Shown here: piece by piece, positions 1-64,000 of the stretch
Numbering within the stretch: position 1 is the first letter of the stretch
How the letters are laid out: each line of letters begins with the position of its first letter
Assembly: GCA_016194445.1 (NCBI GenBank)
Contig: JACQBP010000040.1
Coordinates: 20,402 to 84,401 of the forward strand
Direction: 5' to 3'
Source of the DNA: Candidatus Liptonbacteria bacterium
GTDB lineage: Bacteria; Patescibacteriota; Minisyncoccia; UBA6257; 2-01-FULL-56-20
Length of the DNA stretch: 64,000 nucleotides
The notes under the pieces: generated by a model
Told to the model about the DNA's origin: nothing
Database searches by the model: none
What the model saw: only the letters and a program-made list of their open reading frames with translations
Program-made: the position numbers and the translations under genes

Positions 1-57
1 CGTTGTTGGAATAAAAATACAGATCAACTCAAAGATTTATCGAGTCGAATAAAAAAG

Positions 58-930
58 ATGAAAGAACACCTACCTGGATTGGCTGGGGTGTTTTTGATAA
101 TCAATAATGAGGGCGAGAAAGGTAATGCAACCGAAGAGAGTCTTGAGTTGGCGGGTGGAGAAGCAAGCTTTGGCGTACCCATAGTTCCTTTCAGAGTGGA
201 AAATTACACTTGGACAGCAGGTCTCAACTCGGGAGTGGCCTTGTTGAATGAAATCTCGAAGGAAAAGGGGTTAGATGAGAATAAGATTAGGGTGGTTAAT
301 ATGTCTTTTGACACCGACCTTACTGAAGACGAACTCGACAAATTGAATAAGGAGATAGAAGCACAAAGATTTGTTTTTACAGAAAGAGAGACGGGCGACG
401 GAAAACCTCCGATAAGTGAAAGGGGTGGTAAATTGTGGGAAAAGTTCGTAGCCTTACTAAGGAAACCGGAGGAGGCTAATTTGGCGGAGATTTCTTACGC
501 CATGCGAAATACTTTCAACGTGATTAAACTATCGGACGTAGTAGAAATGGGCGGATTCAACCCGGTTTGTAATGGAGTACACGGATCGGACGATCGAAAA
601 TCAAAGAAATCGATATTAAAATCCGTCGATTTTCCTGTCCCCGGAGAGGATCCAAGAGAATATATAAAGGGTATGGAAGATGCCGAATTCTTCATGCGGT
701 TAATTCTAAAAGCCCTACAAGAAGGAGGAGTAAGAACCCTAAAAGACATAAGGGAATCTTTCGACGATCCTGTCGTATATGAGGATAGAAGTTGGACACG
801 TTTTCAAGAGACCGAACGAGTAAACAAAATTATAAACGACATGATCAGTGCGGGTCTTATTTTTCAAGGAAAGGTTACGGATAAATATGTTTTGCCGGAA
901 AGCGAACAGGACTTCAGAATAAGTAGATAG
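58..930 (+). CDS. hypothetical protein (290 aa), no recognisable domain
   Basis: Intact ATG-to-stop ORF with coding-like composition; no catalytic motif I recognise; sits alone upstream of a degraded region. Confidence 0.45.
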   Translation: MKEHLPGLAGVFLIINNEGEKGNATEESLELAGGEASFGVPIVPFRVENYTWTAGLNSGVALLNEISKEKGLDENKIRVVNMSFDTDLTEDELDKLNKEIEAQRFVFTERETGDGKPPISERGGKLWEKFVALLRKPEEANLAEISYAMRNTFNVIKLSDVVEMGGFNPVCNGVHGSDDRKSKKSILKSVDFPVPGEDPREYIKGMEDAEFFMRLILKALQEGGVRTLKDIRESFDDPVVYEDRSWTRFQETERVNKIINDMISAGLIFQGKVTDKYVLPESEQDFRISR

Positions 931-1239
931 TTAGGGGAGTATATCTGAAAACTATATTCGTCCTCGATCCTCTAATTGTCTGACTTTTTGGGGTTATTTT
1001 TTAGACTGCACTTTTAGTTTTCAAGACTTTGGAATAAATCGCTGGGTGGCTTTGACAAATTGGGTATGAAGTTTTAATATGTAGGCAGTTTTTGAAAGCC
1101 GCTCTTTGACATAAGCAACCCCCACACCAAACGAGAAAAACCACTAAAACAGAGAGGAGAAGTTTCTTGTTTGGTGTGGGGGTCAATAAACGAATCAGAA
1201 CGATAAACGAGATAGGGATGGAAGAAGGAGGAGGAAGGT

Positions 1240-1599
1240 ATGGAAGTGGGAATGATGGATTTTATCGAGGAAGTCCGAAGGGAATTTGTAAGTCTGATTC
1301 CTCTGTATCTTAGGACAACTCACAGCAACCGCGATGACAAGATCAAATCGGATGGAACGCCAGTTGGCAACATTGACGTCTACGCAGGGGACCGCTTGAG
1401 GAGTTTGATCCTCCGCAGATTCCCGAGTGACGTCATTATTGCCGAGGAAGACGAGAAAAGCCCAGAAGAGGTGGCGAGAATTCTCGCCGATAAGACAACG
1501 CGGCAGGGTAGTGCTGATGGGCTTGATGGTACTGGAAACAGAGGGATGCGTCTGCTTTCTTATGGCGCGATGCTCTCGCTTCGCCATCGGGCTACGTAG
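1240..1599 (+). pseudogene. inositol monophosphatase/CysQ-family gene fragment (N-terminal about 120 aa only)
   Basis: Translation KSDGTPVGNIDVYAGDRLRSLILRRFPSDVIIAEEDE...DGLDGTGNRG matches the IMPase/CysQ family (K.D.SPVT.AD...FP...I.EE... then DP.DGT). ORF stops after 119 aa; downstream frames are not IMPase-like. Region is GC-rich relative to the window and has ORFs on both strands. Confidence 0.35.
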
Positions 1600-1765
1600 G
1601 CGCGACACAAGATGCGGGGTCGCGCTTGGGAACTTCGGGGTCGTTACGAGCCCATCGTGCTTCAGCACTTACGGCTCGACACGGGACCGAAACACACGTC
1701 AGAGCAATCAGCAGAGGAAGCGCTCGCCTACATCCTCTCGTGATTCGTTTCTGTTTCGAACACGT

Positions 1766-1804
1766 AACCGCCTTGGTGTAATTTGCCGGGGCGGTTTTTC
1801 TTTT
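1766..1804 (+). terminator. rho-independent terminator-like hairpin (aaccgcc...ggcggtt) followed by TTTTTCTTTT
   Basis: 7-bp GC-rich stem at 1766-1772/1790-1796, then a T-tract; contains the 14-mer GCGGTTTTTCTTTT that recurs at 2383 and 3104. Confidence 0.4.
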
Positions 1805-1824
1805 GCCTATAAGTTCGAGTGATT

Positions 1825-2043
1825 TTACGCGCCAATCGAGATAGGGAGTCTCCGGTTACTGACGGCTGACTTAAACTCTTTGGGGAATTTTTTGGAAGCG
1901 TCAAGAATTTCCAGACCAACAATTTTGCCTTTCTTGTCATAATCCAAAATAATACCTTCGCTCACCTCAACGCTTTCAGCGTAAAGATTTTCGTTGAAAC
2001 GAAGGTAGAGAGCATCTTCGGATTTGTCGTAATGGAGGCGCAT
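1825..2043 (-). CDS. DUF2283-family small protein (putative antitoxin partner of DUF4258)
   Basis: 72 aa; MRLHYDKSEDALYLRF...GKIVGLEILDASK matches the DUF2283 pattern (M.I.YD.E.DALYI....G.EIL.AS); immediately downstream of a DUF4258 ORF with a 4-nt gap. Confidence 0.55.
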   Translation of the reverse strand: MRLHYDKSEDALYLRFNENLYAESVEVSEGIILDYDKKGKIVGLEILDASKKFPKEFKSAVSNRRLPISIGA

Positions 2044-2047
2044 GGAT

Positions 2048-2296
2048 TTAAAAGTATTTTTTGATTTTTGAGGTCAAGAAAACGGTAATGACTTTTTGAT
2101 AATTTTTAGTTTCTTCGTAAATAACAACCAGAAGATATTTTTTATTATGGTAGGTGATCTTTTTTAAAGCTTGTTTTCTTAGGTTGGATTGAGTTTTAAC
2201 TTTGTCTGGCTTAGCTACGACATCTAGAACAACCTGGCTACTGATATTCCTTTCATTGATTTGATAACGAGCATGGCTACTAAAGATAACATCCAT
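2048..2296 (-). CDS. DUF4258-family small protein (putative toxin of DUF4258/DUF2283 pair)
   Basis: 82 aa; N-terminus FSSHARYQINERNIS matches the DUF4258 motif (HA..RM.ERGI); tightly paired with a DUF2283 gene. Confidence 0.55.
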   Translation of the reverse strand: MDVIFSSHARYQINERNISSQVVLDVVAKPDKVKTQSNLRKQALKKITYHNKKYLLVVIYEETKNYQKVITVFLTSKIKKYF

Positions 2297-2469
2297 TACT
2301 TAAATATGATATTCCTCTTGCGAAAGTTAGTCAATCAAATAGGAGTGGAAAACATGAATCGCCCCTAGTTGCAACTGGTGGCGGTTTTTCTTTTCTGGGT
2401 AGTAGTCCCGCCGAGCGGGATCACTACTCGCTTTTGACAGAGAGAAGATAAAATTTTATCATTTGGCCA

Positions 2470-3054
2470 TTGCTAAAAAATAAGGAGTATATGCGAGAAC
2501 TAAAAAGCAAGACAATCATCGTGATCTGCGGAGTGGTGCTTTCGGGAAAATCCACGATCGCGCGGGAAGTTTCTAAAGAATTAGGGATTCGGCACTTGGA
2601 TGTTGATAACGATATTCGATTCCCGATTTTTGGAAAACCCGAACAAGGCGCGGATTTGTCGCCGGAAGGAAAAGAGCAGGAACGTTTAGAGATGCTCTCT
2701 TCGTATAAAGTTTTTTTGGCGGCCGCCGACGAATTGATTACGCTCGGCCGATCAGTAATTTTGACAGCGACTTTTTCACGAGAGATTTATTGGGAGATGA
2801 TCCGCGAAGTGATGGCAAAGCATCCGGACGCAAGTTTAAAGGTGGTTCAGTGTTAGATCAAAGACGATAGCGAGGAAGAAATTTGGCGGCGGATTCGAGA
2901 ACGAGGCGTTCACACCGTAAACTCTCCCACTCAATATCGTGAAGCAAAAAATCGATATATAAAACTACCGATTGATCACGCAGTAGTGGATACGTCTGGC
3001 CGCGAAGATTTCGAAAATAAAACGAATCGGGTGATTGAGTACGTCCTCGCTTAA
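2470..3054 (+). pseudogene. P-loop NTPase/kinase (AAA_33-like) interrupted by an in-frame TAG at 2854-2856
   Basis: Walker A GVVLSGKST near the N-terminus. The frame continues directly after the TAG for 65 more codons to TAA at 3052-3054, giving about 194 aa, the normal size for this kinase family. Confidence 0.5.
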
Positions 3055-3103
3055 CACTTCTTTTTTTGTGGCGAATGAAGCTGCTTTTAGTATCAATTGA
3101 GAG

Positions 3104-3117
3104 CGGTTTTTCTTTTA
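3104..3117 (+). terminator. third copy of the GCGGTTTTTCTTTT motif, at the convergent junction of the kinase gene and hddC
   Basis: Exact 14-mer shared with 1789-1802 and 2383-2396; T-rich tail; preceding stem is weak. Confidence 0.3.
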
Positions 3118-3936
3118 CTTCAAATTTTTAAGGTAATTTTCGACAAAATGGTAGCGGTCGACAGTGCCGATGTCTTTGCGCCACTCCCCGGCTTGAAGTT
3201 GGTAGGCATAGTATTTGAAACCCTTGCTTAAAAGATCGGGTACTAAATTGTGATCTATCTCGTAATATTTATTTTTGGGGATATATTCCAGAATTTTTTT
3301 TGAGAAAAGATAGGGCGCGGACATGCCGTAAAAACGCGGAATGGCGCGGACTGGCACCTGCTGGCGGTCGCTGATCGACGCGGATCCCGATTCTTTTTTT
3401 TCTGATCTGATAAGGCGATCGAGCAGATCTTGGCTATGGGGTTTGATTAAAAATTCTTTGACTTCATGGTTTTCTCCGACGATGGCTAAATCGGAATCTT
3501 CGGGATGGTCCGTCTTTCGAACTGTGCCGACTCCAATGGCGTCTTTTTTTGAGAAATACAAATTTTTAAGCTCAGAGTAATCAAGTTGATAAAAAGTATC
3601 GCCATAAAGAACGAAAAAATAATCGCCAAGAGAGTCTTCGAAATCTTTGATGCCGCCGGCCGTACCTAAAATTTCGGGCTGTTCCAGAAAATAATTTATT
3701 TTGACGCCGAACTTTGAGCCATCGCCGAAATGCTCGGTGATGACATCCGGCAAGTAGTGAAGATTGATAAAAAATTCACTGATGCCATGTTTCTTAAGCG
3801 CTTCAATATGCCACTCGAGGAGCGGTTTGCCTTCCAGGGGCACCATGACTTTGGGGATCTTGCCTTGAGTGATTTCTTGGAGCCGAGTGCCCAAGCCAGC
3901 GGAGAGGATGATGGCTTGATGGATGATTTTAGTCAT
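3115..3936 (-). CDS. hddC: sugar-1-phosphate nucleotidyltransferase, likely D-glycero-alpha-D-manno-heptose 1-phosphate guanylyltransferase
   Basis: N-terminal ILSAGLGTRL pyrophosphorylase motif and GTAGG; 273 aa; operonic with gmhB, gmhA and a GHMP heptose kinase. The symbol is inferred from context. Confidence 0.55.
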   Translation of the reverse strand: MTKIIHQAIILSAGLGTRLQEITQGKIPKVMVPLEGKPLLEWHIEALKKHGISEFFINLHYLPDVITEHFGDGSKFGVKINYFLEQPEILGTAGGIKDFEDSLGDYFFVLYGDTFYQLDYSELKNLYFSKKDAIGVGTVRKTDHPEDSDLAIVGENHEVKEFLIKPHSQDLLDRLIRSEKKESGSASISDRQQVPVRAIPRFYGMSAPYLFSKKILEYIPKNKYYEIDHNLVPDLLSKGFKYYAYQLQAGEWRKDIGTVDRYHFVENYLKNLK

Positions 3937-3939
3937 AAG

Positions 3940-4515
3940 TTATTGATTACTCGTGATGCGCTTGATGATTTTGATGGCTCCCTGAAGATTTTGGGTAGTG
4001 AAATCGGGTTTTATTTTATAATAATTGTCTTTGCCGGCGTAGCCGGTTTTAACTAAAATAGTTTTAAGTTTGGCATTTTTACCGGTCAAGATGTCGCGGG
4101 TGTGGTCACCAATCATAAAGCTTTTTTTGAGGTTAATTTTATATTTTTTGGCGGCTTTCAAAATCATTCCGATATTAGGTTTGCGACAATGGCATTTTAC
4201 CCGATATTTTTTTAAGTTGGCGTTGGGGTGATGGGGGCAGTAGTAGATCGCGTCAATTTTCGCCCCTTTTCTAGCCAGGCGGCTAATTAAAACGGCGTGG
4301 ATTTTATCAACTTCTTTTTCGGTAAGCCAACCGCGGGCGATGACTGGTTGGTTCGTAATCACGATGACGAGAAACCCCAGACGGTTGATTTTTTTGATGG
4401 CTTCAGCGGCGCGGGGTAAAATTTTTAGCTGTTTTAAGTCGCGGAGGACATCGACTTCGCGGTTAATGGTGCCGTCGCGATCTAAGAAAACGGCTGGATG
4501 ATGACTCATAAACAA
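3940..4515 (-). CDS. gmhB: HAD-family D,D-heptose 1,7-bisphosphate phosphatase
   Basis: VFLDRDGTIN HAD motif I, later GD..TD; 191 aa typical GmhB size; heptose operon context. Confidence 0.6.
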   Translation of the reverse strand: MFMSHHPAVFLDRDGTINREVDVLRDLKQLKILPRAAEAIKKINRLGFLVIVITNQPVIARGWLTEKEVDKIHAVLISRLARKGAKIDAIYYCPHHPNANLKKYRVKCHCRKPNIGMILKAAKKYKINLKKSFMIGDHTRDILTGKNAKLKTILVKTGYAGKDNYYKIKPDFTTQNLQGAIKIIKRITSNQ

Positions 4516-4563
4516 ATGACTAATAACTTAGGACGGATGACGAAGGATGAGAAATTAATGAAT

Positions 4564-5172
4564 TTATGATTTTGATACAAGATGATCGAAATAGTCTTTG
4601 AAGTATTTAATGATGAGGTGAAGAATTACACCATGTACTCCTTCGACAACAAAATAATTTCCTCCTTTCGTAGGAACATGAAGTTTCGCATCTGACAACT
4701 GATTTAAAGTGTTGGTATTTTCAAAACCGGATAAACCGATAACTGGTACCTTACGTTTCTTGGCAAGCTCAACTGCTTTTACAATATTGGCTGAATTGCC
4801 AGAACTTGAAATTGCAATGATCGCGTCCGCGTCCTGTAAATAGTTTTGAAGAGGGCCGGCGAAGACCATGTCGAATCCCACATCGTTCGCCCAAGCAGTT
4901 AACTCTTCCTCGGTGGTTGGCAGGCGGATGGCTTGAAACCGACGGTGGTGTTTGTCGAGCTCATGACCAGTATGGCCAAAAACGGTTTTATTAAAATCGC
5001 AGACCCAATGAGTGGCGAGAGCAAGGGAACCGCCATTACCAAAAACATAAATGCGGCCGTCGCGTTCATAGGCGGCTTCTAGAATATTTAAAGCTTTGGC
5101 AATTTCTAGGTTAGGCAAGTTTTTAAGCGCGCTTTCTGTTTCCGATACAAATTCTTTTATGTAGCTTTCCAT
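4564..5172 (-). CDS. gmhA: SIS-domain phosphoheptose (sedoheptulose-7-phosphate) isomerase
   Basis: GNGGSLALATHWVCDF matches the GmhA signature GNGGSAADAQHFAAE; 202 aa. Confidence 0.6.
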   Translation of the reverse strand: MESYIKEFVSETESALKNLPNLEIAKALNILEAAYERDGRIYVFGNGGSLALATHWVCDFNKTVFGHTGHELDKHHRRFQAIRLPTTEEELTAWANDVGFDMVFAGPLQNYLQDADAIIAISSSGNSANIVKAVELAKKRKVPVIGLSGFENTNTLNQLSDAKLHVPTKGGNYFVVEGVHGVILHLIIKYFKDYFDHLVSKS

Positions 5173-5177
5173 ATTAT

Positions 5178-6200
5178 TTACACGAAATTTTTATGATAAT
5201 GATCGCCATTATATAGGATTTCCGCCCCGCTTTGGACAAACTTGACTGGGATTTCTCTAAATTCATTTAAACTTTTTTCGGTGGCTACTTTTTTAACTGA
5301 TTCAAGGATGGCATTTTTTTTATCTAAAGGACAGATGAATAAAACACAACCGCCGCCGCCGGCGCCTAAGATTTTACCGCCCCAGGCGCCAGCGCTCACG
5401 CCAGCGTTATAAAGATCGTCGATAGTGGAGTTAGAAACATTCGACGCGAGACTTTTCTTTTTTAACCAACCTTGATGAAGCATGGCGCCGAGCCCCCGGA
5501 TGTCACCGGAGATGATTCTGTCCGCAAAATCAGAGACGGAGTCGGCCATTTCAGAAAGAGTTTGGAAGTTGTCATTAGTATTAGCTTTTTGCTCAGTCAA
5601 GACAGAAGAAGCATCGCGAGTGATACCGGTATAGAAAATTAAGAGACTATCTTCGAGTAAAAGACGTTTTTTGTAATCGATCAAAAGCGGAGAGACATCG
5701 ACAGATTCATCGGGATTGAATTGAAGAATGTTGAAACCACCGAAAGAGGCGGCGTACTGATCCTGTTTGCCGATGGGTTCACCCAAGAGATTAATTTCTA
5801 AGTGACTGGCCGCTTCGGCCGCTTCGCGCTGGTCAATCTTTATACCTTGAAAGGCGTTTAGAACTTTAATTAAAGCCACAGAAAAGCTGGAAGAGGATCC
5901 GAAGCCGGTTTTGGCGGGCATACTGGCGAAAGAAGAAATTTCTATATTCTTTTTTATATTTAAATTCGAGAGGGCGGCTTTGATGCGGGTGTGTTTTAAA
6001 TCTTCTAACTGGTCGACAGATTCAGTGATGGAATAGCGGGCGGTAACTTTGTCGATCATGGGAGTGCGGTTAACGACCACGTAGACAAATTTGTCGATGG
6101 CAGTTGAAATCACCCGGCCCGGGCGGCGGTGATAAAAATCGGGGAGGTCAGTGCCACCCCCAACAAAGCTGATGCGTAAGGGTGCTCGAACTACAATCAT
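5178..6200 (-). CDS. hddA: GHMP-family sugar kinase, likely D-glycero-alpha-D-manno-heptose 7-phosphate kinase
   Basis: N-terminal APLRISFVGGGTDLPDFY and a GHMP ATP-binding G/S-rich motif (GFGSSSS); 340 aa; next to gmhA and gmhB. Confidence 0.55.
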   Translation of the reverse strand: MIVVRAPLRISFVGGGTDLPDFYHRRPGRVISTAIDKFVYVVVNRTPMIDKVTARYSITESVDQLEDLKHTRIKAALSNLNIKKNIEISSFASMPAKTGFGSSSSFSVALIKVLNAFQGIKIDQREAAEAASHLEINLLGEPIGKQDQYAASFGGFNILQFNPDESVDVSPLLIDYKKRLLLEDSLLIFYTGITRDASSVLTEQKANTNDNFQTLSEMADSVSDFADRIISGDIRGLGAMLHQGWLKKKSLASNVSNSTIDDLYNAGVSAGAWGGKILGAGGGGCVLFICPLDKKNAILESVKKVATEKSLNEFREIPVKFVQSGAEILYNGDHYHKNFV

Positions 6201-6259
6201 GAGTTTTAGAGTAAGACATTAAGCCAAGGATGTCAAAAGACGATGACTGGTTCGAAGGG

Positions 6260-7375
6260 TTAGTTTTTGATACCAAGCTTGAGGCGCTTAAGATACTTTA
6301 AGTTAAGTTGCTTGGTGAATTTTTCTTTTTGAAACCATTCAACGTAACTTTTGATTGAATCTTCAGTGGAGAATTTTGGCCGCCAGCCGAGTTTCTTAAT
6401 TTTAGAAATGTCGGAGATTGCTTCTCTTGTGTCGGTGCGCCGGAAACCCGAGATTAGAATAGGGGAGGTGGCGCCGGTGATTTTTTTGACGAGGTTAGCA
6501 AAGTCGAGCACTTTCCAGGCGCGGCCGCCACCGACATTATAAATTTCAAAATCAGTTTTTTTGTTATTGAGCGCTAAAAGATTGGCGCGAACAACGTCGC
6601 GAATATTTACAAAATCTCTGGTTTGCTCGCCATCTTCGTAGACAGTAATGGGGACACCGGCGAGACTCTGACTGACAAAAATGCGGATGGCGCCAGAGTA
6701 TAGATTGAAGGGCGACTGGCGAGGACCTTGGACAATCGAGTAGCGAAGAATCGTGGTGGGAATGCTATAAGTTTTTCCGAGGCGCAAACCCAGGTTTTCC
6801 ATGGCCTGCTTGGAGAGGCCGTAGGAGTTGGTAGGCATCAATTTCTGATTTTCTTTGAAGGGGTGGAAGTTGGCTCGAGAGCCGTGAGGACATTTGATGG
6901 ACCAGTCTTTTTTTTGGAATTGTTTTAAGGGTCGGACTTCTGGGAAAAAAGTTTGCTGGGAATGAGGGCAAGAATACTCGCCGTCGCCGTAGATGAATTG
7001 GGTGCTAGCCAAAATAATTTTTTTGACCGGCAGTTTTTTGGCGGCGATGATTTCATAGAGAAGAGCGGAGCTCAAAACATTAGTTTCGAAAAATTTGGAA
7101 AAGTCGGGACGTTGATCTTGGTAGGCGGCGATGTGGTAGACGTAACTTACACCCCGCAGAGACCGCTCGATAGTTTTTTTGTTTCGAATATCGCCTTTGA
7201 TTAGTTCATAACTTTTATTTTGGACGTATTTAGGCCACCGATGGTTTTGGTGAATGGGAGGTTCGAGCGAATCAAGGATTTTTACTTTGTACCCTTTCCC
7301 CAATAAAGCATCGCCGGTATGACTACCGATAAAACCAGCGCCACCTGTTATAAGAACGGTTGCTTTCTTAGCCAT
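6260..7375 (-). CDS. NAD-dependent epimerase/dehydratase (extended SDR), possibly acting on GDP-heptose
   Basis: TGGAGFIGSH Rossmann motif; 371 aa, with an insert containing CPHGSRANFHPF. Confidence 0.6.
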   Translation of the reverse strand: MAKKATVLITGGAGFIGSHTGDALLGKGYKVKILDSLEPPIHQNHRWPKYVQNKSYELIKGDIRNKKTIERSLRGVSYVYHIAAYQDQRPDFSKFFETNVLSSALLYEIIAAKKLPVKKIILASTQFIYGDGEYSCPHSQQTFFPEVRPLKQFQKKDWSIKCPHGSRANFHPFKENQKLMPTNSYGLSKQAMENLGLRLGKTYSIPTTILRYSIVQGPRQSPFNLYSGAIRIFVSQSLAGVPITVYEDGEQTRDFVNIRDVVRANLLALNNKKTDFEIYNVGGGRAWKVLDFANLVKKITGATSPILISGFRRTDTREAISDISKIKKLGWRPKFSTEDSIKSYVEWFQKEKFTKQLNLKYLKRLKLGIKN

Positions 7376-8111
7376 TACTAATCTTCACCACTTTTTTTAG
7401 ATCTTCCATCCAAACTCGAAGAATATCTTGATTTTCTTTTTCTTTGCCGATTAAATAGGATGAGAGAATTTCTTCAGCGACTTTTAGCTCACTAACATCT
7501 TGACTCGTTTTTCTGGCCACGCAGAGAATATTAGGGATGACGTTGATACCGATAGCGTCCTTGATCGCAGAGGGGGTGAGTTTGGCTATGGCATCGAAGA
7601 TGGTGTTTAATTGGTAATCGACGCGTTTAGCCAGGTTGTTTCTCATCTTCACGATCTTAACTACTTCAAAACCCAGTTTTCCTAAAATGGAGCGGTACTT
7701 CTCTTCGAACCAACCGTCGTAATGGATGGCCCACGCGGCTTCGTTCGAACCGAAAATGTGGCGCAGATAGAGGCCTTTTTTTTTAAAAGGAGCATTCAAA
7801 AAATCTCTGGAAGATTCTTCAAAATCGGGAGTTTCGATCACTAATAATCCTCCGATTTTTAGCCAACGGCGCCAATTGATAAGCAAGGCTAAGGCTTCGG
7901 TTCTGGGAAAATGTTCGAGGACATGGTGGTGACGAATTTCGTCGACGGTACCTTCGGGATAAACGAGGGATCTTATTTCGGTGTATTGATCGGCTTGAAT
8001 ATTAACGATGGAGTGTTGGGCCTGGGGATAGTCGATATTAAAATAACCTTTTAAATAGATTTCCCCACAACCGAGGTGAAGGCGCAGAGGTTTGGGTTCT
8101 TGGTGATTCAT
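7368..8111 (-). CDS. class I SAM-dependent methyltransferase (type 11-like)
   Basis: LHLGCGEIYLKGYFNID and HHVLEHF motifs; 4-nt overlap with the upstream gene. Confidence 0.5.
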   Translation of the reverse strand: MNHQEPKPLRLHLGCGEIYLKGYFNIDYPQAQHSIVNIQADQYTEIRSLVYPEGTVDEIRHHHVLEHFPRTEALALLINWRRWLKIGGLLVIETPDFEESSRDFLNAPFKKKGLYLRHIFGSNEAAWAIHYDGWFEEKYRSILGKLGFEVVKIVKMRNNLAKRVDYQLNTIFDAIAKLTPSAIKDAIGINVIPNILCVARKTSQDVSELKVAEEILSSYLIGKEKENQDILRVWMEDLKKVVKISNG

Positions 8112-8125
8112 GGATGCTTAGAAAA

Positions 8126-9070
8126 TTAGGGGCTGCTTCTTTTGGATCTTTCTCTTGAATGATACCACGAAACAGCTAGGACGTGCCCTTTGTGATAGAA
8201 ACGATTCGGCAGGAAAGATAAGAGATATTGGAGCCAGGTTCTGGGATGGAATGACTTGACTGCTAAAGCTTTTTTTAGATACTCTCTTGCTTCTTTAGGA
8301 CGCGCTAAGCGAATTAGTTTTCCGGCGATGATTTGGAGAAATAAAAGATGGACGCGGGGGTGGCTCGTGATGAAGGAATGGTGTTTTTTATAAACTGTGA
8401 GTTCGGTATTCAGGTAATCCTCGAGGCGATAACTTAAACGGTAGCCTTGGTGAACATAGATATTAACTAGTGGTTTTTTCACGTAGTCAAAATAAAATTC
8501 TTTCGAAAGCCGCAGAAACATTTCGTAATCTTCTCCAGTGGTCACGTTTTCATCATAGGAGCCAACCTTTATAACGGCACTCTTTCTTAATAGAGGATTG
8601 GAAGCGGAACCAGTTAAGGTATCCCGGTGGCTAATTACATAGTTATAGACATGGCCTCTAAGTTTAGGGAAGATGGTTTCGAAAATTTTGCCGGACTCGG
8701 CGGTGATGTGAAAATAGGCGCCGTAGACTAATCCGGTTTTCCCAATTTTATCTTCCTTGAAAATTTGGTATTGATCCTCGAGTTTATTCGGCAACCATTC
8801 GTCGTCGTCATCGAGGAAGGCTAGGAATTCGCCGCGGGATTCTCTGACGCCTAAATTGCGAGCCCAGGAAATGTTCCCGGGGGCGTGACGAATATAGTAG
8901 ATTCTTGGATCATTGAATTCTTTAACGACATCGGCGGTATTATCCGAAGAACTGTTATCGAGAATTAAAAGTTCAAATTCAGTGAAGGTCTGACCAAGGA
9001 CGCTTGAAATGGCTCGGTGGAGCATTAAGGCTCTGTTCCAGGTGGTGATAATGGCTGAAATTTTAGGCAT
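8126..9070 (-). CDS. family 2 glycosyltransferase
   Basis: ISAIITTWNR...LDNSSSD...DDDDEW: GT-A fold DxD architecture. Confidence 0.6.
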   Translation of the reverse strand: MPKISAIITTWNRALMLHRAISSVLGQTFTEFELLILDNSSSDNTADVVKEFNDPRIYYIRHAPGNISWARNLGVRESRGEFLAFLDDDDEWLPNKLEDQYQIFKEDKIGKTGLVYGAYFHITAESGKIFETIFPKLRGHVYNYVISHRDTLTGSASNPLLRKSAVIKVGSYDENVTTGEDYEMFLRLSKEFYFDYVKKPLVNIYVHQGYRLSYRLEDYLNTELTVYKKHHSFITSHPRVHLLFLQIIAGKLIRLARPKEAREYLKKALAVKSFHPRTWLQYLLSFLPNRFYHKGHVLAVSWYHSRERSKRSSP

Positions 9071-9081
9071 AATGGTTCTAA

Positions 9082-10074
9082 TTAAAGAAGAGCGTCTGAC
9101 GCTTGAGAGTACTTTCTCATGACAAATTTTCGGCGAGCATAACGAAGAGCTGGAGAAAAAATAAAGAGGGGTAAAAAGAAAGTGATAACTGAGTTGGCAT
9201 AATAAGTAAGATTGTTTCGGGTAAGGGCTCTTTTTCTTTTAAGCCAATCGATCGCGTTTTTCTTATCTTTGACAATAAGCGCTCCGATGTATCCTTTGGT
9301 CAACCAAACACTTCTCTGATTTTTGATTTGAGACAAGAGATCGGAAAGCTGGATTCCGACATATTTTTTCTTAACTTCAGTTTCTAGCCAGTCGAATATT
9401 TTAATATTGGTCTCGGCGGTTTCGATGAGATAGGAGCCTTGGAAAGAGAGATTTTCCCGATGAAATCTCAAGTGGCCGAGGATTTTATTAAGATACTGAA
9501 ATCTGGCCCCTTTGAGAATAAGCTTGAGCCAAATAATGTGATCGTCGGCGCGGCGGAAACTTTCATCGAAACAGTCGATCACTTTTTCTTTTTTTATGAA
9601 GGTTCCCAGAAAATTAATAAAATTGTGCGCAATAAGATTTTCTAAGTTAACTTCAGGGAAGTAGTGGAGATCAAAGCTAAGAAAATGAGCGGGTCTTTCG
9701 GTTTCGAAATATCGAATGTCTCCGTAATACACATCGTAGCCGCTTTGGATGTTGGCAACTAAAGTCTCACAAGCTTGGGGCAAGAGAATGTTGTCCGCGT
9801 CTAAAAAACTCACCCATTGCCCGTGAGAAGATAGGAGCCCATTTTTCCTGGCGGCGGACTGCCCTCGGTTAACCTGTGAAAGGGATCGGCAATTTTGATG
9901 ACGAGATTCATACCGCTTGATTATTTCGGCGGTTTTATCGGTTGAACCATCATTGATTACAATCACTTCGATATTGGAGTAGGTTTGATTGAACGCCGAA
10001 GAAAGGGTGGCCTCGAGAAATGGCTCGGCATTATAAGCTGGGATGATGATAGATATGAGAGGTTGCTTATTCAT
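9082..10074 (-). CDS. family 2 glycosyltransferase
   Basis: ISIIIPAYNAE...VINDGSTDKT...FLDADN. Confidence 0.6.
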   Translation of the reverse strand: MNKQPLISIIIPAYNAEPFLEATLSSAFNQTYSNIEVIVINDGSTDKTAEIIKRYESRHQNCRSLSQVNRGQSAARKNGLLSSHGQWVSFLDADNILLPQACETLVANIQSGYDVYYGDIRYFETERPAHFLSFDLHYFPEVNLENLIAHNFINFLGTFIKKEKVIDCFDESFRRADDHIIWLKLILKGARFQYLNKILGHLRFHRENLSFQGSYLIETAETNIKIFDWLETEVKKKYVGIQLSDLLSQIKNQRSVWLTKGYIGALIVKDKKNAIDWLKRKRALTRNNLTYYANSVITFFLPLFIFSPALRYARRKFVMRKYSQASDALL

Positions 10075-11117
10075 GGAGAGATCCCAATCTTTTTGAATAA
10101 AGTTTTAAATCTTATTTTGTAGGTATGGTCTTGGAGAGTTCTCTGGTAAGCGGACTGGGCAATGGCTTCTCTTTCTTTGTCGTGCGATAGATAATATCTG
10201 ATTTTTTCGATAAGGTCACGCAGAGAGGTGTAGAATATCATTTCCTCACCTTCCGCATAGGATTGTTTTATATCATCAGAGAGACCAGAGATAACAAAAG
10301 CTCGACAACCGGCAAGTTCGAAGGGGCGGGCATGGGTGTGGGGAATAGCAAAGTGGAGATAAGCCTGGAGGTTGTTCAAGAGATGGAAATCTAGCTTTAA
10401 CTTATCGATGGATTTTTTAAAGAAAAGGCGGGCGATGACTTTAGGGGAAAGGCGGCTAGGACGGACATTGAGGTTGAGGTTAATTTTACTGCGAGAAAAA
10501 ATCTCGAGCATCTTTTCTTGAGAAATTCTGCCGCTCGGCCAACCATAACCAAAAGTTTGGACTTTTAAGCCAGCAGCTTCTAGGGTTTGGATAATTTTAC
10601 CGCGGGGAGTTTTAAATTGACCGATAAAACTTATATCGATATCTTTTTTAAGATCGAGGGGTTGATAAAGGGAGTCGTTACAGGCCCATTGGGAGGGGAT
10701 GACGTTTTCAAAACCTTGCTTACGGTACCAAGCGATGGCTTTTGAATAAGTAGTGATAACCCAGCTGAAATAGGGCGGCCAAGTTTTAGAATAGTTCCAG
10801 AAGCGCCAATAGTCGTCGGCGAACCAAGCGACACTTTTAGTTTTATGTTTGATTTTAAGAAGAAAATTAGGGTCAAGCTCGTTGGTATACATAAAAGCGA
10901 AAAAGAGATCGGGTTTTTCCTTTTCCACTAAAGCCAGAAGTTCTTCATTAAATTTTCGTTTACCGACTTCCAAGATGCGATCAAAGGGATGTTCAATAAC
11001 TTGGAGGCCGGGCATATTTTTTAGAGTAAGGTAAAAATTATTATACTCGAAACTTAGGCCACGATGGGGTTGATAGTTTTCTCTTTGAAGACCGGAGTAG
11101 ATGACCTTAAGAGACAT
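10071..11117 (-). CDS. CgeB-like / DUF3880 glycosyltransferase (paralog 1 of 5)
   Basis: Central WFADDYWRFWNYSK...SWVITTYSKA and C-terminal ELAGCRAFVIS...IRYYLSHDKEREAIAQSAYQRTLQDHTY; closely similar to 37123..38253. Confidence 0.5.
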   Translation of the reverse strand: MSLKVIYSGLQRENYQPHRGLSFEYNNFYLTLKNMPGLQVIEHPFDRILEVGKRKFNEELLALVEKEKPDLFFAFMYTNELDPNFLLKIKHKTKSVAWFADDYWRFWNYSKTWPPYFSWVITTYSKAIAWYRKQGFENVIPSQWACNDSLYQPLDLKKDIDISFIGQFKTPRGKIIQTLEAAGLKVQTFGYGWPSGRISQEKMLEIFSRSKINLNLNVRPSRLSPKVIARLFFKKSIDKLKLDFHLLNNLQAYLHFAIPHTHARPFELAGCRAFVISGLSDDIKQSYAEGEEMIFYTSLRDLIEKIRYYLSHDKEREAIAQSAYQRTLQDHTYKIRFKTLFKKIGISP

Positions 11118-11128
11118 ACTGGAAAAAA

Positions 11129-12136
11129 TTAAAAAGTTTTGAGATTTAGAGGGGTGATCGATGGCAATGAATACTGATGAGTTTTTAAATCAAACTCTTG
11201 ATAGCCAAGAGGGTTGCAAAGATTGACTAGCTTTCCCCAATCTTTTTCAGAAAGATTCTTAGCGAGTACGATATAGCCCCGGAGTAATGGGCTAGTGGAA
11301 CCAGCGGCGGAGGGAGGATACGCTGGAAATAAGATATGATAGTTGTCATTTAGGGTAGGCTCAATAAAGCTTAAATCATTTTTCAAAATTTTCTTCCCTT
11401 CGTAGTATATATCATATTCGAACCAGGGTTTCCCGGGAACCTCAAAATCGTCAATCATAATAACGGCTCGAGGAAGAGATTGGAGTTCATTTAACTCGTC
11501 AAGAATAGGCCAGTAATCGTACCAATGAGCATCGAGGAAGACTAGGGGAAAATTACCGAGGCAAGAAGTCTGGATAAGTTTATGAAGCGCTTTCGGAGAA
11601 GAATCCTTGAGTAAGACAATGTTTTTTGAAGAAAGGAAACGTCGCGCACTTTCTCGATAATATTCTCTTGAGAGTTCGATAGTGTAAATAGAAAGAGCTG
11701 GGAAGATTTTTGATAAGTAAAGAGTGGTGTCACCGAGAAAGGTGCCAGTTTCAACACAAGAAGTAAGAGGAAGGTTTTTGAAGACTTCAACTAAAGCCTG
11801 CCATTTTTTGTCGCCATGAAAAGGTTCGCCGTATTTTTTAAGCGAGGGGGGGGTAAGAAATCTGGCAGCGCGCGCCGGAAAATGTTTGGTTGCCCGACCA
11901 ATTTTGAAGATCAAAGGAGAATGGAAACGTAAAAACTTTTTAAGTGGAGCGGTTATTTTCATAAAACTAATAATATTCTCTAATCTTAGAAAAGGAAAGT
12001 CTTGAGAGGGGTGGTGAACGAAGAATGGATAAGAAGCGAAGGATTTTAGACTCGGTGGTTGATCATCGGCTTTCCTATCTGTTAATATGAAATGGGTGAT
12101 ATTTTTGAATTTGGTTTGAACTAATCCACCGAACAT
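11129..12136 (-). CDS. class I SAM methyltransferase, Methyltransf_24/CmcI-like (putative sugar O-methyltransferase)
   Basis: CVETGTFLGDTTLYL...IYTIELSREYYRESARRF and later MIDDFEVP; paralogous architecture to 38222..39022. Start uncertain: ATG at 12202 overlaps wzx, the internal ATG near 12136 does not. Confidence 0.45.
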   Translation of the reverse strand: MFGGLVQTKFKNITHFILTDRKADDQPPSLKSFASYPFFVHHPSQDFPFLRLENIISFMKITAPLKKFLRFHSPLIFKIGRATKHFPARAARFLTPPSLKKYGEPFHGDKKWQALVEVFKNLPLTSCVETGTFLGDTTLYLSKIFPALSIYTIELSREYYRESARRFLSSKNIVLLKDSSPKALHKLIQTSCLGNFPLVFLDAHWYDYWPILDELNELQSLPRAVIMIDDFEVPGKPWFEYDIYYEGKKILKNDLSFIEPTLNDNYHILFPAYPPSAAGSTSPLLRGYIVLAKNLSEKDWGKLVNLCNPLGYQEFDLKTHQYSLPSITPLNLKTF

Positions 12137-13616
12137 GATTAAAAAGATTAGAAGCTTTCTTTTCTTTAACAAGAATCTACGCCAAACTGTTGCTAAAAAC
12201 ACCTTTTGGCTAAGCGTGTCGAATGTAGTGGGTAAAAGCCTTCGCGCAATTATTATAATTTACGCTGCGCGAGTGTTGGGCGCCGAAGGATACGGGGTTT
12301 TTTCCTACGCATTCGGATTTTCAGCTTTTATAATGGGATTTAGCGACTTAGGGATTACCGGCATATTGAACCGTGAACTTTCAAAGGGACTGGGTCGAGA
12401 GAAAAAAATTATCGCGACAAGTTTTTTTTTAAAACTAATCCTTTCTGCTTTAACCTATACTATTACGCTCGTGGCCGCCTTCACGGTGATGCCGATTGCG
12501 GCCGCAAGAATAGTGGTGTTGATCTTAAGTTTTTCGCTTTTTTTAGATGGTTTACGAGAATTCGGGTTTGGTATTACCCGCTCGTTTCAAAAAATGGAAA
12601 TTGAGGCGGGGGTAACGATAGTTTATCAATTAGGTAGCGTGATAGTCGGGCTGATTGTTTTTGTTATTTGGAAAACACCTTTAGCACTAGCGGCGGCGTA
12701 TCTTTTTGGAAGCTTTTTGGGATTAGTGCTAATTATAAGGTATCTCAAGGAGTACTTTCGGAATATGAGAGAAGGGTATGATTCGAGTTTAGTAAAATCT
12801 ATCCTTCGAGACGCTTGGCCATTTGCTATAACAGCCTTTGGAAATTTGATCCTTCTTTACACTGATACTATTTTAATCGGATGGTTAAGAGCGGAAGCGG
12901 ATGTGGGCTACTACAGCGCGGCTTCTAAGATTATCCAACTTTTAAATATGGCGCCGAGTCTTTTTATTTTAGCCCTTTTTCCGGCGCTGACCCAGAAAAT
13001 TATGGCCAAAGAGGCGAAATCTATAATCGAAAAATCACTGGCTTTGCTTGTATTAATTGGGCTCCCAATAGCCATCGGAGGATTTTTAATACCGGGATTT
13101 ATAATTGGTCTTGTTTTCGGAAAAGAATACGCACTCACGGTGCCGATTTTTAGAATTTTAATTCTCACTACTATTGTCAGCTTTCCTTCCGCGGTCGTAG
13201 CCTATTCCCTTTTGGCTCACAATAAACAGTCGAAGGTGGTTAAATATGTGTTGGGATCAGCGGCTTTGAATTTAGCGTTGAACTATTTATTGATTCGAAG
13301 ATTGGGAAATCCGGGAGCGGCTCTGGCCACGTTGATTGCACAAACCATTACTTTTTTAGGTATGTTTTACGAACTTAATAAATTAGAAAAAATTTTTACG
13401 ATAAAGCCTTTCTGGCGGATTATAGCGAGCACAACGGTGATGACAATGGTGATCTTGGTTTTGAAAGTGGCGGGTGGGCCGCTACCGCTTGTTTTTGGAC
13501 TGGCTTTATTATCGTATTTGGGAGCGCTTAAAATTTTCAGAGAGCCATTACTTGGAGAAATTTTTGATCCTTTTAAAAAACTGATTGAAAATTTGAAAGG
13601 GAGATCTGTATTGTGA
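12135..13616 (+). CDS. Wzx-like oligosaccharide flippase (polysaccharide biosynthesis protein, MOP superfamily)
   Basis: 493 aa, about 12-14 predicted TM helices, N-terminal NTFWLSVSNVVGKSLRA typical of Wzx. Confidence 0.6.
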   Translation: MIKKIRSFLFFNKNLRQTVAKNTFWLSVSNVVGKSLRAIIIIYAARVLGAEGYGVFSYAFGFSAFIMGFSDLGITGILNRELSKGLGREKKIIATSFFLKLILSALTYTITLVAAFTVMPIAAARIVVLILSFSLFLDGLREFGFGITRSFQKMEIEAGVTIVYQLGSVIVGLIVFVIWKTPLALAAAYLFGSFLGLVLIIRYLKEYFRNMREGYDSSLVKSILRDAWPFAITAFGNLILLYTDTILIGWLRAEADVGYYSAASKIIQLLNMAPSLFILALFPALTQKIMAKEAKSIIEKSLALLVLIGLPIAIGGFLIPGFIIGLVFGKEYALTVPIFRILILTTIVSFPSAVVAYSLLAHNKQSKVVKYVLGSAALNLALNYLLIRRLGNPGAALATLIAQTITFLGMFYELNKLEKIFTIKPFWRIIASTTVMTMVILVLKVAGGPLPLVFGLALLSYLGALKIFREPLLGEIFDPFKKLIENLKGRSVL

Positions 13617-13620
13617 TATC

Positions 13621-14037
13621 ATGACAGATATGAACATGGTTACTTCGTTTTTACTTTTACTCGCTGCTCTGATTACTGCGACAGGACAAATATTAATGAA
13701 AAAAGGATCGCAGGTATTGCAGAAAACACTGACGCTTGTGGCACCGGATCAGTTAGGTGGGGGGTGGTTGAAGAAAATTTTCACGATCACCTTTGAGCCG
13801 CATGTTTTAATAGCATTTACACTATATTTTTTGGGGTCATTTCTATGGTTAAAAATTTTAACCCGGGGAAATTTGGGTTCTCTTTATCCTATACTGATCG
13901 GCATGACCATTTTGATCACAAGCGTCGCTTCAGTATTTATTTTTAAAGAAACATTCACGATTGTGAAAATGGCGGGGGTTATTTTTATCATTTTAGGAGT
14001 GACATTACTTTTAAATTTTGGAATCCAGCACAACTAG
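13621..14037 (+). CDS. small 4-TM DMT/EamA-type membrane protein (ArnE/ArnF- or GtrA-like lipid-linked sugar flippase subunit)
   Basis: 138 aa, four hydrophobic segments, GQILMKKG EamA-like motif; adjacent to a polyprenyl-phosphate GT2. Confidence 0.45.
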   Translation: MTDMNMVTSFLLLLAALITATGQILMKKGSQVLQKTLTLVAPDQLGGGWLKKIFTITFEPHVLIAFTLYFLGSFLWLKILTRGNLGSLYPILIGMTILITSVASVFIFKETFTIVKMAGVIFIILGVTLLLNFGIQHN

Positions 14038-14096
14038 ATTTCTCTTTGTGAACCCGCCACCACATTTTACAGTCTCAGAATCGAGGTCTTATATTT

Positions 14097-14834
14097 TCAA
14101 AGGCGAGGTTTCCTGTAGGATGGGGTAAAATAAATACGCCAGATGAGTTTACTGATAGTGCTCGCGACAAGCAGAAAGTTTTTTAGACTCAAGGCCTTGG
14201 CTTTTCCTCCCTCTCTTTTTTGCAAGCGCGTTTCCACTTCTTCGTAGGAGACGCCGGATTTTATAAGCTCGATTAAAATCTCAGACATAAAGGCGAACCC
14301 AGGTGTCCACCGGGGCAACTGCAGTAAAAGATCACGACGGATAAGACACGCACCATTTAAATAATGTAGCTTAAGACCGAAGAGAATATTGAGTATAACA
14401 ACATAACTACGAGAAATAATCTGTCGCGAGCGGGACCTTATTTCAGCATTTGTCGGATAAGAAATGATAAGATCAGTAACACCAAGTTTCTTAACGACAT
14501 TGATGAGTGTTTGTCCGGACTCTTCGTTATCGCCTGGGACCATCATCACATACTTTCCGCGAGCTTTCTCCACGCCCTGCCGGAAGGCGCCGCCGATATT
14601 ATACGGCTTTTGATTGTGAATAGCGGTGATTTTTGGGAATTCGCTTTTCCGAACCGCGTTATCCATCAGGGCGCCGGTGCGATCGCTGCTTCCATCATTC
14701 ACAAGAATAAGCTCGCACGGCGTTTTAAGCTCGCGAGCTACTTTTTGGATGACGGTTTGGATGGTCGCTTCGATAGCCTGCTCCTCGTTCAAGGCCGGAA
14801 TAATAATGGAAAGTTGGAGTGGAGAATCTGTCAT
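14097..14834 (-). CDS. polyprenyl-phosphate glycosyltransferase (GT2, DPM1/ArnC/GtrB-like)
   Basis: 245 aa short GT2; LSIIIPALNEE...VNDGSSDRT. Confidence 0.6.
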   Translation of the reverse strand: MTDSPLQLSIIIPALNEEQAIEATIQTVIQKVARELKTPCELILVNDGSSDRTGALMDNAVRKSEFPKITAIHNQKPYNIGGAFRQGVEKARGKYVMMVPGDNEESGQTLINVVKKLGVTDLIISYPTNAEIRSRSRQIISRSYVVILNILFGLKLHYLNGACLIRRDLLLQLPRWTPGFAFMSEILIELIKSGVSYEEVETRLQKREGGKAKALSLKNFLLVASTISKLIWRIYFTPSYRKPRL

Positions 14835-15298
14835 TTGGGTTTCGAACTCAACCAGGCAAGAAGATCCCGAAAATCTTCTTTATGATTAAAAGCTAAATCC
14901 ATTTTTAAAATATCCGGAACAGGTAAATAAGAAATTTTTTGTCCTTCGGTATGATAAGTGGTGGCCAGGGATAGATTCGCCAAGGCGTAAAAAACAAAAT
15001 TGTGGTTATACCAAGTAAATTGAGAGTCATGAGAAATCCAGAAGTAGTCTCGGAAAAATCTAATTTTTTGAAGATTAACACCGAGTTCTTCTTTGACCTC
15101 GCGGACGACGGTGACTTCGGGATCTTCAAGCACTTCTAGGGCGCCGGAGATGGGAGTCCATTTACCAGGTTCTCTGGTTGCACTGACCGTCCTTAATTGC
15201 ATTAAAAATTCTCCGTTTGAGTTTTCCAGGTAAATTGACACACCCCGAGCTAGCTTGGGTTCTTTTTTAAAAAAATCCTCGTCTTGGTTAAAAACCAT
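14831..15298 (-). CDS. NUDIX hydrolase
   Basis: Nudix box GALEVLEDPEVTVVREVKEELGV. Confidence 0.55.
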   Translation of the reverse strand: MVFNQDEDFFKKEPKLARGVSIYLENSNGEFLMQLRTVSATREPGKWTPISGALEVLEDPEVTVVREVKEELGVNLQKIRFFRDYFWISHDSQFTWYNHNFVFYALANLSLATTYHTEGQKISYLPVPDILKMDLAFNHKEDFRDLLAWLSSKPK

Positions 15299-15410
15299 GA
15301 GAATGATTATACTCCGGAAAATATTAAATCATAGGTTATAGTCCGCCGCCAAAAAAAGAGCCCCTAAAAGGCGGCTCTTTGATGGGTCCACTTTTTAGGG
15401 TGGACGACTT

Positions 15411-17294
15411 TCAGACTGAAGGCATACTGCCTAAGAACTGGCCGGGTCTTTCGCCCCGGAGTAGAGGCTTAGCGGGTTTTTTCCTCATAAAACGCTTCCA
15501 AACATCGAGCCGCAAGGTTTCGAGGAAGAATGCCCACGTTTCGCGCCTACTTTGGTGCATCGGGTAGACTCGTTTCTGGTGCATGTAGATCTTGGAGGCC
15601 GTATAGAGCCACTGATAAACTCGGGTGACCCAACGGAAAGGTATTTCGGCGAACACGTAGACGATGAGTCTACTGAGCGGTTTCGACAACCACCGCATGA
15701 AGCGGTTCCGACTCCCCGAGAACAAGATACAGACAGTTCCGAGGAGGGCCAGATTTTCCATAACCGTTTTCTCGCGTTCAGTGAAACACCCGACGAGAGG
15801 AGACCGATTTTGGTAGCTGGCGTGTAGAGCGCCGTAGTCGCCGTCAAAGTACCCTTTGCGAATGAGGTATTGGGTGACCTCGGTTCGAGGGTACGGACAA
15901 AGTGTCCCGAATTCGCCAAAGCTAGTGTGTAGGTCGGTAGTGTAGAGCACCGATTGGCGGTCGTAGTCAAGCTGGCTACGGTGTAAGTCGGTTTGCCGGA
16001 GGCGATTTAAGATGAGTTGCCGGCAGGGCAATCCGTCTGGGTTGCTGAATTGGCTACGGATCTCTCGAATGACCTGCCCTAAGTCAACACTCTTTCTCCT
16101 CACCGGTTTGAAGTGTTGCGACTCTTCAACGATCTCCGCCACCTTCTCGTCGAAATCTCGGTCAAGCAGACTCGGGATTTTTGGAGCAGGAATAGCCAGG
16201 ATAGTGTTGGAAAAAGTGCAAATACCCAGCTCCTCGGCGGCTCGGAAGCCTCCCTGGATTTCCTCGTCTGACATGTCGCGGGCAATAATGTGATCCCGAA
16301 TGAAAGAATTGCCCGACTCGATTGACATGGTTAGAGAGAAGATGCCGGCTTGCTTCAGAAGTGGCAGGGCCCAAGGATTTTTCATAACCAGGTCGCATCG
16401 GACTAGGCAGTGAAAGGGCAGACCGACTTGCCTTGGGTAAATCTCGGCAAATTTCTCTAACCACTCACGATCTGGAGGGAAAATGGGAAAGACGTCGTCG
16501 TAGTGCTTGATGAAGCGAGTGGGCCAATCCCTCTTCAGCTTCGCCAGCTCGTCACAATAACGTTCGGGCGAGTATCGTTGGAGGATGTTGCCCTTCCCCC
16601 CATACATTGCATTGAAGTCGTGTTCAAAGCAGTAGGTACAGCGGAATGGACAACCGCGCCCAGCCATGTGCGTTCGTTTGAAGCGCTGGCCGAAAAGCGT
16701 GGTTTGATAAACCAGTTCGCGGTCGAGGTAGGGCAGATCGTCCAGGTTGCTTTTCCGATCCGCATAGAAATCCGGAGTGACATAGGTTTCGGTGTGCGGT
16801 TTCCCGGAGGGATCGATGACGGAAAGTTGTTTTAACACCCGACCACAGTTTCTCTTCGTGATCATGTTCGGGATTTCGTCGATACGGCCAGACCCTTCTT
16901 CGAAAGCATCGAGGAAAGCCGGCCAGGCGTCATCGCATTCAAGAAATCCAATGGCGTCCAGACAAGGTTCTTCGGCGATCACTCCCGGATAGGAGCTGCA
17001 ATAAGGACCACCTAAAACCGTCATCACGCTTGAGCCCATTTTGCTTTTGATGGCGCGCATGATATCGATGTAGGCTCGGTGAGAACCAGTGATGGCACTC
17101 GCTGCCACGATGTTCGGCTTTAGTTCTTCAACAACCCGCATGATGTCATCGCGCTCAAGGAGAGCGAGATGACAAGTCCTCCAGGGAGCGTTTTGTTTCG
17201 TTAGCGCAGAGAGGAGCATGAGGTTCATAGGTTCGGTCATGTCTCCGTCGTCTCGCATAATCCACAAAACACGCGTTTCGCTTTTAAGCGGCAT
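15411..17294 (-). CDS. B12-binding radical SAM protein (class B rSAM methyltransferase-like) with about 250 aa C-terminal extension
   Basis: N-terminal cobalamin-binding-like domain, then CPFRCTYC (CxxxCxxC) radical SAM cluster motif; 627 aa. Confidence 0.6.
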   Translation of the reverse strand: MPLKSETRVLWIMRDDGDMTEPMNLMLLSALTKQNAPWRTCHLALLERDDIMRVVEELKPNIVAASAITGSHRAYIDIMRAIKSKMGSSVMTVLGGPYCSSYPGVIAEEPCLDAIGFLECDDAWPAFLDAFEEGSGRIDEIPNMITKRNCGRVLKQLSVIDPSGKPHTETYVTPDFYADRKSNLDDLPYLDRELVYQTTLFGQRFKRTHMAGRGCPFRCTYCFEHDFNAMYGGKGNILQRYSPERYCDELAKLKRDWPTRFIKHYDDVFPIFPPDREWLEKFAEIYPRQVGLPFHCLVRCDLVMKNPWALPLLKQAGIFSLTMSIESGNSFIRDHIIARDMSDEEIQGGFRAAEELGICTFSNTILAIPAPKIPSLLDRDFDEKVAEIVEESQHFKPVRRKSVDLGQVIREIRSQFSNPDGLPCRQLILNRLRQTDLHRSQLDYDRQSVLYTTDLHTSFGEFGTLCPYPRTEVTQYLIRKGYFDGDYGALHASYQNRSPLVGCFTEREKTVMENLALLGTVCILFSGSRNRFMRWLSKPLSRLIVYVFAEIPFRWVTRVYQWLYTASKIYMHQKRVYPMHQSRRETWAFFLETLRLDVWKRFMRKKPAKPLLRGERPGQFLGSMPSV

Positions 17295-17369
17295 AAGTTT
17301 TCCTCCTTATTTTCAGTTAACAAACAGCTAGTGGAAGGTTAACACAAGCCAGAGAAATAGCAAGTAAAA

Positions 17370-17885
17370 TTAGGGCTGCTCCGAAGATGGAAAAGTCCGA
17401 CAAATTTTTTGGATGATATCGGTAGAATGTGCTAACTCTAAAACAAATTCAACTTTTCCACCGTATGATTCTACTAAGTTTTTATCTAATACGAATCCGG
17501 AAGTGGGATGGGTTTGATACTCCGCACCTTTCACCAAAAAATGAGGCTGCACTGCCTCGATGATCTGGCGGGGACCATAATCATCATTGATAATAACGAA
17601 ATCAACCATCTCGAGTGCGGCGATCCACATTGATCTTAGATTTTGATCGAAAATAGGCCGGTTTGGCCCCTTCCGAACATAGTGGTCACCGACAAGAACA
17701 ACGTAGAGAATATCGCCCTTACTTTTGGCGCGCCAAAAGTAATCAATATGGCCCGGGTGGACAAGATCGAAAACGCCATCACATTGAACCAGCACCTGAC
17801 CTTCTTTTTTAAGTTCCCGAGCTAAGGCGATAAAATCTGCGGGAGTTTTTATTTTTGAGTTAGCTCTTTGATTAACAAAACTCAT
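17370..17885 (-). CDS. cytidylyltransferase-fold enzyme, HldE domain II-like heptose 1-phosphate adenylyltransferase
   Basis: CDGVFDLVHPGHIDYFWRAKSKGDILYV...RPIFDQNLR aligns with RfaE/HldE C-terminal domain (GCFDILHAGH); 171 aa. Confidence 0.55.
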   Translation of the reverse strand: MSFVNQRANSKIKTPADFIALARELKKEGQVLVQCDGVFDLVHPGHIDYFWRAKSKGDILYVVLVGDHYVRKGPNRPIFDQNLRSMWIAALEMVDFVIINDDYGPRQIIEAVQPHFLVKGAEYQTHPTSGFVLDKNLVESYGGKVEFVLELAHSTDIIQKICRTFPSSEQP

Positions 17886-17931
17886 ATCAGCCTTTAAAAG
17901 TTAGCGCGCGGGACGGCGTAACCGCGCTGAC

Positions 17932-18924
17932 TTATACATCTCCGGGAAGTTTCGCCATAAGTTTAAGGATGTCGGCCGTGTCTTCTCCTCTTCCTTCCTG
18001 TGAACTTTTGAAGGCTTCCATGTCAATGTGGTGGACATTCTCGGGAAAAGGAAATTTACGTTCTTTCACCTCTTTTACGTATTGAGAGAATACATCAAGA
18101 ATAACCTGCCCCGCAGTTTTATTCCCGACATCTGATTGGTAGTGTTTGATATATTTTGGCACAGGTCGGGTACCCCAGTCGTAGAAATCAATGGGATCGT
18201 GACCAATTAGAAGTTGCCCATCAGTAAAGCGTCCCGATCCGATACCGTAGACGGGGATTTTGAGCTCGTGATGGATGATTCCAGCAACTTCTTCGGTGAC
18301 GCCCTCGAGAAGAATCGCGAAGGCTCCGGCGTGTTCAAGCGCCTTGGCGGTTTTCAATAATTCCATGGTACTTTCTACGGTTTTCCCTTGGATGCGATGC
18401 CCCCCCATCTCATGAATTTTTTGGGGATTTAAGCCCAAGTGCCCCATGACAAGCACCTCCGCGTTCGCGATCGCCTCAAAGCGAGGAAGAAGCTTCATGC
18501 TCGCCTCACACTTCACCGCAGCACACTTCGCTTCTTTAATAAATCTTACAGCGTTGCGCACCGCATCTTCGTTAGACGCTTGATAGGCGCCCAAGGGCAT
18601 ATCCCCGACCGTAAATACTGGCCCAGCGCCGCGCACGGCGGCGGAGGCAAAAACAATCATCTCGTCCATGGTGACGGGAAGGGTGTTCCCATATCCCAAA
18701 ACTGTCATGCCAAGAGAGTCGCCGACGATAATAACATCGACGCCCGCTTTCGCCGCGGTCCTGGCAAAGGGATAATCATAGATACTCAAGGCCGCCACTG
18801 GAATCCCTTTTTCTTTCATATTCTGAAGGGTCGTGACTTTGACGTCGGAGCGTGGCTTTTTTGGAGACACCTCGAGTTGGGCCGCTGGTTGTGGTGAGTG
18901 CGCGGGATCAATAAGATCTGGCAT
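17932..18924 (-). CDS. PanB-like (ketopantoate hydroxymethyltransferase fold) enzyme with N- and C-terminal extensions
   Basis: LSIYDYPFARTAAKAGVDVIIVGDSLGMTVLGYGNTLPVTMDEM matches the PanB core (MTAYD...VGDSLGMV.LGY.ST.PVT.DDM); 330 aa against about 264 for PanB. Confidence 0.5.
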   Translation of the reverse strand: MPDLIDPAHSPQPAAQLEVSPKKPRSDVKVTTLQNMKEKGIPVAALSIYDYPFARTAAKAGVDVIIVGDSLGMTVLGYGNTLPVTMDEMIVFASAAVRGAGPVFTVGDMPLGAYQASNEDAVRNAVRFIKEAKCAAVKCEASMKLLPRFEAIANAEVLVMGHLGLNPQKIHEMGGHRIQGKTVESTMELLKTAKALEHAGAFAILLEGVTEEVAGIIHHELKIPVYGIGSGRFTDGQLLIGHDPIDFYDWGTRPVPKYIKHYQSDVGNKTAGQVILDVFSQYVKEVKERKFPFPENVHHIDMEAFKSSQEGRGEDTADILKLMAKLPGDV

Positions 18925-18982
18925 AATTTTAAACGATAGGCTATTAGCAGGAAAAGGTCAATCTTGGAATTTGATCTCCAAA

Positions 18983-20155
18983 CTAATGCTCCTGTGTAAA
19001 GTCACGGATCTGCTCAACTGCTTTTTGAAGTTCCTGCAATGGAGCGGCAAAACTGAGACGTACATACCCGGGCGCAAGAAAGGCTTCTCCGGGAACCACG
19101 GCTATTTTTTTCTCATCAAGGAGACGGGCGCACCACTTGGCAGACGTGCGGATCTTTCCTTTAAGAAGACGGCGAACATCAATGAAGAAATAAAAGGCTC
19201 CCTCTGGCGGCGCGAAGGAGATCCCATTGATTTTTGAGAGCGCGTTGATTAGAAATTGTCTCCGAGTTTGAAACTCCCGAAACATAAGATTTAACGACTT
19301 TTGAGAACCGGAAAGAGCGGCAAGCGCGGCCTTTTGCGCGATAGAGGAAGTGTTTGAAGTAGTTTGGCTCTGAAGCGAGGTGATGGCCTGAATGATCCAC
19401 TTGGGGCCGGCAGCGTATCCAATTCGCCACCCAGTCATCGCGTAAGCTTTAGAAAATCCATTGACGGTGAGAGTGAGCTCCTCGATACCCGCACCGAGCG
19501 ACGCGATAGAGTGGTGTTGGCCTTTGTAAAAAATCTTCTCGTAAATCTCATCGGATATAACGAAGAAGCCTTTTTTCTTCGCAAGATGCGCGATTTTGAT
19601 CAATTCAGATTTTTTAATCACCGCTCCGGTGGGATTAGAGGGACTATTCAGAAGGAGAGCTTTAGTGTGGCGAGAAACCTTATTTTGAACATCTTGAGCG
19701 GTAAGTTTAAACGGAGGGAGAAGCGGAATAAAAACGGGGGTGGCGCCGGAAAGCTTAATTTGTTCAACGTAGGTAGTCCAGGTGGGAGTGGGAACTAAGA
19801 CCTCATCCCCGCGACCACAGAGCGCTTGAAATGCATGGTAGAGAACTTGTTTTGTCCCCACGCCGACAACGATTTCGCTGGGCTGGTAATGGATATGGTT
19901 GTCACTCAATAATTTTCGAGTAATGGCTTTCCGAAGCTCAAGAATACCCGGCGTTTCGGTGTAGTGCGTAAAACCTCTTGCCATCGCCAACGCCGCCGCC
20001 CTTCGGATATAAAGAGGGGTTGGAAAATCAGGTTCTCCTAGCCCGAGGTTAATAACCGGGATACCGGATGTCTGTAGGGCTTTGACTTTTTCATCAAGCG
20101 CGAGAGTGGGCGAAGAAGAGAGGTGTTGCACTCGGGAAGATAAAGCATCTCTCAT
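18983..20155 (-). CDS. class I/II PLP aminotransferase (AspAT-like)
   Basis: NPTGAV and SKAYAMTGWRIGY (PLP lysine region); 390 aa. Confidence 0.65.
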   Translation of the reverse strand: MRDALSSRVQHLSSSPTLALDEKVKALQTSGIPVINLGLGEPDFPTPLYIRRAAALAMARGFTHYTETPGILELRKAITRKLLSDNHIHYQPSEIVVGVGTKQVLYHAFQALCGRGDEVLVPTPTWTTYVEQIKLSGATPVFIPLLPPFKLTAQDVQNKVSRHTKALLLNSPSNPTGAVIKKSELIKIAHLAKKKGFFVISDEIYEKIFYKGQHHSIASLGAGIEELTLTVNGFSKAYAMTGWRIGYAAGPKWIIQAITSLQSQTTSNTSSIAQKAALAALSGSQKSLNLMFREFQTRRQFLINALSKINGISFAPPEGAFYFFIDVRRLLKGKIRTSAKWCARLLDEKKIAVVPGEAFLAPGYVRLSFAAPLQELQKAVEQIRDFTQEH

Positions 20156-20180
20156 GGGCGTATTATACCGCAGAAACTCC

Positions 20181-22016
20181 TTACTCCAGCTTCTGCCATC
20201 CCTCTTTTTCTTTTTTCCTCGGAAGTGGATCCACGATCATATTCCCAAGAAATTCTTCATCAGGTAGATAGGGTTGCATGTCTTCAAGCGGCCTTCCAAA
20301 ATTAAGTCTGGGAACAAGCGTTTGGTTGGTATCGATGAGTACATTACAGATGACAGGCCGGTCGCTTTTCAAAGCTTTCTCGATAGCGCCCGCCATTTCG
20401 TCGGGTTTCTCGACAGCAAAGGCATCAATCCCATAGGCCTCGGCAACCTTTACAAAGTCTGGCATGGAGTAACCACCCTCGGGAGTGCTGGCGTAATAGC
20501 GACCATCAAAATAATTATCTTGGAACAGCTTGATAATACCCATACTGCGATTGTTAAGAATAAAAAGCTTAATCGGCAATTTATAGTGCGCGATAGTTTG
20601 AAGTTCTTGAATATTGAGCTGGACGCCACCATCGCCATCTAGACAAACAATCTTCTTCCCCGGAGCGGCGAAGGCAGCGCCAATAGCGCCGGGGACCGCG
20701 TATCCCATCGGAGAATTGGCAAAGGCCGTGAGTAACTTTTGACCAGATTTGATTTGCCATGATTGCATCGTCCAGACCAAATTGCCACCCTCGTCAACAA
20801 CAATAATCTCTCCTGGTTTAACGTGATCAGAGAGAGTTCGAACGAATGAGTAAGCATTAATGAAGGGCTGATTAAAATATTCAGGAAGTACTGAAGGATA
20901 TTTAAGCCACCATTCGTTCGTTTTCTTAACCCACAAATCCGCGTCAGGAATTTTCGCCGTCGCGAGTTCTTCCAGCACTCCGGCAAGAAACTCTTGGGCA
21001 TCCCCACAAACCTCGATGGCTGGTTTAAAATCTCGATACTTCTTAAACTCGGCCGGGTCAATATCAACCATAACGACCTTGGCGTTACGGGCAAACCAAT
21101 CGACTTTGCCACCAGTTTGCCGAGAGTCTAACCGAGAACCAACCGAGAGGATAAAATCACTGTTCTGGATAACAAAATTAGCCGCTCGGTTTGAATAAAC
21201 TCCCAGTGAACCTCGAAAGAGTGGGTGGTCGTGGGGAATAATATCAAAACCACCCCAGGACACCACCACCGGGATACCTAACTTCTCAAGAAGAATCCGG
21301 GCCGACTCTTCGGCTTTCGCGTGTTTGACTCCTCCACCAAGCAGAAAAACCGGTCGCTTAGAATTAGATAACAAGGCAACAGTTTCGCTCGCTTTTTTTC
21401 TTAAAATATTTTTAGGATCTGTGGAGGAATCGCTTGTTGCGGGTGGAGTAAATCCTTCGAGTAAATCAACATCGATATCAGTAACTTGAAGGTTCATAGG
21501 GAGATCAATTAGAACTGGCCCCGGTCTCCCGGTGGTGGCAATCCAATAGGCTTTTTCTAATTCGTAGCGGATGCGTGAGGGATCAGAAATCCAAATCGCA
21601 TATTTCGTGATGGGTTTTACGATATTCACAATATCGGTTTCTTGAAAGCCGAGTTGACGAGGACGCAGGGGTCCCTCGACGCTCTCAATGGATTCCCGAA
21701 CATTAACCTGACCAGTGATGAAAAGAGCGGGGATAGAATCAAAATAACAATCACAAATCCCTGTGATTAAATTAGTTGCCCCGGGGCCGCTGGTAGCGAT
21801 GGCAACGCCGATGCCGGGTCCGATGCGTGAATAGTTCTCGGCAGCCATGGCAGCGGCTTGCTCGTGTTGCATGCAGACATAGTTCAAATCCCCTTTTTCC
21901 GCAAACCGTCTTCCAATGGCATCTACTAGATGCGCCACGGAACCACCGGTTACTGAAAAGATATGTTGGGTGCCGCGCTTGGCTATAAAATCCACAAGAT
22001 AATCAGTCAGTTTCAT
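20181..22016 (-). CDS. thiamine-pyrophosphate enzyme of the acetolactate synthase large-subunit family
   Basis: N-terminal TPP-Pyr domain (GGSVAHLVDAI...GPGATNLITGI) and C-terminal TPP-PP GDGG motif (LDGDGGVQLN); 611 aa. Confidence 0.7.
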   Translation of the reverse strand: MKLTDYLVDFIAKRGTQHIFSVTGGSVAHLVDAIGRRFAEKGDLNYVCMQHEQAAAMAAENYSRIGPGIGVAIATSGPGATNLITGICDCYFDSIPALFITGQVNVRESIESVEGPLRPRQLGFQETDIVNIVKPITKYAIWISDPSRIRYELEKAYWIATTGRPGPVLIDLPMNLQVTDIDVDLLEGFTPPATSDSSTDPKNILRKKASETVALLSNSKRPVFLLGGGVKHAKAEESARILLEKLGIPVVVSWGGFDIIPHDHPLFRGSLGVYSNRAANFVIQNSDFILSVGSRLDSRQTGGKVDWFARNAKVVMVDIDPAEFKKYRDFKPAIEVCGDAQEFLAGVLEELATAKIPDADLWVKKTNEWWLKYPSVLPEYFNQPFINAYSFVRTLSDHVKPGEIIVVDEGGNLVWTMQSWQIKSGQKLLTAFANSPMGYAVPGAIGAAFAAPGKKIVCLDGDGGVQLNIQELQTIAHYKLPIKLFILNNRSMGIIKLFQDNYFDGRYYASTPEGGYSMPDFVKVAEAYGIDAFAVEKPDEMAGAIEKALKSDRPVICNVLIDTNQTLVPRLNFGRPLEDMQPYLPDEEFLGNMIVDPLPRKKEKEGWQKLE

Positions 22017-22100
22017 AAAATTTATAATATTCAGCTCAACTGCTGTTTATGTTGGCTTTTCGAACAGAGGGATGGGGTGGAGGTAATATTTGAGATTGTT

Positions 22101-23231
22101 TTAGTTTTGAATGCAGAATTGATGAATAGCCTCGCAAACATAATGAATGTCTTTGGGTTTTAAATATTGGTGGATGGGGAGGGTGACCATGGTTTCGGCT
22201 TGCTTTTCGCAGACCGGAAAATCTCCTTTCTTATATCCCAAATACTTAGCGGCTTCTTGAAGATGAATAGGGATGGGATAATGGACCAAAGCCTCAATCC
22301 CTTGGTTTTTCAAAAATTTAATAAGTTCTTTTTGCTGCTCAGTCTGGATGACGTAAAGGGTGTAGATTGGTTTCACTGGCACTTTGCACAAATCTCGCTT
22401 GGGGATGTGGACTTTCGGCTCTAAATCGGAAAGGAGTTGGTCGTAAAGTGCTGCATTCTGAGCTCTTTTTTCGGTATTTCCTTCAACTTCACTTAAAACG
22501 ATGCTCGCGATGGCGGCTTGAATCGTATCAAGTCGGCTGTTGTGAGCAAAAAAGATAACTTCGTCGCGATTTTTCAACCCGTGGTTCCTCCAAAGCCGAA
22601 GCTTCTCGGCGAGTGCATCGTTGTTGGTAGTAATCATACCGCCGTCACCCCAAATGTTGACGATTTTTTGTGGGTGAAAACTGAACCCAGCGGCATCACC
22701 AAAAGAACCGACATACTTATTGTCGTACATAACTGACGAAGACTGGGCGGCATCTTCGATGACAAAAAGATTGTGACGCTTGGCAATGTCTAAAATAGGA
22801 TACATGTCCGCAGGATTGCCAAAAAGGTGGACTGGGACGATGGCTCGAGTTTTTGAAGTGATGGCTTTTTCTACCGCCTCCGGGTCGATAGTGTAATCGT
22901 CGCGCACATCAGCGAAGACTGGTCTAGCGCCGGCGGTAGCGATAGCCCCAGCGGTGGCGATGAAACTGTTTGGAGCAGTAATAACTTCATCGCCTTCTTT
23001 AATGCCTAAAGCACGAAAGGAAAGGAAGAGGGCATCAGTACCGTTGCCGACGCCGATGGCATGCTTGATCCCGAATTTTTTTGCGTATTCTAACTCAAAA
23101 TCTCTTGCTTCTTGACCAAGAGTAAAATCGCCCCTTTTGGCAATTTCTTGAATTTTGAGAAGGAAGCGTTCGGGGTTTTTGAACTGTTCGGTTAGATATA
23201 CATAGCGAACTTTCCAGTTAGGCTGTTCCAT
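22101..23231 (-). CDS. DegT/DnrJ/EryC1/StrS-family sugar aminotransferase
   Basis: GDEVITAPNSFIATAG and the FHPQK.. lysine region; 376 aa. Confidence 0.7.
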   Translation of the reverse strand: MEQPNWKVRYVYLTEQFKNPERFLLKIQEIAKRGDFTLGQEARDFELEYAKKFGIKHAIGVGNGTDALFLSFRALGIKEGDEVITAPNSFIATAGAIATAGARPVFADVRDDYTIDPEAVEKAITSKTRAIVPVHLFGNPADMYPILDIAKRHNLFVIEDAAQSSSVMYDNKYVGSFGDAAGFSFHPQKIVNIWGDGGMITTNNDALAEKLRLWRNHGLKNRDEVIFFAHNSRLDTIQAAIASIVLSEVEGNTEKRAQNAALYDQLLSDLEPKVHIPKRDLCKVPVKPIYTLYVIQTEQQKELIKFLKNQGIEALVHYPIPIHLQEAAKYLGYKKGDFPVCEKQAETMVTLPIHQYLKPKDIHYVCEAIHQFCIQN

Positions 23232-23274
23232 AATAAGCGAATTGTACTATAAGAATTTAGGGCTGGCAAGAATT

Positions 23275-24288
23275 TTATTTTAATTTGATTTCCTGCATGG
23301 TCTTCACGTTAAAATATTTGGTGTTGTTGAGTGAGTCTTCAAATTTTCCTGCTTTAAACGCTTCGATAAGGTCAGAAACAGCTCCACGGATGTCTCTTTT
23401 GGGTTTAAATCCTAGTTCTTTAAATATTTTCTCGGATGATATGTGGTAGGATCTTTTGTCGTCGCCGGCTTCTTGATGGTTAACCTTAACACTATTGCCA
23501 CTTGAGGATTCGACCTCCGATTTGACGATGTTGGCAATTTCAGAAACGGTATAGTTTCTGGCGCCAGCGTTGAAAACTTTAGAGTGAATTTTTTCACTAG
23601 GATGCGATAGGAGGTCAGAATAAAGATCGGTAATGTCTTCAATGTGGATGTTGGGCCTTTTTTGCTCGCCACCAAAAACAGTGATAATACCTTTACTCCA
23701 AGCGTGATTAGTTAAAATGTTTACTGTTAGATCAAAACGCATGCGAGGAGAATAGCCGCAAACCGTTGCCGACCGGATCGCCACTGCAGTAAAATAAGGG
23801 GCTCCTTCTTTCATTAAGATTTCTTCGCCTAACACTTTGAATTTGGAATAATCAGTGAGTGGTTCAAGGGGCAAATCTTCGGTGATGTTTTCTTCCTGTT
23901 TTAAACCATAGACACTCGAGGTGGAGGCAAAGATGAAACGTTTCACTTCAGCTTGGCGCGCGTGGGATACGACCTTGATCATGGCGTCGTAGTTAATTGA
24001 TTTGCCAAGTTCGGGATTTAACTCAAAACTCGGATCGTTAGAAATACAGGCAAGATGAATAACGGCATCAACGCCCAGAAGGGCTTCGCTCAGAGTATTG
24101 TCATTACGGATATCGCCATGAATTTCTTCGAGGTTGGAATTTCGGTAACCGGCAAAAACGTTAGGTTCATATAAATACAAATCAAGCACTTTGACGCGAT
24201 AGCCTTTCTTTAATAGTTTGGGAACTAAAACAGAGCCGACGTATCCAGCCCCGCCAGTGACTAAAACCGTCTGGATATTACTCATCAT
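23275..24288 (-). CDS. NAD-dependent epimerase/dehydratase (extended SDR)
   Basis: VLVTGGAGYVGS Rossmann motif; 337 aa. Confidence 0.65.
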   Translation of the reverse strand: MMSNIQTVLVTGGAGYVGSVLVPKLLKKGYRVKVLDLYLYEPNVFAGYRNSNLEEIHGDIRNDNTLSEALLGVDAVIHLACISNDPSFELNPELGKSINYDAMIKVVSHARQAEVKRFIFASTSSVYGLKQEENITEDLPLEPLTDYSKFKVLGEEILMKEGAPYFTAVAIRSATVCGYSPRMRFDLTVNILTNHAWSKGIITVFGGEQKRPNIHIEDITDLYSDLLSHPSEKIHSKVFNAGARNYTVSEIANIVKSEVESSSGNSVKVNHQEAGDDKRSYHISSEKIFKELGFKPKRDIRGAVSDLIEAFKAGKFEDSLNNTKYFNVKTMQEIKLK

Positions 24289-24300
24289 TGGACATAGGGC

Positions 24301-25836
24301 CTAGTTTTTGAGCAGAGTGTTGATAGATTTTAACAAGGTGTTGGATTCAACGGAATGTTTGTTGCCCACGATAGTGACAGCTAGAGCTCCGACGGCATTA
24401 CCGATAAAACCGGCGGCTTCTACGGGCAGGCCAGCCCGGACTAAGGGCGAGGTGATGGCTAGAAAAGCATCACCGGCGCCAACCCGATCGAGAACACGAG
24501 TCGAGAGTACAGGAACTTTGTAAAGTTTTTTACCATCATACGATAAACAGCCCTCGTGGCCGAGGGTAACGATGATTCTTTTGGCCTTAAGTTTGTTGGT
24601 AACGGCGGCTAAAATTTCTTTCCATTCGTCCAGAGAAGCGACTTCTTTTTTCTTGGTGATCAGTCGGGCTTCTAAGTGATCAATACAGACAAAATCGGCG
24701 CGCGGATATTTGGTGGCCATATTGAAGCCAAAGTTAGCGCTGTTGGTTTGAGTATTCAAGGCCAGAAAGGGAGCATTGTGACTGAGGTAATCAATGAGGC
24801 GAGGAGTGAGGAGTCCGTGGCCGTAGTCTGCCACGATGACTAAATCATACATGGGTAAAACTTTTTTTAAATGGCTTAGAATTTTTTTCTCAAGAGCTTC
24901 GGGAATGAGCGAGTCTACGAAGTAGTAGACTTCAAACATTTTAGTTAGAAGTGGAGAGTCAATGAATCGCCGTTTGACGATGGTAGGGGCGGTGGGGTGA
25001 TAGAAAAATTGGGGCCGAACATTGGATTTTAGATGGGCTCGAATGAACTTTTCCTTGCTGTCTTTGGCGCCAAGACAAGTAAGGAGGTCAACTTGTTTGC
25101 AGTAACTAGTGAGGTGGTTCGCGCAAGCGATGGAGCCGCCGGCAAAAGCCTCTTCGTGTTCGTACCGAGCGGCAATAATGATATCTTTGGGCGTTTTATT
25201 CATGGCTCGCACATAGTGATACTCGTCAATAATCGCCTCGCCGATGATTAAAACTTTGTAATTTTTGATTTTTTCGAAGTAGCCCAAGATGTCTTCGAGG
25301 CTGAACCTTTTTTGAAATCCTTGGAGGAATTCTTGGGTGGCTTCGGGATAGGGAGTCAAAAAATTATTAATTAGTTTAGTGGAGCTGAAGGTGATGTCAT
25401 CGGTAAACTCGATTTTGCCTCCGACCTTTTTGACAGCTTCAGTTTCCTTATTAATACCGCCGCTGCTAATGGCCCTTTTCTTGCCGTATTCATTACCTTT
25501 GATATAAAAACTGGGTCGCACCGCATAAATGGCCGGAACGGCGGTGGGAGCATCATTCACGGCCACAAAATCAACGGCCGTCAAAGAAGCGACAGCTTCG
25601 GCTCTTAATTGCTCATTAAAGATGGGCCGGTCAGGACCTTTGTTGACATAACGATCCGAAGTAACGGTGACCACTAAGATATCCCCTCTTTTTTTAGCGG
25701 CGGCGAAATGGCGGATGTGGCCAGGATGGAGTAAATCAAAGACACCGTGGCATTGGACGATGCGTTTATGCTTGGCTTTCAAATCACGAAGTACGGGCGC
25801 AAGATTATTAAGTTTGTAAACTTTATTGACTGCCAT
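24301..25836 (-). CDS. bifunctional cytidylyltransferase + PfkB sugar kinase (HldE-like, reversed domain order)
   Basis: N-terminal CHGVFDLLHPGHIRHF adenylyl/cytidylyltransferase domain; C-terminal PfkB domain ending in DRVGAGDAFLA; 511 aa. Confidence 0.6.
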   Translation of the reverse strand: MAVNKVYKLNNLAPVLRDLKAKHKRIVQCHGVFDLLHPGHIRHFAAAKKRGDILVVTVTSDRYVNKGPDRPIFNEQLRAEAVASLTAVDFVAVNDAPTAVPAIYAVRPSFYIKGNEYGKKRAISSGGINKETEAVKKVGGKIEFTDDITFSSTKLINNFLTPYPEATQEFLQGFQKRFSLEDILGYFEKIKNYKVLIIGEAIIDEYHYVRAMNKTPKDIIIAARYEHEEAFAGGSIACANHLTSYCKQVDLLTCLGAKDSKEKFIRAHLKSNVRPQFFYHPTAPTIVKRRFIDSPLLTKMFEVYYFVDSLIPEALEKKILSHLKKVLPMYDLVIVADYGHGLLTPRLIDYLSHNAPFLALNTQTNSANFGFNMATKYPRADFVCIDHLEARLITKKKEVASLDEWKEILAAVTNKLKAKRIIVTLGHEGCLSYDGKKLYKVPVLSTRVLDRVGAGDAFLAITSPLVRAGLPVEAAGFIGNAVGALAVTIVGNKHSVESNTLLKSINTLLKN

Positions 25837-26014
25837 AGTGATGGAGGTAGTAAATGATTTTACTTACTCTTAAAGACTGATTTAAGTGTTATTATTCTAT
25901 GTTAATCATTTATTTTCGTCAATTTTGTGTAAATGGAAACGGCGAGCTCGAATCTTCGAACCCGCCGTTGGTTTTTGGGTTTGGCCTCACTCCTTGAGGT
26001 AATTCCCTGGTTGC

Positions 26015-26560
26015 TTAGGCGCTGGGAATGAGGGCGCGGTATTTCTTGATCAACTCTCGCGCCAAGAGAGTGATGTGTAACTGGCCGTAAACTCGCTCGA
26101 CGGTGGTGACGAGTTTTTTCATAAACTCAATCCACTCGCCAAGGATCTGAGGATAGAAATCGCCGCCATCATAGAGCGTCGCGGTTTTATCGTAGAGCTT
26201 TAGGAGTTGAATCAGTGGCGGCTTACTTAGAACTGCAACTTTCTCTTCCTCAAATCCTCCCTGATAGGTCATCTCATCAACAAGACGCCTGACTTCTTCG
26301 GGTAGATCGTTGGGAAGATCGGCGGAGGTGTCCTCGAAGACATCATGGAAAAGAAGCGCATACGCTCCAGGAATTCGAATGTTCTCTGGTAATTGGGTAT
26401 CCAGAAGGAGCATCACCGCACACCAGAGAGAGTGGGTCCAGTAGGGATTTTTTTCTCCGTTCTGGAAGGTACGGACCGCCTTCGCATTAGGTCGTGTGTG
26501 ATTGTTATGCGCCTCCGCGGCGGCAATAAGGTGTTGGAGGAATACCTGCGTATTGAGCAT
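26015..26560 (-). CDS. HD-domain phosphohydrolase (YfbR-like 5'-nucleotidase family)
   Basis: H...ALLFHDVFED HD motif; 181 aa; in a GC-richer segment. Confidence 0.5.
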   Translation of the reverse strand: MLNTQVFLQHLIAAAEAHNNHTRPNAKAVRTFQNGEKNPYWTHSLWCAVMLLLDTQLPENIRIPGAYALLFHDVFEDTSADLPNDLPEEVRRLVDEMTYQGGFEEEKVAVLSKPPLIQLLKLYDKTATLYDGGDFYPQILGEWIEFMKKLVTTVERVYGQLHITLLARELIKKYRALIPSA

Positions 26561-26596
26561 GCGATCACCTCGATGGGTTGGTTTGAGCCGTAACCC

Positions 26597-27283
26597 TTAT
26601 AGCTGGCTGGCGGTTTGATACCAGATCGAATCCGGAGATTGGATCAGGCCCCAGCACCTGAAGCGCCAGAGGGCGGCTTGGGTGAGACTACAGATGGTTT
26701 TGATCTTACGCACCTCTTCGGGAGGGAAGAATCGCACATGATCGATCTCTTCGTTTGGTTCGGGATGTGATCCAGAAGATCCCAGACCTACCAAAGTCGC
26801 GAAGAGTTCGTGGGCGGCTCCACTAAGCGCTGGGAGGGCGTGGACAAAACCGATGGAGGCCGCCTCTACGACTTTGAGTCTCATTTCCTCCAGCACTTTC
26901 TCTAAAGGAGTGAGAGCGAGGCCATGAACAGCCTCGTATTCCTCGATGCCGGAGCCATACTTTAGAACGCCCAGGATCTGGCTGGGATCTCTGGCGAACG
27001 CAACCGCCGAAATCTCTGGCGGAATGACACTGAACCGCCGATGGAAAACAAACCCCAGATGTCCATCGGACTGACGAATCACGATATGAAGTTCACCCCG
27101 CCGTGATTCAATGGCGATGCCTTCATAGGCCACCTCTCCGGTTGATACATTAACCGCATCGATGATTTGGATGGCCGCGCCGTGAATTGCGTTTTCGAGT
27201 CGGCGTTTCCTCGGATCCCACCGCCATTGTTTTCCAAACCGGCTCTCGGGTCCGGGTGGACGGACGATTAGTCTTGTGCTCAC
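26597..27283 (-). CDS. hypothetical protein (228 aa), possibly a degenerate NUDIX-fold
   Basis: Intact ORF in the GC-rich segment; no clear motif. Confidence 0.35.
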   Translation of the reverse strand: MSTRLIVRPPGPESRFGKQWRWDPRKRRLENAIHGAAIQIIDAVNVSTGEVAYEGIAIESRRGELHIVIRQSDGHLGFVFHRRFSVIPPEISAVAFARDPSQILGVLKYGSGIEEYEAVHGLALTPLEKVLEEMRLKVVEAASIGFVHALPALSGAAHELFATLVGLGSSGSHPEPNEEIDHVRFFPPEEVRKIKTICSLTQAALWRFRCWGLIQSPDSIWYQTASQL

Positions 27284-27521
27284 TCATAACTCCTTTCTAT
27301 GAAAATAGCTACCGTTAAATTCGTTTCCGTGGGTTAGCTCAAGATGCCAAAAAGCTGACTATATTATACTGATGATGAAAGAGAAGTCAAAAACCACGGG
27401 CTTTAGCCTGTGGTTTGAGAGTTGTTCTCTCCTGCGAGAGAAACTGGCTTGACCCTCAGCCTAAAGACCGGGGCTTGCGCTTGGAGTGTCAACGCGGGGA
27501 TGCGGAGCCGTGATATTGCAA

Positions 27522-27923
27522 TCACGGCTCCACTCGACGACCAGCAAGGAAATCCTCAAATCGCTTCCTTTCTTGTCTTTTTCTCTGTCTCTCGTCGAGA
27601 TGGCACCATATCCAATCTATCCACCAAATTGGCACAGCGCCAACGAGTGTAACGGAAAGATGCCAGTGACCCCAAAAAGGGATGGTGGGGTTCACGCGAG
27701 CTTGTTCCAGATCGGCGAGAAAAAAGGTGACGACAAAAAAAGACAGGAGACCGATTCCAAGGATGTGGGACTTTTCAAGCCAACCACCGACGATAACGCC
27801 AATGGCGCCCATGAAAATTCCTTGCAGGACAGTGAATCCAAGGTGCTTAGTAGCGATCACTGAAGTAACGAGAAACAAGGCAGTGAAGCCTATGGTTTCT
27901 CGCTTGGACCTTGTGGGTGACAA
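27522..27923 (-). CDS. hypothetical small membrane protein
   Basis: 133 aa with several hydrophobic helices; preferred over the overlapping + strand ORFs, which are less protein-like. Confidence 0.3.
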   Translation of the reverse strand: MSPTRSKRETIGFTALFLVTSVIATKHLGFTVLQGIFMGAIGVIVGGWLEKSHILGIGLLSFFVVTFFLADLEQARVNPTIPFWGHWHLSVTLVGAVPIWWIDWIWCHLDERQRKRQERKRFEDFLAGRRVEP

Positions 27924-28024
27924 GTGTGCCTCCTAGTTTCAACCCAAATCCACGTGGATTTGGGGCTGGCCACAATATAGGACTTTAAAAAAATAAAGTC
28001 AAGCCGACTAACTTTCTTTTTTAG

Positions 28025-29029
28025 CTAAGATAGATATTTAAACCAATCTTGGGTGGCTTCTTGAATCGTACTTTCCGTCCAAACGGGAGCGTTTTTCCAA
28101 TTATCTATTTCCTTAAGGACAATCTTAACTCCCTCTTTGATCGAAACGATAGGTTTCCAGTGAAGCCGGGTGGTGATTTTGGTGATGTCGGCAAAGGTTT
28201 GGTCGGGTTCGCCGGGGCGCTTTGGTAAATAGACTTTCTTTTCGGAACCGAGAAGCGTGACCAGAGTGTTGACACTCTCTGGGTGACCAGAGCCAATATT
28301 AAAAATTTCTCCGACACAATTTGATTCCGCAGCTTTCAAGAAAGCGTCGACGGCGTCGGTGACAAAAACAAAGTCGCGAGTTTGGGTGCCATCACCTACA
28401 ATGGTGAGCGGTTTTTGATTAGCTTTTTGGGCAAGAAAAACTCCGAGCGCGGCTCCATAACCGGAGTCGGTGCGAACGCGGGGGCCGTAGATATTAAACG
28501 GGCGCAAGGAAACCAGCGGCAGTTTGTAAAGTTTGGCGTAATGGAGGGCAAGATGTTCGCCTAGATACTTTGACTCGGCGTAAGGATATTGGGGGCGAAT
28601 CGCGGCGGTTTCTTTAGTGGGGTATTCATCGGGAATGCCGTAGCAACTCGAGGAGGCGGTATAGATAAATCTTTTCACTCCCCTTTTGCGACTAGCTTCA
28701 AGGATAGAGGCAGTCCCGAAAACGTTGCTCTCGAAATAATCAAGAGGTTTTTGGATGGACGGGATGAGATTGCTTAAAGCGGCTAAGTGGAAAACCCAAT
28801 CGACTCCTTCGAAAATTTCTAACATGGCATTAAAGTCGGTAATGTCAGCTTTAAAAACTTTTAAGCGAGGATGATTTTTGACGGACTCTAAATTGCGTTC
28901 GAGACCAGTAGAAAAATTGTCGATGACACTAACTGTGTGGCCATCTTTAATGAGTCGCTCGACAAGATGAGAACCGATAAATCCAGCGCCGCCGGTGACC
29001 ACGACTCTTTTTTGGTTGAAACTAGCCAT
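28025..29029 (-). CDS. NAD-dependent epimerase/dehydratase (UDP-sugar 4-epimerase/decarboxylase-like)
   Basis: VVVTGGAGFIGSHLVERL; 334 aa. Confidence 0.65.
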   Translation of the reverse strand: MASFNQKRVVVTGGAGFIGSHLVERLIKDGHTVSVIDNFSTGLERNLESVKNHPRLKVFKADITDFNAMLEIFEGVDWVFHLAALSNLIPSIQKPLDYFESNVFGTASILEASRKRGVKRFIYTASSSCYGIPDEYPTKETAAIRPQYPYAESKYLGEHLALHYAKLYKLPLVSLRPFNIYGPRVRTDSGYGAALGVFLAQKANQKPLTIVGDGTQTRDFVFVTDAVDAFLKAAESNCVGEIFNIGSGHPESVNTLVTLLGSEKKVYLPKRPGEPDQTFADITKITTRLHWKPIVSIKEGVKIVLKEIDNWKNAPVWTESTIQEATQDWFKYLS

Positions 29030-29059
29030 AAAAATTTTCGGAACGAGGAGGATTTAAGT

Positions 29060-29845
29060 TTAAGAGAATTCTAAAATGAGCGGAAGATGATCGGAGATGG
29101 CAAGAGTGGGCACGGTGAAATTTTTGATTTTTAAGCTCGGCGAGACAAAACAGTAATCAGCGAAATGCTGGAGGTTGCCTCCATACTTGGCCGCCTCGAT
29201 AATGCTCCGCGTCGTCGAGATTTTGAAATCTTTGATTAAATTCTTCATTCCGTTTTTTTCAATCATTTGGATACTTTCGGTATTGGGCAAGAGATTAAAA
29301 TCACCGCAAAGAATTTTCTCGCCGGGTTGCTCGCTAAGGAAGTTAATAATATTTTGAGATTGCTCAAGGCGCGCTGGGGAGTCTTCCTTTTTTCCGGGCC
29401 AAACAATTCCGTGGAGGTGGGCTATGGTAAGCCGATTACTTTTCCCTTCAATATTGATATATTGTATCGCGACCGGCAAATCAAGTAGGCCGTCTCTTAC
29501 AACGACGTCGTTATAGGAACCATAAATAAAACGTTCTCCATGAGAAAGGATAGGAAGAGAGCGTTTCGCAAAAATAGTTTCTCCACTGGCAGCGGGAAAA
29601 TTAATTTTTTCGTGGAGGTCATACTGTTCCTGAATAGGAGCAAAGTATCCGTCGTGGTCAGGGAGGGCAGCAACTAGATCTGAAAAAATATTCATTTTCA
29701 TTCCGTTGCTCACCTCCGGGCCGGCACTGCTTCGGAATACTTCTTGAAAGCAAAAAATGTCGGTGGAGGACGCTTGGGATTTAATAAATTCCAGGAGTGG
29801 TCCAAATTTTTTACCGCCCCAAATATTTAAAGAGATGAGTTTCAT
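29060..29845 (-). CDS. endonuclease/exonuclease/phosphatase (EEP) family protein
   Basis: MKLISLNIWGG start and C-terminal GDFN...SDHLP. Confidence 0.5.
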   Translation of the reverse strand: MKLISLNIWGGKKFGPLLEFIKSQASSTDIFCFQEVFRSSAGPEVSNGMKMNIFSDLVAALPDHDGYFAPIQEQYDLHEKINFPAASGETIFAKRSLPILSHGERFIYGSYNDVVVRDGLLDLPVAIQYINIEGKSNRLTIAHLHGIVWPGKKEDSPARLEQSQNIINFLSEQPGEKILCGDFNLLPNTESIQMIEKNGMKNLIKDFKISTTRSIIEAAKYGGNLQHFADYCFVSPSLKIKNFTVPTLAISDHLPLILEFS

Positions 29846-29861
29846 ATTTTTACTTTTCTAC

Positions 29862-32198
29862 TCAGATTGATATAGGCGAAAAATAGGGATTAAAAATGGT
29901 TCTAAAAGTTGCAGCACTAAAAGGCCAGTAGGTAAAATCGATAAGGTGATCCCCCCGAGAAAGGCGAACGCCTCGAAAAGTGGTGTGCGCGGTAATAATC
30001 TGACTTTCTTTGCCATCAACAAAAACGCGCCAGCCGGGATAATTGGTCTCGGCCAAAACTAGCAGGCCATCTCTCGCGGCATGAGTTTCAAGGGTGACGC
30101 GATTGGGTTCGCGGTGACTGATTATAACATCTTTTAGCGCTTGACCGTCTTCGGTTTCGATACGAGCGATGGGCAAGGCGGTTTTATTTTCATAAATTTT
30201 CACCTCGTGGTCATAGACGAGTGGGTAAGGAGCATCTTTGGGCAAAGGTTTTTCCGAAACAATATATTTAACACTGGCAACATTAAAAAGTGGCACGAAG
30301 TTTATATCACCTAACTTATCAGCTTCGCCAAAAACGTACATGTCAGACTCGCGCTTAAGAAAACCACCATCAAAAAGCGGTTTTAAACTATTCACGTACG
30401 ACTGAAGCAAGACACCTTCGTAATTACCCATGTTTTTAAGGCCATAGCCGGTGGGTATATGTTCCATCAACGTTCTTCCGATCGCAAGAATTCGATAGGA
30501 ATCAACGTCGGGGCGCGATTTTAAATATACAACAAAGGGTGGTTCTCGGTAGAGATCTTGGAGATTGGAAGTGTCTCGAAGTTTGGGAATATAAAAAACC
30601 ATCTCGACGATAAGGAAGACGAAAATGAGGTTAAAAAGCTTTTTCTTCCATAAAAACAAAAATAGGAGTAAAAAGAAAAAGGTGGTACCAAAAACCAAAG
30701 CCGCCACGGAATACGGATTGTGAATGAGCCAGTTGATGAAGTTTTGAAGAGGGGCTGGAAACCTGCCGATGTATAAACTTATCTTATTCAAATCAATTTC
30801 GTTGAAAACAAGTTTGTACGAGTGACGAAAGGAAGGAGAAAACACCATCAAGCCGGTGAAGGGACCTAAAAACGAGAGGAGGATCGCCCAAAATTTCTTG
30901 AGTGAGACATTTTGACTTTTCATATTCTCGAATCCGATGGCCGCAAGAATCGCAAGAGTAAAATGAAAAGCGCCCACGTATCGGAAAAAAGTCACCCTCT
31001 TTAACACCGGTAACCATTCTAACCAACTTACAGGTGGAACTCCTAGCCACATCAAAATAAAGAAAGACGCAGCTCCACCAAAAAATACAAGCGATGAGAT
31101 ATGCTCAGTTTTCTTCTTAAAACTGAAGGCGGCAATAGTAAGCAAGAGAATGAAGGTCCCCATATAGGTCACAATAAGACTGTCTTCTCTCATAGTGGAG
31201 GTTCCAACAATGCTAGCTTCCAGGAAAAGTGTGGGAGGGACAGGCAAGTGAAAGAATTTTTCTAACTGTACCAGGAAATGGTTATGCTCCGCACGATAAG
31301 CGTCGATCCACTCAACGGTATGCCCTTGCCCCCCAGACCCTTGGCTAAAAAAAAGAGACATATCCCAAAGCATAGGAAGGCTCATAATAAGCGCGACGCA
31401 CAGGGAAAAAATAAAGGCGCGGCCGGTAAATCGAAGGCTTATTTTACTGGTGAAATAGCGGTATACAAAATAGCTAAGAGAAAGGAGGGTAACAATGATG
31501 ACGGCTTCTGGATTACCGCTCAGTACCATAATCCCCCAGGCGATACCTAAAAAAAAGATGTTTTTAATAATAGGAGAGGATAGGAGGCGTTCAATCCCGA
31601 GGAGAAGATAGGGAGTCATCATGTCCGCGGCAAAACCCCAGTGAGTAATCCACAGCACAAAATACGCCGAAAACATATAGGCGACACCCCCGAGAAGCGC
31701 GCTTTGATGAGAAAGTCGCAGTTTTTTAAGAAAAAGGTAGGCTCCAAAGCCCGCGATTAGAAATCTAATAAGAAGATAGTAATCGAAGGTTTTTAGAAAC
31801 GGGAGGAGAGTGAAGAGCGCTAGTTTAAGCGGATTATATATACCGCTCGTGATGCTGGCGGAAAGCGGCTGACCGTTGCCTTGATATGGATTCCAGAAGG
31901 CGAAATGGCCTTTTCTTAGCTCCTGGGACCAGTAAAGAGTTTGAGGAACCTCAAAATGCGACCAATTAGTCGAGTCCAGATCCCAAAAAGTTTTGGGGCC
32001 GTGATAGTAATAAGATCCAGCGCTTAATGGCAAACCGGGACCATCGCTAAAAAAAGTTTGCTGGTTAATGATGATGCGAAAAAAAACAATCCCGATAAGA
32101 ACAGCGAAAAAAACGAAGGCTTTTTTACTCTGGCTTTGCCGACCAACGAAATTCTTTACTTGAGACAAGATATTGCTGAATGATCGGATTGTATTCAT
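29862..32198 (-). CDS. YfhO-family polytopic membrane protein (putative GT-C-type extracytoplasmic glycosyltransferase)
   Basis: 778 aa, many TM helices in the first two thirds and a large C-terminal soluble domain; architecture of YfhO. Confidence 0.5.
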   Translation of the reverse strand: MNTIRSFSNILSQVKNFVGRQSQSKKAFVFFAVLIGIVFFRIIINQQTFFSDGPGLPLSAGSYYYHGPKTFWDLDSTNWSHFEVPQTLYWSQELRKGHFAFWNPYQGNGQPLSASITSGIYNPLKLALFTLLPFLKTFDYYLLIRFLIAGFGAYLFLKKLRLSHQSALLGGVAYMFSAYFVLWITHWGFAADMMTPYLLLGIERLLSSPIIKNIFFLGIAWGIMVLSGNPEAVIIVTLLSLSYFVYRYFTSKISLRFTGRAFIFSLCVALIMSLPMLWDMSLFFSQGSGGQGHTVEWIDAYRAEHNHFLVQLEKFFHLPVPPTLFLEASIVGTSTMREDSLIVTYMGTFILLLTIAAFSFKKKTEHISSLVFFGGAASFFILMWLGVPPVSWLEWLPVLKRVTFFRYVGAFHFTLAILAAIGFENMKSQNVSLKKFWAILLSFLGPFTGLMVFSPSFRHSYKLVFNEIDLNKISLYIGRFPAPLQNFINWLIHNPYSVAALVFGTTFFFLLLFLFLWKKKLFNLIFVFLIVEMVFYIPKLRDTSNLQDLYREPPFVVYLKSRPDVDSYRILAIGRTLMEHIPTGYGLKNMGNYEGVLLQSYVNSLKPLFDGGFLKRESDMYVFGEADKLGDINFVPLFNVASVKYIVSEKPLPKDAPYPLVYDHEVKIYENKTALPIARIETEDGQALKDVIISHREPNRVTLETHAARDGLLVLAETNYPGWRVFVDGKESQIITAHTTFRGVRLSRGDHLIDFTYWPFSAATFRTIFNPYFSPISI

Positions 32199-33121
32199 TT
32201 TTTCTTAAAGACAAAGTTGGATCCCCAGGCGTAATTTTTATCGCCGGAAGGAACGAGGTTTGGGATGTGGACGAGTTCGCCTGATGAAGTAATGCCAAAA
32301 GATTGATAACCTAACTCGTATAAGGCTCGGATAGCGGGGAGGGAAAACTTTTCCCCAATTTTTCCTCTCCAGACCTCCATAAGGATAATCGGACTCGATT
32401 TCTCAAGAGTGTGTTGCCCTCCTTGGATAATGTTAAATTCGCTGCCCTCAACGTCAAGTTTAATAATGGTCGGGTGTTTTCGAGCGCGAACATATTCATC
32501 TAAAGTGGTGACGTCAACAGAGATTTCTTGATAGGTGGAAATATTTTGTTGGGCAACATTTTTTAAAAGGGTACCGCTGCCGCTTTCACCTTCGGCCGAT
32601 CCATCAAAAAATGGAAGGGATCCTTTGCAATCGGATAAAGCGACATTATTGAGAAAGATGTTTTTTCCTCCTCCCGAAAACACTGCGTCCAGATATTGGA
32701 ATATTTTAGGTGAAGGCTCGAACGCATGGATTTCTCCTTGAGTAATAAGTTCCCGAGCTAAAGAAGTGTAAAAACCGTAATGCGCGCCGATGTCGAAAAA
32801 CACGTCTTTTTCCTTAAGGTGCTCAAGAAGAAATAAAATTGATGGCTGTTCTTCGCGAGAGAGCGTACCGTAATAGTAAAGAGATTCGGCTTCTTCGAGA
32901 GACAGCAAGAGTTCCTTTTGCCAAAAAGTCTGGACTCGGAAATTCTTTGGCCGCCACCGTTTGCCCAAACTCATCAGGGTATGATAGGCAAGGTAACGAA
33001 CTCCATGATCGGCCAATTTTTTGAGTTTTCCCTTAAATGATGGATCGCTGGCCGCGAAAACATGTTTAGAGGCGGCTTGGGCGAGAGTGAGAAGGGTGAG
33101 TCTTTTTTCTTCTAAAGTCAT
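32195..33121 (-). CDS. FkbM-family methyltransferase
   Basis: FFDIGAHYGFYTSLAREL...IHAFEPSPKIFQYL. Confidence 0.55.
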   Translation of the reverse strand: MTLEEKRLTLLTLAQAASKHVFAASDPSFKGKLKKLADHGVRYLAYHTLMSLGKRWRPKNFRVQTFWQKELLLSLEEAESLYYYGTLSREEQPSILFLLEHLKEKDVFFDIGAHYGFYTSLARELITQGEIHAFEPSPKIFQYLDAVFSGGGKNIFLNNVALSDCKGSLPFFDGSAEGESGSGTLLKNVAQQNISTYQEISVDVTTLDEYVRARKHPTIIKLDVEGSEFNIIQGGQHTLEKSSPIILMEVWRGKIGEKFSLPAIRALYELGYQSFGITSSGELVHIPNLVPSGDKNYAWGSNFVFKKK

Positions 33122-33169
33122 AATCCATATACTACCGAACTAAACGACAATTTAAAACCCACGAAAAAG

Positions 33170-34225
33170 CTAAGGAGGAAAAACTACTCGCAAGACTTCC
33201 TTCGCTCGGTTTACGTACGTATGTCGTCGTAAGGTCACCTGATAGAGCTGGCTGGCAATATTTTCTCGCTCCTCTTCGTGATTTAAGTAGTACTTAACCT
33301 GATCGGCCATTTCTTTAACAGAGCGGAAAGTGACTAAGTGTCCTTCAAATAATTGTTCCGCATCACGTTGATAGTCGGCGAGAGGAAAACTCCCAGCGAG
33401 AGCAGCCTCAAAGGCGCGGGGCGAGGGAGCGTCTTTATCGCGTGGATGTTCTGGGGCGAGCACAATTTTAGATCGGTTGTAAAGCACGTTCACTTCTTCG
33501 ATTGGTAACGACGAAGTGGTGATAACCTCAAGATTTTTCAAATGAGGAAACTCGGGGCGGCGAATTAATTTTTCTAATCCAGGCCCGGCCGCGCTGACCC
33601 GGAAACCTTCCGCGCAGAGATAATCCAAAATATAGGCCTTAGTAACGGTGGCGGTTGAAATCGAAGAAAACTGGCCCATTAAAAAAAGATCGATATCTTT
33701 TTTAAGACGGAGAGGTTTATAAAATCGCGGGTCACCTGCAAGGGGCAAAATGTGCATAGAAGCATCACTGATTAGGCGAAGGCTAGGAATAGCGGAACTA
33801 TTAATAAAGAAGAGATGGGAGCAATAGATTAAATTGGTAAGGAAATACGAACTGTTTTTAGCGGCGATTAAAGGATCGGCAAAGACCATGTAGGCAGTGG
33901 GGATTTTATAATATTTTTTTATTTTCTTGAAAAGTTTGATTGAAATTGAATTGAAATTATAGAAAAAGATCAAATCGGGCTTGAAAAGTTTTATTTTTTC
34001 TTCGTACTGAGCGCTATTCACTTCCTTGTATCGCTCCCAATATTTCAGGTTTAAGTAGGTAAAGGGAGTCCGGGAGAAGAATTTAAAAAGACCCAAGGAA
34101 ATGCGGTAATGATCATGAAAATATATTTCGGTGGTATGTCCCAAGGATTGAAACGAGTGCTCAAAACTTTCTGTAACCCGATCTAGTCCCCCGCCAGAAA
34201 ATATCAGGATTTTTTTAAAAGCCAT
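33170..34225 (-). CDS. CgeB-like / DUF3880 glycosyltransferase (paralog 2)
   Basis: LPLAGDPRFYKP...KDIDLFLMG and C-terminal VKYYLNHEEERENIASQLYQVTLRRHTY. Confidence 0.5.
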   Translation of the reverse strand: MAFKKILIFSGGGLDRVTESFEHSFQSLGHTTEIYFHDHYRISLGLFKFFSRTPFTYLNLKYWERYKEVNSAQYEEKIKLFKPDLIFFYNFNSISIKLFKKIKKYYKIPTAYMVFADPLIAAKNSSYFLTNLIYCSHLFFINSSAIPSLRLISDASMHILPLAGDPRFYKPLRLKKDIDLFLMGQFSSISTATVTKAYILDYLCAEGFRVSAAGPGLEKLIRRPEFPHLKNLEVITTSSLPIEEVNVLYNRSKIVLAPEHPRDKDAPSPRAFEAALAGSFPLADYQRDAEQLFEGHLVTFRSVKEMADQVKYYLNHEEERENIASQLYQVTLRRHTYVNRAKEVLRVVFPP

Positions 34226-34228
34226 AGT

Positions 34229-35167
34229 TTAAGAAATCAGCTTATAAGCTTTGAGTGTTCGGAGAATTCCTTCGTCTAGACTAATTTGCGGCTCCCAACC
34301 GAATTCTTTCTTGGCTTTTTCATGAGAGACGACGAAGCGGAGCATCTCGCCAGCCCTTTGGGGAAGGTAGAGAGGATGATTATCCGGCTGGCCTAGCAAC
34401 CGCGCAATCTTCTCATATAATACATTTAAAGTTATCTCCTGGCCGGATCCTAAGTTAAAAATAGGTTCGGGATGATGATCATCGAGTTCGAGAACTAGCA
34501 AATTGGCGCGAACAACGTCGTCAACGTAGACATAATCTCGGGTTAGATTGCCGTCGCCATACATCTCGGCATGCTGATGACTGGAAATTTTTCGAATATA
34601 ATCCGCCAGGGCACCCCCAATCTGTCGCGGCCCGTATACTGTAGCGTAGCGCAAAACGACGAAGGGAAGATTGTAGGCTTGGTTGAAAAACCGCAGGTAA
34701 TTTTCGGAGGCAATTTTTGAAATAGCGTAAGGAGAAATGGGCTGAGTGGGGTGTTGTTCGGTTAGTGGAAAACTATGGGTGTTTCCATACACAAAACTCG
34801 ATGAAGCCATCACGACTTTTTTCACTTTGGAACGGTGGGCGTTAAGAAAAATATTGAGCGACCCAGATATGCCCCGAGCGTCGAATAGTGGATTGACCAC
34901 TGACTGAGGAACATTAGTGTTGAAGGCTAAGTGATAGACAATATCGGGTTGTTCTTTTTTGAAAACATCCGAAACTTTTTCATCGCCCATATCGAGATGA
35001 TAAAAACGCGCCCGGGGATGGAGGTTTTCCTTCTTGCCAGTCGATAGATCATCAATAATAGAAACAGAAGCGCCAAGTTCAACTAAGGTGCCAACAAGAC
35101 GAGAACCGATAAATCCAGCTCCCCCGGTGACGATTATATTTTTATTAGATATATCAAATTTAGTCAT
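34229..35167 (-). CDS. NAD-dependent epimerase/dehydratase
   Basis: IIVTGGAGFIGSRLV; 312 aa. Confidence 0.65.
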   Translation of the reverse strand: MTKFDISNKNIIVTGGAGFIGSRLVGTLVELGASVSIIDDLSTGKKENLHPRARFYHLDMGDEKVSDVFKKEQPDIVYHLAFNTNVPQSVVNPLFDARGISGSLNIFLNAHRSKVKKVVMASSSFVYGNTHSFPLTEQHPTQPISPYAISKIASENYLRFFNQAYNLPFVVLRYATVYGPRQIGGALADYIRKISSHQHAEMYGDGNLTRDYVYVDDVVRANLLVLELDDHHPEPIFNLGSGQEITLNVLYEKIARLLGQPDNHPLYLPQRAGEMLRFVVSHEKAKKEFGWEPQISLDEGILRTLKAYKLIS

Positions 35168-36207
35168 GCCACAATTTTTAATATTGCTTCAGCTCTTTTG
35201 TGATAGGTATGTTGATTAAACGCAATAGAACGAATTTTCTGACTGATATGTTCTCTTGCGTTATTGTCACTGAGAAAGCTCTCCACAGTATCAAGCAATT
35301 CGCGAGCTGTGGTAATGGTGACAAGCTCGTTATTGAAAAGCTTGGGGGTATTAATTTTCGCATCAGTAATTAAAAAATTGCCACTTAAAGCGATGTCAAA
35401 CACGGGTTCACTAAAATCAGTCTTCAGAAGCAATGGGTTGATGTAGATAATTACCTTGGATCGATTATAAAGTTTATTTAACTGATCCTCTCGAGGAGCG
35501 GTGGCTTTAAGTTTAGGGAAGAAATAGCGGATTTTCCGAAAACCATCGCCCCTCACTTTGAAATTCAGTCCTGCCTGCTGTAAATGAGAAAGAAGAATGG
35601 CTCGCCCGAAACCAGAAACAATGTGGCGATCGTCCGGGAAAAAAGAGCCGACGAAAAGGAGGTCAATATCTTTTTGAAAAGAAAGTTTTTTGTATAGACG
35701 ATTGTCGCCAGCCATAGGTAGGTAAAACTTCGGAATATTAAAAAGCTGGAGGGATTGAGCCCATAATTCATCAATGACGAATAAATGAGAGTAAGCCGAG
35801 TAGTTAAGCCATCCGGTCGAGTGATACACGTCGATAGCGGCAGGTTCTTCCATAACCCAACAAGCCACGGGAATTTTGAACCTCGCTCGGATTTCGAAGA
35901 CGGTGGCGGGAAGAATGCTTTCGCCCCCGACTACCAAGACAAAGTCAGGATGAGAAGAAGCGATGGCGGCTAAAAGCTTTCGACTTAAAATCTCACGTTG
36001 TTTGGCATAATATCGCGCGATAGTTCCTTTGAGGGGGAGATAGGAAGCAAGCTTCGCGAATTCTAGCGGGAAACCTAGGTGATCGCCAAAAAATGCGGTG
36101 CGATGACCAAGTTCATCGAAAGCAGCTTGGATAGATTCTCCACACTGCCTATTAACACCTAGCCCTGAAACAAAAATAGTCATGGGCGGCACCTTAGTAT
36201 CCGGCAT
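35164..36207 (-). CDS. CgeB-like / DUF3880 glycosyltransferase (paralog 3)
   Basis: LPMAGDNRLYKK...KDIDLLFVG and C-terminal HTY motif. Confidence 0.5.
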   Translation of the reverse strand: MPDTKVPPMTIFVSGLGVNRQCGESIQAAFDELGHRTAFFGDHLGFPLEFAKLASYLPLKGTIARYYAKQREILSRKLLAAIASSHPDFVLVVGGESILPATVFEIRARFKIPVACWVMEEPAAIDVYHSTGWLNYSAYSHLFVIDELWAQSLQLFNIPKFYLPMAGDNRLYKKLSFQKDIDLLFVGSFFPDDRHIVSGFGRAILLSHLQQAGLNFKVRGDGFRKIRYFFPKLKATAPREDQLNKLYNRSKVIIYINPLLLKTDFSEPVFDIALSGNFLITDAKINTPKLFNNELVTITTARELLDTVESFLSDNNAREHISQKIRSIAFNQHTYHKRAEAILKIVA

Positions 36208-36446
36208 TTGAGCATTGTATAAGAAAGACTAACCTTATTCAAGAAGACAGATAAATCAGAAACCCGAAATTTTTCCCGGAGTGGTGGGTTTAGATCAATA
36301 GTTTTAGAGTGAAGCAGAATTCTCCGCAAACATCATTGATAAGGAGGGGTCGCCAACTATAACCGAAAAACCCTGCTGTTTTAGAAATTCTTTGAGCTTA
36401 ACGGAGCTTCCGATAATCGGATCATGAGTTTCGAGTGTAATGCTCT

Positions 36447-37091
36447 TTATCCGTTTAAGATAGGCCGGGGGGTATGAAAAATAATTTCAGACTCAGAACC
36501 TTCGCAATCTATTTTTAGAAAGTCGCAGCGTGAGATGTGATTTTTTTCAAAGATATCTGCAAGGGTTAGAGAATGAACGTCGAACTGGTCAGTTTGTCGC
36601 TGCCCAGGAATAGGAAAGAAGCTAGAGCCAGTTCTTTCGGAGAAAAAGTGGAGTCGGCGCAACCCACGCCGCCCGGAGACGGCAAGTTGAAAAGGAAAGA
36701 CTCGATCGCTTAATGCGTTCAAGTCGATATTGGCTTTCAAAAGAGAGAAGTTCTCAGGAAGAGGCTCGAAGCTAAAAACTTTTGCGCCTCGGATACGCTG
36801 GGCGGCCAAGATAGAGAAAACACCAATGTGAGCTCCAATATCCACAACCACCGCATTATTTTTGAGACGGGAAAGAAATCGGCCATAGTGATCGTAGGTT
36901 GCGATTTCTTTCAGCACGTGAATATCTCCCCGGCTTTTAACTAAAAACTGGGTGCTGTTCCGCAGTTTACAGATGACCGGTTTGGGTTTTTCAAATGTGA
37001 ACACAGAGGCCCAGAGTATCAGCGGCCAACTTTTGTAAACGCGAACGGTTCTAAACACCGACTTTATCTTGTGAAAATATTTCTGAAACAT
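36447..37091 (-). CDS. FkbM-family methyltransferase
   Basis: VVVDIGAHIGVFSILAAQRI...VFSFEPLPENFSLL. The longest ORF reaches 37238 but would overlap the upstream gene by 115 nt; the internal Met near 37091 is preferred. Confidence 0.5.
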   Translation of the reverse strand: MFQKYFHKIKSVFRTVRVYKSWPLILWASVFTFEKPKPVICKLRNSTQFLVKSRGDIHVLKEIATYDHYGRFLSRLKNNAVVVDIGAHIGVFSILAAQRIRGAKVFSFEPLPENFSLLKANIDLNALSDRVFPFQLAVSGRRGLRRLHFFSERTGSSFFPIPGQRQTDQFDVHSLTLADIFEKNHISRCDFLKIDCEGSESEIIFHTPRPILNG

Positions 37092-37122
37092 AGAGGAGAG
37101 TAAGGAGAGCAAGCAGAATTTT

Positions 37123-38253
37123 TTACGGATACCGTAAGCCAGCTTTTTGGAATATCTCAATAAAGCGTTTCTCATAGGTATGGTCACGAAGGGTTCGTGT
37201 GTACCCAGCGAGAGCAATACGTTCACGCTCATCTTCACGCTTAAGATAATACTTGATTTTTTTGATCAGCTCGGGAAGAGAGCGAAAGGCGACGATTTCT
37301 TTGTCGAGTTTATAATACTCGGGGAGGTCATGCGTCATTTGAGTGAGCACAAAACTTCTAGCCGCAAGGCAATTAAACGTCCTTGGCTTGATCATGGGAG
37401 TACGTTTCTGCCACCATTCCCTTATATTATTAAAGAAGTTACCGAAATCAGGGCGAATGCCCTCCTTAGATGGCTTCAAGAAGAAGCGCGCGAAAGGCTT
37501 GAGGCCTAGGTACGAAGAAGGCGGGTTGATATCAATGTTGATCTTCGTCGCGTGAACGACGGGAACCATTAAATCATCAGATAAACGTCCTTCCGGCCAT
37601 CCCGGTCCCCACACTGCGACAGAAATACCGGCTCGGCGGAGGGCGTGAATAACTTGCTCTCGATTGTGATACCAAGCACCAACAAAACTCACATCATACT
37701 TAAAACGATTAGGGCTTGGATTAGAGGGAGGAATAAAAAGCCGATGATTGGCCCCCAAATGCGTGCGGATTACCCGACATCCTAATTTCTCATATTTAGG
37801 AACCGCTTTCGAATAGGTGGTCGCAACCCAAGATAAATGGGGCGCGCCAAATTTTGAAGAGTTGTCGAAATGCCAGTGATCATCCATAAAAAAACCGATG
37901 CTAGTGGTCATCGCTTTGATCGCATCAAGAGTGGCAAAAGTAAGATCTTCGTAATACATGATGCTTAAAAAGGCGTCGGGTTTTTCCCGACGAACCAGAT
38001 CTAGGAGTTCCTGATTGACGCCTTTGGCTCCGACAGATTCCACGCGATCATACTCATAATACACTACTTGAAGGTTGGGGAGTCGTCGCAGACTGTCGTA
38101 TATATTCGAATGATCAAAAGAAAATCCTTGGGCGGGATCGTGGTTGTAGTATTTATTGCCGGCGTATAGAATGCGCAACATGATACGGATGTTGTTTATA
38201 GAGCTTAGATAATAATTGCATTCAACCCGCGGCGTGAGCGCGCTGTAATTCAC
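37123..38253 (-). CDS. CgeB-like / DUF3880 glycosyltransferase (paralog 4)
   Basis: FFMDDHWHFDNSSK...SWVATTYSKA and IKYYLKREDERERIALAGYTRTLRDHTY; closest paralog of 10071..11117. Confidence 0.5.
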   Translation of the reverse strand: MNYSALTPRVECNYYLSSINNIRIMLRILYAGNKYYNHDPAQGFSFDHSNIYDSLRRLPNLQVVYYEYDRVESVGAKGVNQELLDLVRREKPDAFLSIMYYEDLTFATLDAIKAMTTSIGFFMDDHWHFDNSSKFGAPHLSWVATTYSKAVPKYEKLGCRVIRTHLGANHRLFIPPSNPSPNRFKYDVSFVGAWYHNREQVIHALRRAGISVAVWGPGWPEGRLSDDLMVPVVHATKINIDINPPSSYLGLKPFARFFLKPSKEGIRPDFGNFFNNIREWWQKRTPMIKPRTFNCLAARSFVLTQMTHDLPEYYKLDKEIVAFRSLPELIKKIKYYLKREDERERIALAGYTRTLRDHTYEKRFIEIFQKAGLRYP

Positions 38254-39022
38254 TTCTCAGATTAACTAATAGAACAAGATATCCACGCAAGCCATCATTG
38301 ATGAAGTTATTACCGAAGGCTTCTTGCGCTGTGTATTGCGGAAAGAAGACTTGATAATCATGCTGGGCATTAAGCGCGGGCGATATAAATTCAAGATCAT
38401 ATGAGCGTACTTTTCCTAATGCATATTCATAAACATCATGGCCAAAATCGCTCCGTTCCGGAACCACAAAATCATCAATAATAACTATTGCTTGTTGCAA
38501 GCTTGATAAAGCCCGGAGTTCTTCTTGGAGTGGAACATTCCCCCCACTGTGAGCATCAAGAAAAAAGAAGGGTCTTTCCCCTAAAGCTTTTTGCTTAACC
38601 AAGCGGTTCACAAAAACTGGAGACGATAATTGCTGGATGATTACCCCCGGCGCCTTGTGAAGTCGCCACCGACTTTCCCGAAAATATGGGCCAGATATTT
38701 CGCAGGTATAAATCGGCATACGAGTCGAAGCCAATTTGGCTAGAAAAAGCGTTGTGGTGGTCTTGTGCGTTCCTGTTTCCACAAGCGCGGTCGGTCGAAA
38801 TTCCTCAATTATCTCGGATACTAATTCGCGCAATACCCGATCACCGTGAAAACCATAAAAAGTTACATCGGGATACCGACGCCAACGATATGGTACTAAT
38901 TGACGCCACGCACCGAGTTTGTTCCAAAACCAGCTGGGACTCCGTTTAAGAACAACGAGAAATAAAAAAAACCTTGGCCAGCGTTGTAATTTTTGCTTAA
39001 GTATCTGATTCATCTTAATCAT
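38222..39022 (-). CDS. class I SAM methyltransferase, Methyltransf_24/CmcI-like (paralog of 11129..12136)
   Basis: ALVETGTHKTTTTLFLAKL...IYTCEISGPYFRESRWRL and FFLDAH...IIDDFVVP. Confidence 0.45.
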   Translation of the reverse strand: MIKMNQILKQKLQRWPRFFLFLVVLKRSPSWFWNKLGAWRQLVPYRWRRYPDVTFYGFHGDRVLRELVSEIIEEFRPTALVETGTHKTTTTLFLAKLASTRMPIYTCEISGPYFRESRWRLHKAPGVIIQQLSSPVFVNRLVKQKALGERPFFFLDAHSGGNVPLQEELRALSSLQQAIVIIDDFVVPERSDFGHDVYEYALGKVRSYDLEFISPALNAQHDYQVFFPQYTAQEAFGNNFINDGLRGYLVLLVNLRSELQRAHAAG

Positions 39023-39028
39023 TAGAAA

Positions 39029-40021
39029 CTATGATAGCAGTGAAAGTAGAGTATGAACCCGATTGTGAAAAGTATGTTCCTTCAAAACCTTTGCGGTAGC
39101 TTTGGATTGCATCACTTTTCGTTCTTCTTCATGAGCCAAGTAATATGCGACGACTTCAAACCAGTCTCTGTTAATTTTGGGCATTGCCAACTCATCTTCA
39201 TCAAAAAACTCTCGTATTTGGGGTACATAGTCACACACTTCAAATCCTCCACTAGCGGGTATTTTGAAAGTTCTGGCATTAATAGTCCTTATATCAGCAC
39301 CAGGTTGTTTTTCGTGAAAATTGATACTGATTTTTGCCGAGGCATATGCCGAACCTTCTAAATCAATCGGAACTTGCCGCATAAGCCTTAGTTTTGATAT
39401 TACCCCACTTCCAAAAATCGTTCGCTCAATTTTTACGAGAGGATGCAAAAAGTTTCGATCAATAAAATCCCAACCGAAACCATAAATTTTTACATGGTAC
39501 TTTTTTGCAAGCGGGAAAAGTATACGCTCGAAAGCTTCTCGTTTCTTTGGAAGATTGGCCCCGATATAGATAATATCACAATTGTATTTCGGGATGGGTT
39601 TTGCCGTACCATGAATTTTCCTTGACGCGGCAAGCCAATGCATTTTTTTGAAACGATACGCCGGAAAACTTTGAAATTCAACAGTGGGATCCACTTCTGA
39701 AAAATAGACGTCTACAATCTCATCTCTTTTTATAGCGAGCGCCAATTCGGGAGACATTGCACCATGTAGCACTACTTTGCCGCCTTGCCGTTTAAAGTTT
39801 CTCAATACGTCAATCTTTTTTTCCAAATCGTGGATCAAAAATCCGCCTTCTTCTATAAAAATATCCGGCTTAAAGGAGGTGAGTGTTTTCAATAAATCTT
39901 CTTTTTCAGTTAAAGGGTAAACCTCGTGTCCAAAATCTTCAAACGCGTTTTTATAGCCCTCATAGGTAAAGCGATCGTCACCGAGTCCGTAAGGGTAAAG
40001 GATGTGATAGAGAATTTTCAT
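39029..40021 (-). CDS. CgeB-like / DUF3880 glycosyltransferase (paralog 5)
   Basis: C-terminal FEVCDYVPQIREFF...VVAYYLAHEEERKVMQSKATAKVLKEHTF. The ATG at 40099 overlaps the upstream GT2; the Met at about 40021 abuts it. Confidence 0.45.
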   Translation of the reverse strand: MKILYHILYPYGLGDDRFTYEGYKNAFEDFGHEVYPLTEKEDLLKTLTSFKPDIFIEEGGFLIHDLEKKIDVLRNFKRQGGKVVLHGAMSPELALAIKRDEIVDVYFSEVDPTVEFQSFPAYRFKKMHWLAASRKIHGTAKPIPKYNCDIIYIGANLPKKREAFERILFPLAKKYHVKIYGFGWDFIDRNFLHPLVKIERTIFGSGVISKLRLMRQVPIDLEGSAYASAKISINFHEKQPGADIRTINARTFKIPASGGFEVCDYVPQIREFFDEDELAMPKINRDWFEVVAYYLAHEEERKVMQSKATAKVLKEHTFHNRVHTLLSLLS

Positions 40022-40851
40022 ACGCTTAGAGTATGAAATAAATTTTTTATTCGGTTGTGGATTTTGGGGAAATGATTTTTTAAAAATCCGAAAAACCATT
40101 GGAAGTAGACGTTTTTTAGATAAAGGAAGTAGAAACGCGATCGGCAGCTGGCTCCGTTTCTAAAATTGACTTTTTTGGTTTCTCGCCACGACCGGGCATG
40201 GCTACTGGTTGTTTTTCGACCCTCGTGTTCTAGGGTGACTTGAAATACTCGTGGATAATAAAGTAGTTTAGCGCCACTTTTTACAATCCGCAAGAATAAA
40301 TCGTGTTCGGCGACATGACGGAGAGATTCATCGAAGCCACCGACTTGATTGATAAATTTTCTTTTGAAAATAGCGGAGCTTTGAGGAATTTGGCAGGCGC
40401 CATTAATTATATCATTCAGGGTGTAAGGTCGGTGATGGATGGTTGTTTGCTCACCACTTGGGAAAAGGGTGTCGTGGTTGCCATAAATTAAATCGATGTT
40501 GGGGTGAGAAATAAGCTGACTCATAAAGTCTTGGATGGCTCCGGGGACGAGAAAGTCGTCGGAGTTAAGGATGGTGATGTATTCACCAGTGGCTTTCTGA
40601 AGCCCTTTATTCATTGCTTCACCTTGGCCAGAGTCTCTCTCTGAAATCCAAGAAAATAAAAACCCGCGCTTTTGAAATTTAGCTTCGCAGTTTTTAAGTA
40701 GAAGGATGGTGTTGTCGGTGGATTTGGCATCGATGACTAACTGTTCAATGTGAGGGTAAGTTTGCTCAAGCACGCTTGCGAGGGTTTTTTCTAAAAGAAC
40801 TCGACGATTCAGGGAGGTGGTGATAATGCTTAAAAGAGGGGTGTTTGTCAT
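40018..40851 (-). CDS. family 2 glycosyltransferase
   Basis: LSIITTSLNRR...IDAKSTDNT...NSDD. Confidence 0.6.
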   Translation of the reverse strand: MTNTPLLSIITTSLNRRVLLEKTLASVLEQTYPHIEQLVIDAKSTDNTILLLKNCEAKFQKRGFLFSWISERDSGQGEAMNKGLQKATGEYITILNSDDFLVPGAIQDFMSQLISHPNIDLIYGNHDTLFPSGEQTTIHHRPYTLNDIINGACQIPQSSAIFKRKFINQVGGFDESLRHVAEHDLFLRIVKSGAKLLYYPRVFQVTLEHEGRKTTSSHARSWRETKKVNFRNGASCRSRFYFLYLKNVYFQWFFGFLKNHFPKIHNRIKNLFHTLSV

Positions 40852-41792
40852 GGGACGCGATTTAATAGTAAACTCCGAATGACCCTCATGAAAGAGTTTT
40901 TGAAATTATCGAAGATGAGGAAGGGTTTATAGCCAAAGGTTGCAAAACCAGAATATAAAATATTTTTAAAGGAGGGTTGACGTTGTCTTGAGCGTTTTAA
41001 GAAGAGCCTTCCTTTGTCGACTTGGCTCGCGCGCATGTAAACCAACCCGCCAAAAAAACAAAGCCAACTGATGGCTTCTTCGCCTTGGTTTTCGTAAAGT
41101 TTTTCATATTTGGTAAAGAAATTTTCGAAGGAACGAACGAAACGCTTATGATACTCGGAGGAAGAAAGGGCACTTGATGAAGGGCGTGTTCGTAAAAAAT
41201 ACAGCCGAAGGGGAACATCGATAACGTATCCTCGAAAATGTTGCCGAAACTGAAGATGGAGGTCAAGATCTTCAAAACCACTCATACTCGGATCGGAGTG
41301 AATACCGAACTTTTCAAAAGCTGACTGGCGAAAAACCCAGCCGTTACCGATGGATAATTTCCAAAAGGGTTCTAATTGCGGTAGATAATAAGTTTTCCGA
41401 CCAAACTCATCTTCGTTGATGACTCCTCCGCTTAGATAGGCAACGTCGGCTGGCAGATGGCGGAAGGCCTCGACGGCTTTTTGAACGTACTCCGGCAAGT
41501 AGGCGTCATCGTGGTCGTTAAACGCGATAAACTCTCCTTGAGCTTGTTTGATGCCAAAATTTTTGGCGACAGATTGCCCTCCATTTTTTAACTTAAAATA
41601 CTTCAGGCGAGGCTCGTGGGTCATTAAATTTTTTACCTTTTCTTCGGTATCATCTGTTGATCCGTCGTCGATGACTAGGCATTCGATGTTTTGGTAGGTT
41701 TGATCAAGAACACTCTTTATAGATCGATTCATTAAGATCTTTGATAAGTTGAAGGTGGGTATGATAATGCTAACTTTAGGATTATAAGACAT
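40848..41792 (-). CDS. family 2 glycosyltransferase
   Basis: VSIIIPTFN...VIDDGSTDDT...NDHDD. Confidence 0.65.
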   Translation of the reverse strand: MSYNPKVSIIIPTFNLSKILMNRSIKSVLDQTYQNIECLVIDDGSTDDTEEKVKNLMTHEPRLKYFKLKNGGQSVAKNFGIKQAQGEFIAFNDHDDAYLPEYVQKAVEAFRHLPADVAYLSGGVINEDEFGRKTYYLPQLEPFWKLSIGNGWVFRQSAFEKFGIHSDPSMSGFEDLDLHLQFRQHFRGYVIDVPLRLYFLRTRPSSSALSSSEYHKRFVRSFENFFTKYEKLYENQGEEAISWLCFFGGLVYMRASQVDKGRLFLKRSRQRQPSFKNILYSGFATFGYKPFLIFDNFKNSFMRVIRSLLLNRVP

Positions 41793-41822
41793 GATTTCTT
41801 AGTTTATAGCAAAAAGAAAAAA

Positions 41823-42785
41823 TTACCGTTTCGAGGCGCAGTTATTCAAATACCAAGTGATGGTTTCTTTTACTCCTTCTTTTAGATTTTTGGCTGGCTC
41901 GAAACCCCAATTGTTTTTGACGTAAGAGATATCGAGGGTCCGAGTTGAATCAGCTCCAACAGCTCCAACCCATTCAATCTTTCCTTTAAAGCCGGCTGCT
42001 GTGGCTATTATAACTGAAAGATCGCGAAGATTTATTTTTTTTCCGGTACCGATATTGATGGGATTTTCTAATGGGCGCGATTTAAGTGATTGGACAATAG
42101 CCTCGGCGGCATCACTTATATAGAGAAATTCTCTTTCGGCTAGGCCGGTGCCTGAAAAAGTTATTTTCTCTTCATTGCTTGAAACAGCAATACATATTTT
42201 TTTTACCATGTAAGAGAAAAAAGATTGGGATTTTTTGCAGTCTCCCCAGGGACCGTAAAGATTCGGAAAGATTAGATAAGCGGAGTCAAGGTTGTATTGT
42301 TTATGATAAGCCTGACAGCCAACAAGGATCGCTAATTTCGCGATTGCGTAAGACGCGTTCGCTTCTTCTGGATATCCTTGCCAAAGATAAGATTCTTTAA
42401 ATGGCGCAATTGCGTTTGCTGGATAACTATTAATACTTCCGACAAAAATGGTTTTTTTTATTTTTGCTTCACGAGAAGCTTCAAGGACATTTAACCCCAT
42501 CAAAATGTTTTCATAAAAAAATTGACCGGGGGCTTTTTTTTGATCGGTGCTGTCGCCTACTTTACCAGCAAGGTGAATGACGTAGTCACATTTATTAACA
42601 GCCTTAACGCAATCTTCTTTAATTAAAAAATCGCACTCGGCGAAAGTTGGAGTGATAAGATTACTTTTTGGAAAACCTTTGGAAAGCAGTCTCCCAATGA
42701 CGTAGGAGCCTAAAAAACCCCTAGCACCGGTTATAAGTATGCGGGATTTTTCGGGAGAAGGAACAGAATTTGCGTTAATCTCCAT
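41823..42785 (-). CDS. NAD-dependent epimerase/dehydratase
   Basis: ILITGARGFLGSYVIGRL; 320 aa. Confidence 0.6.
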   Translation of the reverse strand: MEINANSVPSPEKSRILITGARGFLGSYVIGRLLSKGFPKSNLITPTFAECDFLIKEDCVKAVNKCDYVIHLAGKVGDSTDQKKAPGQFFYENILMGLNVLEASREAKIKKTIFVGSINSYPANAIAPFKESYLWQGYPEEANASYAIAKLAILVGCQAYHKQYNLDSAYLIFPNLYGPWGDCKKSQSFFSYMVKKICIAVSSNEEKITFSGTGLAEREFLYISDAAEAIVQSLKSRPLENPINIGTGKKINLRDLSVIIATAAGFKGKIEWVGAVGADSTRTLDISYVKNNWGFEPAKNLKEGVKETITWYLNNCASKR

Positions 42786-43503
42786 GGACGTCCCGGTGGA
42801 TGTTTCCTTTTGCCGCCCAGAGACTAGCCTCCAGAAGAGAACCGAAGGTTCCAGCGTCAGCCCAGAAACCAGAAATATTCCCGTAGTTTAGTTTTTTGAT
42901 TTCGGCGTATTTATTTAAGGCGTCGGTAATTTCGAGTTCTCCTCTGCCCGAAGGTTTTAACTCGGAAATTATCTCAAAGACCACTTTATCAAAAAGATAA
43001 AACCCGGTTACGGCGTACCTGGATTTTGGATTTTCCGGTTTTTCCTCAACTTTAACGATTTCCCCTTTTTCAAAAACAGGCACACCAAAACGCTTGAGAT
43101 CGGAAACTTCTTTAAGAAAAATTTTGGCTCCGATTTTGAACTCGTTAACATCTTTTTCGAAATTATCATCAAAAATATTGTCGCCTAGGATCACGGCTAT
43201 GGAGTCGCCTTTGGAAAAATCTCTGGCTTTTTTTAGGGCCTCCGCAATCCCGCCGGCGCCAATCTGAGGAGCGTAAGTAAGGGAAACCTGATGGTCTACG
43301 CCGTTTTTCAAAAAATTAGAAAAAAGCTCGAGGTGTGAGCTTTCTGAAACAATCAAAATTTCGTCGATGCCGCTCTTGCGCAGAGTTGCGATCGGATAGA
43401 AAATCATCGGCCGATCATAAATAGGCAGAAGATGTTTGTTAGTAACGCCAGTGAGAGGAAGCAAGCGCGTTCCAAACCCACCAGCCAAGATAACTCCCTT
43501 CAT
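42775..43503 (-). CDS. rmlA: glucose-1-phosphate thymidylyltransferase-like nucleotidyltransferase (short RmlA form)
   Basis: MKGVILAGGFGTRLLPLTGVTNKHLLPIYDRPMIFYP aligns closely with the RmlA N-terminus; 242 aa, shorter than canonical. Confidence 0.55.
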   Translation of the reverse strand: MKGVILAGGFGTRLLPLTGVTNKHLLPIYDRPMIFYPIATLRKSGIDEILIVSESSHLELFSNFLKNGVDHQVSLTYAPQIGAGGIAEALKKARDFSKGDSIAVILGDNIFDDNFEKDVNEFKIGAKIFLKEVSDLKRFGVPVFEKGEIVKVEEKPENPKSRYAVTGFYLFDKVVFEIISELKPSGRGELEITDALNKYAEIKKLNYGNISGFWADAGTFGSLLEASLWAAKGNIHRDVHGD

Positions 43504-43589
43504 AAAATAGATTTAGATAATAATTAAGCCTATTCAATCTAAGATAGAAAGTCTTTTTTGTAAAGGAGAAATAGAGGATTTCCTTGGAG

Positions 43590-44660
43590 CTATTGCTTGG
43601 TTTCGGTTTTTTTCTGATTTAGATCGTGCCCGCCCCATAGTTCAATGTGGGGGTTAAAAACTCCGGTTTTTTTTCTGATAGCATCAACCCAATTTGGGTT
43701 GCCTAAATACCACTCGATGGTTTCCTTAAAGGCTTTTTCAAATGAAGCTTTCGGCTTCCAGCCAAGCTCATTCCTGATTTTGCTAGAGTCAATAGAATAC
43801 CTTCGGTCGTGCCCTGGTCGCTCAGCGACGAATTCAGTTTTAGATTTATTGTTGTTGAAATATTTCAGGATGGCGTTGGCTATTTCCAGATTATTTTTTT
43901 CGTTATCTGCCCCAATATTATAAACTTCACCAGCTCGACCATTAAAAAGACAAAGGGTTAGAGCTTCGCAGTGATCGAGGACGTAGATCCAATCTCTGAC
44001 GTGCCTTCCATCGCCATAGAGTGGGAGGGTTTCCCCTTCCATTGCCCGCACAATAAAGAATGGAATGAGCTTCTCGGGATACTGGAAAGGGCCGTAGTTG
44101 TTTGAACAGTGGGTGACAACAACTGGGACTTCCCAGGTTGAAAAGTACGCTCCGCAAAGCAGATCTCCGCCGGCTTTGGTGGCGGAGTAGGGTATATGAG
44201 GAGCAAAGGCGGTGGTTTCAGTAAAACGGTTTCTACTATCTAACTCGAGAGATCCATAGACTTCATCGGTTGAGACTTGGAGGTATTTTTCTACTTTGTG
44301 ATTTTTTAGATATTCTAAAAAATTAAAAGGCCCCCATATGTTGGTTTGGATAAAGGATTCGGCGCCGATGTGGATACTCCGATCGACATGAGTTTCGGCG
44401 GCGAAATTTATAATGTAAGAAGGCTTAAAAGAATCTAAAGCTTTAAAGAGAAAAGTTTTATTGACAATATCTCCTTCAACGAATTGGTAGCGGGGATGAT
44501 TTTTGACATCCTGCAGATTTTCCAAATTACCAGAGTAAGTAAGCTTGTCGTAATTCAAAATCGAAAAGTTAGGGTTTTTATTAAGAAGATAGCGGATAAA
44601 ATTTGACCCGATAAAGCCGGCGCCGCCGGCAACAAAAAATTTTTCGTCTTTCAAAGACAT
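43590..44660 (-). CDS. rmlB: dTDP-glucose 4,6-dehydratase
   Basis: FFVAGGAGFIGSNFIRYLL...NYDKLTYSGNLENL...FAAETHVDRSI tracks the RmlB/RfbB N-terminal consensus. Confidence 0.7.
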   Translation of the reverse strand: MSLKDEKFFVAGGAGFIGSNFIRYLLNKNPNFSILNYDKLTYSGNLENLQDVKNHPRYQFVEGDIVNKTFLFKALDSFKPSYIINFAAETHVDRSIHIGAESFIQTNIWGPFNFLEYLKNHKVEKYLQVSTDEVYGSLELDSRNRFTETTAFAPHIPYSATKAGGDLLCGAYFSTWEVPVVVTHCSNNYGPFQYPEKLIPFFIVRAMEGETLPLYGDGRHVRDWIYVLDHCEALTLCLFNGRAGEVYNIGADNEKNNLEIANAILKYFNNNKSKTEFVAERPGHDRRYSIDSSKIRNELGWKPKASFEKAFKETIEWYLGNPNWVDAIRKKTGVFNPHIELWGGHDLNQKKTETKQ

Positions 44661-44696
44661 GATATAGAAAAATTTAACATACTTACTTTCAGAAGT

Positions 44697-44726
44697 GAAA
44701 CCCCCGTGGTAAGACGGGGGTTGGAA
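44697..44726 (-). terminator. hairpin (cccccgt...acggggg) between the LhgO-like stop and rmlB start
   Basis: Perfect 7-bp G/C stem; weak U-tract on the minus strand. Confidence 0.3.
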
Positions 44727-44736
44727 AGGGAAACTC

Positions 44737-45849
44737 TCAAGTAGTCAGCATTGAGGCAACATAACGGCCAATGGCAAGACAAGAAGTGAGTCCAGGAGAT
44801 TCAATGCCGATTAAGTTGACTAAGTGAGGGGAGCAGCTGTCTAAGTGGATCCCGAAGTCATCCTCACCGACGGCGGGGTTGGTTTTGGAGCGAAGACCAG
44901 CGTAAGCCCAAGTTAGATCTCCCTCTTCAAGATCGGGCAGGAAACGCTGAGCGCCTTCTAAAAACTCTTGGGGGGGAGTTTTCTCAAAAGAGTTCCGAGA
45001 TCGGTTCCCCGCCGGCTTAGCGTTTGGTCCGATTAGAAGGCGATTATTCGAAGCGGGTTTGGTTAGGTGGATACCCTTCACGGGATGGCCTGGTCTGAGA
45101 GCAGGATAGACTAAGGTGCGTTGAATGAGGTTGGCTTTCCCACCAGTCACTTCGTAATACTCACCCCGCCAAGGATAGTGACGATAGTGACAAAACCCAG
45201 CTTGATTGGCAAAGATATCAGCCGAGAGACCAGCGGCATTCACGACAATGGGGGCTGAAAAATCTCCTTCGGTGGTCTCGACTAGGTAGTTCCGTCCAAC
45301 CTTAATGAGGGAGAAAACTTCAGTTTGGAATTGCAGACGGATGCCTTGAGAGCGGCACGTCGCCGCCAGTTTTTTCCCCAGAGCAGGCTGGTCAACGACC
45401 CAAACGTCTTCCAGGTAAATACCCAAAGAAGCTCGCACTTCCGGCTCAAGTTCTCGAATCCCACGAGAGGAGAGAACATGAAGATGGAGGTTTTGGCTAT
45501 GGCTATTTCGCCAAAGCAACCAGAGGTGATGAACTTCGGCGGCGAGATGTCTGAAATCGCGACTTGAAGCAACGATCAACATGCCCGACTGGCGAATGGG
45601 AACCTGGTGGAGCTTACAGAAATCGACTAGCTCCCGGCTTCCCTCTCGAGCAAGTTTGGATTTTAAGAGCCCGGGTCTTTGATGAACCCCAGTGTGAATA
45701 ACGCCGCTGTTGTAAAGGCTGGTTTCGCCAAACTCATGAGGGTTTTTCTCCAGAACAGCGACAGTTCTTTCAGGAAACCTTTGCTTGGCGGCGAGAGCTA
45801 CGCCGAGACCGACAGCACCAGCGCCGATGATTAAGATATCTGTTCTCAG
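44737..45849 (-). CDS. FAD-dependent oxidoreductase of the L-2-hydroxyglutarate oxidase (LhgO/YgaF) family, probable CTG start
   Basis: The ORF track gives only the Met-started 281 aa part (44737..45582). The frame stays open upstream to 45849 and encodes DILIIGAGAVGLGVALA (FAD Rossmann) and VAVLEKNPHEFGETSLYNSGVIHTGVH, matching the E. coli LhgO N-terminus. AGGAGG lies 6 nt before a CTG at 45847-45849. Confidence 0.5.
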   Translation of the reverse strand: MRTDILIIGAGAVGLGVALAAKQRFPERTVAVLEKNPHEFGETSLYNSGVIHTGVHQRPGLLKSKLAREGSRELVDFCKLHQVPIRQSGMLIVASSRDFRHLAAEVHHLWLLWRNSHSQNLHLHVLSSRGIRELEPEVRASLGIYLEDVWVVDQPALGKKLAATCRSQGIRLQFQTEVFSLIKVGRNYLVETTEGDFSAPIVVNAAGLSADIFANQAGFCHYRHYPWRGEYYEVTGGKANLIQRTLVYPALRPGHPVKGIHLTKPASNNRLLIGPNAKPAGNRSRNSFEKTPPQEFLEGAQRFLPDLEEGDLTWAYAGLRSKTNPAVGEDDFGIHLDSCSPHLVNLIGIESPGLTSCLAIGRYVASMLTT

Positions 45850-45952
45850 TTAGGACCTCCTTTAAGTTTAAAACCCAGTGTAAAATGACCGAAAATAGTA
45901 TAGCTGGTTTAATGAAGGATAGTCAAATATGAGAGGCGAGGAAAAGACAAAT

Positions 45953-46900
45953 TTAATCGACATTCGAGAAGGGATTACTGATGTGGAGAGCTTGATAGCC
46001 GCCGAGAAGTTCACGAATGCCATCATGAAGATTGACTGAGAGGTCAAAGCCAGTGTTTTTGATTTTAGTATAGGAGACCTCATAATTTCTTTGATCAGGA
46101 TCAGTGCCAAAATCAGCGAAGTGAAGGTGGTAAGGAATAAATTCTTGAATTTTTTTGGCAATGTCTTCTTTGGTAAAATTCATTTCTTCGGAGCCGACAT
46201 TATAAATTTCATTTTTCATTTTTCCGAAATTTTTAACGGCGTGGACAAAACTCCTGCCAACGTCAACGGAATGAATGAAGGTCCGTTTGAAGTGGGCTTC
46301 ATAGACAATGTTAACTTTTTGTTTTAAAGCTCGATAAACAAAGTCGTTGATCATGAGATCTAATCGAGGACGAGGAGAAAGGCCAAAGCCGGTGGCGAAA
46401 CGATAGATGATGTAGTTGGGTTTGGTTTTGATGGCAGATTCAGCTTGAAGTTTGGAGAGGCCGTAGTCGGAAACGGGATTAGTGGCTGTGGTTTCAGTAC
46501 AAATACCATCTACTTTCCCATAGACACTACCAGTGGAACCGAAAATTATCTTCTGATTCTCGGACCTTAAATCATTAATAAGCTTAGTGGCATTAAGATT
46601 GACTTCATAGCAAAGTTCGGGATCTTTTTTACAGGCAGGCTCGCCGACGATACCAGCCAGGTGAATGATATAATCTACCCCGTCAAGAGCTTTCTTAACC
46701 ACCTCTTTGTTTCTGACATCGCCTTTAATAAATTCGAATTTTTTATCGATGAAATTAGGGAAGAGAGTATGCTGGCGGTACATAAGATTGTCTAAAACTC
46801 TCACAGCATATCCATCTTTTAAGAGCATAGGGACTAAAATAGAGCCGATGTAGCCAGCACCGCCAGTAATTAAAATTTTTTGAGGTTGAGATTGGGGCAT
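45953..46900 (-). CDS. NAD-dependent epimerase/dehydratase
   Basis: ILITGGAGYIGSILVPML; 315 aa. Confidence 0.6.
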   Translation of the reverse strand: MPQSQPQKILITGGAGYIGSILVPMLLKDGYAVRVLDNLMYRQHTLFPNFIDKKFEFIKGDVRNKEVVKKALDGVDYIIHLAGIVGEPACKKDPELCYEVNLNATKLINDLRSENQKIIFGSTGSVYGKVDGICTETTATNPVSDYGLSKLQAESAIKTKPNYIIYRFATGFGLSPRPRLDLMINDFVYRALKQKVNIVYEAHFKRTFIHSVDVGRSFVHAVKNFGKMKNEIYNVGSEEMNFTKEDIAKKIQEFIPYHLHFADFGTDPDQRNYEVSYTKIKNTGFDLSVNLHDGIRELLGGYQALHISNPFSNVD

Positions 46901-46901
46901 A

Positions 46902-47687
46902 TTAACCTAAATGAGTGGAAAGAAATTCTCTTAGGTATTCGTCTGAGGTTTTGAGCGGATAGGGTGGGATAAGAGAGGCGAGTTTTAAGGTTGGCATTTC
47001 ATAAATTTGACATTTTGCCTCTTTGGCAAAAGAAATGTTTTTCCCGAAATATTGACTAATACTTTGAAAATCAACGGTGCCGCGCCCACCGACGTTGAAA
47101 ACCTCTTTTTTCACGGGGCGCCGCAAAAGCTCTTCGATCACCTCTGCGACTCCTTTGGTGGTAATCATTTGCAAGCGCGAATCTTCGGTAACGAAGAGGG
47201 GTTGGTTTTGGAGAATATCATGGACGGGACCCTTTTTCAAGTTTTGGCCGAGCATCATTGAGCATCGAAGGATAAGGAAGTCTTGGGTGTGATTACTAAC
47301 GATTATTTCACTTAGATATTTATGAAGGCCGTAAGGGGAAAGGATTTTGGGATCGATGAAGATATCTTCTCGAGTGTGGTCGAGGTGGCTGTGGTTTGGA
47401 TAGACATCACTCGAAGAGATATAGATATATTTGCCAAACTTAAAATCAAACAAACTTTTATAAACAGAAGTAGTTGAGGCTTCAAAATCTTCGAGGATAT
47501 TTTGGTTAGCCCAAAAACGGCGGCTGTTGCCGTTGGCGTTCACTAAAACATCAAACTCCTGGCCTTGGAACTCACTGTAATTATCTTTGTCGATGGCGGT
47601 GGTTTGGTGATGCTCGCCTAAAAACTTAACAAGATCGCTACCCAACATACCGCGGCCACCTAAAATACCTATGGTGAGCTTTTTCAT
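46902..47687 (-). CDS. dTDP-4-dehydrorhamnose reductase-like SDR (RmlD-like)
   Basis: ILGGRGMLGSDL N-terminus, SSSDVYPN...YGLHKY catalytic region; 261 aa. Confidence 0.45.
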   Translation of the reverse strand: MKKLTIGILGGRGMLGSDLVKFLGEHHQTTAIDKDNYSEFQGQEFDVLVNANGNSRRFWANQNILEDFEASTTSVYKSLFDFKFGKYIYISSSDVYPNHSHLDHTREDIFIDPKILSPYGLHKYLSEIIVSNHTQDFLILRCSMMLGQNLKKGPVHDILQNQPLFVTEDSRLQMITTKGVAEVIEELLRRPVKKEVFNVGGRGTVDFQSISQYFGKNISFAKEAKCQIYEMPTLKLASLIPPYPLKTSDEYLREFLSTHLG

Positions 47688-47730
47688 ACAAATCTACGCA
47701 TGAGGGAAAAGTTTTGAAAAGAAGTAATCG

Positions 47731-48402
47731 TCATGGTAACACCCCCCAACCGAAACCGGCATCCGCCAGTTTTTCGAAAATGGCAAAGTGGTCGCGCGAG
47801 TGAAACCCCTTGAACTGAGGCTGGATCTCAACAAACGCGCTAACTACTTTTTCCTTGATGGCCTGACTTCCTCCAGTAAGCACTTCATATTCGGTTCCTT
47901 CGACGTCAATTTTCAGAAAATCGATACTTGATATTCTCTGCTCACGAACAACGTCATCAAGACACCTGATTTGAACAATCATTTTTTTCTTAAAGCCAAT
48001 TTTTTTGTCCAAGAAAGAACTGCCGTCCGGATTAGGGGAAACATAAAACGCGAGCTGGCCTTCGTGGTTATGAAGACCATGTGGAAATAGCCGGACGCGT
48101 CTAGCGTAAGGAGCCGTTCGTTTGACTAACTGAGCGAAAGAATCCGGGAATGGTTCAAAACAATATATTATAGCGTTCGGAAACGCGCTCAAAAAATGGA
48201 GCGCATACTCTCCGGTGGCTGCTCCAACATCGAAAACCGTGTGTATCTTACCGGCTCCACCCGCAAGTCGTTCTGCTTCCTCGATTGCTCGATAAATTCC
48301 GCTCTTGCCCAACAACCGATGTTTAATCGGACGAACCCAGTTCTTGATCCTTTTTACAAACTCGAGCCGATACAATGCACCAAGAATTTTTGACGAGATC
48401 AT
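47731..48402 (-). CDS. FkbM-family methyltransferase
   Basis: VFDVGAATGEYALHF...IYCFEPFPDSFAQL. Confidence 0.55.
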   Translation of the reverse strand: MISSKILGALYRLEFVKRIKNWVRPIKHRLLGKSGIYRAIEEAERLAGGAGKIHTVFDVGAATGEYALHFLSAFPNAIIYCFEPFPDSFAQLVKRTAPYARRVRLFPHGLHNHEGQLAFYVSPNPDGSSFLDKKIGFKKKMIVQIRCLDDVVREQRISSIDFLKIDVEGTEYEVLTGGSQAIKEKVVSAFVEIQPQFKGFHSRDHFAIFEKLADAGFGWGVLP

Positions 48403-48415
48403 ATTTCTATAGAAT

Positions 48416-49381
48416 TTAGTTTTTCACTGCGGAGTCGTAATTCTTATCGAACCAATCTATAGTTTCCTTAATCCCGTCCTCGAGCGAGGTTCCTGGAAAC
48501 CAATGAAGTTTTTCTTTCATTTTACGGGTACTGAGTGTTTTCTTTAGCGCACCATCTGGCTTTGAGGTATTAAACACAATCTCACCGTCGTAGCCGATGA
48601 TTTTTTTAATAAGGCGCGCCAAATCAGCGATCGAAACACCTATGCCGCTTGCAATATTCAACGGTTCAATTTCGTTATAAAGCTCGCCAGCGCAAAGCGC
48701 GGCTTCGGCGCCATCTTCCACGTAAAGCCAATCACGAACCGGTTTGCCGGTTCCCCACACTTCAACGGATGGTAAATTATTTTTCTTGGCTTCGTAGAAT
48801 TTTTTGATAAGACCAGCGAGGGCTTTCGATTGATCGGGGTTAAAATGCTCCCCGGGCCCGTACATATTCGCATAGATTAAATGGATGGAGTTGAAATTAA
48901 ATTGCTTTTTTAAGGCTTTGCCGTAAACAACGCTCATTTTACGGGAAACGCCATAACTGAAGATAGAATCATGAACTTCACCACTCCAATAATCTTCTTC
49001 ATTTAATTCATCTTTTTCGACATAGCCAGGGTAAGAGCAACCCGCAACGATATTGATAAATTTTTGAACGCCGGATGCCTGCGCCGCTTCCATTAAAAAC
49101 AACCCCATCTTCATGTTATATAAGAAAAGTTCCGCTTCTTTCCCTTTATGAAAACCGATTCCTCCTTGAAACGCGGCACAGTTAATCACGACTTCTGGTT
49201 TAACTTTCTCCATGTACTCATAGCAGGTTTTTTCGATCGTGAAATCAATGCCTTGGTTGGTGCGAGGAATAAAAACTTCCGCGCCCGCATGCTTTAAACG
49301 TTCGACAATCCGCAAACCTAGAAATCCCCCTCCTCCAGGGACGGCAACTTTTTTCCCTTGGTAAAAACTAAGATGATCCAT
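48416..49381 (-). CDS. GDP-L-fucose synthase-like epimerase/reductase (Fcl paralog A)
   Basis: KVAVPGGGGFLGLRIVERL...NMYGPGEHFNPDQSKALAGLI...VWGTGKPVRDWLYVED. The longest ORF starts at 49519 and overlaps the upstream gene by 130 nt; the Met at about 49381 (MDHLSF) is preferred. Confidence 0.55.
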   Translation of the reverse strand: MDHLSFYQGKKVAVPGGGGFLGLRIVERLKHAGAEVFIPRTNQGIDFTIEKTCYEYMEKVKPEVVINCAAFQGGIGFHKGKEAELFLYNMKMGLFLMEAAQASGVQKFINIVAGCSYPGYVEKDELNEEDYWSGEVHDSIFSYGVSRKMSVVYGKALKKQFNFNSIHLIYANMYGPGEHFNPDQSKALAGLIKKFYEAKKNNLPSVEVWGTGKPVRDWLYVEDGAEAALCAGELYNEIEPLNIASGIGVSIADLARLIKKIIGYDGEIVFNTSKPDGALKKTLSTRKMKEKLHWFPGTSLEDGIKETIDWFDKNYDSAVKN

Positions 49382-49388
49382 TGATTTT

Positions 49389-50369
<981 letters not shown>

Positions 50370-50402
50370 TTATGTATAACAAGAATTGAGAATGGAGTGA
50401 AG

Positions 50403-50858
50403 TTATTCAAAACCGGCTAATTTTAGCATGTCTTGAGCATATTTTAACCACTTTTTGTCGATGCGGGAAAACCACTGCAACTTCGAACTTTGGAGATCGG
50501 GTTGAATAGTTTGGCCAGGTGGAACCAAAACAAGAAAAACTGAGTTGATACTATGAGTAGGGACCCCGAAAGAACTACTACTGGAAAAAAATTCCCGGGT
50601 AGTGATGAATTTTGAAATTTTAAATTTCTTAAGACCAGTCTCTTCTTCGACTTTTCGAATGACCGCTCGCCTCAAAGTTTCACCCCTTAGAACTCGACCG
50701 CCGGGAATACACCACTTGCCGATTCCAGGTTTGTTTTTTCTTTTGCAAAGGAGGAATTTTTCCCCGCTGACTAAAACTACGTCCACGCAAGGAATGGGCA
50801 TCACAGTCAAAATCTTACGATAGAACTGAGTGCTAATTTTAGCCTTTTTTACTTTCAC
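50403..50858 (-). CDS. gmm: NUDIX hydrolase, GDP-mannose mannosyl hydrolase-like
   Basis: Nudix box [24 protein letters not shown]; [32 protein letters not shown] aligns with Gmm/NudD; directly downstream of gmd. Confidence 0.55.
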
Positions 50859-51874
50859 GATATCCTAATCTCATCGGCTTTTTCCTTTAAGTTATGGCCC
50901 TCAAGGTCGTGCTTCAACATTTTTTTAACTAAATCTTTAAAACCGACTTTGGCCCGCCAACCCAGTTTTTCTTTGGCTTTCCGCGTGTCGGCAAATAGAT
51001 TTTCGACTTCAGTGGGACGGTAGTATTTGGAATCGATCTCAACATAATCCTGCCAGTTCAAACCGGCTAATTTGAAAGCAGTTTCCACAAATTCTTTGAC
51101 GCTGTGGCTTTCGCCCGTGCCAATCACATAATCTTCTGGGTTGGGCTGTTGAAGCATTAGCCACATGGCTTCAACATATTCAGGAGCATAACCCCAATCG
51201 CGTTTAGCGTCGAGGTTGCCGAGGTAAAGTTTTTGATCTAAACCAGCTAAGATTCTCGAAATGCCGCGAGTAATTTTTTTAGTGACGAAAGTTTCGCCGC
51301 GCCGTTCGGATTCATGGTTGAAAAGAATGCCATTGACCGCAAAAATATTGTGAGCTTCTCGATAGTTTCGGGTGGTGTGATAGGCAAAAACTTTGGCGCA
51401 AGCGTAGGGGCTGCGTGGATAAAATGGAGTGTTTTCGCTCTGGGGAGGCGGGGTAGCGCCGAACATTTCGCTGGAACTGGCTTGGTAAAATTTCACTTTC
51501 TTGCCAGTGTGTTCTTCATAGTCCTTGATAGCTTCAAGAAGCCTTAAGGTGCCAAGTCCGGCAATGTTCACTGTATATTCCGCAATATCGAAAGAGACCC
51601 GGACGTGGGACTGGGCACCAAGGTTATAAATCTCATCGGGTTGAACTTTGTAAATCAACCGACGAATAGTGTTGGCGTCAGCCAGATCTCCATAGTGGAG
51701 AAAGAGATGGTGCTCTTTTTCATGGGGGTCTTGGTAAATGTGGTCAATGCGGCCAGTGTTAAAACTTGAAGCTCTGCGGATGATACCGTGAACCTCGTAA
51801 CCCTTAGAAAGAAGGAGTTCAGCCAAATAAGATCCGTCCTGGCCGGTAATGCCAGTAATAAGAGCTTTCTTCAT
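50855..51874 (-). CDS. gmd: GDP-mannose 4,6-dehydratase
   Basis: [48 protein letters not shown] is near-identical to the Gmd consensus. Confidence 0.8.
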
Positions 51875-51891
51875 ACCAACTTTTTATCATG

Positions 51892-52521
51892 CTATTTCTT
51901 TTTAGTCAAGACTTTCGCCATAAAATCTTCCAGAGCTTTTTTGGTTCTTTCTTCATTGGGCCACTGGTTTAAAATTTGATCGGCGATACGTTTGACTTCG
52001 GAGACATTGCCCTCGACCCTATAAACATCAAAAAGTCCAAAAAGGACTTGGGGACGTTTAGGACCAAGTTCATAAGAAGAGAGATAGTATTTCTTAGCCG
52101 CAGCCAAGTAATTAACTTGTTGAGTTTTAAGAAAAGCTAGCTCATTTAAGGAACCAAGGAGATAAAGATTTTGGTTGAAGCTCATGCCGCGACCACTTTG
52201 AATAATAGGATCATAGTTTTGACTAAGATAATTCATAAGATCAGCAATGACCTCGGGTTTGACGTTGGGTTGACTCAAGATATTAGTAAATAAACTGCCG
52301 ACCTGCCGGACTAACTCCTCTTGGCCAAACGGAGAGTGAAAATCGAGTGGAGCAGAAATCCGACTTTTTAGCTCATCGAGAGTGGTCGCTTCGTTTAGTG
52401 TTCGCATGGTCTCTATAAAAAGCTGGGCTTTACGCAGTGGCCGGTAAGACCCGTAATGAGCAACAAAAATGATGAAGCTGCTTAAAGCAACCGCGATGAT
52501 TTTTTTAAGGTTTGGGTTCAT
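51892..52521 (-). CDS. hypothetical protein with N-terminal signal anchor
   Basis: 209 aa; hydrophobic N-terminus then soluble domain; no motif. Confidence 0.4.
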   Translation of the reverse strand: MNPNLKKIIAVALSSFIIFVAHYGSYRPLRKAQLFIETMRTLNEATTLDELKSRISAPLDFHSPFGQEELVRQVGSLFTNILSQPNVKPEVIADLMNYLSQNYDPIIQSGRGMSFNQNLYLLGSLNELAFLKTQQVNYLAAAKKYYLSSYELGPKRPQVLFGLFDVYRVEGNVSEVKRIADQILNQWPNEERTKKALEDFMAKVLTKKK

Positions 52522-53929
52522 AGGACTTTAAAAATTGGTACGAACTAAAAGCCAAGAAAAGGAAGAGGTTGAGGTAAATAGGGAGAACATCAAAGAGGGC
52601 GAGACCTTGGACTAAATAGCCGATCGAGAGAGCAAGCATCATACCCTTGACAACAGACTGGTGAGGGAGCGAAGTTGATTCAGGTGAATGGTCGGCTAAC
52701 GCCGTTTTTCTTCGAGAAAAAATATGCCAGAAAAAAACGACAAAAATCCCTAAATAACTAAGGAGGCCAAAAATCCCAGTCTCAGTTAAGTAATCGAAGA
52801 AAACGCTATGAGCTCGATCGAACCAGGTTTCAGAATTCGTACCCGGGACGTAATGCCGAGGATCGAAATGGCGATCAAAGACGGTGCTGAAATTTTCGGG
52901 GCCCCAGCCCAAGAGAGGGCGTTCTTTAAAACCCTGCCAAGCAGAGTTCCAGGTCCAAAAACGAGTTTTAAAAGTTTGATCACCGGGACTAATATTTAAA
53001 AGTCGGTTGTTGGCAAGTTGGGCATAGAACGAGGAGCAAGTGGTTTTGGCGCAGAGGGGAGAGACATAGAAAGAAACCCAAACCAATAAACCAGCTAACA
53101 AAGCGGAGAGAGTTAATCCAGTAGCAAACCATTTTTTTGCTTTTCCGCGGCTGGTAAAAAAGAGATGGACAAAAAAATACAAAAGAGCGACTAAGAGGCC
53201 TAAAAAGGCGCCGCGGGTGCGACTAAAGTAAAAAAAGAGGAGGAAGAAAATAATGAGAAAACTGTGAGTAGCCCAAATAAACCATTTTTTCTTAGCGGGT
53301 GAAGTAAACCAAAGATAGGCGGCATAGAAAATAGCAAACAGAAGATAGGGAGCGACATAGGCCGGGTTACCGAGAGAACCTTGGAATCTAGCGTTGGTGT
53401 CGGTTAATTTTGCCCAGACACCGGGTAACGAAGACTCGCTGTAGGGAGTGATAAAACTGTGGAACAAACTTGAATTAAACGGGATGCCATAAAGAATCAT
53501 TAAAGAGGCGGCGATCACCGAAAGCATAAAGATTTTTTTCCATTCTTTTTGATCCTGAAACACCAAAAGAAGCAGAACGAAAAAAAGATAATAATGAAGC
53601 ATTTGGAAGCCGCCTTCCCCTCTTTCGTAGTTAGACCAAAAAGCGGAAGCGGGACTGTAGGCAAAAAGCGAAGCCAACAAGTAAAACAAGACAAATGCAG
53701 AAACAGCGACGAAAAGCGGCTGCCGATAAATTTTTTTAAATCGCTCTTGAAGAGATCCGGAGGGTGACCCGAAGGCCCACCAGAGCAATAAAAAGACGAG
53801 GGCAAGTTCAGTGCAAATCCTAAAAAAATAATATTTGCCCCCGATAAAAGGGAAGAAAGTGGAGGGTAGGACAACCACCACGCTAAAAACTGAGGCGTAA
53901 AGAAAAAATTTAGAGATTTTGAGTAACAT
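52505..53929 (-). CDS. O-antigen ligase/polymerase-like (Wzy/WaaL-family) polytopic membrane protein
   Basis: 474 aa, about 10-12 TM helices with a large periplasmic loop. Confidence 0.45.
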   Translation of the reverse strand: MLLKISKFFLYASVFSVVVVLPSTFFPFIGGKYYFFRICTELALVFLLLWWAFGSPSGSLQERFKKIYRQPLFVAVSAFVLFYLLASLFAYSPASAFWSNYERGEGGFQMLHYYLFFVLLLLVFQDQKEWKKIFMLSVIAASLMILYGIPFNSSLFHSFITPYSESSLPGVWAKLTDTNARFQGSLGNPAYVAPYLLFAIFYAAYLWFTSPAKKKWFIWATHSFLIIFFLLFFYFSRTRGAFLGLLVALLYFFVHLFFTSRGKAKKWFATGLTLSALLAGLLVWVSFYVSPLCAKTTCSSFYAQLANNRLLNISPGDQTFKTRFWTWNSAWQGFKERPLLGWGPENFSTVFDRHFDPRHYVPGTNSETWFDRAHSVFFDYLTETGIFGLLSYLGIFVVFFWHIFSRRKTALADHSPESTSLPHQSVVKGMMLALSIGYLVQGLALFDVLPIYLNLFLFLAFSSYQFLKSYEPKP

Positions 53930-54033
53930 AAAATCTTGCTACGGAATACGGATGTAGTACGAATATACGGATAATGCTCTCTTCCTTTTGTATATTCGTA
54001 AGCGATTAGTAATTTGGTAGCTACTTAGCATAC

Positions 54034-54163
54034 CCGGTAGTGAAACTGCGACCATTGAAAAATCCGATGGGTTTAAATTTTGTCTTTGTCTAGAGGATGG
54101 CATGGAATAATTTCTAACTATTTCACTTGTTGAGACAAGTTTAAGTCGCAGTTCTACTACCGG
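54034..54163. repeat. 19-bp near-perfect inverted repeat (ccggtagtgaaactgcgac / gtcgcagttctactaccgg) enclosing about 92 nt, at the 3' end of rny
   Basis: Arms at 54034-54052 and 54145-54163 (one mismatch); inner hairpin acttg...caagt at 54125-54140. Confidence 0.5.
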
Positions 54164-55680
54164 GCGTATTCGACGGCTCGCATTTCTCTGATAACATTCA
54201 CTTTAATCTCGCCTGGATATTTTAACTCAGATTGGATACGGTTGGCAATCTCCCGAGCCATTTCAAGAGCCCGGAAGTCGTCGATTTTTTCGGGCGTGAC
54301 GAAAACCCGAAGTTCGCGGCCAGCTGAGATAGCGTAGGCGGTTTTGACGCCGGGAAAGTCGGTAGCAATCTTTTCGAGTTCGGAGAGGCGTTTGATGTAA
54401 TTTTCCAGGCTGTCGCGTCTGGCGCCAGGACGAGCGCCTGAGAGGACATCCGCGGTAGTGACGAGATACGCCTCGGGGATAGCGTAGGGGTAGTCCTCGT
54501 GGTGAGACTGCATGGCTTGAATGACTAAGTCGGGGAGGTTGTATTTTTTTAAAATTTTGCGACCAAGTTCGACGTGAGTGCCTTCGACCTCATGGTCGAT
54601 AGCTTTGCCGATGTCATGAAGGAGGGCGCCTTTTTTAGCGATCTCGACGTTCAGACCGAGTTCCCCGGCTAGCATACCCGCGATATGCGCCATTTCGATT
54701 GAGTGCAGAAGCACGTTTTGCCCATAACTGGTCCGGAAATGGAGACGACCAAGGAGTTGAATAATTTCTTTGGGTAAATCGTAGATGCCGACTTCCATGG
54801 TGGCGGCTTCCCCGATTTCCATAATTCTTTTTTGGATTTCTTGTTTAGCTTCTTCGACTTTCTCCTCGATTTTAGCCGGCTGGATGCGGCCGTCTTTAAT
54901 GAGTTTTTCAAGAGCCAGCCTGGCAATTTCGCGACGCAGAGGATCGAAGGAAGAGATCACGACGCTGTCGGGAGTTTCATCAATCACAAACTCGACGCCG
55001 GTGGCTCTTTCTAAAGCTCGAATATTGCGGCCTTCGCGGCCGATAATTTTACCTTTGAGCTCTTCGTCGGTGAGATGGAAGGCGGTGGTAGTGAGTTCGG
55101 CCACTTGAGAGCGAGCGTAGCGTTCCAGACTAGTGGTGATGATCTCGGCGGATTTTTTTTCGATTTCTTCTTTTCTTTCTTTTTCTAGTTTTTGGATAGA
55201 GATAGCTAGATCTTTACTATAGGTTTCTTTAATTTCGGACTGGAGTGAACTCAAGGCTTGATCTCTCGTTAAACCGCTGATTTTTTCGAGTTGAACTTCG
55301 AGTTGTTCTTTGAGGCTAGAGAGTTCGAGTTCTTTCTTTTTAAACTCTTCTTTTTTACCTTTGAGGGCGGCTTCGTCGTCGCCAAGGGCAACGATTTTTT
55401 TGTCGAGCATCTCCTCCCGCTTGAGGAATCTTTCTTCTAGACTATCGAGTTTAGTTTTTTGTTCGCGCCCTTCGCGTCTGACTTCGGCCAAAAGATCGGC
55501 TGCTTTACCTTCGGCTTCGAGAATAATTTTTTTCGAGCGCTCTTCGGCGGTTTCGAGTTTAGTTTTGGCCTTTTCTTCAACCGAACCGGCCTTACGAACC
55601 GAGAGAAACTGGCGAAGCGAGTAACCGGCGCCCAAACCTAAAAGAACACCGACTGCGGTTATTAAATACGGACTCGTCAT
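54157..55680 (-). CDS. rny: ribonuclease Y
   Basis: N-terminal TM helix, long coiled-coil, KH domain (GREGRNIRALERATGV) and HD domain (LHDIGKAIDHE); 507 aa. Confidence 0.75.
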   Translation of the reverse strand: MTSPYLITAVGVLLGLGAGYSLRQFLSVRKAGSVEEKAKTKLETAEERSKKIILEAEGKAADLLAEVRREGREQKTKLDSLEERFLKREEMLDKKIVALGDDEAALKGKKEEFKKKELELSSLKEQLEVQLEKISGLTRDQALSSLQSEIKETYSKDLAISIQKLEKERKEEIEKKSAEIITTSLERYARSQVAELTTTAFHLTDEELKGKIIGREGRNIRALERATGVEFVIDETPDSVVISSFDPLRREIARLALEKLIKDGRIQPAKIEEKVEEAKQEIQKRIMEIGEAATMEVGIYDLPKEIIQLLGRLHFRTSYGQNVLLHSIEMAHIAGMLAGELGLNVEIAKKGALLHDIGKAIDHEVEGTHVELGRKILKKYNLPDLVIQAMQSHHEDYPYAIPEAYLVTTADVLSGARPGARRDSLENYIKRLSELEKIATDFPGVKTAYAISAGRELRVFVTPEKIDDFRALEMAREIANRIQSELKYPGEIKVNVIREMRAVEYAR

Positions 55681-55899
55681 GGGAATTTTTTCCTAAATTC
55701 TTCATTTAATTTATTTTGGGTATTTGAATTTTTTAGGAAATAAAAATTTTGACTTTTAACAGTCGCCTTGAGACACCTTTATCCGCCAATCAACTTTTGG
55801 CTGTTGGGCTTAAACAATAAATTCGCTAAACGAATAGGAGAAACGGTTTCGGAAGTAAGGGTTCAAAGACGACATGATTTGTTTAAAGTTTAAAGCGAA

Positions 55900-56270
55900 A
55901 ATGGGGTCTAGTCAAGGGTTGCTTCGCACCTTGTTCCCAGAACCGGTTGTTCTCGCTTTCCAACGAAGCGAGCCAACCTGCGCTCTCGGCGTCAAAAGTC
56001 GCTAAGAGCGACACCAAGCTTTTGGCGCCTCTGAGAGTCCCGTAACTGTCCGCGAGTGTAGCGAGCGGTTATCAGTTGGCGCGATCCCGTGTATCTCCGA
56101 AGCCAGGCAATATAACAAGAGCTTTCATCGCGAACAAACGGGACCAACGCCACTCTACCCTCAAGCTTCGCTTTTCGGAGATTGGCGGGACTTCTCGGGA
56201 TAGACATTTCGCTCTGGAAGGATAGGGTAAGAAAACTCAACACCTTTTATGGAAACCGCAGACGAGGATA
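55900..56270 (-). ncRNA. rnpB: candidate RNase P RNA (rnpB), minus-strand orientation
   Basis: About 750-bp gene-free interval between rny and gpmI, GC-richer with small ORFs on both strands. The minus strand carries GAGAAGUCCCGCC (rc of 56185-56197; compare GGAAAGUCCGGGC) and ACAGUUACGGGACU (rc of 56036-56049; compare ACAGAA.CCGGCUUA), able to form the P4 pairing GUCCCG/CGGGAC. Between them are CGGGAUC (compare E. coli GCGGGAUCAGG) and GAAAGCUC..AUAUUGCC. Ends are not defined. Confidence 0.3.
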
Positions 56271-56436
56271 ATTTAAATTGGGTTCGGGAAAAAGGAGGAA
56301 ATGATTTAAAATAGAAGGCATGAATCCCGTTAGAAGCCGCGATCACTTTTAAACACATGAATACGCAACTTAATACATATTCACTAAAACAAACTAATTT
56401 GCAGATTCACTTAGATTGTGATCTGCTTCTAACGGG

Positions 56437-57966
56437 ATGAAAAGGACGGTACTTTTGGTGATTTTAGACGGATGGGGATTGGGACAGAAAAACCAATCAA
56501 ATCCAGTCCACGTAGCGGATCCTCAAAGTTTTAAGTGGCTTGAGGAAAATTTCCCAGTTACGAGTTTGCAGGCATCGGGCATTAGCGTGGGGCTCCCTTG
56601 GGGCGAAGTAGGCAACAGCGAGGTCGGCCACTTGACGATTGGGGCGGGTAAGGTGATCTACCAGTATTTCCCAAGAATCACGCTCACGATTAGAGATAGA
56701 ACTTTTTTCCAAAACGAGGCTTTGGAGGGCGCGTTCAATCACGCGCGGAAGAATAATTCAGCCGTAAATTTAGTGGGGCTTTTGACGGAAGGGACAGTCC
56801 ACGCGTCTCTAGATCATTTATTGGCGCTCATCGAGATGGGAGAAAAAGAAAAAGTGCCGGTCAAGTTGCACCTTTTCTCCGACGGCAAAGACGGCACACC
56901 GTATCGCCTGCAAGAAATTTTAAAGAAAATTCCTAAAGAAAAAATAGCGACACTAATGGGCCGTTATTACGGAATGGACCGAGAGAAAAACTGGAGTTTA
57001 ACCGAGAGGGCGTATGAAGCCATGACGAGTAGGGATTGGCCGGTGACGGGAGACATCGATGGGGTCATTCAAGAAACTTACCAAAAGAATCTAAACGAGG
57101 AGTTTGTGCCGCCGATGGCGCTTCAAGAAAACGCTTACATCAGGGACGGCGAAGCTTTGATTTTTTTCAACTTCCGGGAAGACAGCATTCGACAGATAGC
57201 GGAGTCTTTTATATCAAAAGATTTTGATAAATTTAAGAGGGTGAATTTCCAAAATCTTTACGTGACGACTATGACGCAATACGAAGACAGCTTCAAAGTG
57301 CCGGTGGCTTTCCCTCAAGAGAAAGTTGAGGCGCCTTTAGGTAAAGTTTTGAGTGAAGCGGGGAAAACCCAGTTACGACTCGCGGAAAGCTATAAATACG
57401 CTCACGTGACTTACTTCTTTAACGCTTACGTTGAGCAACCTTTTAAAGATGAGTATCGGGTATTTCTGCCGTCAATCAAGACACCGCACCCTGATGATCA
57501 TCCGGCAATGATGGCCGAGGCCATCACCGACCGCCTGATTCAGGCCCTCGAGACTCAGACTTTTGATTTTATTTTAGTGAATTACGCCAACCCGGACACC
57601 ATCGCTCACACGGGAAACTTCCAGGCGGCGCTAGAGGCGGTAAAAACGATTGATGATCAAATCGGGAAATTGATTAAAGTGAGCTTGGGGACGGGGGCGG
57701 TGCTTATGATCACCTCGGATCACGGCAACATCGAAGAAATGGTGAACCCCCTAACGGGGGTGGCGGAGACCCAGCACGACCCGAATCCGGTGCCGTTTTA
57801 TTTGGTGGCCACGGATTTTAGAAATAAAAGATTTATGAACTGGCAAAATTACAACGCAGAAACCATCGGCGTTTTATGCGATGTGGCGCCCACGATCTTA
57901 GAAATTATGGGTATCCCCCAACCCAAAGAAATGACGGGCCGGAGCTTGTTCCGAGATTTACTTTGA
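56437..57966 (+). CDS. gpmI: 2,3-bisphosphoglycerate-independent phosphoglycerate mutase
   Basis: LVILDGWGLG start, 509 aa, characteristic iPGM length and C-terminal metal-binding region (SDHGN). Confidence 0.75.
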   Translation: MKRTVLLVILDGWGLGQKNQSNPVHVADPQSFKWLEENFPVTSLQASGISVGLPWGEVGNSEVGHLTIGAGKVIYQYFPRITLTIRDRTFFQNEALEGAFNHARKNNSAVNLVGLLTEGTVHASLDHLLALIEMGEKEKVPVKLHLFSDGKDGTPYRLQEILKKIPKEKIATLMGRYYGMDREKNWSLTERAYEAMTSRDWPVTGDIDGVIQETYQKNLNEEFVPPMALQENAYIRDGEALIFFNFREDSIRQIAESFISKDFDKFKRVNFQNLYVTTMTQYEDSFKVPVAFPQEKVEAPLGKVLSEAGKTQLRLAESYKYAHVTYFFNAYVEQPFKDEYRVFLPSIKTPHPDDHPAMMAEAITDRLIQALETQTFDFILVNYANPDTIAHTGNFQAALEAVKTIDDQIGKLIKVSLGTGAVLMITSDHGNIEEMVNPLTGVAETQHDPNPVPFYLVATDFRNKRFMNWQNYNAETIGVLCDVAPTILEIMGIPQPKEMTGRSLFRDLL

Positions 57967-57992
57967 TAGACGGCGGTGATTTAATAAAAGAG

Positions 57993-58346
57993 ATGAAGGG
58001 GTTAGTAAAAACAGCAGCTATTATAGTGATAAACGCTTTGGTTTTTTGGGCGATGGGGCGTTATCTACCGGGCTTTACTTTAAGCGGAGATTTTAGGCAA
58101 GTGTTAGTGATCGCTTCGATTTTTACGGCGCTCAACTTTATTTTAAAACCGGTTATTAAACTGCTTTTCGGCCCGATTATTGTTTTAACTTTGGGTTTGG
58201 GGTTGGTGGTGGTCAATATGCTCGTGCTCTATATTCTTGACAGATTAGTAAATAGCCTTACTATTCAAGGAGTCTTGACGCTGCTTTACGCGTCGCTCAT
58301 TGTGGGGGTAGTTAATTTCGGACTGCATTCAATTTTTAAAAAATAG
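57993..58346 (+). CDS. phage-holin-family (Phage_holin_4_2-like) 4-TM membrane protein
   Basis: INALVFWAMGRYLPGF...GPIIVLTLGLGLVVVNMLVLYIL matches the holin_4_2/mycobacterial 4TM pattern. The longest ORF (57876) overlaps gpmI; the Met at about 57993 is preferred. Confidence 0.45.
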   Translation: MKGLVKTAAIIVINALVFWAMGRYLPGFTLSGDFRQVLVIASIFTALNFILKPVIKLLFGPIIVLTLGLGLVVVNMLVLYILDRLVNSLTIQGVLTLLYASLIVGVVNFGLHSIFKK

Positions 58347-58559
58347 ATGATCCCAATCATTCAAATAGCGATAGCGGTGGCCATTATTGTGCTTATACTA
58401 CTACAAGAAAGATCGGCGGGGCTTTCGGGTATTTTGGGCGGCGGGGATAGCGGCGGAGTGTATCAGACACGGCGGGGACTTGAAAAGGTAATTTTTAGAG
58501 GGACGATTGTGCTCGGGATAGTTTTTATCGCTCTCGCGATTTTTCAATTTCTAAAATAA
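58347..58559 (+). CDS. secG: preprotein translocase subunit SecG
   Basis: 70 aa, two TM helices flanking the glycine-rich LLQERSAGLSGILGGGDSGG loop. Confidence 0.55.
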   Translation: MIPIIQIAIAVAIIVLILLQERSAGLSGILGGGDSGGVYQTRRGLEKVIFRGTIVLGIVFIALAIFQFLK

Positions 58560-58572
58560 GCGAGAGATTAAG

Positions 58573-60300
58573 ATGCTTCCAGCCTCCAAAAATTTAAATT
58601 GGGGGGTGGCGAAGACAACAAAAAAAGTGAATAAATTTCGAAAAATTTTTTTGAGTCTTTCATTAAAAGAGCAGAGGGTGTTTTTGGCGGCGAGTTTGGT
58701 TTTAATTTTATCCTTAGTGATACTCGGAGCTAATCTTTTGGGAAAATCAACGGAGGCGCTACCGGTGGGTGGCGGGGAGTATACGGAAGGAATGGTGGGG
58801 CAGCCAACTTTTGTTAACCCAGTGACGGCGAAGACGGAAGTGGATAAAAGTTTGGTGGCATTAATTTTTAGCCGGGTGGACGAGGTGGCCACTCAAATCG
58901 ATAATTTGAAAGATAAACCTTTAATCTGGAAGGTGAGGGTGAAAGAAGGATTGGTTTGGCCAGATCAAGAGAAATTAACGAGTGACGATATTGTTTTTAC
59001 CGTTTCGAAAATTCAAGATGAAGACATGCACTCGCCGAGCGCTCCGGATTGGCAAGGAGTGCGGGTCGAGAGACTGAGCGAGTTGGAAGTGAACTTTACA
59101 ATCGCGGCGCCAGATGCCTCTTTTTTAAATAATTTAAAAAATCTTTACATTTTGCCCAGCCATATTTTCAAGAGCATCCCCGCGCCTAACTGGCGAATCT
59201 CGGACTATAATTTAAGCCCTTTAGGAGGCGGTCCTTATAAATTTGTGACTTACGAAAAGCAAGCCAACGGTTTTATTAAAGAATATCACTTGAAGGCGAA
59301 TCCGAATTATCCTGGCGAGACCCTGATTCAAACGATCAACTTAAAATTTTACGAAGAAAAAAATGGTTTGCTAAAAGATTTTAATCGAGGTGGGGTGGAT
59401 GGGGTGGGTGGCTTAGTCGCGAAAGATCTAGAGGAGATAAAAAGGCCTTATGAAGCTTTATCTTTCCGACTACCTAACTACTACGCGATTTTTATGAACC
59501 AGAGCAAAAATGAAGCCCTGAAAGATGGAGGAGTCAGGAGAGCTCTGGAGATGCTGACGCCAAAAAATAACCTGGTCGACGAGATTTGGGGAGGACGAGG
59601 GAAGGTTCAAAACGGCCCGATTCCAGTCGACGCGCCTTATTTTTATACCGAAGAAAAAACGTCCGAAAAGACAGGAGTGCAGTTACTCGAGGCCGCGGGG
59701 TGGACGACGCCAGAGGCAACCAGTCAAACTCAAGGAACCGAAACCCCTGTGGGAGTGAGGCAAAAAACTATAAATAAAAAAACTTTCGGCCTCCAGTTTA
59801 ATTTGACGGTGCCAGATATCCCGTTTCTGGTTCAAACGGCCAAAAAAATAAAAGAGGCTTGGGAGGGGGCAGGAATGGAGGTAAAGATGGTCACCTTGCC
59901 GATAGAAGAAATTGATGGAAGAGTGATCAAAAATAGAGATTACGAACTGTTGCTCTACGGCAATATTCTTAGCGCGGACTCGGATCTTTTCCCTTTTTGG
60001 CATTCATCGCAAAGGTTTTACCCGGGGTTAAATTTTTCTCTTTACAGCAATCCTCAAGTCGACAAAATGCTCGAAAAGGCAAGGCAGACACTCGAATACG
60101 GAGAGCGGCAACAAATTTTCGCCAAAATCCAGAACCTGATAAATTCAGATAACCCGGCGATATTTTTATATTCACCGGATTATATTTATGCAGTGAAAAC
60201 AGATTTAAAGGGAGTCACCCCTAGTTTTATCGCCGAGCCGGCCGATCGGTTTAAATCAATCGGCAAGTGGTACTTGAAGACCGCGAGAGTATTTAAATAA
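58573..60300 (+). CDS. ABC-transporter substrate-binding protein, family 5 (peptide/nickel type), N-terminal membrane anchor
   Basis: 575 aa; N-terminal TM helix; overall SBP_bac_5 size and layout. Confidence 0.5.
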   Translation: MLPASKNLNWGVAKTTKKVNKFRKIFLSLSLKEQRVFLAASLVLILSLVILGANLLGKSTEALPVGGGEYTEGMVGQPTFVNPVTAKTEVDKSLVALIFSRVDEVATQIDNLKDKPLIWKVRVKEGLVWPDQEKLTSDDIVFTVSKIQDEDMHSPSAPDWQGVRVERLSELEVNFTIAAPDASFLNNLKNLYILPSHIFKSIPAPNWRISDYNLSPLGGGPYKFVTYEKQANGFIKEYHLKANPNYPGETLIQTINLKFYEEKNGLLKDFNRGGVDGVGGLVAKDLEEIKRPYEALSFRLPNYYAIFMNQSKNEALKDGGVRRALEMLTPKNNLVDEIWGGRGKVQNGPIPVDAPYFYTEEKTSEKTGVQLLEAAGWTTPEATSQTQGTETPVGVRQKTINKKTFGLQFNLTVPDIPFLVQTAKKIKEAWEGAGMEVKMVTLPIEEIDGRVIKNRDYELLLYGNILSADSDLFPFWHSSQRFYPGLNFSLYSNPQVDKMLEKARQTLEYGERQQIFAKIQNLINSDNPAIFLYSPDYIYAVKTDLKGVTPSFIAEPADRFKSIGKWYLKTARVFK

Positions 60301-60373
60301 GAGAAAACTGTCCCGCCCGAGGACACGACTTTGTGGTTTGATAAAGTTTGGTTTTTAAGATAACTGTGATAGG

Positions 60374-60721
60374 ATGGGAGAAATTAAAATGACTAAAGAA
60401 GAGATCAAAAAATATAAAGGGGTGCTCGAGCAAGAAAAAGCGCGCTTAGAAAAGGAAGTGGCGGAACACGAAAAACTGGTGGACTTTGGAGTCGATATTG
60501 ACGGGGCGGACGAGGAGGCGGACGAGGCGGAGGAGATGGGAAACCAAATGGCGATTAGCCACGATCTTAGAAAGAGGCTCACGGAAATCGAGGGAGCGTT
60601 CGACCGAATGAAGAATGGAACGTACGGGAAATGCGTCAGATGCGGAGGTGAGATTTCGAAGGAAGTTTTGGAGATTGTGCCGGAGTCGGAGTTGTGTGCT
60701 AAGTGTAAGAAAGCAGGTTAA
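60374..60721 (+). CDS. DksA/TraR-family C4 zinc-finger protein
   Basis: Coiled-coil N-terminus, acidic tip (DGADEEADEAEE) and C-terminal CVRCGGEIS...CAKC zinc finger. Confidence 0.6.
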   Translation: MGEIKMTKEEIKKYKGVLEQEKARLEKEVAEHEKLVDFGVDIDGADEEADEAEEMGNQMAISHDLRKRLTEIEGAFDRMKNGTYGKCVRCGGEISKEVLEIVPESELCAKCKKAG

Positions 60722-60749
60722 AGGTTGTAGGTGTTAGGTTATAGATCAG

Positions 60750-62276
60750 ATGCAAAAGAATTTAGCGAAAGTTTATTCGGCGGAACTCGAAGGAATCAAC
60801 GCGCGGTTGATTGAGGTGGAGGTTGACTTAAATGTCGGCCTTCATGCTTTTAATATCGTAGGGCTCGCGGATAAGGCCCTGAACGAAGCGAAGGAGAGAG
60901 TGAACTCGGCTTTAAAAAACGCCGGGGTGAAGCCGCCGAATCGAGAGAATCGAAAAATTACGATTAATTTGGCGCCGGCGGATGTGAAAAAAACCGGGTC
61001 GCAGTACGATTTGGCGATTGCGCTCGGATACCTCCTTTCGACCGGACAGATTAAAAACTTTGAAGCGAAAGATAAAATTTTTTTGGGCGAGTTGGCGTTA
61101 GACGGCCGGCTCCGGCCGATCGCGGGAGCTTTAAATATGGCGCAGTTGGCGAAAGAGGAAGATTTTCAATATCTTTTTTTGCCCGAAGAGAACGCGAATG
61201 AAGCGGCGGTGGTTCACGGAGTAAAGGTGATCCCAATTGATAATCTTCAAGACGCGATAGATTTTTTGGAGGAGCGAAAAGAGATTTCGCCAGCGGTTTT
61301 TAAGGTTCAACATACCAGATCAAGCGTGGTGCCAGATTTTTCCGAAATTAAGGGACAAGAGAACGCCAAGCGAGCGCTCACGATTGCCGCCGCGGGCGGG
61401 CACAATCTTCTGATGATCGGGCCGCCGGGGGTAGGAAAAAGTTTTTTGGCTCAAGCGACGGTGGGGATTTTGCCGGATTTAGGGCGAGAAGAAGCGATTG
61501 AGGTGACAAAAATTTACAGCGCCGCTGGACTAAATCCCGGAGGACTCATAATGTCTCGGCCTTTTCGAACACCGCACCAGACAGCATCATTAATCGCAGT
61601 GACGGGCGGAGGGACTTACCCCCGGCCAGGCGAGATTAGCTTAGCTCACCGAGGCGTGCTTTTTTTGGATGAAGTGCCGGAGTTTCAAAAAAATATTTTG
61701 GAGGCTCTGCGGCAACCGATGGAAGCGGGGGAGGTACACGTGGCCCGCGCTAAGGGCACGCTCGCGTTCCCGGCAAAATTTTCTTTGGTCGCCGCGATGA
61801 ACCCTTGCCCTTGCGGTTTTTACGGCGACGAGGAAAAAGAGTGCCGATGCACGGCTTACGAAGTCATTCGCTACCAGAAGAAACTTTCCGGGCCTATGCT
61901 AGACCGGATTGATCTTCAAATCAAAGTGCCGCGCGTGAAAATCGCGGAGCTTAGAGAGCGGAAAAATCTGAAGCCGGCGAGTCCAGAAATTAAAGCTCAA
62001 GTAGAGAGAGCTCGCTCGATTCAGGCGGCGCGGTTTAAAAATTCTAAGATTAGAACTAACGCCGAGATGAGTTCAAAACAAACCGAGGATTTGGTTAATT
62101 TGGAACCAGCGGCGGAAGATTTCTTAAAAACTTTTGACAAGACGCGGCTCTCGCCCCGAGGCTACTATCGCCTTATTAAAGTGGCTCGCACGATTGCGGA
62201 TTTAGAAGGAAAAGAAGGGGTTTCTGAAAATCATTTGGCGGAAGCGTTTAGTTATAGATTGAGGGAGGAGATGTAG
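60750..62276 (+). CDS. comM: YifB/ComM-family Mg-chelatase-like AAA ATPase
   Basis: N-terminal Lon-like domain (YSAELEGINARLIEVEVDL), Walker A GPPGVGKS, C-terminal Mg-chelatase domain; 508 aa. Confidence 0.7.
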   Translation: MQKNLAKVYSAELEGINARLIEVEVDLNVGLHAFNIVGLADKALNEAKERVNSALKNAGVKPPNRENRKITINLAPADVKKTGSQYDLAIALGYLLSTGQIKNFEAKDKIFLGELALDGRLRPIAGALNMAQLAKEEDFQYLFLPEENANEAAVVHGVKVIPIDNLQDAIDFLEERKEISPAVFKVQHTRSSVVPDFSEIKGQENAKRALTIAAAGGHNLLMIGPPGVGKSFLAQATVGILPDLGREEAIEVTKIYSAAGLNPGGLIMSRPFRTPHQTASLIAVTGGGTYPRPGEISLAHRGVLFLDEVPEFQKNILEALRQPMEAGEVHVARAKGTLAFPAKFSLVAAMNPCPCGFYGDEEKECRCTAYEVIRYQKKLSGPMLDRIDLQIKVPRVKIAELRERKNLKPASPEIKAQVERARSIQAARFKNSKIRTNAEMSSKQTEDLVNLEPAAEDFLKTFDKTRLSPRGYYRLIKVARTIADLEGKEGVSENHLAEAFSYRLREEM

Positions 62277-62372
62277 TGGTTTTATGAGCTTTAAGAGTCA
62301 TATAGCGCTATATGTGACTTGCGTGGAATATACTTGCCCTACTTGATATAATAAAGGTATTATCATTTACTA

Positions 62373-62543
62373 ATGAAAAAGTTGATTAAATTTTTACAAC
62401 CCAAAAAGATGGAGAAAAAGAGACTCCTCGTTTCGCCCATAGAGAGAGAAGAGTTGGAGAAGAAGGCGGTTGAAGGAGCAAAAAAAGCAGTAAAAGAATA
62501 CCGCCGAGTTTTTGAGCGTCTAGCAGAATATGATAGAACCTAG
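62373..62543 (+). CDS. small RHH/Phd-like putative antitoxin (56 aa; may start at Met13)
   Basis: Not in the ORF track (under 60 aa). KRLLVSPIEREELEKKAVEGAKKA has beta-strand + helix RHH character; overlaps the doc start by 14 nt. Confidence 0.3.
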   Translation: MKKLIKFLQPKKMEKKRLLVSPIEREELEKKAVEGAKKAVKEYRRVFERLAEYDRT

Positions 62544-62985
62544 CCATATTCACTATATTGATTTAGTGATGATGGAAAAAATGTGCCATCCAATCGCGGT
62601 GAATCTTTATGACTCAATGGCAGAACCTATGCCGAAATTCACCGATCACGAGGGAGCTTTGCTAGATTCAGCACTTAAAAATCCACAACAGAGTTACTAT
62701 CCGACTTTTACAAGAAAAGCGGCAGTTCTTTACTACGGGTTAATAAAGAATCATCCATTTAAAAATGGAAATAAGAGAACGGCAACCGCTTCGTTGCTTG
62801 TTTTCTTGTTTATTAATAACTTTTGGTTGGGAGTGCCTGACAACGAATTTGAGAGGGACATTGATGACTATCTAGTGAATCTTGCTCAAAAAGTCGCCAG
62901 ATCGGAGGGATCAAGCGGACGAGATAAATTTCTTGCAGAAATCGAAACTTGGTTATCAGAACATATTGTTGTTGCTAAAAAATAG
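62530..62985 (+). CDS. doc: Fic/Doc-family toxin (death-on-curing type)
   Basis: Fic motif HPFKNGNKRTA; 151 aa. Confidence 0.65.
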   Translation: MIEPSHIHYIDLVMMEKMCHPIAVNLYDSMAEPMPKFTDHEGALLDSALKNPQQSYYPTFTRKAAVLYYGLIKNHPFKNGNKRTATASLLVFLFINNFWLGVPDNEFERDIDDYLVNLAQKVARSEGSSGRDKFLAEIETWLSEHIVVAKK

Positions 62986-63016
62986 CCATGATTCTAAAAT
63001 TTTCGAATATGCCCCA

Positions 63017-63105
63017 GACGATTGCGGACATCGAAGGGAGTGCGGGGGGGTTCCGAAAATCATTTGGCGGAAGCGTTTAGTTATAGGTTAAGAGAGGAGG
63101 TGTAA
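63017..63105 (+). repeat. degenerate direct duplication of the last about 88 bp of comM (62189..62276)
   Basis: 63056-63089 matches 62228-62262 at 34/35 with a 1-nt deletion; flanking bases acgattgcgga...gaagg and ttagttatag.ttaagagaggagg.gta also conserved. The copy ends in a TAA-terminated remnant. Confidence 0.55.
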
Positions 63106-63143
63106 AAATTTGTATTTTGCAAGAATGGTAGTATAATAGAGAT

Positions 63144-63728
63144 ATGAATGTGAGTAAGATTAAAATTTTTAGGAAACTACTTGGGGTAATTTCGATAATT
63201 TCTCTGGTTATTTTTCTTACTTCACTTTTGCCTTTGTTGTCGGTAGGAGGTTGTAACACTAATTCCGAACTTAAGGATCTAAATAATCCTAGTAATATAA
63301 ATATATCAGTTACTCCGAATAAATGTATTGGTGGTTTTAAAGTAACGAACAACGGAGATGGTATAAGTTTAATTGCGATTAGAGGAAATATAGAAACTTT
63401 TGACGGTAAAAAACGCGGTTTTCTTTCAAATACTTTAGTGTGTGTGAGTTGGTTTGATAGGAGTAATTGGTCAGAAAAAATCGTTAGCCCAATAAATAGT
63501 ACTGAAACATGTGAGCCTTTTATTTTGGAGGCTGGAAAAGCATACCAATTTTACAGAGTAACAGGACCCTGGGAATTAACAACAAATAGAGGAACTGTAA
63601 CTGGAGTGTCAAAATCTTACAGTGCGCTTGGAAATTTTCACTTACTTTTCTTACTTAATTTATTCGTACTCATATTTTCCTATATTTTTTACACGATTCT
63701 TAAACGAAAAGCGAGAATGAAATCTTAG
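63144..63728 (+). CDS. hypothetical membrane-anchored protein (N- and C-terminal TM segments), AT-rich
   Basis: 194 aa; N-terminal TM, Cys/Gly/Asn-rich middle, C-terminal TM; lower GC than neighbours. Confidence 0.4.
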   Translation: MNVSKIKIFRKLLGVISIISLVIFLTSLLPLLSVGGCNTNSELKDLNNPSNINISVTPNKCIGGFKVTNNGDGISLIAIRGNIETFDGKKRGFLSNTLVCVSWFDRSNWSEKIVSPINSTETCEPFILEAGKAYQFYRVTGPWELTTNRGTVTGVSKSYSALGNFHLLFLLNLFVLIFSYIFYTILKRKARMKS

Positions 63729-63756
63729 GGCTACTAATACATTCTGCCAAAACCCT

Positions 63757-63783
63757 AAAAACCCCGCATAACGCGGGGTTTTT
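63757..63783. terminator. bidirectional rho-independent terminator (aaaaaccccgc ataa cgcggggttttt)
   Basis: Perfect 7-bp G/C stem with A-tract upstream and T-tract downstream, between convergent genes. Confidence 0.65.
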
Positions 63784-63812
63784 AGGGTTTTCTCTGACTT
63801 AGAATTCCCTTT

Positions 63813-64000
63813 TTAGATGTAACCAGAATCGCTCTCGCCGATCAGACCAGGACTGAGAGGCATAGCTTCGGGAGTGGAATTAAGGATCGGCTCGAAGTTG
63901 GGTTCGAGACTAGGAGTTTGGTCGGGCATCACTTCAGGCTCGGTGTTTTTTAATTTCTTTTCTGGATGACGGAAAAAGATGAGCCAAAGAATAAAGAGGA
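63813..64000 (-). CDS. 3' end of a minus-strand CDS running off the window (C-terminus ...PEAMPLSPGLIGESDSGYI*)
   Basis: Open minus-strand frame to the window end; stop is rc of 63813-63815; Pro/Glu-rich tail. Confidence 0.3.
   Translation of the reverse strand, partial: LFILWLIFFRHPEKKLKNTEPEVMPDQTPSLEPNFEPILNSTPEAMPLSPGLIGESDSGYI

Follow-up and report, generated by a model that had tools for sequence, protein, structure and literature searches.

The window, by which we mean the whole stretch of 64,000 nucleotides analysed here, derives from Candidatus Liptonbacteria, a groundwater bacterium of a CPR lineage. Scanning every ORF with Pfam and NCBIfam profiles, on which the gene calls in the window (Table 1) are based, revealed a contiguous run of 51 genes at 3115-53929, which is 95.5% coding. 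Nearly all of these genes are glycan-related, so the surface-glycan locus of about 51 kb proposed in the initial annotation was borne out. All genes of the locus lie on the minus strand except those for Wzx and the small EamA-like protein. The proposed boundaries, however, were incomplete, since the same contig extends to the left of window position 1 with more glycan genes. Gene calls there (L082) gave a left sub-locus with a GT2, a second Wzx, an NTP-transferase, a DUF218 protein, an SDR and a priming Bac_transf; the priming transferase and second flippase, both outside the annotated coordinates, had been missed. With this sub-locus counted, the surface-glycan region measures about 60 kb, and the locus in the window is one arm of it.

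Table 1. Features called in the window, with positions and strand
Feature	Position	Strand	Remarks
372-aa protein, C-terminal part	58-930	+	no Pfam match; between main locus and left sub-locus
Non-glycan insert	1825-2856		DUF2283 1825-2043 (-), DUF4258 2048-2296 (-), AAA_33 P-loop kinase-like 2470-2856 (+)
HddC-like sugar-1-phosphate nucleotidyltransferase	3115-3936	-	PF00483; HddC model 81 bits, under cut-off
GmhB-like heptose 1,7-bisphosphate phosphatase (HAD-IIIA)	3940-4515	-	NF006506 162 bits, cut-off 178
GmhA-like sedoheptulose-7-P isomerase (SIS)	4564-5172	-	
HddA-like GHMP heptose-7-P kinase	5178-6200	-	top NCBIfam match HddA, 145 bits, under cut-off
Extended SDR with insertion	6260-7375	-	
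Class-I methyltransferase-like protein, weak	7368-8111	-	
Two GT2 glycosyltransferases	8126-10074	-	8126-9070, 9082-10074
PF13524 GT-like protein	10071-11117	-	paralogue of 37123-38253
Weak Methyltransf_24/3-like protein	11129-12202	-	paralogue of 38222-39022; 277 aa in Logan call
Wzx-type flippase (Polysacc_synt)	12135-13616	+	~12 hydrophobic segments
Small EamA/TMEM234-like membrane protein, candidate polyprenyl-P-sugar flippase	13621-14037	+	EamA match under Pfam cut-off
GT2, 245 aa, candidate polyprenyl-phosphate glycosyltransferase (GtrB/ArnC/PgfS-like)	14097-14834	-	orthologues in rSAM cassettes L168-L170
NUDIX hydrolase	14831-15298	-	
B12-binding radical-SAM enzyme, 627 aa	15411-17294	-	named family members all Patescibacteria
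RfaE-domain-II-like nucleotidyltransferase, 171 aa	17370-17885	-	
PanB (ketopantoate hydroxymethyltransferase)	17932-18924	-	glycan-linked clade
Class-I (AspAT-like) aminotransferase	18983-20155	-	
YerE-like ThDP carboligase	20181-22016	-	AHAS-large-subunit fold
DegT-family sugar aminotransferase	22101-23231	-	catalytic Lys present
Cj1427-like SDR, paralogue b	23275-24288	-	top PDB match 6vo6, 160 bits
HldE-like fusion of an N-terminal nucleotidyltransferase domain with a C-terminal PfkB kinase domain	24301-25836	-	
Three ORFs: 181 aa, 228 aa, 133 aa (3 TM segments)	26015-27923	-	GC 0.52
Extended SDR	28025-29029	-	
Endonuclease/exonuclease/phosphatase-family protein	29060-29845	-	
YfhO-family GT-C, 778 aa	29862-32198	-	~11 hydrophobic segments
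FkbM methyltransferase	32195-33121	-	
PF13524 GT-like protein	33170-34225	-	
Extended SDR	34229-35167	-	
PF13524 GT-like protein	35164-36207	-	
FkbM methyltransferase	36447-37238	-	
PF13524 GT-like protein	37123-38253	-	
Methyltransferase-like protein	38222-39022	-	paralogue of 11129-12202
PF13524 GT-like protein	39029-40099	-	
Two GT2 glycosyltransferases	40018-41792	-	40018-40851, 40848-41792
Fcl-like SDR	41823-42785	-	
RmlA-like glucose-1-P thymidylyltransferase	42775-43503	-	
dTDP-glucose 4,6-dehydratase	43590-44660	-	TIGR01181 432 bits, cut-off 365
L-2-hydroxyglutarate-oxidase-like FAD enzyme, 370 aa	44737-45849	-	CTG start 6 nt after AAAGGAGG ribosome-binding site
Cj1427-like SDR, paralogue a, candidate GDP-heptose C4 dehydrogenase	45953-46900	-	top PDB match 6vo6, 296 bits
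Short SDR (RmlD-like, weak)	46902-47687	-	
FkbM methyltransferase	47731-48402	-	
Two Fcl-like SDRs	48416-50330	-	48416-49519, 49389-50330
NUDIX hydrolase, GDP-mannose mannosyl hydrolase-like	50403-50858	-	
GDP-mannose 4,6-dehydratase (Gmd)	50855-51874	-	TIGR01472 541 bits, cut-off 415
TPR-like helical-repeat protein, membrane-anchored, 209 aa	51892-52521	-	conserved Wzy_C partner
Wzy_C-family membrane protein	52505-53929	-	ligase, oligosaccharyltransferase or polymerase
RNase Y (rny)	54157-55680	-	conserved anchor upstream of hot spot; outside glycan pathway

At least four nucleotide-sugar routes, as had been claimed, are supported: a GDP-heptose-type route (SIS, GHMP kinase, HAD and NTP-transferase genes at 3115-6200), a second, HldE-like heptose route (24301-25836 and 17370-17885), a dTDP route (dTDP-glucose 4,6-dehydratase and the RmlA-like gene) and a GDP-6-deoxyhexose route (Gmd and three Fcl-like SDRs), to which the DegT aminotransferase adds an amino-sugar route. 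Both dehydratases exceed their cut-offs, and most heptose-route enzymes fall under the NCBIfam equivalog cut-offs. The count of 11 glycosyltransferases agreed with ours (five GT2, five PF13524 'Glyco_trans_1_2' and one YfhO GT-C), as did the single Wzx, Wzy_C and YfhO in the window. We counted 11 extended SDRs, however, not nine. Six methyltransferases had been annotated; our tally is three FkbM proteins, three weak class-I methyltransferase-like proteins (at 7368, 11129 and 38222) and one B12 radical-SAM enzyme. The cargo comprises 10 Leloir-type transferases and 6-7 methyltransferases, and includes a two-gene methyltransferase and glycosyltransferase unit present twice, the genes at 10071-12202 and 37123-39022 being paralogous. 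What had been called a 'DAO fragment' is the intact CTG-started gene for the L-2-hydroxyglutarate-oxidase-like enzyme.

The CPR-like host predicted from the sequence was confirmed, RNase Y being 75-82% identical to that of Parcubacteria MAGs; among the flank families cited for it, Fic/Doc, 4-TM holin-like, DUF4258 and DUF2283 proteins are present, while SecG was not found. Closed or near-closed relatives have genomes of 0.56-0.91 Mb, so that a locus of 51-60 kb would represent ~6-10% of the genome, in support of the claimed large share. The host devotes ~60 kb, likely 6-10% of its DNA, to surface sugars.

A hot spot with a conserved anchor at rny

The locus occupies a hot spot, conserved in the lineage, immediately downstream of rny. 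Wzy_C adjoins rny in 38 of 68 relatives, the TPR partner is present in 37 of the 68, and Gmd lies at most 5 kb away in 27 of 56. Wzy_C and TPR genes are conserved neighbours across relatives, and in L171 a single 740-aa protein is a fusion of the two; the AF2 model of the TPR-like partner (pLDDT 93.6) has a TM helix at its N-terminus and is otherwise a helical repeat. The proposed comparison with related genomes showed the locus to be hypervariable: Wzy_C, its 209-aa partner, Gmd and Fcl are kept, while the remaining cargo is almost entirely different. At ≥40% identity, 32 of 49 relatives have no further glycan gene in common with this locus, and no relative has more than three. In another Liptonbacterium, L013 and L083 are contiguous and reveal a locus ≥31 kb long.

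The GC content of individual blocks, which spans 0.40 to 0.53, might point to an assembly chimera joining pieces of different organisms. We give this hardly any credence, as a second, independent assembly (Logan) agrees with the NCBI assembly at 99.99% identity across window positions 1-28924, GC shifts included, and the contigs are long in both (73.8 kb and 94.6 kb, respectively). Moreover, many relatives share the synteny of the anchor genes and right flank, a single 191-kb contig of one relative shows the modules in the same order, and the high-GC block (0.49) is near the housekeeping flank (0.466).

Number of glycans and their acceptor

The best explanation of the whole, which we consider probable, is a hot-spot glycan region encoding a main oligosaccharide pathway, a modified-heptose pathway and a cofactor cycle. 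In the main pathway, a complex methylated hetero-oligosaccharide would grow on undecaprenyl phosphate; Wzx would flip it, and the Wzy_C/TPR pair may then move it en bloc, or polymerise it, onto an envelope acceptor.

It is a real possibility, if not the one we lean towards, that a recombination hot spot houses several adjacent but independent glycan systems, which make at least two glycoconjugates, the parts being a left Wzx/PGT cluster, a Wzx cluster, a YfhO decoration system and a Wzy_C/GDP-fucose core. There are two Wzx proteins, the DUF4258/DUF2283/AAA_33 insert sets the left sub-locus apart, the modules are found separately in other genomes, the methyltransferase and glycosyltransferase unit is duplicated, and YfhO-type systems work on pre-existing polymer (PMC8035078). 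However, the 51 densely packed genes are nearly all co-directional, and the 73.8-kb contig carries a single priming transferase and a single Wzy_C; moreover, such an arrangement is mostly compatible with our main explanation, where the YfhO branch is already separate.

Somewhat more doubtful is a polysaccharide product associated with the wall or anchored to lipid (a secondary cell-wall polymer or a capsule), in which case Wzy_C would be the Wzy polymerase and there would be no protein glycan. Wzx, Wzy_C and Bac_transf form the architecture of Wzy-dependent polymers, and Firmicutes YfhO homologues glycosylate teichoic acids (PMC8035078). Against this, profile scans of all window ORFs found no Wzz/PCP and no LCP ligase, the partner of Wzy_C is TPR-like and even occurs fused to it, and Wzy_C is 45-56% identical between genomes with otherwise unrelated glycan genes. 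Such conservation is typical of ligases and oligosaccharyltransferases, whereas the usual pattern for Wzy polymerases is to vary together with the repeat unit. As for the S-layer or pilin acceptor that had been suggested, the window contains neither gene; the conserved Wzy_C with its TPR-like partner and the absent Wzz/LCP are the only hints of a protein target.

The heptose module and its PanB/YerE-like pair

The most novel part of the locus is 13621-32198, whose PanB/YerE-like/B12 radical-SAM heptose cassette the initial annotation had not recognised. In all five other contexts the radical-SAM enzyme is accompanied by a ThDP enzyme and by genes for heptose activation; an orthologue of the 245-aa GT2 is present in three of them and GtrA in two. 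An EamA-like orthologue adjoins the GT2 in L083 and L093. Orthologues of Cj1427-like paralogue b (54-55%) occur in L170 and L172, while heptose genes adjoin paralogue a in L003 and L172, and its pairing with the LhgO-like gene recurs in L013. The three ORFs at 26015-27923 gave no family match in profile scans; by eye, the 181-aa ORF shows an H...HD pattern.

The PanB of the window passes the NCBIfam PanB cut-offs and retains E. coli PanB residues D45, S46, D84, K112, E114, H136 and E181, which we take to be the Mg2+ and 2-oxo-acid binders (1M3U). Among loci with enough flank, a YerE-like gene adjoins PanB homologues of ≥48% identity in 11/11 cases, but ordinary PanB of ≤47% in 0/31. In an NJ tree the YerE-linked PanBs are set apart by a short branch only, and the linked L095 protein groups with ordinary PanBs. 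In the PDB, the ThDP enzyme is closest to JanthE (377 bits), followed by PpYerE (345 bits), with AHAS at 279 bits; PMC12247030 describes both JanthE and PpYerE as YerE-like.

Could these be pantothenate and branched-chain amino acid genes that merely lie inside the locus? PanB does exceed equivalog cut-offs, and the top NCBIfam match of the ThDP enzyme is the acetolactate synthase large subunit. However, this match (433 bits) is below the cut-off of 538, the YerE-like structures outscore AHAS, ilvN, ilvC, ilvD, panC, panD and panE are absent from the window and four related contexts, and the linkage counts bind the PanB clade to glycan genes, which makes a role in primary metabolism very improbable.

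We also regard it as unlikely that the direct substrate of PanB is a keto-sugar nucleotide, which would gain a C-hydroxymethyl beside its 4-keto group, and that PanB thus makes no free keto-acid donor for the ThDP enzyme. In its favour, PanB is always located among keto-sugar-generating SDRs, and the glycan-linked clade carries specific substitutions (S47, N166, K169, Y248) within or close to the loop after the catalytic His. In addition, some loci contain no class-I aminotransferase. The AspAT-like gene accompanies the PanB of this kind in Liptonbacteria loci only, DegT or an SDR taking its place elsewhere, and the proposed supply of the keto acid is therefore not general. On the other hand, the presumed Mg2+ and 2-oxo-acid residues are invariant throughout the clade, AspAT-like genes adjoin ordinary PanB too (7 loci), and the strict YerE-like pairing matches the published donor-supply logic, in which a neighbouring enzyme makes the gamma-hydroxy-alpha-keto-acid donor (PMC9306805).

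The proposed modified-heptose pathway and known systems

Substrate assignments all rest on homology and gene neighbourhood, from which we infer that the product of the module would be a ketopantoate-derived acyl-branched heptose. Heptose would be activated by the SIS, PfkB-kinase, HAD and nucleotidyltransferase enzymes and oxidised at C4 by a Cj1427-like SDR; the 4-keto sugar could then be aminated by DegT and receive an acyl branch from the YerE-like enzyme. The putative acyl donor, ketopantoate, is a gamma-hydroxy-alpha-keto acid that PanB would make from ketoisovalerate, itself possibly supplied from valine by the AspAT-like transaminase. The B12 radical-SAM enzyme may further modify an unactivated carbon, possibly with a methyl. 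Finally, loading of the product onto polyprenyl phosphate would fall to the GtrB-like GT2, flipping to the small EamA-like protein, and attachment outside the membrane to YfhO. In the proposed cofactor cycle, the SDR at 45953-46900 would oxidise GDP-heptose with 2-oxoglutarate, which the adjacent flavoenzyme may regenerate.

Such a branched seven-carbon sugar appears undescribed, and its enzyme PanB would be borrowed from vitamin B5 synthesis. The closest structure to both SDR paralogues, 6VO6, is presumably Cj1427 itself. The chemistry of Cj1427 has been reported (PMC10680097). The kinase fusion has the same domains as HldE in reversed order, and the 245-aa GT2, a weak match (31 bits) to GtrB/CsbB, differs from these in being without their TM helices.

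Content, host and extent of the glycan locus

We listed all ORFs of the window and ran every plausible gene through Pfam and NCBIfam. Positions 3115-53929, the main locus, hold 51 genes (95.5% coding), nearly every one of which is glycan-related by these scans, and the minus strand carries all of them but Wzx and a small EamA-like gene. The initial annotation, made from the sequence alone, had described a surface-glycan supercluster here; the locus is confirmed and its interpretation was largely right, but the boundaries and some of the counts needed correcting, and the S-layer or pilin acceptor that it named is putative. The eleven transferases that it had proposed correspond to five GT2 enzymes, five of the PF13524 'Glyco_trans_1_2' family and one YfhO GT-C, and the flippase, polymerase/ligase and YfhO system that it had named are each represented in the main locus by a single gene, Wzx, Wzy_C and the YfhO GT-C. 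The at least four nucleotide-sugar routes claimed there agree with the heptose-type, HldE-like, dTDP-linked and GDP-linked gene sets found (see the table), and its nine SDRs became 11 extended SDRs in the Pfam/NCBIfam scan of the ORFs. The methyl-transfer set consists of three FkbM proteins, three weak class-I methyltransferase-like proteins and one B12-binding radical-SAM enzyme. The DegT aminotransferase retains its catalytic lysine, which rules it out as a ColD-type C3 dehydratase. Confidence is high for the gene content, taxon and hot-spot behaviour of the locus, and moderate for the heptose assignments of its genes, which are predictions from family scores.

Table. Features of the window discussed in the text, in window coordinates
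Feature	Position	Strand	Details
GC-rich stretch	930-1825		~900 bp, GC 0.53
GmhA/HddA/GmhB/HddC-type set	3115-6200	-	four domain types contiguous; best NCBIfam matches are heptose enzymes, all below equivalog cut-offs
Duplicated two-gene unit	10071-12202 and 37123-39022	-	methyltransferase-like + PF13524 transferase, same order
Wzx	12135-13616	+	PF01943, 137 bits
EamA-like protein	13621-14037	+	EamA 27.5 bits, just under cut-off 28.2; multi-TM
245-aa GT2	14097-14834	-	no TM helices
B12-rSAM (radical-SAM) enzyme	15411-17294	-	
HldE-like set	24301-25836 and 17370-17885	-	nucleotidyltransferase-PfkB order reversed relative to HldE; separate nucleotidyltransferase
PanB	17932-18924	-	NF001452, 278 bits (cut-off 272); TIGR00222, 231 (208)
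AspAT-like aminotransferase	18983-20155	-	class I
YerE-like ThDP enzyme	20181-22016	-	AHAS fold; GDG ThDP motif present
Cj1427-like SDR	23275-24288	-	best solved relative 6vo6
Three family-less ORFs	26015-27923	-	GC 0.50-0.55, the window maximum
YfhO	29862-32198	-	PF09586, 37.6 bits (cut-off 28.5); 778 aa, ~11 hydrophobic segments
LhgO-like FAD enzyme	44737-45849	-	best family L-2-hydroxyglutarate oxidase, 215 bits, below cut-off 299
Cj1427-like SDR	45953-46900	-	best solved relative 6vo6, 296 bits; next structure 110 bits
209-aa TPR-like protein	51892-52521	-	no Pfam family
Wzy_C	52505-53929	-	family score 69 bits
rny (RNase Y)	54157-55680	-	
rny-iPGM gap	55680-56437		757 bp, non-coding
ComM	60750-62276		
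Doc	62530-62985		
dTDP route			RmlA-like gene; dTDP-glucose 4,6-dehydratase, 432 bits (cut-off 365)
GDP route			Gmd, 541 bits (cut-off 415), with three Fcl-like SDRs and NUDIX

Several smaller features were recorded along the way. The copies of the duplicated two-gene unit share 37.6% and 38.4% identity, which suggests that a segment of the locus was duplicated long ago. The three family-less ORFs had no homologues in the other cassettes; one of them, of 181 aa, shows by eye an H...HD pattern, and the related locus L083 encodes a protein of equal length. In the flanks, the Fic/Doc, 4-TM holin-like, DUF4258 and DUF2283 families reported initially were found again, but no SecG was present among the ORFs of the intergenic regions. 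The longest-ORF products of Doc and ComM have no exact database record; the deposited annotation probably places their starts at other codons. Beside the DUF4258/DUF2283 pair, the stretch 930-1825 contains only mutually overlapping ORFs on both strands. Pfam gave no match there, Rfam only noise below threshold, and the nucleotide sequence is not conserved in relatives; the stretch may represent a gene in decay or an element of unknown type. Scanned for tRNAs and Rfam families, the window gave no match at gathering thresholds, nor did its two long non-coding stretches at E<=1; neither stretch is conserved in relatives. One of them, the gap between the divergent rny and iPGM, corresponds to a spacer of ~300-430 bp in the three closest relatives and shows no meaningful conservation.

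The CPR-type organism proposed earlier is supported by RNase Y, whose best matches are all from Parcubacteria-type MAGs (75-82% identity). Proteins identical to PanB, RNase Y and the 209-aa protein are named Candidatus Liptonbacteria bacterium at NCBI (MBI3589586.1, MBI3589621.1, HY093_04390), on a 94,588-bp contig. The tag HY093_04390 would imply ~880 genes or more in the organism if tags are numbered in steps of 5; closed or near-closed genomes of relatives measure 561,860, 804,691, 840,672 and 913,682 bp. A chimeric contig, named initially as one thing that would overturn the reading, is very unlikely, because an independent Logan assembly yielded a 73,756-bp contig that matches window 1-28924 at 99.99% identity, GC shifts included, and because of the GC values themselves (overall, 0.442; block 15411-22016, 0.49; housekeeping flank, 0.466).

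The glycan run does occupy 3115-53929 as claimed, but this is not its complete extent. The Logan contig reaches ~11.5 kb past window position 1. A small non-glycan insert (AAA_33, DUF4258, DUF2283 and a 372-aa protein without assigned function, whose C-terminus is encoded at window 58-930) has six further glycan genes on its left side. These encode a GT2, another flippase (Wzx/MurJ-like), an NTP-transferase, a DUF218 protein, an SDR and a 453-aa Bac_transf, and a DsbA-like gene comes after them. The Pfam scan of the ORFs had found no initiating polyprenyl-phosphate phosphoglycosyltransferase in the window; this priming enzyme lies on the same contig, as the 453-aa Bac_transf ~5-6.3 kb left of window position 1. 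With the left extension the glycan region comes to ~60 kb, or 6.6-10.7% of a 0.56-0.91 Mb genome, judged from the sizes of the relatives. CPR bacteria are thought to be episymbionts with very little biosynthetic capacity, and such a share for a hypervariable glycan is an argument that selection acts in large part on the cell surface, through host attachment and through phage and predator pressure.

The anchor downstream of rny and its variable cargo

For comparison with the window proteins we used 80 rny loci, taken from GTDB species representatives. The order comM, dksA-like, SBP5, holin-like and iPGM, divergent from rny, is widely kept. Where the sequence extends at least 3 kb downstream of rny (68 relatives), Wzy_C adjoins rny in 38 and the 209-aa protein is present in 37; where it extends at least 6 kb (56 relatives), Gmd lies no more than 5 kb away in 27. 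Where it extends at least 9 kb (49 relatives), 32 have no counterpart at >=40% identity to any other glycan gene of the window, and the maximum is three shared genes. The question of hypervariability raised in the initial annotation is thus answered, the anchor being fixed and the cargo differing. Modules are reshuffled between genomes; for example, locus L022 carries heptose genes at 65-70% identity. Two further loci, L013 and L083, share 141 identical overlapping bases and lie on one 191-kb Liptonbacteria contig, on which a locus of at least 31 kb with like kinds of module lies downstream of rny. The combination of rny, Wzy_C, its TPR partner and the Gmd/Fcl genes with swappable cargo offers a marker for serotype-like diversity in Paceibacterota metagenomes.

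The 209-aa protein has 125 homologues, the named ones all from Patescibacteria or Paceibacterota. An AlphaFold2 model (35 sequences, pLDDT 93.6) predicts a single TM helix at the N-terminus and, after it, a helical-repeat domain; a fold search returned generic TPR matches only (E>=0.005), so no function was drawn from the matches to OGT and SPY. A functional partnership with Wzy_C is supported by a 740-aa Wzy_C-TPR fusion in another CPR contig (L171 10060-12282), directly after an orthologue of the radical-SAM enzyme. The Wzy_C family score does not separate ligase, OTase and polymerase. However, Wzy_C is 45-56% identical across genomes with differing cargo, and no Wzz/PCP or LCP gene was found by the Pfam/NCBIfam scans in any window ORF, which together lend mild support to a putative ligase or oligosaccharyltransferase over a repeat-unit-specific polymerase.

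A candidate branched-heptose pathway

PanB was unexpected inside a glycan block (14097-25836). It passes both of its family models and keeps the E. coli residues D45, S46, D84, K112, E114, H136 and E181. Its product, ketopantoate, is a gamma-hydroxy-alpha-keto acid. Its neighbours are the AspAT-like aminotransferase and the AHAS-fold ThDP enzyme, whose best solved relatives are JanthE (8rph, 377 bits) and PpYerE (5ahk, 345), true AHAS scoring 279; it is thus a candidate ketone-accepting carboligase of the YerE clade. JanthE and PpYerE are described as YerE-like enzymes (PMC12247030), of which JanthE takes ketones, and Steitz et al. reported that YerE-family enzymes of LPS clusters couple gamma-hydroxy-alpha-keto acids, supplied by a neighbouring aldolase, to 4-keto sugar nucleotides, giving erwiniose and caryophyllose (PMC9306805). 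Combining that scheme with the chemical class of ketopantoate, we propose three steps, in which the AspAT-like transaminase would turn valine into ketoisovalerate, PanB would hydroxymethylate this to ketopantoate, and the ThDP enzyme would decarboxylate ketopantoate and add the acyl group to a 4-keto sugar.

PanB loci with enough flank, from metagenome contigs and four genome contexts, were scanned for a YerE-like gene within ~6 kb. Such a gene was found in all 11 loci with PanB at >=48% identity, the window included, and in none of the 31 at <=47%. No panC, panD or panE family member occurs in the window or in loci L081, L083, L085 and L086, and no pyruvate aldolase is present beside the ThDP enzyme. 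Gene context thus suggests that PanB fills the donor-supply role of the aldolase in 11/11 loci, and we count the module as a variant departing from the published YerE-type pathway. AspAT-like genes also adjoin ordinary PanB, in seven loci, which fits a role in keto-acid supply. Since a neighbour-joining tree of PanB separated the YerE-linked clade only weakly, we relied on gene neighbourhood and not on phylogeny. A literature search, weak evidence because of its incomplete coverage, gave no paper tying PanB to branched sugars. The ketopantoate branch specifically is a tentative reading, to which we give somewhat less than an even chance. The pairing extends the published acyl-branched sugar scheme to a new donor-forming enzyme, and supplies candidates for ThDP biocatalysts accepting bulky gem-dimethyl hydroxy-keto acids. 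PanB is 81% identical to that of L083 (a Liptonbacterium locus, 53% GC), RNase Y of the same pair only 67%, and the PanB block is GC-richer than its surroundings, which suggests lateral exchange of the module within Liptonbacteria.

The radical-SAM enzyme has 366 homologues, the named ones all from Patescibacteria, and five contexts beyond the window were examined (L168-L172). Heptose-activation genes (with SIS in each case) and a ThDP C-C-bond enzyme are present in all five, the latter being YerE-like in L169 and an E1/transketolase-like pair or fusion in the others; the reversed CT-PfkB fusion recurs in three (41-50% identity). Orthologues of the 245-aa GT2 occur in L168-L170, a GtrA-like protein in L168 and L170, and orthologues of SDR 23275-24288 in L170 and L172 (54-55%). 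Two E1_dh/Transket_pyr pairs were seen besides or in place of the YerE-like enzyme in some cassettes (L086 51-5512, L170 and L172), and different ThDP-dependent branch-forming enzymes therefore appear interchangeable in heptose clusters. The literature search, again incomplete and weak as evidence, returned nothing on radical-SAM/heptose cassettes or large CPR glycan loci.

The structure 6vo6, closest to both Cj1427-like SDRs, we take to be Cj1427, the GDP-heptose C4 dehydrogenase. Orthologues of the SDR at 45953-46900 abut HddA/HddC-like genes in L003 and L172. The 370-aa ORF downstream of it begins at an apparent CTG start 6 nt downstream of the strong ribosome-binding site AAAGGAGG; ORF finders limited to ATG, GTG and TTG shorten the product to 281 aa. 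With the frame open to 45849 and this start behind such a site, a pseudogene ('DAO fragment') was ruled out. Cj1427 reduces 2-oxoglutarate to L-2-hydroxyglutarate (PMC10680097), and because the LhgO-like gene adjoins a Cj1427-like SDR here and again in L013, the LhgO-like enzyme may recycle the 2-oxoglutarate cosubstrate of this unusual dehydrogenase. For a putative ping-pong use of 2-oxoglutarate with tightly bound NADH, this neighbouring gene is indirect support.

The modified heptose would be attached on the outer side of the membrane by three components of YfhO type, since the trio of GT2, EamA-like protein and YfhO recurs beside ThDP/PanB genes in L083 and L093, the EamA-like gene again lying beside the GT2. 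The GT2 assignment is the weakest link of this route, the best PDB matches of the protein, GtrB sll0501 and ArnC, scoring only 25-31 bits over the N-terminal 115 residues. In its full form our proposal is that CPR bacteria recruited PanB, a YerE-like ThDP carboligase and a cobalamin radical-SAM enzyme for a new class of higher-carbon sugar, a heptose with a ketopantoate-derived (3-hydroxy-2,2-dimethylpropanoyl-type) C-branch. Polyprenyl phosphate would carry this sugar out of the cell, where YfhO would attach it, and the Cj1427-type cofactor cycle would be closed by an L-2-hydroxyglutarate oxidase. We consider this whole doubtful; if true, a monosaccharide pathway not known before would be widespread in a radiation of uncultivated bacteria.

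Relation to known systems

The locus as a whole belongs with known kinds, the Wzx-dependent glycan loci and YfhO systems, while the PanB/YerE-like/B12-rSAM heptose cassette, the Cj1427-like/LhgO-like pair and the Wzy_C/TPR anchor are, as far as could be found, undescribed variants. The YerE-family clusters for yersiniose (YerE/YerF), erwiniose (ErwE/F/I/J) and caryophyllose (MMAR_2331-2333) likewise place an AHAS-fold ThDP carboligase among 4-keto-sugar-forming enzymes, with an adjoining gene for making a gamma-hydroxy-alpha-keto acid and SDRs at hand for side-chain reduction (PMC9306805, PMC12247030). They use a pyruvate aldolase and a CDP-3,6-dideoxyhexose, whereas here we find PanB, with hydroxymethyl transfer from methylene-THF, and probably a heptose nucleotide; the radical-SAM enzyme and the class-I aminotransferase are extra, and the host, a monoderm-like CPR bacterium, has no LPS.

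The Campylobacter jejuni capsular heptose pathway (GmhA, HddA, GmhB, HddC, Cj1427, epimerases and reductases; PMC10680097) is matched by the two 6vo6-related SDRs, further SDRs being available for C4 reduction. The window has no cupin C3/C5 epimerase, and it has a second, HldE-like activation route. It also places an L-2-hydroxyglutarate-oxidase-like flavoenzyme beside a Cj1427-like gene, a pairing that to our knowledge is not described for Campylobacter.

The CsbB/GtrB-GtcA/GtrA-YfhO systems of Firmicutes (PMC8035078) similarly join a GT2, a small multi-TM protein and a YfhO GT-C. Here, however, the GT2 lacks TM helices, the small protein is EamA-like and not GtrA, and the trio is linked to a candidate dedicated branched-heptose pathway. 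Teichoic acids are, as far as we know, not established in CPR.

Finally, Wzx/Wzy O-antigen and capsule loci and protein O-glycosylation loci (PglL/WaaL-type Wzy_C; the Tannerella forsythia O-glycan cluster, PMC6120980) resemble this one in combining Bac_transf, many glycosyltransferases and methyltransferases, Wzx and a Wzy_C membrane enzyme, and in being hypervariable between relatives at a fixed chromosomal site. In contrast to these, the present locus lacks genes for Wzz, LCP, lipid A-core and any known acceptor, pairs its Wzy_C with a lineage-specific TPR-like membrane protein, and takes up an unusually large share of a sub-megabase genome, as judged from relatives.

Follow-up and report, generated by a model that had tools for sequence, protein, structure and literature searches.

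The window analyzed, a stretch of 64 kb, contains at 15411-25836 on the minus strand a glycan tailoring block of eight co-directional ORFs separated by gaps of 12-84 bp. The block is embedded in a glycan island of approximately 50 kb in a Candidatus Liptonbacteria (Patescibacteria) MAG, the source being a groundwater bacterium with a tiny genome. Profile searches against Pfam and NCBIfam recovered, in 8 of the 8 ORFs, the domain content named in the initial annotation. That annotation described ten consecutive co-directional genes; the shared direction was borne out, but the interval holds eight, and ten are reached only when the adjacent NUDIX (14831-15298) and GT2 (14097-14834) genes are added. 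Further, the string recurs at 69-84% protein identity in L009, a contig of another MAG (loci used for comparison carry L numbers), and a Logan assembly contains an identical contig; therefore, it is not a chance pattern.

At the upstream end of the block (24301..25836) lies an HldE-like bifunctional gene with a domain order opposite to that of E. coli HldE: an N-terminal nucleotidyltransferase with an HxGH motif (CTP_transf_like, residues 30-140) is followed by a C-terminal PfkB sugar kinase with a GAGD motif (residues 194-496). In NCBIfam it came closest to HldE and to rfaE domains I and II without reaching any of the cutoffs, and SIS/GmhA and HAD/GmhB genes adjoin its homologs in L003, L004 and L020. 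This reversed HldE probably phosphorylates and nucleotide-activates a heptose. A second sugar-phosphate activating enzyme is encoded at 17370..17885 by a stand-alone HldC-like nucleotidyltransferase gene (Pfam CTP_transf_like, HxGH motif; best NCBIfam match rfaE domain II, 112 bits, cutoff 181.5), which lies directly upstream of the radical SAM gene in the window and in L002, and is also present in L004 and L009. The only GmhA-like isomerase and GmhB-like phosphatase genes in the window belong to a GDP-heptose-type set identified with Pfam at 3115..6200 on the minus strand (HddC-like NTP transferase, GmhB-like HAD, GmhA-like SIS and HddA-like GHMP kinase), and the reversed-HldE route presumably draws on them as well.

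The gene at 23275..24288 encodes an SDR of the NDP-sugar epimerase/dehydratase/reductase type (Pfam Epimerase, 131 bits), with NCBIfam matches to GalE, LegB and heptose epimerase, all below cutoff. In L003 a 54% homolog comes after the reversed HldE and SIS genes, and a 71% homolog is found in L009; the candidate functions are a C4/C6 oxidoreductase for heptose or a ketoreductase that acts on the branch, like YerF. The DegT-family PLP sugar aminotransferase at 22101..23231 (Pfam DegT, 355 bits) has PseC and 4-amino-4,6-dideoxy sugar transaminases as its best NCBIfam matches; by similarity it would be a C4-type aminotransferase, competing with the ThDP enzyme described below for the 4-keto group. 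An E1-type 3-dehydrase was ruled out by the catalytic Lys189, present in the motif S184-F-H-P-Q-K189. Upstream of the block, also on the minus strand, a 4,6-dehydratase/4-epimerase-type SDR (28025..29029; Epimerase 213 bits, GDP_Man_Dehyd 205 bits; in NCBIfam, LegB-type 4,6-dehydratase 186 bits and GalE 182 bits) has homologs in L009 (72%) and L020 (44%), and is a candidate for making the keto-sugar acceptor. The island also has RmlA, RmlB (432 bits, above cutoff) and Gmd, which lead to other 4-keto-6-deoxy sugars, and the acceptor could differ from a heptose.

The protein encoded at 20181..22016, with Pfam TPP_enzyme N, M and C domains, was compared with AHAS references and, on the YerE-like side, with solved structures. 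Among solved relatives, it matched JanthE (8RPH) at 377 bits and 5AHK, which we take to be PpYerE, at 345 bits, vs. 279 bits for the best AHAS. It shares a post-GQV insertion with 8RPH and 5AHK, scores 433 against an IlvB equivalog cutoff of 538 in NCBIfam, and has Phe at the AHAS specificity-tryptophan site (Trp574), although the identity margin is small (36–37% to YerE-like vs. 33% to AHAS references). Acetolactate synthase (AHAS) was rejected as its identity on the bit scores, the Phe and the IlvB cutoff; by its sequence, this protein, initially annotated as ALS-like, is a YerE-type, ketone-accepting ThDP carboligase. Its predicted role is to transfer an acyl group, derived from a 2-oxoacid, onto the keto carbon of an NDP-keto-sugar. 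The 8RPH structure is cited in a JanthE engineering paper, and a review names two solved YerE-like structures, PpYerE and JanthE. The initial statement that YerE is the sole known case of an ALS-like TPP enzyme in a sugar cluster is no longer current.

The PanB-clade 2-oxoacid hydroxymethyltransferase (17932..18924; Pfam Pantoate_transf, 287 bits) passed both NCBIfam PanB cutoffs. In a neighbour-joining tree without bootstrap, with clade members chosen by similarity to the query, glycan-cluster PanBs formed a separate clade. All catalytic residues are kept in this clade (D45, S46, D84, K112, E114, H136 and E181, E. coli numbering), and the Mg ligands and carboxylate-binding residues are likewise invariant; Ser46 and Lys112 presumably bind the substrate carboxylate, as in the 1M3U structure. 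The clade is marked by 13 diagnostic substitutions at positions that are ≥60–100% invariant among 88 other PanBs (for example, K-x-E-GG to K-C-E-AS, GLTPQS to GLNPQK and VP to VT), and these cluster beside metal- and substrate-binding motifs.

A YerE-like gene lay at most 10 kb from the clade PanB gene in the window and in L006, L007, L008, L009, L020, L101 (where it is split into two ORFs) and L102, while in L100 the clade PanB is accompanied by a transketolase-type ThDP gene. A ThDP enzyme was found nearby in every informative locus examined, and three types co-occurred with the clade: YerE-like, E1 alpha/beta and transketolase-like. This was in contrast with ordinary PanB loci with at least 5 kb flanks, where a YerE-like gene was found in 0 of 20 (Fisher p 2e-5 by lineage and 2e-6 by locus, for only about ten sampled clade contexts, three of them Liptonbacteria-like). 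PanE or PanD adjoined ordinary PanB in 5 of 7 sampled loci, whereas no pan gene was detected beside clade PanB in any locus examined, all of which are glycan clusters. A distinct PanB clade thus occurs solely in glycan loci where ThDP enzymes are encoded as well, in agreement with the initial view that the PanB-like protein is not a pantothenate enzyme, and it probably makes the 4-hydroxy-2-oxoacid donor for the YerE-type enzyme. Counter to this pattern, a YerE-like gene in L031 has as its partner a PanB that is not a clade member.

Between the PanB and YerE-type genes of the window, 18983..20155 encodes a class-I (AspAT-type) PLP aminotransferase (Pfam Aminotran_1_2, 266 bits). Its best NCBIfam match was archaeal AspAT (402 bits, below the 550-bit cutoff), it is 55–65% identical to generic AspATs across many phyla, and the gene for a 63% relative adjoins PEP carboxylase and malic enzyme genes. 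At the level of sequence, it is indistinguishable from a housekeeping AspAT and groups with these, so the idea of a repurposed aminotransferase was not sustained; the ALS-like and PanB-like genes, in contrast, do separate from housekeeping ones. What places it in the pathway is solely the TPP-AT-PanB synteny in Liptonbacteria, an order kept in the window, L006 (aminotransferase identity 65%) and L009 (72%). It may supply the 2-oxoacid from an amino acid; it could also be a passenger gene, since most PanB and YerE loci are devoid of an aminotransferase.

The last gene of the block (15411..17294) encodes a radical SAM enzyme (Radical_SAM, 45 bits) that begins with a B12-like Rossmann domain and ends with a helical domain; its motif C215-x3-C219-x2-C222 was invariant in 57 homologs. 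It is a separate, optional tailoring module, as it is missing from the same block in L009. The TPP-AT-PanB set occurs without radical SAM in L006 and L009, and radical SAM without PanB or aminotransferase in L002-L005; instead of one unit, as first proposed, the block is a composite of independently distributed modules.

The cobalamin dependence initially assigned to this enzyme was not established: its best structural match was AprD4, which binds no cobalamin. Its B12-binding match (28.9 bits) was just under the cutoff of 32.1. Like AprD4, the enzyme might act as a radical 1,2-diol dehydratase, converting an NDP-sugar to an NDP-3-deoxy-4-keto sugar, the classical acceptor type of YerE enzymes, in place of PMP-dependent E1/E3. 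We regard this as possible but rather doubtful. The cobalamin methylases MgmA (20.9), CysS (19.6) and TsrM (19.0) trailed AprD4 narrowly, Foldseek placed CysS, OxsB and TokK first, and most homologs have a precomputed PF02310 match. Further, with 627 aa and a helical domain of approximately 230 residues, the protein resembles TokK and CysS in size rather than the 454-aa AprD4. Nor is it needed for the acceptor, since the near-identical block of L009, as well as L006, L007 and L008, work without it. We favour a C-methylase, to which we give about an even chance, over the less likely AprD4-like deoxygenation.

Immediately after the radical SAM stop codon, a terminator-like hairpin and T-run (15360..15372, minus strand), followed by a TATAAT-like hexamer ahead of the NUDIX start, mark a possible end of the transcription unit; terminator counts across the region were not above shuffle expectation, and the hairpin evidence is weak. 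The NUDIX hydrolase (14831..15298, minus; Pfam NUDIX, 53.5 bits), which has NUDIX counterparts in the PanB-clade loci L007 and L100, is a candidate NDP-sugar pyrophosphatase. The short GT2 glycosyltransferase (14097..14834, minus; 245 aa, Pfam Glycos_transf_2) has weak NCBIfam matches to ArnC, PpgS and dolichyl-P hexose transferases, and homologs of approximately 245 aa alongside radical SAM and reversed HldE in L003, L004, L005, L020 and L102. It is probably a polyprenyl-phosphate sugar synthase, which would place the completed sugar on a lipid carrier. A small EamA/TMEM234-like membrane protein (13621..14037, plus strand; both Pfam matches just below gathering scores) also adjoins GT2 in L006, GtrA-like proteins occupying this position in L003 and L004, and is a candidate flippase for the lipid-linked sugar. 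The YfhO-like GT-C membrane glycosyltransferase (29862..32198, minus; Pfam YfhO match to the C-terminal part) is a candidate extracytoplasmic transferase for the lipid-linked sugar; L006 also has a YfhO-like gene, of 829 aa. Directly upstream of the block, two ORFs of 228 aa and 181 aa (26015..27283, minus) had no Pfam or NCBIfam match; L009 carries a 58% homolog of the former in the corresponding place. The best promoter-like site of the region (11/12; 27390-27363) lies just upstream of both, and they may be co-transcribed with the block.

Taken together, the string from 25836 to 14097 is best explained as a nucleotide-sugar tailoring operon. We give an even chance to its product being a heptose-type sugar, aminated and acyl-branched, that goes into a cell-surface glycan, by a chemistry that we infer throughout. 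GmhA and GmhB, reversed HldE and possibly the small nucleotidyltransferase would make an NDP-heptose, which an SDR would oxidise or dehydrate to an NDP-keto-sugar. CPR bacteria are generally devoid of amino-acid and 2-oxoacid biosynthesis, and the AspAT-type aminotransferase would convert a scavenged amino acid to a 2-oxoacid. The PanB-clade enzyme would then use 5,10-methylene-THF to hydroxymethylate this 2-oxoacid at its C3 enolate, yielding a 4-hydroxy-2-oxoacid. After decarboxylating it, the YerE-type enzyme would attach the resulting acyl anion equivalent at the ketone of the sugar, leaving a tertiary-alcohol acyl branch. DegT and the SDRs would aminate and reduce leftover keto groups, radical SAM being an optional late step, before GT2 places the sugar on polyprenyl phosphate for flipping by the small EamA-like protein and transfer by YfhO outside the cell. 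A side chain derived from a 2-keto acid, as initially suggested, remains the best reading.

Alternatively, the PanB-clade enzyme might act on the sugar itself, hydroxymethylating either an enolisable NDP-keto-sugar carbon beside the keto group or, on an acetyl branch, the methyl ketone; such a folate-dependent C-branching would have no precedent among sugars. The acetyl branch would be a YerE-type product from pyruvate, and the outcome a C-hydroxymethyl-branched or extended-branch sugar. The 13 substitutions would fit a substrate that is different or far larger, and co-occurrence with three ThDP types is also expected if PanB modifies ThDP products; the ErwE-type precedent leaves the order of the aldol-type and ThDP steps to experiment. 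However, the invariant Ser46, Lys112 and Mg ligands argue for retained alpha-keto-acid binding, and KPHMT (PanB) is promiscuous towards free 2-oxoacids (PMC11331486). In the sole tested precedent, chain extension precedes the ThDP step: ErwE rejects pyruvate and accepts only 4-hydroxy-2-oxoacids, products of the cluster-encoded aldolase ErwI (PMC9306805). We thus consider a sugar-acting PanB improbable.

Decidedly improbable, too, is a route in which a non-proteinogenic hydroxy-amino or hydroxy acid (homoserine- or pantonine-like) is first released in free form by the ThDP enzyme, PanB and the aminotransferase and then N-acyl/amide-linked to a DegT amino sugar with no C-branch. In its favour, a DegT that has the catalytic Lys is encoded immediately upstream, amino-acid formation is a conceivable direction for the class-I aminotransferase, synthetic KPHMT and transaminase cascades give gamma-hydroxy-alpha-amino acids (PMC11331486), and the ORFs at 26015-27283 could hide a ligase. 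Nevertheless, the block and the annotated island yielded no ATP-grasp enzyme, acyl-CoA ligase, acyltransferase or carrier protein; IlvC and IlvD, which lead from acetolactate to the PanB substrate, are missing; the ThDP enzyme belongs to the YerE type, not to the acetolactate synthases; and most PanB and ThDP loci have no aminotransferase. Finally, that the three genes are ordinary branched-chain amino acid, pantothenate and aspartate genes in the island by chance is very improbable despite the PanB cutoffs and AspAT-like identities, since ilvC, ilvD, ilvN, panC, panD and panE are absent among annotated ORFs of the window, co-transcription is indicated by gaps of 25–58 bp and by a TPP-AT-PanB order shared among three genomes, and the YerE-type affinity and glycan-locus PanB clade uphold the original distinction of the ALS-like and PanB-like genes from housekeeping ones.

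The preferred reading, with PanB forming the donor and the YerE-type enzyme attaching it, has precedents for its early steps. KPHMT and YfaU convert amino-acid-derived 2-oxoacids and formaldehyde to 3-substituted 4-hydroxy-2-oxoacids in vitro (PMC11331486), and amino acid transamination is named as an alternative donor source for ErwE (PMC9306805). If true, the vitamin-B5 enzyme PanB has been repurposed to make a sugar side chain that a thiamine enzyme attaches. Rather than the unprecedented combination it first appeared to be, the block would be a variant of the published acyl-branched-sugar scheme, in which erwiniose arises by way of ErwI and then ErwE; here PanB would take over from the pyruvate aldolase.

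The interval 15411-25836 comprises eight co-directional ORFs on the minus strand, separated by gaps of 12-84 bp. In order of coordinates, they encode a radical SAM (rSAM) protein with a B12-like N-terminal domain (15411-17294, 627 aa), an HldC-like nucleotidyltransferase (17370-17885, 171 aa), a PanB-family protein (17932-18924, 330 aa), a class-I aminotransferase (AT; 18983-20155, 390 aa), a three-domain ThDP (TPP) enzyme (20181-22016, 611 aa), a DegT aminotransferase (22101-23231, 376 aa), an SDR (23275-24288, 337 aa) and a fusion of nucleotidyltransferase and PfkB domains in the order opposite to that of HldE (24301-25836, 511 aa). The domain calls of the initial annotation in this block were all confirmed by Pfam and NCBIfam searches; its count of ten genes is reached when a NUDIX gene (14831-15298) and a short GT2 gene (14097-14834) are added to the eight. 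According to the annotation of the rest of the window, the block lies within a glycan island of about 50 kb (roughly 3115-53929), which contains many GT2, GT4 and FkbM-methyltransferase genes together with Wzx, Wzy and YfhO, and a GDP-heptose-type set (HddC-like, GmhB, GmhA and HddA) at 3115-6200. The ORFs annotated across the 64 kb window included none of ilvC, ilvD, ilvN/ilvH, panC, panD or panE. The contig was also recovered in a Logan assembly.

The ThDP enzyme (20181-22016) contains the Pfam domains TPP_enzyme_N, _M and _C, and its LDGDGG motif aligns with the GDGG of PpYerE. In phmmer searches against the PDB, the closest solved structures were JanthE (8RPH, 377 bits) and 5AHK (345 bits), the latter of which we take to be PpYerE, whereas no acetohydroxyacid synthase (AHAS) scored above 279 bits and no glyoxylate carboligase above 230 bits. 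PpYerE and JanthE are the two YerE-like structures solved (review PMC12247030), and 8RPH is cited in a paper on JanthE, a ketone-accepting YerE-like carboligase. An insertion of approximately 10 residues after GQV was common to the window protein, 8RPH and 5AHK, and absent from Arabidopsis AHAS, while the acceptor-specificity Trp of AHAS (At-W574/Ec-AHAS II W464) was replaced by Phe, as in PpYerE. Homologs in eight related CPR loci all carried the insertion, and at the Trp site they had Phe or Thr (Thr as in JanthE), with Trp kept in one only. Further, the enzyme did not reach the cutoff of the IlvB equivalog TIGR00118 (432.7 vs. 538.35 bits) and scored far under the cutoffs of all remaining AHAS equivalogs. 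Identity was 36-37% to the YerE-like references and 33% to AHAS, a modest difference; the identity and residue comparison was based on three reference sequences taken from alignment output, a set that does not include YerE, ErwE or MyGE. The Arg of RFDDR was discarded as a discriminator between AHAS and YerE-type enzymes, as it is kept in the window protein and in PpYerE too. Judged by its sequence, the ALS-like enzyme is YerE-type and not an AHAS, which bears out the initial view that it is not of the IlvB type: the IlvB cutoff was missed, the nearest structures were 8RPH and 5AHK, and both the GQV insertion and the Phe at the Trp site were present. The reversed HldE, SDRs and DegT are encoded beside it, and RmlA/RmlB, Gmd and several SDRs elsewhere in the island. 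Its predicted role is the carboligation of a 2-oxoacid donor to the ketone of an NDP-4-keto sugar.

Three types of ThDP enzyme were observed among the CPR glycan loci L002-L004, L008 and L100, namely YerE-like, E1 alpha/beta (alpha-KADH2-type) and split transketolase enzymes, and several of them occurred within the single locus L008. All three types have been proposed as sugar-branching, ketone acceptance by the transketolase type being unproven (review).

The PanB-like protein (17932-18924) matched PF02548 (286.8 bits) and passed both NCBIfam PanB models, NF001452 (278.4 bits vs. a cutoff of 272) and TIGR00222 (231.2 vs. 207.55 bits). Its relatives at 47% identity or more fell into over 100 clusters. 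It shares its fold family with ordinary PanB/KPHMT (EC 2.1.2.11; E. coli 1M3U, M. tuberculosis 1OY0), at about 40% identity, and in a midpoint-rooted NJ tree, built without support values, it belonged to a clade apart from every other PanB, those of E. coli and M. tuberculosis among them. Clade members differ from ordinary PanBs by N- and C-terminal extensions (median length 309 vs. 281 aa). The residues equivalent to D45, S46, D84, K112, E114, H136 and E181 of the E. coli enzyme were conserved to at least 95% in clade members and ordinary PanBs alike. In contrast, 13 positions near-invariant in other PanBs were fixed to other residues in the clade, several of them beside catalytic residues; the substitutions included K-x-E-GG to K-C-E-AS, GHLGLTPQS to GHxGLNPQK, LExVP to LEGVT and GIGAG to GIGSG. 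This pattern fits an enzyme that would have kept the 2-oxoacid enolate chemistry and changed its substrate. We assign the protein to a distinct, glycan-associated PanB clade.

The gene context was compared for ten members spread over the clade, three of which come from one lineage. Besides the window, with its full block, nearly the whole block was found in L009 (PanB 82% identical to that of the window), with 69-84% protein identity, while L006, from a second Liptonbacteria genome (PanB 81%), carries an SDR-SDR-TPP-AT-PanB arrangement. More distant members retained a ThDP enzyme in other surroundings: TPP, DegT, PanB, a C-methyltransferase, SIS/PfkB/NTase and a GT9 heptosyltransferase in L007 (64%); E1 alpha/beta, TPP, split transketolase, PanB and a GDP-heptose set in L008 (62%); the same arrangement in L100 (59%), where the flank stops within the transketolase gene; PanB adjoining a YerE-like enzyme split in two, within a nonulosonic-acid locus, L101 (59%); and the reversed HldE, SIS, a second B12-rSAM paralog, PanB, TPP and GT2 in the Yanofskybacteria loci L020 and L102 (48%). 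In L011 (65%), the flanks were too short for judging the context. In the synteny comparison that the initial annotation had proposed for CPR glycan loci, the TPP-AT-PanB order was shared by three loci, and the rSAM and the reversed HldE were absent from L006.

As controls, we used at least 80 metagenome loci with PanBs of 38-48% identity, among the matches listed for the PanB-clade alignment, and eight distant loci (34-44% identity) from a genome-contig scan with the window PanB, which returned 11 loci, the other three being close. Among the matches listed, a TPP homolog was found near the control PanB in none of the 20 loci with at least 5 kb on both sides, and, with flanks of at least 3 kb, only in L020, whose PanB groups with the clade, and in L031. 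With these matches as controls, the association between clade and ThDP enzyme gave a Fisher p of about 2e-5 by lineage and 2e-6 by locus. PanE or PanD adjoined PanB in five of seven sampled controls, and pan genes were absent from the window and from every clade locus examined. Across the informative loci among these approximately ten contexts, the clade is always in glycan loci with ThDP branching enzymes.

Two of these loci have features of their own. In L101, the YerE-like enzyme is encoded by two ORFs (8103-10927; 51% and 45% identity to the window protein in its N- and C-terminal half, respectively), which are divergent to the adjoining clade PanB; the locus also encodes NeuB, a NeuC-like epimerase, a CMP-sugar synthetase, a formyltransferase and a HisH/HisF-like pair, and from it acyl-branching may be applied to non-heptose sugars too. 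L009 (CAYTEE010000013.1, 12.7 kb) is labelled 'uncultured Candidatus Saccharibacteria', yet its gene order is that of the Liptonbacteria window, which could reflect mis-binning, a wrong label or lateral transfer.

The class-I AT (18983-20155; PF00155, 266 bits) has the PLP-Lys motif S-K236 and remained under the NCBIfam equivalog cutoffs (402 vs. 550 bits). Relatives with 55-65% identity were named AspATs from many CPR lineages and other phyla, one of which (63%) adjoins PEP carboxylase, malic enzyme and FBPase, and by sequence the AT groups with the housekeeping AspATs. Its sole link to the pathway is the conserved TPP-AT-PanB order, kept with gaps of 25 and 58 bp in three Liptonbacteria-type loci. 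The initial annotation had set the ALS-like, PanB-like and AspAT-like genes apart from their housekeeping counterparts; this stands for the first two, which are YerE-type and from a separate clade, respectively, and falls for the AspAT-like gene. As for the DegT protein (22101-23231), its catalytic Lys is present, and it is therefore an aminotransferase and not an E1 dehydrase.

With regard to sugar activation, the fusion protein (24301-25836) contains both HldE-type domains in reversed order, with the HPGH and GAGD motifs present. HldE was its best family match, although all models scored far under cutoff (NF008454, 143 vs. 521 bits; TIGR02198, 105 vs. 345 bits; TIGR02199, 103 vs. 181.5 bits). 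The same PfkB kinase and cytidylyltransferase-fold domains make up the HldE or HldA+HldC ADP-heptose pathway, and GmhA-like and GmhB-like genes, as in the ADP- and GDP-heptose (HddA/HddC) pathways, are likewise found in the island (3940-5172). Unlike in the known ADP-heptose route, the fusion coexists with another nucleotidyltransferase, encoded on its own, and with a GHMP/NTP-transferase route in parallel. GmhA (SIS) and GmhB (HAD) genes adjoin the reversed HldE in the related loci L003, L004 and L020, and heptose genes accompany the branching module in L007, L008 and L100. The activated sugar could be a heptose or, following the lincosamide LmbN/P/K/O logic, a longer one. Given the GmhA/GmhB neighbours of the reversed HldE and the heptose genes that accompany the module, the acceptor is most likely an NDP-keto-heptose; dTDP- and GDP-4-keto-6-deoxyhexoses, which are other candidate acceptors, are made in the island as well. 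Within 42775-44660 and 49389-51874, we detected RmlB (432 bits vs. a cutoff of 365), an RmlA-like gene, a second NUDIX gene, Gmd (Pfam, 469 bits) and two GDP-fucose-synthase-like SDRs, so that at least three different NDP-4-keto-6-deoxy sugars would be available. After the GDP-heptose set (3115-6200), the family matches of the SDR at 6260-7375 were split (residues 7-133 and 171-352), which implies, from the alignment, a putative insertion of about 40 residues at the junction of the Rossmann and substrate domains.

The rSAM protein (15411-17294) matched PF04055 (45 bits), and its CxxxCxxC cysteines (C215, C219 and C222) were invariant in 57 homologs. PF02310 scored 28.9 bits, under its gathering score of 32.1, with a precomputed PF02310 match in most homologs. 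Full-length homologs (40-65% identity) formed over 100 clusters, those with names being all labelled Patescibacteria, and no NCBIfam equivalog came close to its cutoff. The AF2 model (pLDDT 90.3) matched class-B rSAM structures, with CysS, OxsB, TokK and AprD4 in the top Foldseek ranks, and AprD4 was also the best PDB match by sequence; identity to any solved member among the class-B C-methyltransferases (TokK, CysS, GenK, Fom3) and AprD4 was 11-17%. AprD4 is a sugar (aminoglycoside) 1,2-diol dehydratase that binds no cobalamin, and the fold resembles both cobalamin binders and this cobalamin-free enzyme. Given this double resemblance, the rSAM could be a C-methyltransferase or an AprD4-like deoxygenase; we lean towards a C-methyltransferase, based on protein size, the C-terminal domain and the PF02310 match in most homologs. 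The four sampled rSAM loci encoded the reversed HldE, or else PfkB and NTase as separate genes; a ThDP enzyme of the E1 alpha/beta or YerE type was present every time, SIS and a GT2 of about 245 aa in most cases, and PanB and AT in none of the four. In the near-identical block of L009, the position of the rSAM is taken by a 208-aa histidine-phosphatase-like ORF, and L006, L007 and L008 are also without the rSAM. The rSAM is therefore regarded as an optional tailoring enzyme and not the maker of the acceptor, and its candidacy as keto-acceptor maker was downgraded, since the branching module occurs in its absence in L009 and L006.

A second B12-like rSAM paralog (about 550 aa, 33% identity to the window rSAM) was located in L005 (14392-16038), L020 (4580-6136) and L102 (7915-9576), where it recurs beside PanB and/or a YerE-like gene and the reversed HldE; the two paralogs occur together in L005. 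Also recurrent in L004, L005 and L102 were genes for an rSAM-SPASM protein, a DAO oxidoreductase and adh_short. In the window itself, a DAO-family ORF (44737-45582, 281 aa) matched only positions 100-352 of the 353 of the profile, the N-terminal FAD-binding part being absent, and approximately 370 bp of non-coding sequence lie upstream of it, up to 45953; it may be an oxidoreductase that has been truncated or pseudogenised, or its start may be mis-called.

Base composition changes within the block. The five genes from rSAM to TPP (15000-22000) have a GC content of 0.46-0.53 and a GC skew near 0, compared with 0.39-0.45 and +0.1 to +0.23 in the flanking glycan genes, including DegT, SDR and the reversed HldE; two ORFs without assigned function and a gap at 26-28 kb are GC-rich too (0.50-0.53). 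By its composition, the GC-rich sub-block may be of separate origin. The GC-rich stretch 27284-28024 (about 740 bp) has no annotated gene, only ORFs of 125-133 aa that overlap one another on the two strands, and both top-scoring promoter-like sites of the region, 27390-27363 (11/12) and 28002-27974, lie within it. An Rfam scan of the whole window, this stretch included, revealed no riboswitch or other RNA family. Since the promoter and terminator counts were not above shuffle expectation, the operon limits rest on gene spacing and one hairpin. For the neighbouring ORF 26597-27283, the single-sequence AF2 model (pLDDT 46) was too poor for use, and permissive Pfam searches with unannotated ORFs yielded nothing credible. 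The island is bounded by RNase Y (54157-55680), past which, up to 63728, the genes code for iPGM, a small protein resembling holin superfamily IV (57876-58346), an SBP_bac_5 solute-binding protein, a ComM/Mg-chelatase-like ATPase and a Fic/DOC protein.

How these enzymes could act together is suggested by published work. In erwiniose, caryophyllose and gastriose biosynthesis, YerE-like enzymes couple gamma-hydroxy-2-oxoacids to a keto-sugar, the donor being formed by a cluster-encoded pyruvate aldolase (ErwI, MMAR_2331 and MygI, respectively; Steitz et al., PMC9306805). ErwE rejects pyruvate and accepts 4-hydroxy-2-oxobutanoate, -pentanoate and -hexanoate, and amino-acid transamination has been named as an alternative donor route (PMC9306805). 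KPHMT shows broad 2-oxoacid acceptance, giving 4-hydroxy-2-oxoacids, and in vitro KPHMT (PanB) and YfaU convert amino-acid-derived 2-oxoacids and formaldehyde into 3-substituted 4-hydroxy-2-oxoacids (PMC11331486). The AT, PanB and YerE-like triplet is therefore a putative counterpart of both cascades joined end to end, in which the AT would supply an amino-acid-derived 2-oxoacid, the PanB-clade enzyme, taking the place of the aldolase, would form the hydroxy-2-oxoacid donor, and the YerE-like enzyme would install it as the sugar branch. For PanB, we infer that a small or acidic 2-oxoacid (pyruvate, oxaloacetate) is as plausible as alpha-ketoisovalerate, because the clade has additional invariant Lys, Asn and Glu residues close to the active site and the partner is of the AspAT type. 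We hold this overall acyl-branching model, in which all chemistry is inferred, with moderate confidence.

CsbB/GtrB-YfhO-type systems are the basis for reading the export route. The short GT2, a divergent EamA/TMEM234-like small membrane protein and a YfhO-like GT-C (13621-14834, 29862-32198), a trio also present in L006, look like a lipid-P-sugar synthase, a flippase and an outer transferase for extracytoplasmic glycosylation, so the sugar would be exported linked to polyprenyl phosphate and then transferred extracytoplasmically.

It is improbable that the PanB clade acts as a folate-dependent C-hydroxymethyltransferase on the NDP-keto-sugar or on the ThDP-installed branch and that, at the same time, the rSAM is a cobalamin-free NDP-sugar diol dehydratase replacing E1/E3; if both chemistries were true, a new class of highly branched higher-carbon surface sugars would exist in CPR bacteria. 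A phosphonate pathway (PEP mutase, phosphonopyruvate decarboxylase, AEP transaminase and a Fom3-like rSAM) was rejected, as the 330-aa protein is of the PanB family (287 bits) and the TPP enzyme is of the full-length, three-domain ALS/YerE type.

If the acyl-branching model is true, the acyl-branched-sugar logic of Yersinia, Pectobacterium and mycobacteria operates in ultra-small CPR bacteria too, and the scheme gains a donor-forming enzyme, a PanB lineage recruited from vitamin B5 biosynthesis. The 13 diagnostic residues and the neighbouring ThDP enzyme provide a signature separating the clade from true PanBs; current pipelines call clade proteins pantothenate enzymes, so that CPR genomes can be credited with too large a biosynthetic capacity. 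The enzymes are also candidate biocatalysts for KPHMT and YerE-type cascades to chiral tertiary alcohols, and a large uncharacterised rSAM family is tied to nucleotide-sugar chemistry. Organisms of minimal metabolism appear to be heavy investors in surface-sugar chemistry, which bears on host attachment and interaction.

The pathway had been described as unprecedented in the initial annotation; it is instead a variant of an acyl-branched-sugar scheme already published (PMC9306805), and what is new in it is a donor enzyme of the PanB type, the setting among heptose-type genes in a CPR bacterium, and the rSAM family that goes with it. A link of PanB/KPHMT to branched sugars, ThDP or O-antigen was not found by full-text searches; PanB-type neighbours may have been noted in the survey of Krug et al. 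2024. YerE, PpYerE and JanthE have the three-domain architecture of the ThDP decarboxylase superfamily in common with the window enzyme, PpYerE sharing its canonical GDG and JanthE having CDG instead. Unlike the block, YerE (yersiniose A, Yersinia pseudotuberculosis) uses pyruvate as donor for an acetyl branch and has no donor-making partner. Closer are the erwiniose pathway of Pectobacterium atrosepticum, with ErwI pyruvate aldolase and ErwJ, the ErwE ThDP carboligase and the ErwF reductase in turn, and the caryophyllose (MMAR_2331/2332) and gastriose (MygI/MyGE/MygF) clusters, which follow the same 'unifying scheme for acyl-branched sugars' (PMC9306805). Like the block, these erwiniose-type clusters combine a YerE-like ThDP enzyme with a Mg-dependent 2-oxoacid-enolate enzyme as predicted supplier of gamma-hydroxy-2-oxoacids, along with SDR reductases and glycosyltransferases. 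The predicted donor former is a PanB-family hydroxymethyltransferase (with methylene-THF as one-carbon unit) here and an HpcH/BphI-type pyruvate aldolase there, and heptose-type activation (reversed HldE, GmhA and GmhB) contrasts with the CDP-3,6-dideoxyhexose genes of the erwiniose-type clusters. Beyond these, the block has a DegT aminotransferase, a radical SAM enzyme and a Patescibacteria host.

Follow-up and report, generated by a model that had tools for sequence, protein, structure and literature searches.

The closest described systems are the erwiniose, caryophyllose, and gastriose clusters, in which a YerE-like enzyme receives its gamma-hydroxy-2-oxo-acid donor from a class-II aldolase encoded next to it (PMC9306805). 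ErwE, for example, takes 4-hydroxy-2-oxobutanoate and not pyruvate, and amino-acid transamination has been named as an alternative source of the donor keto acid (PMC9306805). A second precedent is E. coli PanB (EC 2.1.2.11), which has been used as a THF-independent class-II aldolase; its scaffold hydroxymethylates several 2-oxo acids with formaldehyde and accepts other aldehydes (PMC7610986, PMC10127515). We analyzed a 64-kb stretch of DNA (the window) from a contig of Candidatus Liptonbacteria (CPR), in which a PanB-like gene lies inside a glycan region of approximately 50 kb. The gene belongs to a clade that is recruited into nucleotide-sugar modification clusters.

The open reading frame at 17932..18924 (minus strand) encodes a protein of 330 aa, a genuine member of the PanB family with a (beta/alpha)8 fold. 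It matched Pfam PF02548 over residues 28-292 (E = 1.9e-85; 286.8 bits, cut-off 28.7) and exceeded the cut-offs of both NCBIfam panB models, TIGR00222 (231.2 bits, cut-off 207.55) and PRK00311 (278.4 bits, cut-off 272); NCBI records annotate the gene as a panB equivalog. The AF2 model (pLDDT 87.8, pTM 0.87) was a TIM barrel, which Foldseek aligned with the PanB structures 3vav, 1m3u, and 1o68 at E values of 1e-25 to 1e-26, TM(target) of 0.94-0.95, and an rmsd of ~1.8 Å, while the next family, methylisocitrate lyase, scored ~1e-10 and PEP mutase 1e-8 to 1e-10. These results bear out the PanB fold proposed in the initial annotation of this DNA, and the core motif that it described as intact (VGDSLGMTVLGY...LPVTMDEM) is present in the protein. 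Its estimate of about 65 additional residues was also accurate, since the protein exceeds E. coli PanB (264 aa) by 66 aa. In the alignment, the N-terminus contributes ~24 aa to this excess and the C-terminus ~31 aa; the interior adds a net 11 aa through an insertion near residues 245-265. The N-terminal tail is weakly conserved and disordered in the model (pLDDT ~60). The C-terminal extension, predicted as two helices (302-307 and 313-324, pLDDT 82-89), is common to the entire clade and, like the internal insertion, distinguishes it from PanB.

Judged from its sequence, however, the protein is not an ordinary PanB, because it falls in a separate clade and has switched pocket positions. In a neighbor-joining tree of 202 PanB homologues, it was placed in a 112-member clade (stem length 0.16) that takes in all glycan-context homologues and leaves E. 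coli PanB and every panC-linked PanB outside. The named members are Parcubacteria-type MAGs, except one labelled Saccharibacteria; the names of cluster members added Liptonbacteria and Yanofskybacteria alone, and the clade is known from metagenomes only. A metagenome scan with the clade alignment returned mostly canonical PanBs (41-47% identity), which became our control set, together with four clade loci. The genome scan found only three close relatives because its search patterns were query-specific, and a second protein search (query P0040) retrieved the same clade first and canonical-type PanBs thereafter.

With PanB (PF02548; 1M3U, 1OY0, and 3VAV), the window protein shares, besides the fold, about 35-41% identity, the Mg2+ ligands, and the acid/base and carboxylate-binding residues. 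D69, S70, D108, K138, E140, H162, and E207 correspond to D45, S46, D84, K112, E114, H136, and E181 of E. coli PanB; all seven are invariant in a 63-sequence alignment of the clade and conserved at 95% or more in both groups, in agreement with a retained active site for a 2-oxo acid and Mg2+. Six conserved acidic or basic residues near the PanB ligand pocket have been described, and K112 is among the conserved residues within 5 Å of it (PMC13488298, which prints D46 where the E. coli numbering used here gives D45). By contrast, several motifs are switched. In the clade, TAYD is changed to SIYD, LVGDS to IVGDS, KxEGG to KCEAS, and HLGLTPQS to HLGLNPQK, and the window protein additionally has IPVYGIGSG for IPVIGIGAG and DGQLLIGHD for DGQILVMHD. 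At six positions (T23S, L42I, G115A, G116S, T140N, and P184T) the switch is sharp, the canonical residue being 97-100% fixed in other PanBs. Further switches are A24I, I113C, S143K, A204S, and F229Y, for which the canonical residue outside the clade reaches 97-100% at A204, 90% at S143, and 83% at I113; within the clade, the switched residues are fixed at 86-100%. These positions lie at or just past the C-terminal ends of beta-strands in the secondary structure of the model, and in or adjoining the 1M3U ligand-pocket motifs (PMC13488298). From motif position and strand ends, the pocket appears to be reshaped in the clade. Four motifs, SIYD, IVGDS, KxE[AT][SN], and HxGxNPQK, form a signature that sets the clade apart from true PanB.

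Whereas the broad scope of E. coli PanB in biocatalysis is laboratory promiscuity of a housekeeping enzyme, extended by the required substitutions I202A, I212A, and V214G, the clade appears to be a naturally evolved, dedicated PanB paralogue. At the positions of I212, V214, and M215, the window protein has Leu, Ile, and Gly, respectively. For biocatalysis, it would offer a natural PanB-type aldolase/hydroxymethyltransferase with an altered pocket; such catalysts now come from engineered E. coli KPHMT.

We compared the neighborhoods (±10 kb) of 15 independent clade loci with those of 43 control loci of bona fide PanB. A YerE/AHAS-like gene was found in 13 clade loci and in none of the controls (Fisher p = 3e-11), and panC in none of the clade loci and 19 of the controls (p = 1e-3), although these p-values overstate independence because the clade loci share ancestry. 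Counting locus L020, in which the YerE-like gene is split, raises the linkage to 14/15. In the remaining locus, L019, no YerE-like gene was seen in the 10 kb covered, and synteny with L014 and L104 suggests that it lies just past the 10-kb edge. In L023, L024, and L027, the PanB-like and YerE-like genes are immediate neighbors with 112-139 nt between them, and their order differs among loci. Thus, the conserved partner of the PanB-like gene is the YerE-like carboligase gene and not the aminotransferase gene with which the initial annotation paired it; class-I aminotransferases occur in five of the 15 loci.

The same comparison bears on whether this is simply a housekeeping PanB for pantothenate and CoA, located in a glycan region by chance. 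The protein does exceed the panB equivalog cut-offs and is annotated accordingly, its catalytic set is complete, and an adjacent panC is likewise missing from about half of the control loci of bona fide PanB. However, it belongs to a distinct clade in which positions invariant elsewhere are switched, a sugar-branching ThDP gene is nearby in 14 of 15 loci, and neither panC nor panD (tblastn) occurs within 10 kb in any of them. In the 64-kb window, tblastn searches for PanC and PanD (E. coli queries) gave no match and Pfam scans of the large ORFs revealed no ApbA/PanE or other pan-type domain, so that the reported lack of panC, panD, and panE neighbors was confirmed; no ilvC, ilvD, or ilvN-type genes were seen among the scanned ORFs. 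In addition, CPR/Parcubacteria genomes are generally described as missing most cofactor and amino-acid biosynthesis; our literature search on CPR and pantothenate found nothing usable. A role of this gene in housekeeping pantothenate synthesis is very unlikely, and a chance location of an ordinary PanB can be given hardly any weight. The label "3-methyl-2-oxobutanoate hydroxymethyltransferase" assigned by annotation pipelines would erroneously attribute a step of pantothenate synthesis to CPR bacteria.

In the window, the partner gene (20181..22016, minus strand) encodes a YerE-like ThDP-dependent carboligase of the sugar C-branching type with 611 aa and three TPP domains. The product fell below every NCBIfam AHAS equivalog cut-off, and its best PDB matches were 8rph (1.3e-111), which is JanthE (PMC12188165), and 5ahk (5e-102), which is PpYerE, whereas true AHAS scored 6e-82. 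Both JanthE and PpYerE are YerE-like enzymes with structures (PMC12247030). The invariant "acetolactate-synthase-like" neighbor of the PanB-like gene, which the initial annotation did not mention, is this enzyme. We rejected a branched-chain amino-acid pathway in which AHAS feeds PanB via KIV, because the scanned ORFs included no ilvC, ilvD, or ilvN-type genes, the ThDP enzyme does not reach any AHAS cut-off, and acetolactate does not qualify as a nucleophile of the PanB type. A phosphonate head-group pathway (PEP mutase, Ppd, aminotransferase, and cytidylyltransferase) bears a superficial resemblance to the locus, which likewise groups a barrel of the ICL/PEPM superfamily with a ThDP enzyme, an aminotransferase, and a nucleotidyltransferase in a glycan setting. 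It was also rejected: the barrel is clearly PanB by Foldseek, the ThDP enzyme is full-length and YerE-like and not a Ppd-type decarboxylase, and the aminotransferase is of class I and not of the AEP-transaminase type.

This aminotransferase (18983..20155, minus strand; 390 aa; PF00155, 7e-79) is a class-I PLP enzyme resembling the AspAT Ib/prephenate-AT group. The sequence contains the PLP-lysine motif NGFSKAY, and its best PDB match was 5wmh (2e-96), while its best NCBIfam match, an archaeal-type AspAT, reached 402 bits against a cut-off of 550, and it stayed below all equivalog cut-offs, which leaves it without an assigned specificity. The gene had been described as directly following the PanB-like gene. 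The adjacency holds (58-nt gap), but the order does not, as both genes are on the minus strand and the aminotransferase gene is upstream in transcription order. It had further been proposed that hydroxymethylation of a 2-oxo acid is followed by transamination. A 2-oxo acid is still the most likely substrate of the PanB-like enzyme; however, with aminotransferases of two lineages (37% identity between them) in five of 15 loci, this sequence of reactions cannot be the general role of the clade. It may occur as a side branch in the window locus.

Carried through, that proposal would decorate the glycan with a gamma-hydroxy-alpha-amino acid (homoserine, 3-methylhomoserine, or "pantonine" type). 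It draws on the fact that 2-oxo acids are class-I aminotransferase substrates, on adjacent and co-oriented aminotransferase and PanB-like genes in the window, L002, L003, and L106, and on the recruitment of two class-I lineages beside PanB-like genes, which suggests a real functional link. Nevertheless, the aminotransferase is missing in ten of the 15 loci and lies upstream, Pfam searches of the cassette revealed no candidate for joining an amino acid to a sugar, be it an ATP-grasp enzyme, an amide ligase, or an acyltransferase, and the YerE-like linkage would be left unexplained. We regard such an amino-acid decoration as improbable. The aminotransferase is probably an optional feeder.

Nucleotide-sugar and glycosyltransferase genes surround the PanB-like gene, in agreement with the glycan operon setting of the initial annotation. 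Upstream of the YerE-like gene and on the same minus strand are genes for a DegT/PseC-type nucleotide-sugar aminotransferase (22101..23231; PF01041, 5.5e-106), an SDR epimerase/dehydratase/reductase that is a candidate for a keto-sugar-forming or YerF-like reducing step (23275..24288; PF01370, 6.8e-38), and an HldE-like bifunctional enzyme (24301..25836; PF01467 and PF00294). The last has an inverted domain order, with the nucleotidyltransferase N-terminal and the PfkB kinase C-terminal, and its rfaE domain I/II matches are below cut-off; L022 and L023 have enzymes with this architecture as well. On the other side, also on the minus strand, are genes for an HldC/RfaE-domain-II-like nucleotidyltransferase (17370..17885; 171 aa; PF01467, 6.5e-13; TIGR02199, 112 bits, below cut-off) and a B12-binding radical SAM enzyme, a probable C-methyltransferase (15411..17294; 627 aa; PF04055 and PF02310). 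Homologues of the latter gave tblastn matches in three of the 15 clade loci, and the annotation of L016, L022, L023, and L106 includes B12-rSAM genes. A set for GDP-heptose supply at 3115..6200 (minus strand), comprising an HddC-like NTP transferase, a GmhB-like HAD phosphatase, a GmhA-like SIS isomerase, and an HddA-like GHMP kinase (Pfam), also flanks PanB-like genes in L014, L019, L104, and L106.

By analogy with the erwiniose-type clusters, we tentatively propose, at a likelihood somewhat short of even, that the PanB-like enzyme makes a gamma-hydroxy-2-oxo acid and that the YerE-like enzyme grafts it onto an NDP-keto-sugar. The PanB-like enzyme would enolize a small 2-oxo acid (pyruvate, 2-oxobutyrate, or 2-oxoisovalerate) at C3 in an Mg2+-dependent manner and transfer a hydroxymethyl group from 5,10-methylene-THF, or from an aldehyde in a cofactor-free class-II-aldolase mode, to give a 4-hydroxy-2-oxo acid. 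Because the protein is above the panB equivalog cut-offs, PanB's own reaction from 2-oxoisovalerate to ketopantoate is possible. In loci with a class-I aminotransferase, this enzyme may provide the 2-oxo acid through deamination of a scavenged amino acid. In the next step, decarboxylation of the 4-hydroxy-2-oxo acid by the YerE-like enzyme would give a hydroxyacyl carbanion, to be added by this enzyme to an NDP-4-keto-deoxy-heptose or -hexose at its keto group; the sugar itself would come from the neighboring genes for a kinase, a nucleotidyltransferase, and SDR enzymes. The acyl-branched sugar may then be reduced by an SDR enzyme, aminated by the DegT enzyme, and methylated by the radical SAM enzyme before a glycosyltransferase installs it. 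We infer the nucleophile, the C1 donor, the sugar acceptor, and the function of the aminotransferase as a feeder, as well as the direction of flux from the PanB-like to the YerE-like enzyme, as co-localization gives no step order.

Similar to ErwI/ErwE, MMAR_2331/MMAR_2332, and MygI/MyGE (PMC9306805), the locus has a YerE-like gene beside a possible maker of gamma-hydroxy-2-oxo acids, together with candidate genes for NDP-keto-sugar supply, reductases, and glycosyltransferases, the window genes being assigned to these classes and not to specific steps. No HpcH/BphI-type aldolase was seen in the window or related loci (Pfam scans, annotated loci), so that the PanB-like gene would take the place of the aldolase in this scheme. 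The systems differ in that the candidate donor-forming enzyme is of the PanB family (ICL/PEP-mutase superfamily) here and a BphI-type or HpcH/citrate-lyase-type pyruvate aldolase there, and in that a C1 unit (methylene-THF or formaldehyde) would serve as the electrophile in place of acetaldehyde or a larger aldehyde. Furthermore, the sugar context is of the heptose type (GmhA, HddA, HldE-like) instead of CDP-3,6-dideoxyhexose, and the hosts are uncultured CPR bacteria. If the scheme is true, a third, unrelated enzyme family joins the logic of keto-acid donor plus YerE-like carboligase, and branched heptoses or hexoses with hydroxymethyl-extended side chains are predicted on episymbiotic uncultured bacteria. 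To our knowledge, the glycans of such bacteria are essentially uncharacterized. In the literature covered on PanB/KPHMT in polysaccharide, O-antigen, branched-sugar, and YerE contexts, no earlier description was found; outside this scope is a 2024 in-silico survey that reportedly lists more than 200 YerE-like clusters.

Alternatively, the PanB-like enzyme may act on a sugar-linked ketone, either an NDP-4-keto-sugar (as the C3/C5 enolate) or an acetyl branch installed by the YerE-like enzyme from pyruvate; the nucleotide sugar would thereby directly acquire a C-hydroxymethyl or 3-hydroxypropanoyl branch. The constant setting among SDR dehydratases/epimerases, RmlC-like isomerases, and C-methyltransferases is consistent with this possibility, an alpha-hydroxy-ketone could chelate the metal like a 2-oxo acid, and the catalytic-face switches G115A, G116S, T140N, S143K, and P184T, the loop, and the C-terminal extension would fit a larger, nucleotide-bearing substrate. 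On the other hand, a nucleotide-binding element is not evident, and Ser46 and Lys112, which we take to be carboxylate contacts in E. coli PanB (the role of Ser46 from the 1M3U structure), are invariant in the clade. Post-branching aldol extension has been named as a formal alternative, but in the tested precedent the aldolase precedes branching (PMC9306805). Action on a sugar-linked ketone is unlikely in our estimation. The more specific idea that the clade consists of folate-dependent or aldolase-type C-hydroxymethyltransferases working directly on nucleotide-activated keto-sugars or ThDP-installed acyl branches is more doubtful still; if true, it would place a PanB-scaffold class of sugar C-branching beside SAM methyltransferases and ThDP carboligases. 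We know of no precedent for such an enzyme acting on nucleotide sugars.

Three further genes of the region also lie on the minus strand. A promoter/terminator scan of 13.5-29.5 kb gave counts not above the shuffled expectation. An SDR enzyme of the 4,6-dehydratase/epimerase type (28025..29029; PF01370, 4e-63; PF16363, 4e-60) is encoded upstream of the cassette, from which it is separated by 741 nt. At the other end are genes for a NUDIX hydrolase (14831..15298; PF00293, 3.3e-14) and a small GT2 glycosyltransferase (14097..14834; 245 aa; PF00535, 2.9e-20), and relatives of the latter with 31-33% identity are found in L003, L022, L023, and L027.

The gene at 17932-18924 on the minus strand encodes a 330-aa PanB-like protein that matched Pfam PF02548 (ketopantoate hydroxymethyltransferase) over residues 28-292 with an E value of 1.9e-85 and exceeded both the NCBI curated cut-off of TIGR00222 panB (231 bits against 207.6) and the curated cut-off of PRK00311 (278 bits against 272). 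The initial annotation had paired this ORF with a class-I aminotransferase (18983-20155, minus strand); both ORFs are real at these coordinates and on this strand, and the core motif quoted for the former, VGDSLGMTVLGY...LPVTMDEM, was found in its sequence. An identical protein is recorded in MAGs of Candidatus Liptonbacteria (CPR/Parcubacteria), and also on a 73.8-kb contig from run SRR12113410. Alignment with E. coli PanB (264 aa; PDB 1m3u; E = 2.8e-45), in which residues 29-296 matched E. coli residues 5-261, gave 66 extra residues, in agreement with the approximately 65 noted initially. These comprise about 24 N-terminal residues, which are poorly conserved even in 82%-identical relatives and disordered in the model (pLDDT about 60), a net 11 residues from a loop insertion around residues 245-265 (pLDDT 65-80), and about 31 C-terminal residues forming two short helices (302-307 and 313-324; pLDDT 82-89). 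The AlphaFold2 model, built from a 63-sequence alignment, was confident (mean pLDDT 87.8, pTM 0.87) and superimposed on solved PanBs with a TM(target) of 0.94-0.95 and an rmsd of about 1.8 Å. The structural comparison suggested in the initial annotation, with PanB and members of the isocitrate lyase (ICL)/PEP-mutase superfamily, placed PanB far ahead; the second-ranked family, methylisocitrate lyase, reached only E ~1e-10. The ligand-pocket residues D45, S46, D84, K112, E114, H136, and E181 of PanB (E. coli numbering; most of them listed in PMC13488298) are all kept, as D69, S70, D108, K138, E140, H162, and E207. Because these residues are all present and also invariant throughout the alignment of the clade described below, the metal-dependent 2-oxo-acid enolisation machinery appears to be intact. 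Profile scores, fold, and catalytic residues all place the protein in the PanB family.

We then placed the protein among 202 non-identical homologues collected by a protein search, a scan of species-representative genomes, a metagenome scan, and from E. coli. In a neighbour-joining tree, every homologue with a glycan context fell into one clade of 112 members with a stem length of 0.16, and E. coli PanB and every panC-linked PanB lay outside it. At each of T23, L42, G115, G116, T140, P184, and A204, 97-100% of the homologues outside the clade have the canonical residue, and clade members carry a different residue, fixed at 86-100%. The switches convert TAYD to SIYD (T23S and A24I), LVGDS to IVGDS (L42I), KIEGG to KCEAS (I113C, G115A, and G116S), and HLGLTPQS to HLGLNPQK (T140N and S143K), and further switches are P184T, A204S, F229Y, and F263H. 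Several fall inside the four 1M3U-derived pocket motifs of PMC13488298. Judging by the secondary structure of the model, the switched positions lie on the predicted catalytic face of the barrel: they coincide with the C-terminal end of strand beta-1, 2, 4, 5, 6, or 7 or follow it by no more than a few residues. E. coli positions I212, V214, and M215 are Leu, Ile, and Gly in the PanB-like protein, and mutation of I212 and V214 in the E. coli enzyme (KPHMT) widens its substrate scope (PMC7610986). When additional homologues were checked for the motifs, the pattern was bimodal, and sequences of approximately 50% identity, such as one from a Gammaproteobacteria MAG, carried the canonical signature. 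As judged from these sequences, the clade is not ordinary PanB.

Where taxon names were given, clade members were assigned to Liptonbacteria, Yanofskybacteria, and 'Parcubacteria', and one locus (L002, CAYTEE010000013.1) was labelled 'uncultured Candidatus Saccharibacteria'. The PanB-like, aminotransferase, YerE-like, DegT, SDR, and HldE-like genes of this locus are syntenic with the Liptonbacteria window and 69-83% identical to it, and its taxon label or binning may be wrong. Two homologues from the protein search (P0128, 523 aa, and P0133, 515 aa) combine a canonical PanB domain (TAYD, LVGDS, KCEGG, and HLGMTPQN) and a SAM-methyltransferase domain (PF08241, PF13649) in one protein, a fusion for which we know of no earlier description.

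The genomic context also differs from that of pantothenate synthesis. The stretch from 3.1 to 54 kb is a single large glycan region, nearly all on the minus strand, with the GDP-heptose supply genes HddC, GmhB, GmhA, and HddA (3115-6200), many SDR dehydratases/epimerases, GT2 and GT1-like transferases, FkbM methyltransferases, a flippase, a Wzy_C protein, and a YfhO-like protein. In transcription order, the cassette around the PanB-like gene encodes an HldE-like nucleotidyltransferase-kinase, an SDR, a DegT aminotransferase, an 'acetolactate-synthase-like' ThDP enzyme (20181-22016), the class-I aminotransferase, the PanB-like protein, a separate HldC-like nucleotidyltransferase (17370-17885, 171 aa), a B12-radical-SAM enzyme, a NUDIX protein, and a GT2, with intergenic gaps of -4 to 112 nt from the HldE-like through the GT2 gene. 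The reported lack of panC, panD, and panE neighbours was borne out across the window: PanC and PanD were not detectable by tblastn, and the domain searches turned up no ApbA/PanE, IlvC, or IlvD. The PanB-like protein thus has neither the conserved pocket motifs nor the pathway context of the PanB family, and therefore the label 'PanB, pantothenate biosynthesis' is not justified. A housekeeping PanB has the HMM scores and database names as its sole support, and with clade separation, pocket switches, and genomic context all against it, we regard it as highly improbable.

The ThDP enzyme (611 aa, minus strand) scored below the cut-off of all AHAS models. Its top two solved relatives were 8rph (1.3e-111) and 5ahk (5e-102), compared with 6e-82 for true AHAS, and we take 5ahk to be the structure of PpYerE. 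YerE-like enzymes extend NDP-deoxy-keto-sugars at the keto group with an acyl unit drawn from a 2-oxo acid. The 8rph structure is JanthE (PMC12188165), and according to a review, PpYerE and JanthE are the YerE-like enzymes for which structures are available (PMC12247030). We compared 15 independent clade loci (window, L002, L003, L013, L014, L016, L019, L020, L022, L023, L024, L027, L104, L105, and L106) with 43 control loci of at least 6 kb each carrying canonical PanB. Within 10 kb, a homologue of the window ThDP enzyme was present in 13/15 clade loci and 0/43 controls (Fisher p 3e-11), panC in 0/15 and 19/43 (p 1e-3), and a class-I aminotransferase homologue in 5/15 and 2/43 (p 1e-2), p-values that overstate independence because the clade loci are related to one another. 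Two L020 ORFs of 314 and 287 aa each correspond to one half of a YerE-like enzyme (best matches 5ahk, 9e-62, and 8rph, 1e-47), and adding this split gene brings the tally to 14/15; the fifteenth locus, L019, starts within a gene block that the YerE-like gene precedes in the syntenic L014 and L104. In L023, L024, and L027, the PanB-like gene has the YerE-like gene as its immediate neighbour, across a gap of 112-139 nt, and the L023 ThDP enzyme is likewise YerE-like. Companion genes include ADP- or GDP-type heptose genes in some loci and, in others, split transketolases with E1-like ThDP enzymes, sugar C-methyltransferases, or NeuB-type nonulosonic-acid genes. Because gene order and companions differ widely among the loci, the linkage is not just inherited synteny. 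By sequence, the conserved partner of the PanB-like gene is a YerE-like sugar-branching enzyme.

In L020, the split YerE-like gene (8103-9910, minus) diverges from the PanB-like gene (10001-10927, plus), and the pair adjoins nonulosonic-acid genes (NeuB, Epimerase_2, CTP_transf_3, formyltransferase, and HisH/HisF-like), suggesting that it can also serve a sialic-acid-type pathway. The PanB-like clusters L014:51-5512 and L104:1-4418 hold adjoining genes for three kinds of ThDP enzyme (E1-like alpha/beta, YerE/AHAS-like, and split transketolase) with an aldo-keto reductase, an RmlC-like isomerase, and GDP-heptose genes, a content that implies heavily C-branched or chain-extended sugars.

The class-I aminotransferase (390 aa; PF00155, E = 7e-79) had archaeal-type AspAT as its top equivalog (402 bits, under the 550 cut-off) and the plant aspartate/prephenate aminotransferase 5wmh as its closest solved relative (2e-96). 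It had been described as immediately following the PanB-like gene; the two are indeed adjacent (58 nt), but the aminotransferase comes first in transcription order, the earlier wording having arisen from reading along the plus strand. The PanB-linked aminotransferases form two lineages, that of the window, L002, and L003 and that of L016 and L106 (L016:6489-7634 and L106:8735-9943, 49% identical, whereas the L106 and window enzymes share only 37%). GntC (gamma-hydroxy-arginine cyclodehydratase) was among the better, sub-threshold NCBIfam matches of the window, L016, and L106 enzymes. The initial annotation had proposed hydroxymethylation followed by transamination, which would give a gamma-hydroxy amino acid. 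Although this fits the adjacency of the PanB-like and aminotransferase genes in four loci, the pairing was not upheld by co-occurrence (class-I aminotransferase in 5/15 clade loci against 14/15 for the YerE-like enzyme). It leaves unexplained both the 10 loci without the aminotransferase and the YerE-like link, and no enzyme that could attach the amino acid was found in the cassette; we consider it improbable.

The PanB reaction is a metal-dependent aldol-type addition whose products belong to the gamma-hydroxy-2-oxo-acid class. E. coli PanB can dispense with folate: as a class-II aldolase, it accepts several 2-oxo acids and joins them to formaldehyde or even aldoses as the electrophile (PMC7610986, PMC10127515). 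In the erwiniose, caryophyllose, and gastriose pathways, the YerE-like ErwE, MMAR_2332, and MyGE are encoded beside a class-II pyruvate aldolase, whose gamma-hydroxy-2-oxo acid product, not pyruvate, is grafted onto an NDP-4-keto-sugar; ErwE takes 4-hydroxy-2-oxobutanoate and rejects pyruvate (PMC9306805). The PanB-like/YerE-like gene pair closely fits this arrangement, and no HpcH- or BphI-type aldolase was present in any locus examined. On these grounds, we propose that the PanB-like protein would form a 4-hydroxy-2-oxo acid from a small 2-oxo acid and that the YerE-like enzyme would decarboxylate this acid, placing the resulting hydroxyacyl group on an NDP-keto-heptose or -hexose, with SDR, DegT, and radical-SAM enzymes tailoring the product. 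The PanB-like protein would thereby take the role of the aldolase in the acyl-branched-sugar scheme while being unrelated to the aldolases that fill it there. By our informal estimate, the protein is very probably outside pantothenate synthesis and functionally tied to the YerE-like enzyme; the full model, for which we infer the step order and all substrates by analogy, is tentative, at somewhat less than an even chance. Alternatively, the PanB-like protein may act directly on a sugar-linked ketone, either an NDP-4-keto-sugar or a YerE-made acetyl branch. A larger substrate could be compatible with the large number of switches on the catalytic face, the inserted loop, and the extended C-terminus, but Ser46 and Lys112, which we take to be the carboxylate contacts of PanB, are invariant in the clade, and we judge direct action on a sugar ketone rather unlikely. 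In the proposed PanB-like to YerE-like sequence, the class-I aminotransferase, encoded upstream and in only a third of the loci, is most simply a feeder that converts a scavenged amino acid into the 2-oxo acid. For the acyl-branched-sugar pathways, amino acid transamination has been named as another route to the donor keto acids (PMC9306805).

Full-text literature searches turned up no earlier account of polysaccharide or branched-sugar clusters with PanB-family genes, the survey doi 10.1002/anie.202403535 being outside this coverage. Recognition of the clade sets right a systematic misannotation of CPR genomes. It also predicts that a new enzyme family forms donors for branched sugars and that uncultured episymbionts carry unusual sugars on their surfaces; the hypothesis is directly testable with recombinant proteins.

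Some further features of the window were observed. The HldE-like protein (24301-25836, minus, about 510 aa) has an N-terminal nucleotidyltransferase and a C-terminal PfkB kinase, inverted relative to E. coli HldE, and this architecture recurs in the clade loci L022 (1-693) and L023 (610-2148). GC content is above the window mean of 0.442 in the B12-radical-SAM (0.527), PanB-like (0.507), and aminotransferase (0.489) genes and in two ORFs without a Pfam match (0.50-0.55), compared with 0.37-0.45 in their neighbours within 14097-27283, a possible sign of lateral acquisition. Co-oriented operon ORFs at 26015-26560 and 26597-27283 (minus; 181 and 228 aa) had no Pfam match. Upstream of the latter, a 741-nt gap with no long ORF (27284-28024) holds the top sigma-70-like site of the scanned region (27390-27363, 11/12 matches), where total site counts were not above chance. 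Outside the glycan region, the window encodes a Phage_holin_4_2 holin-family protein (57876-58346, plus) and a Fic/DOC-domain protein (62530-62985, plus).
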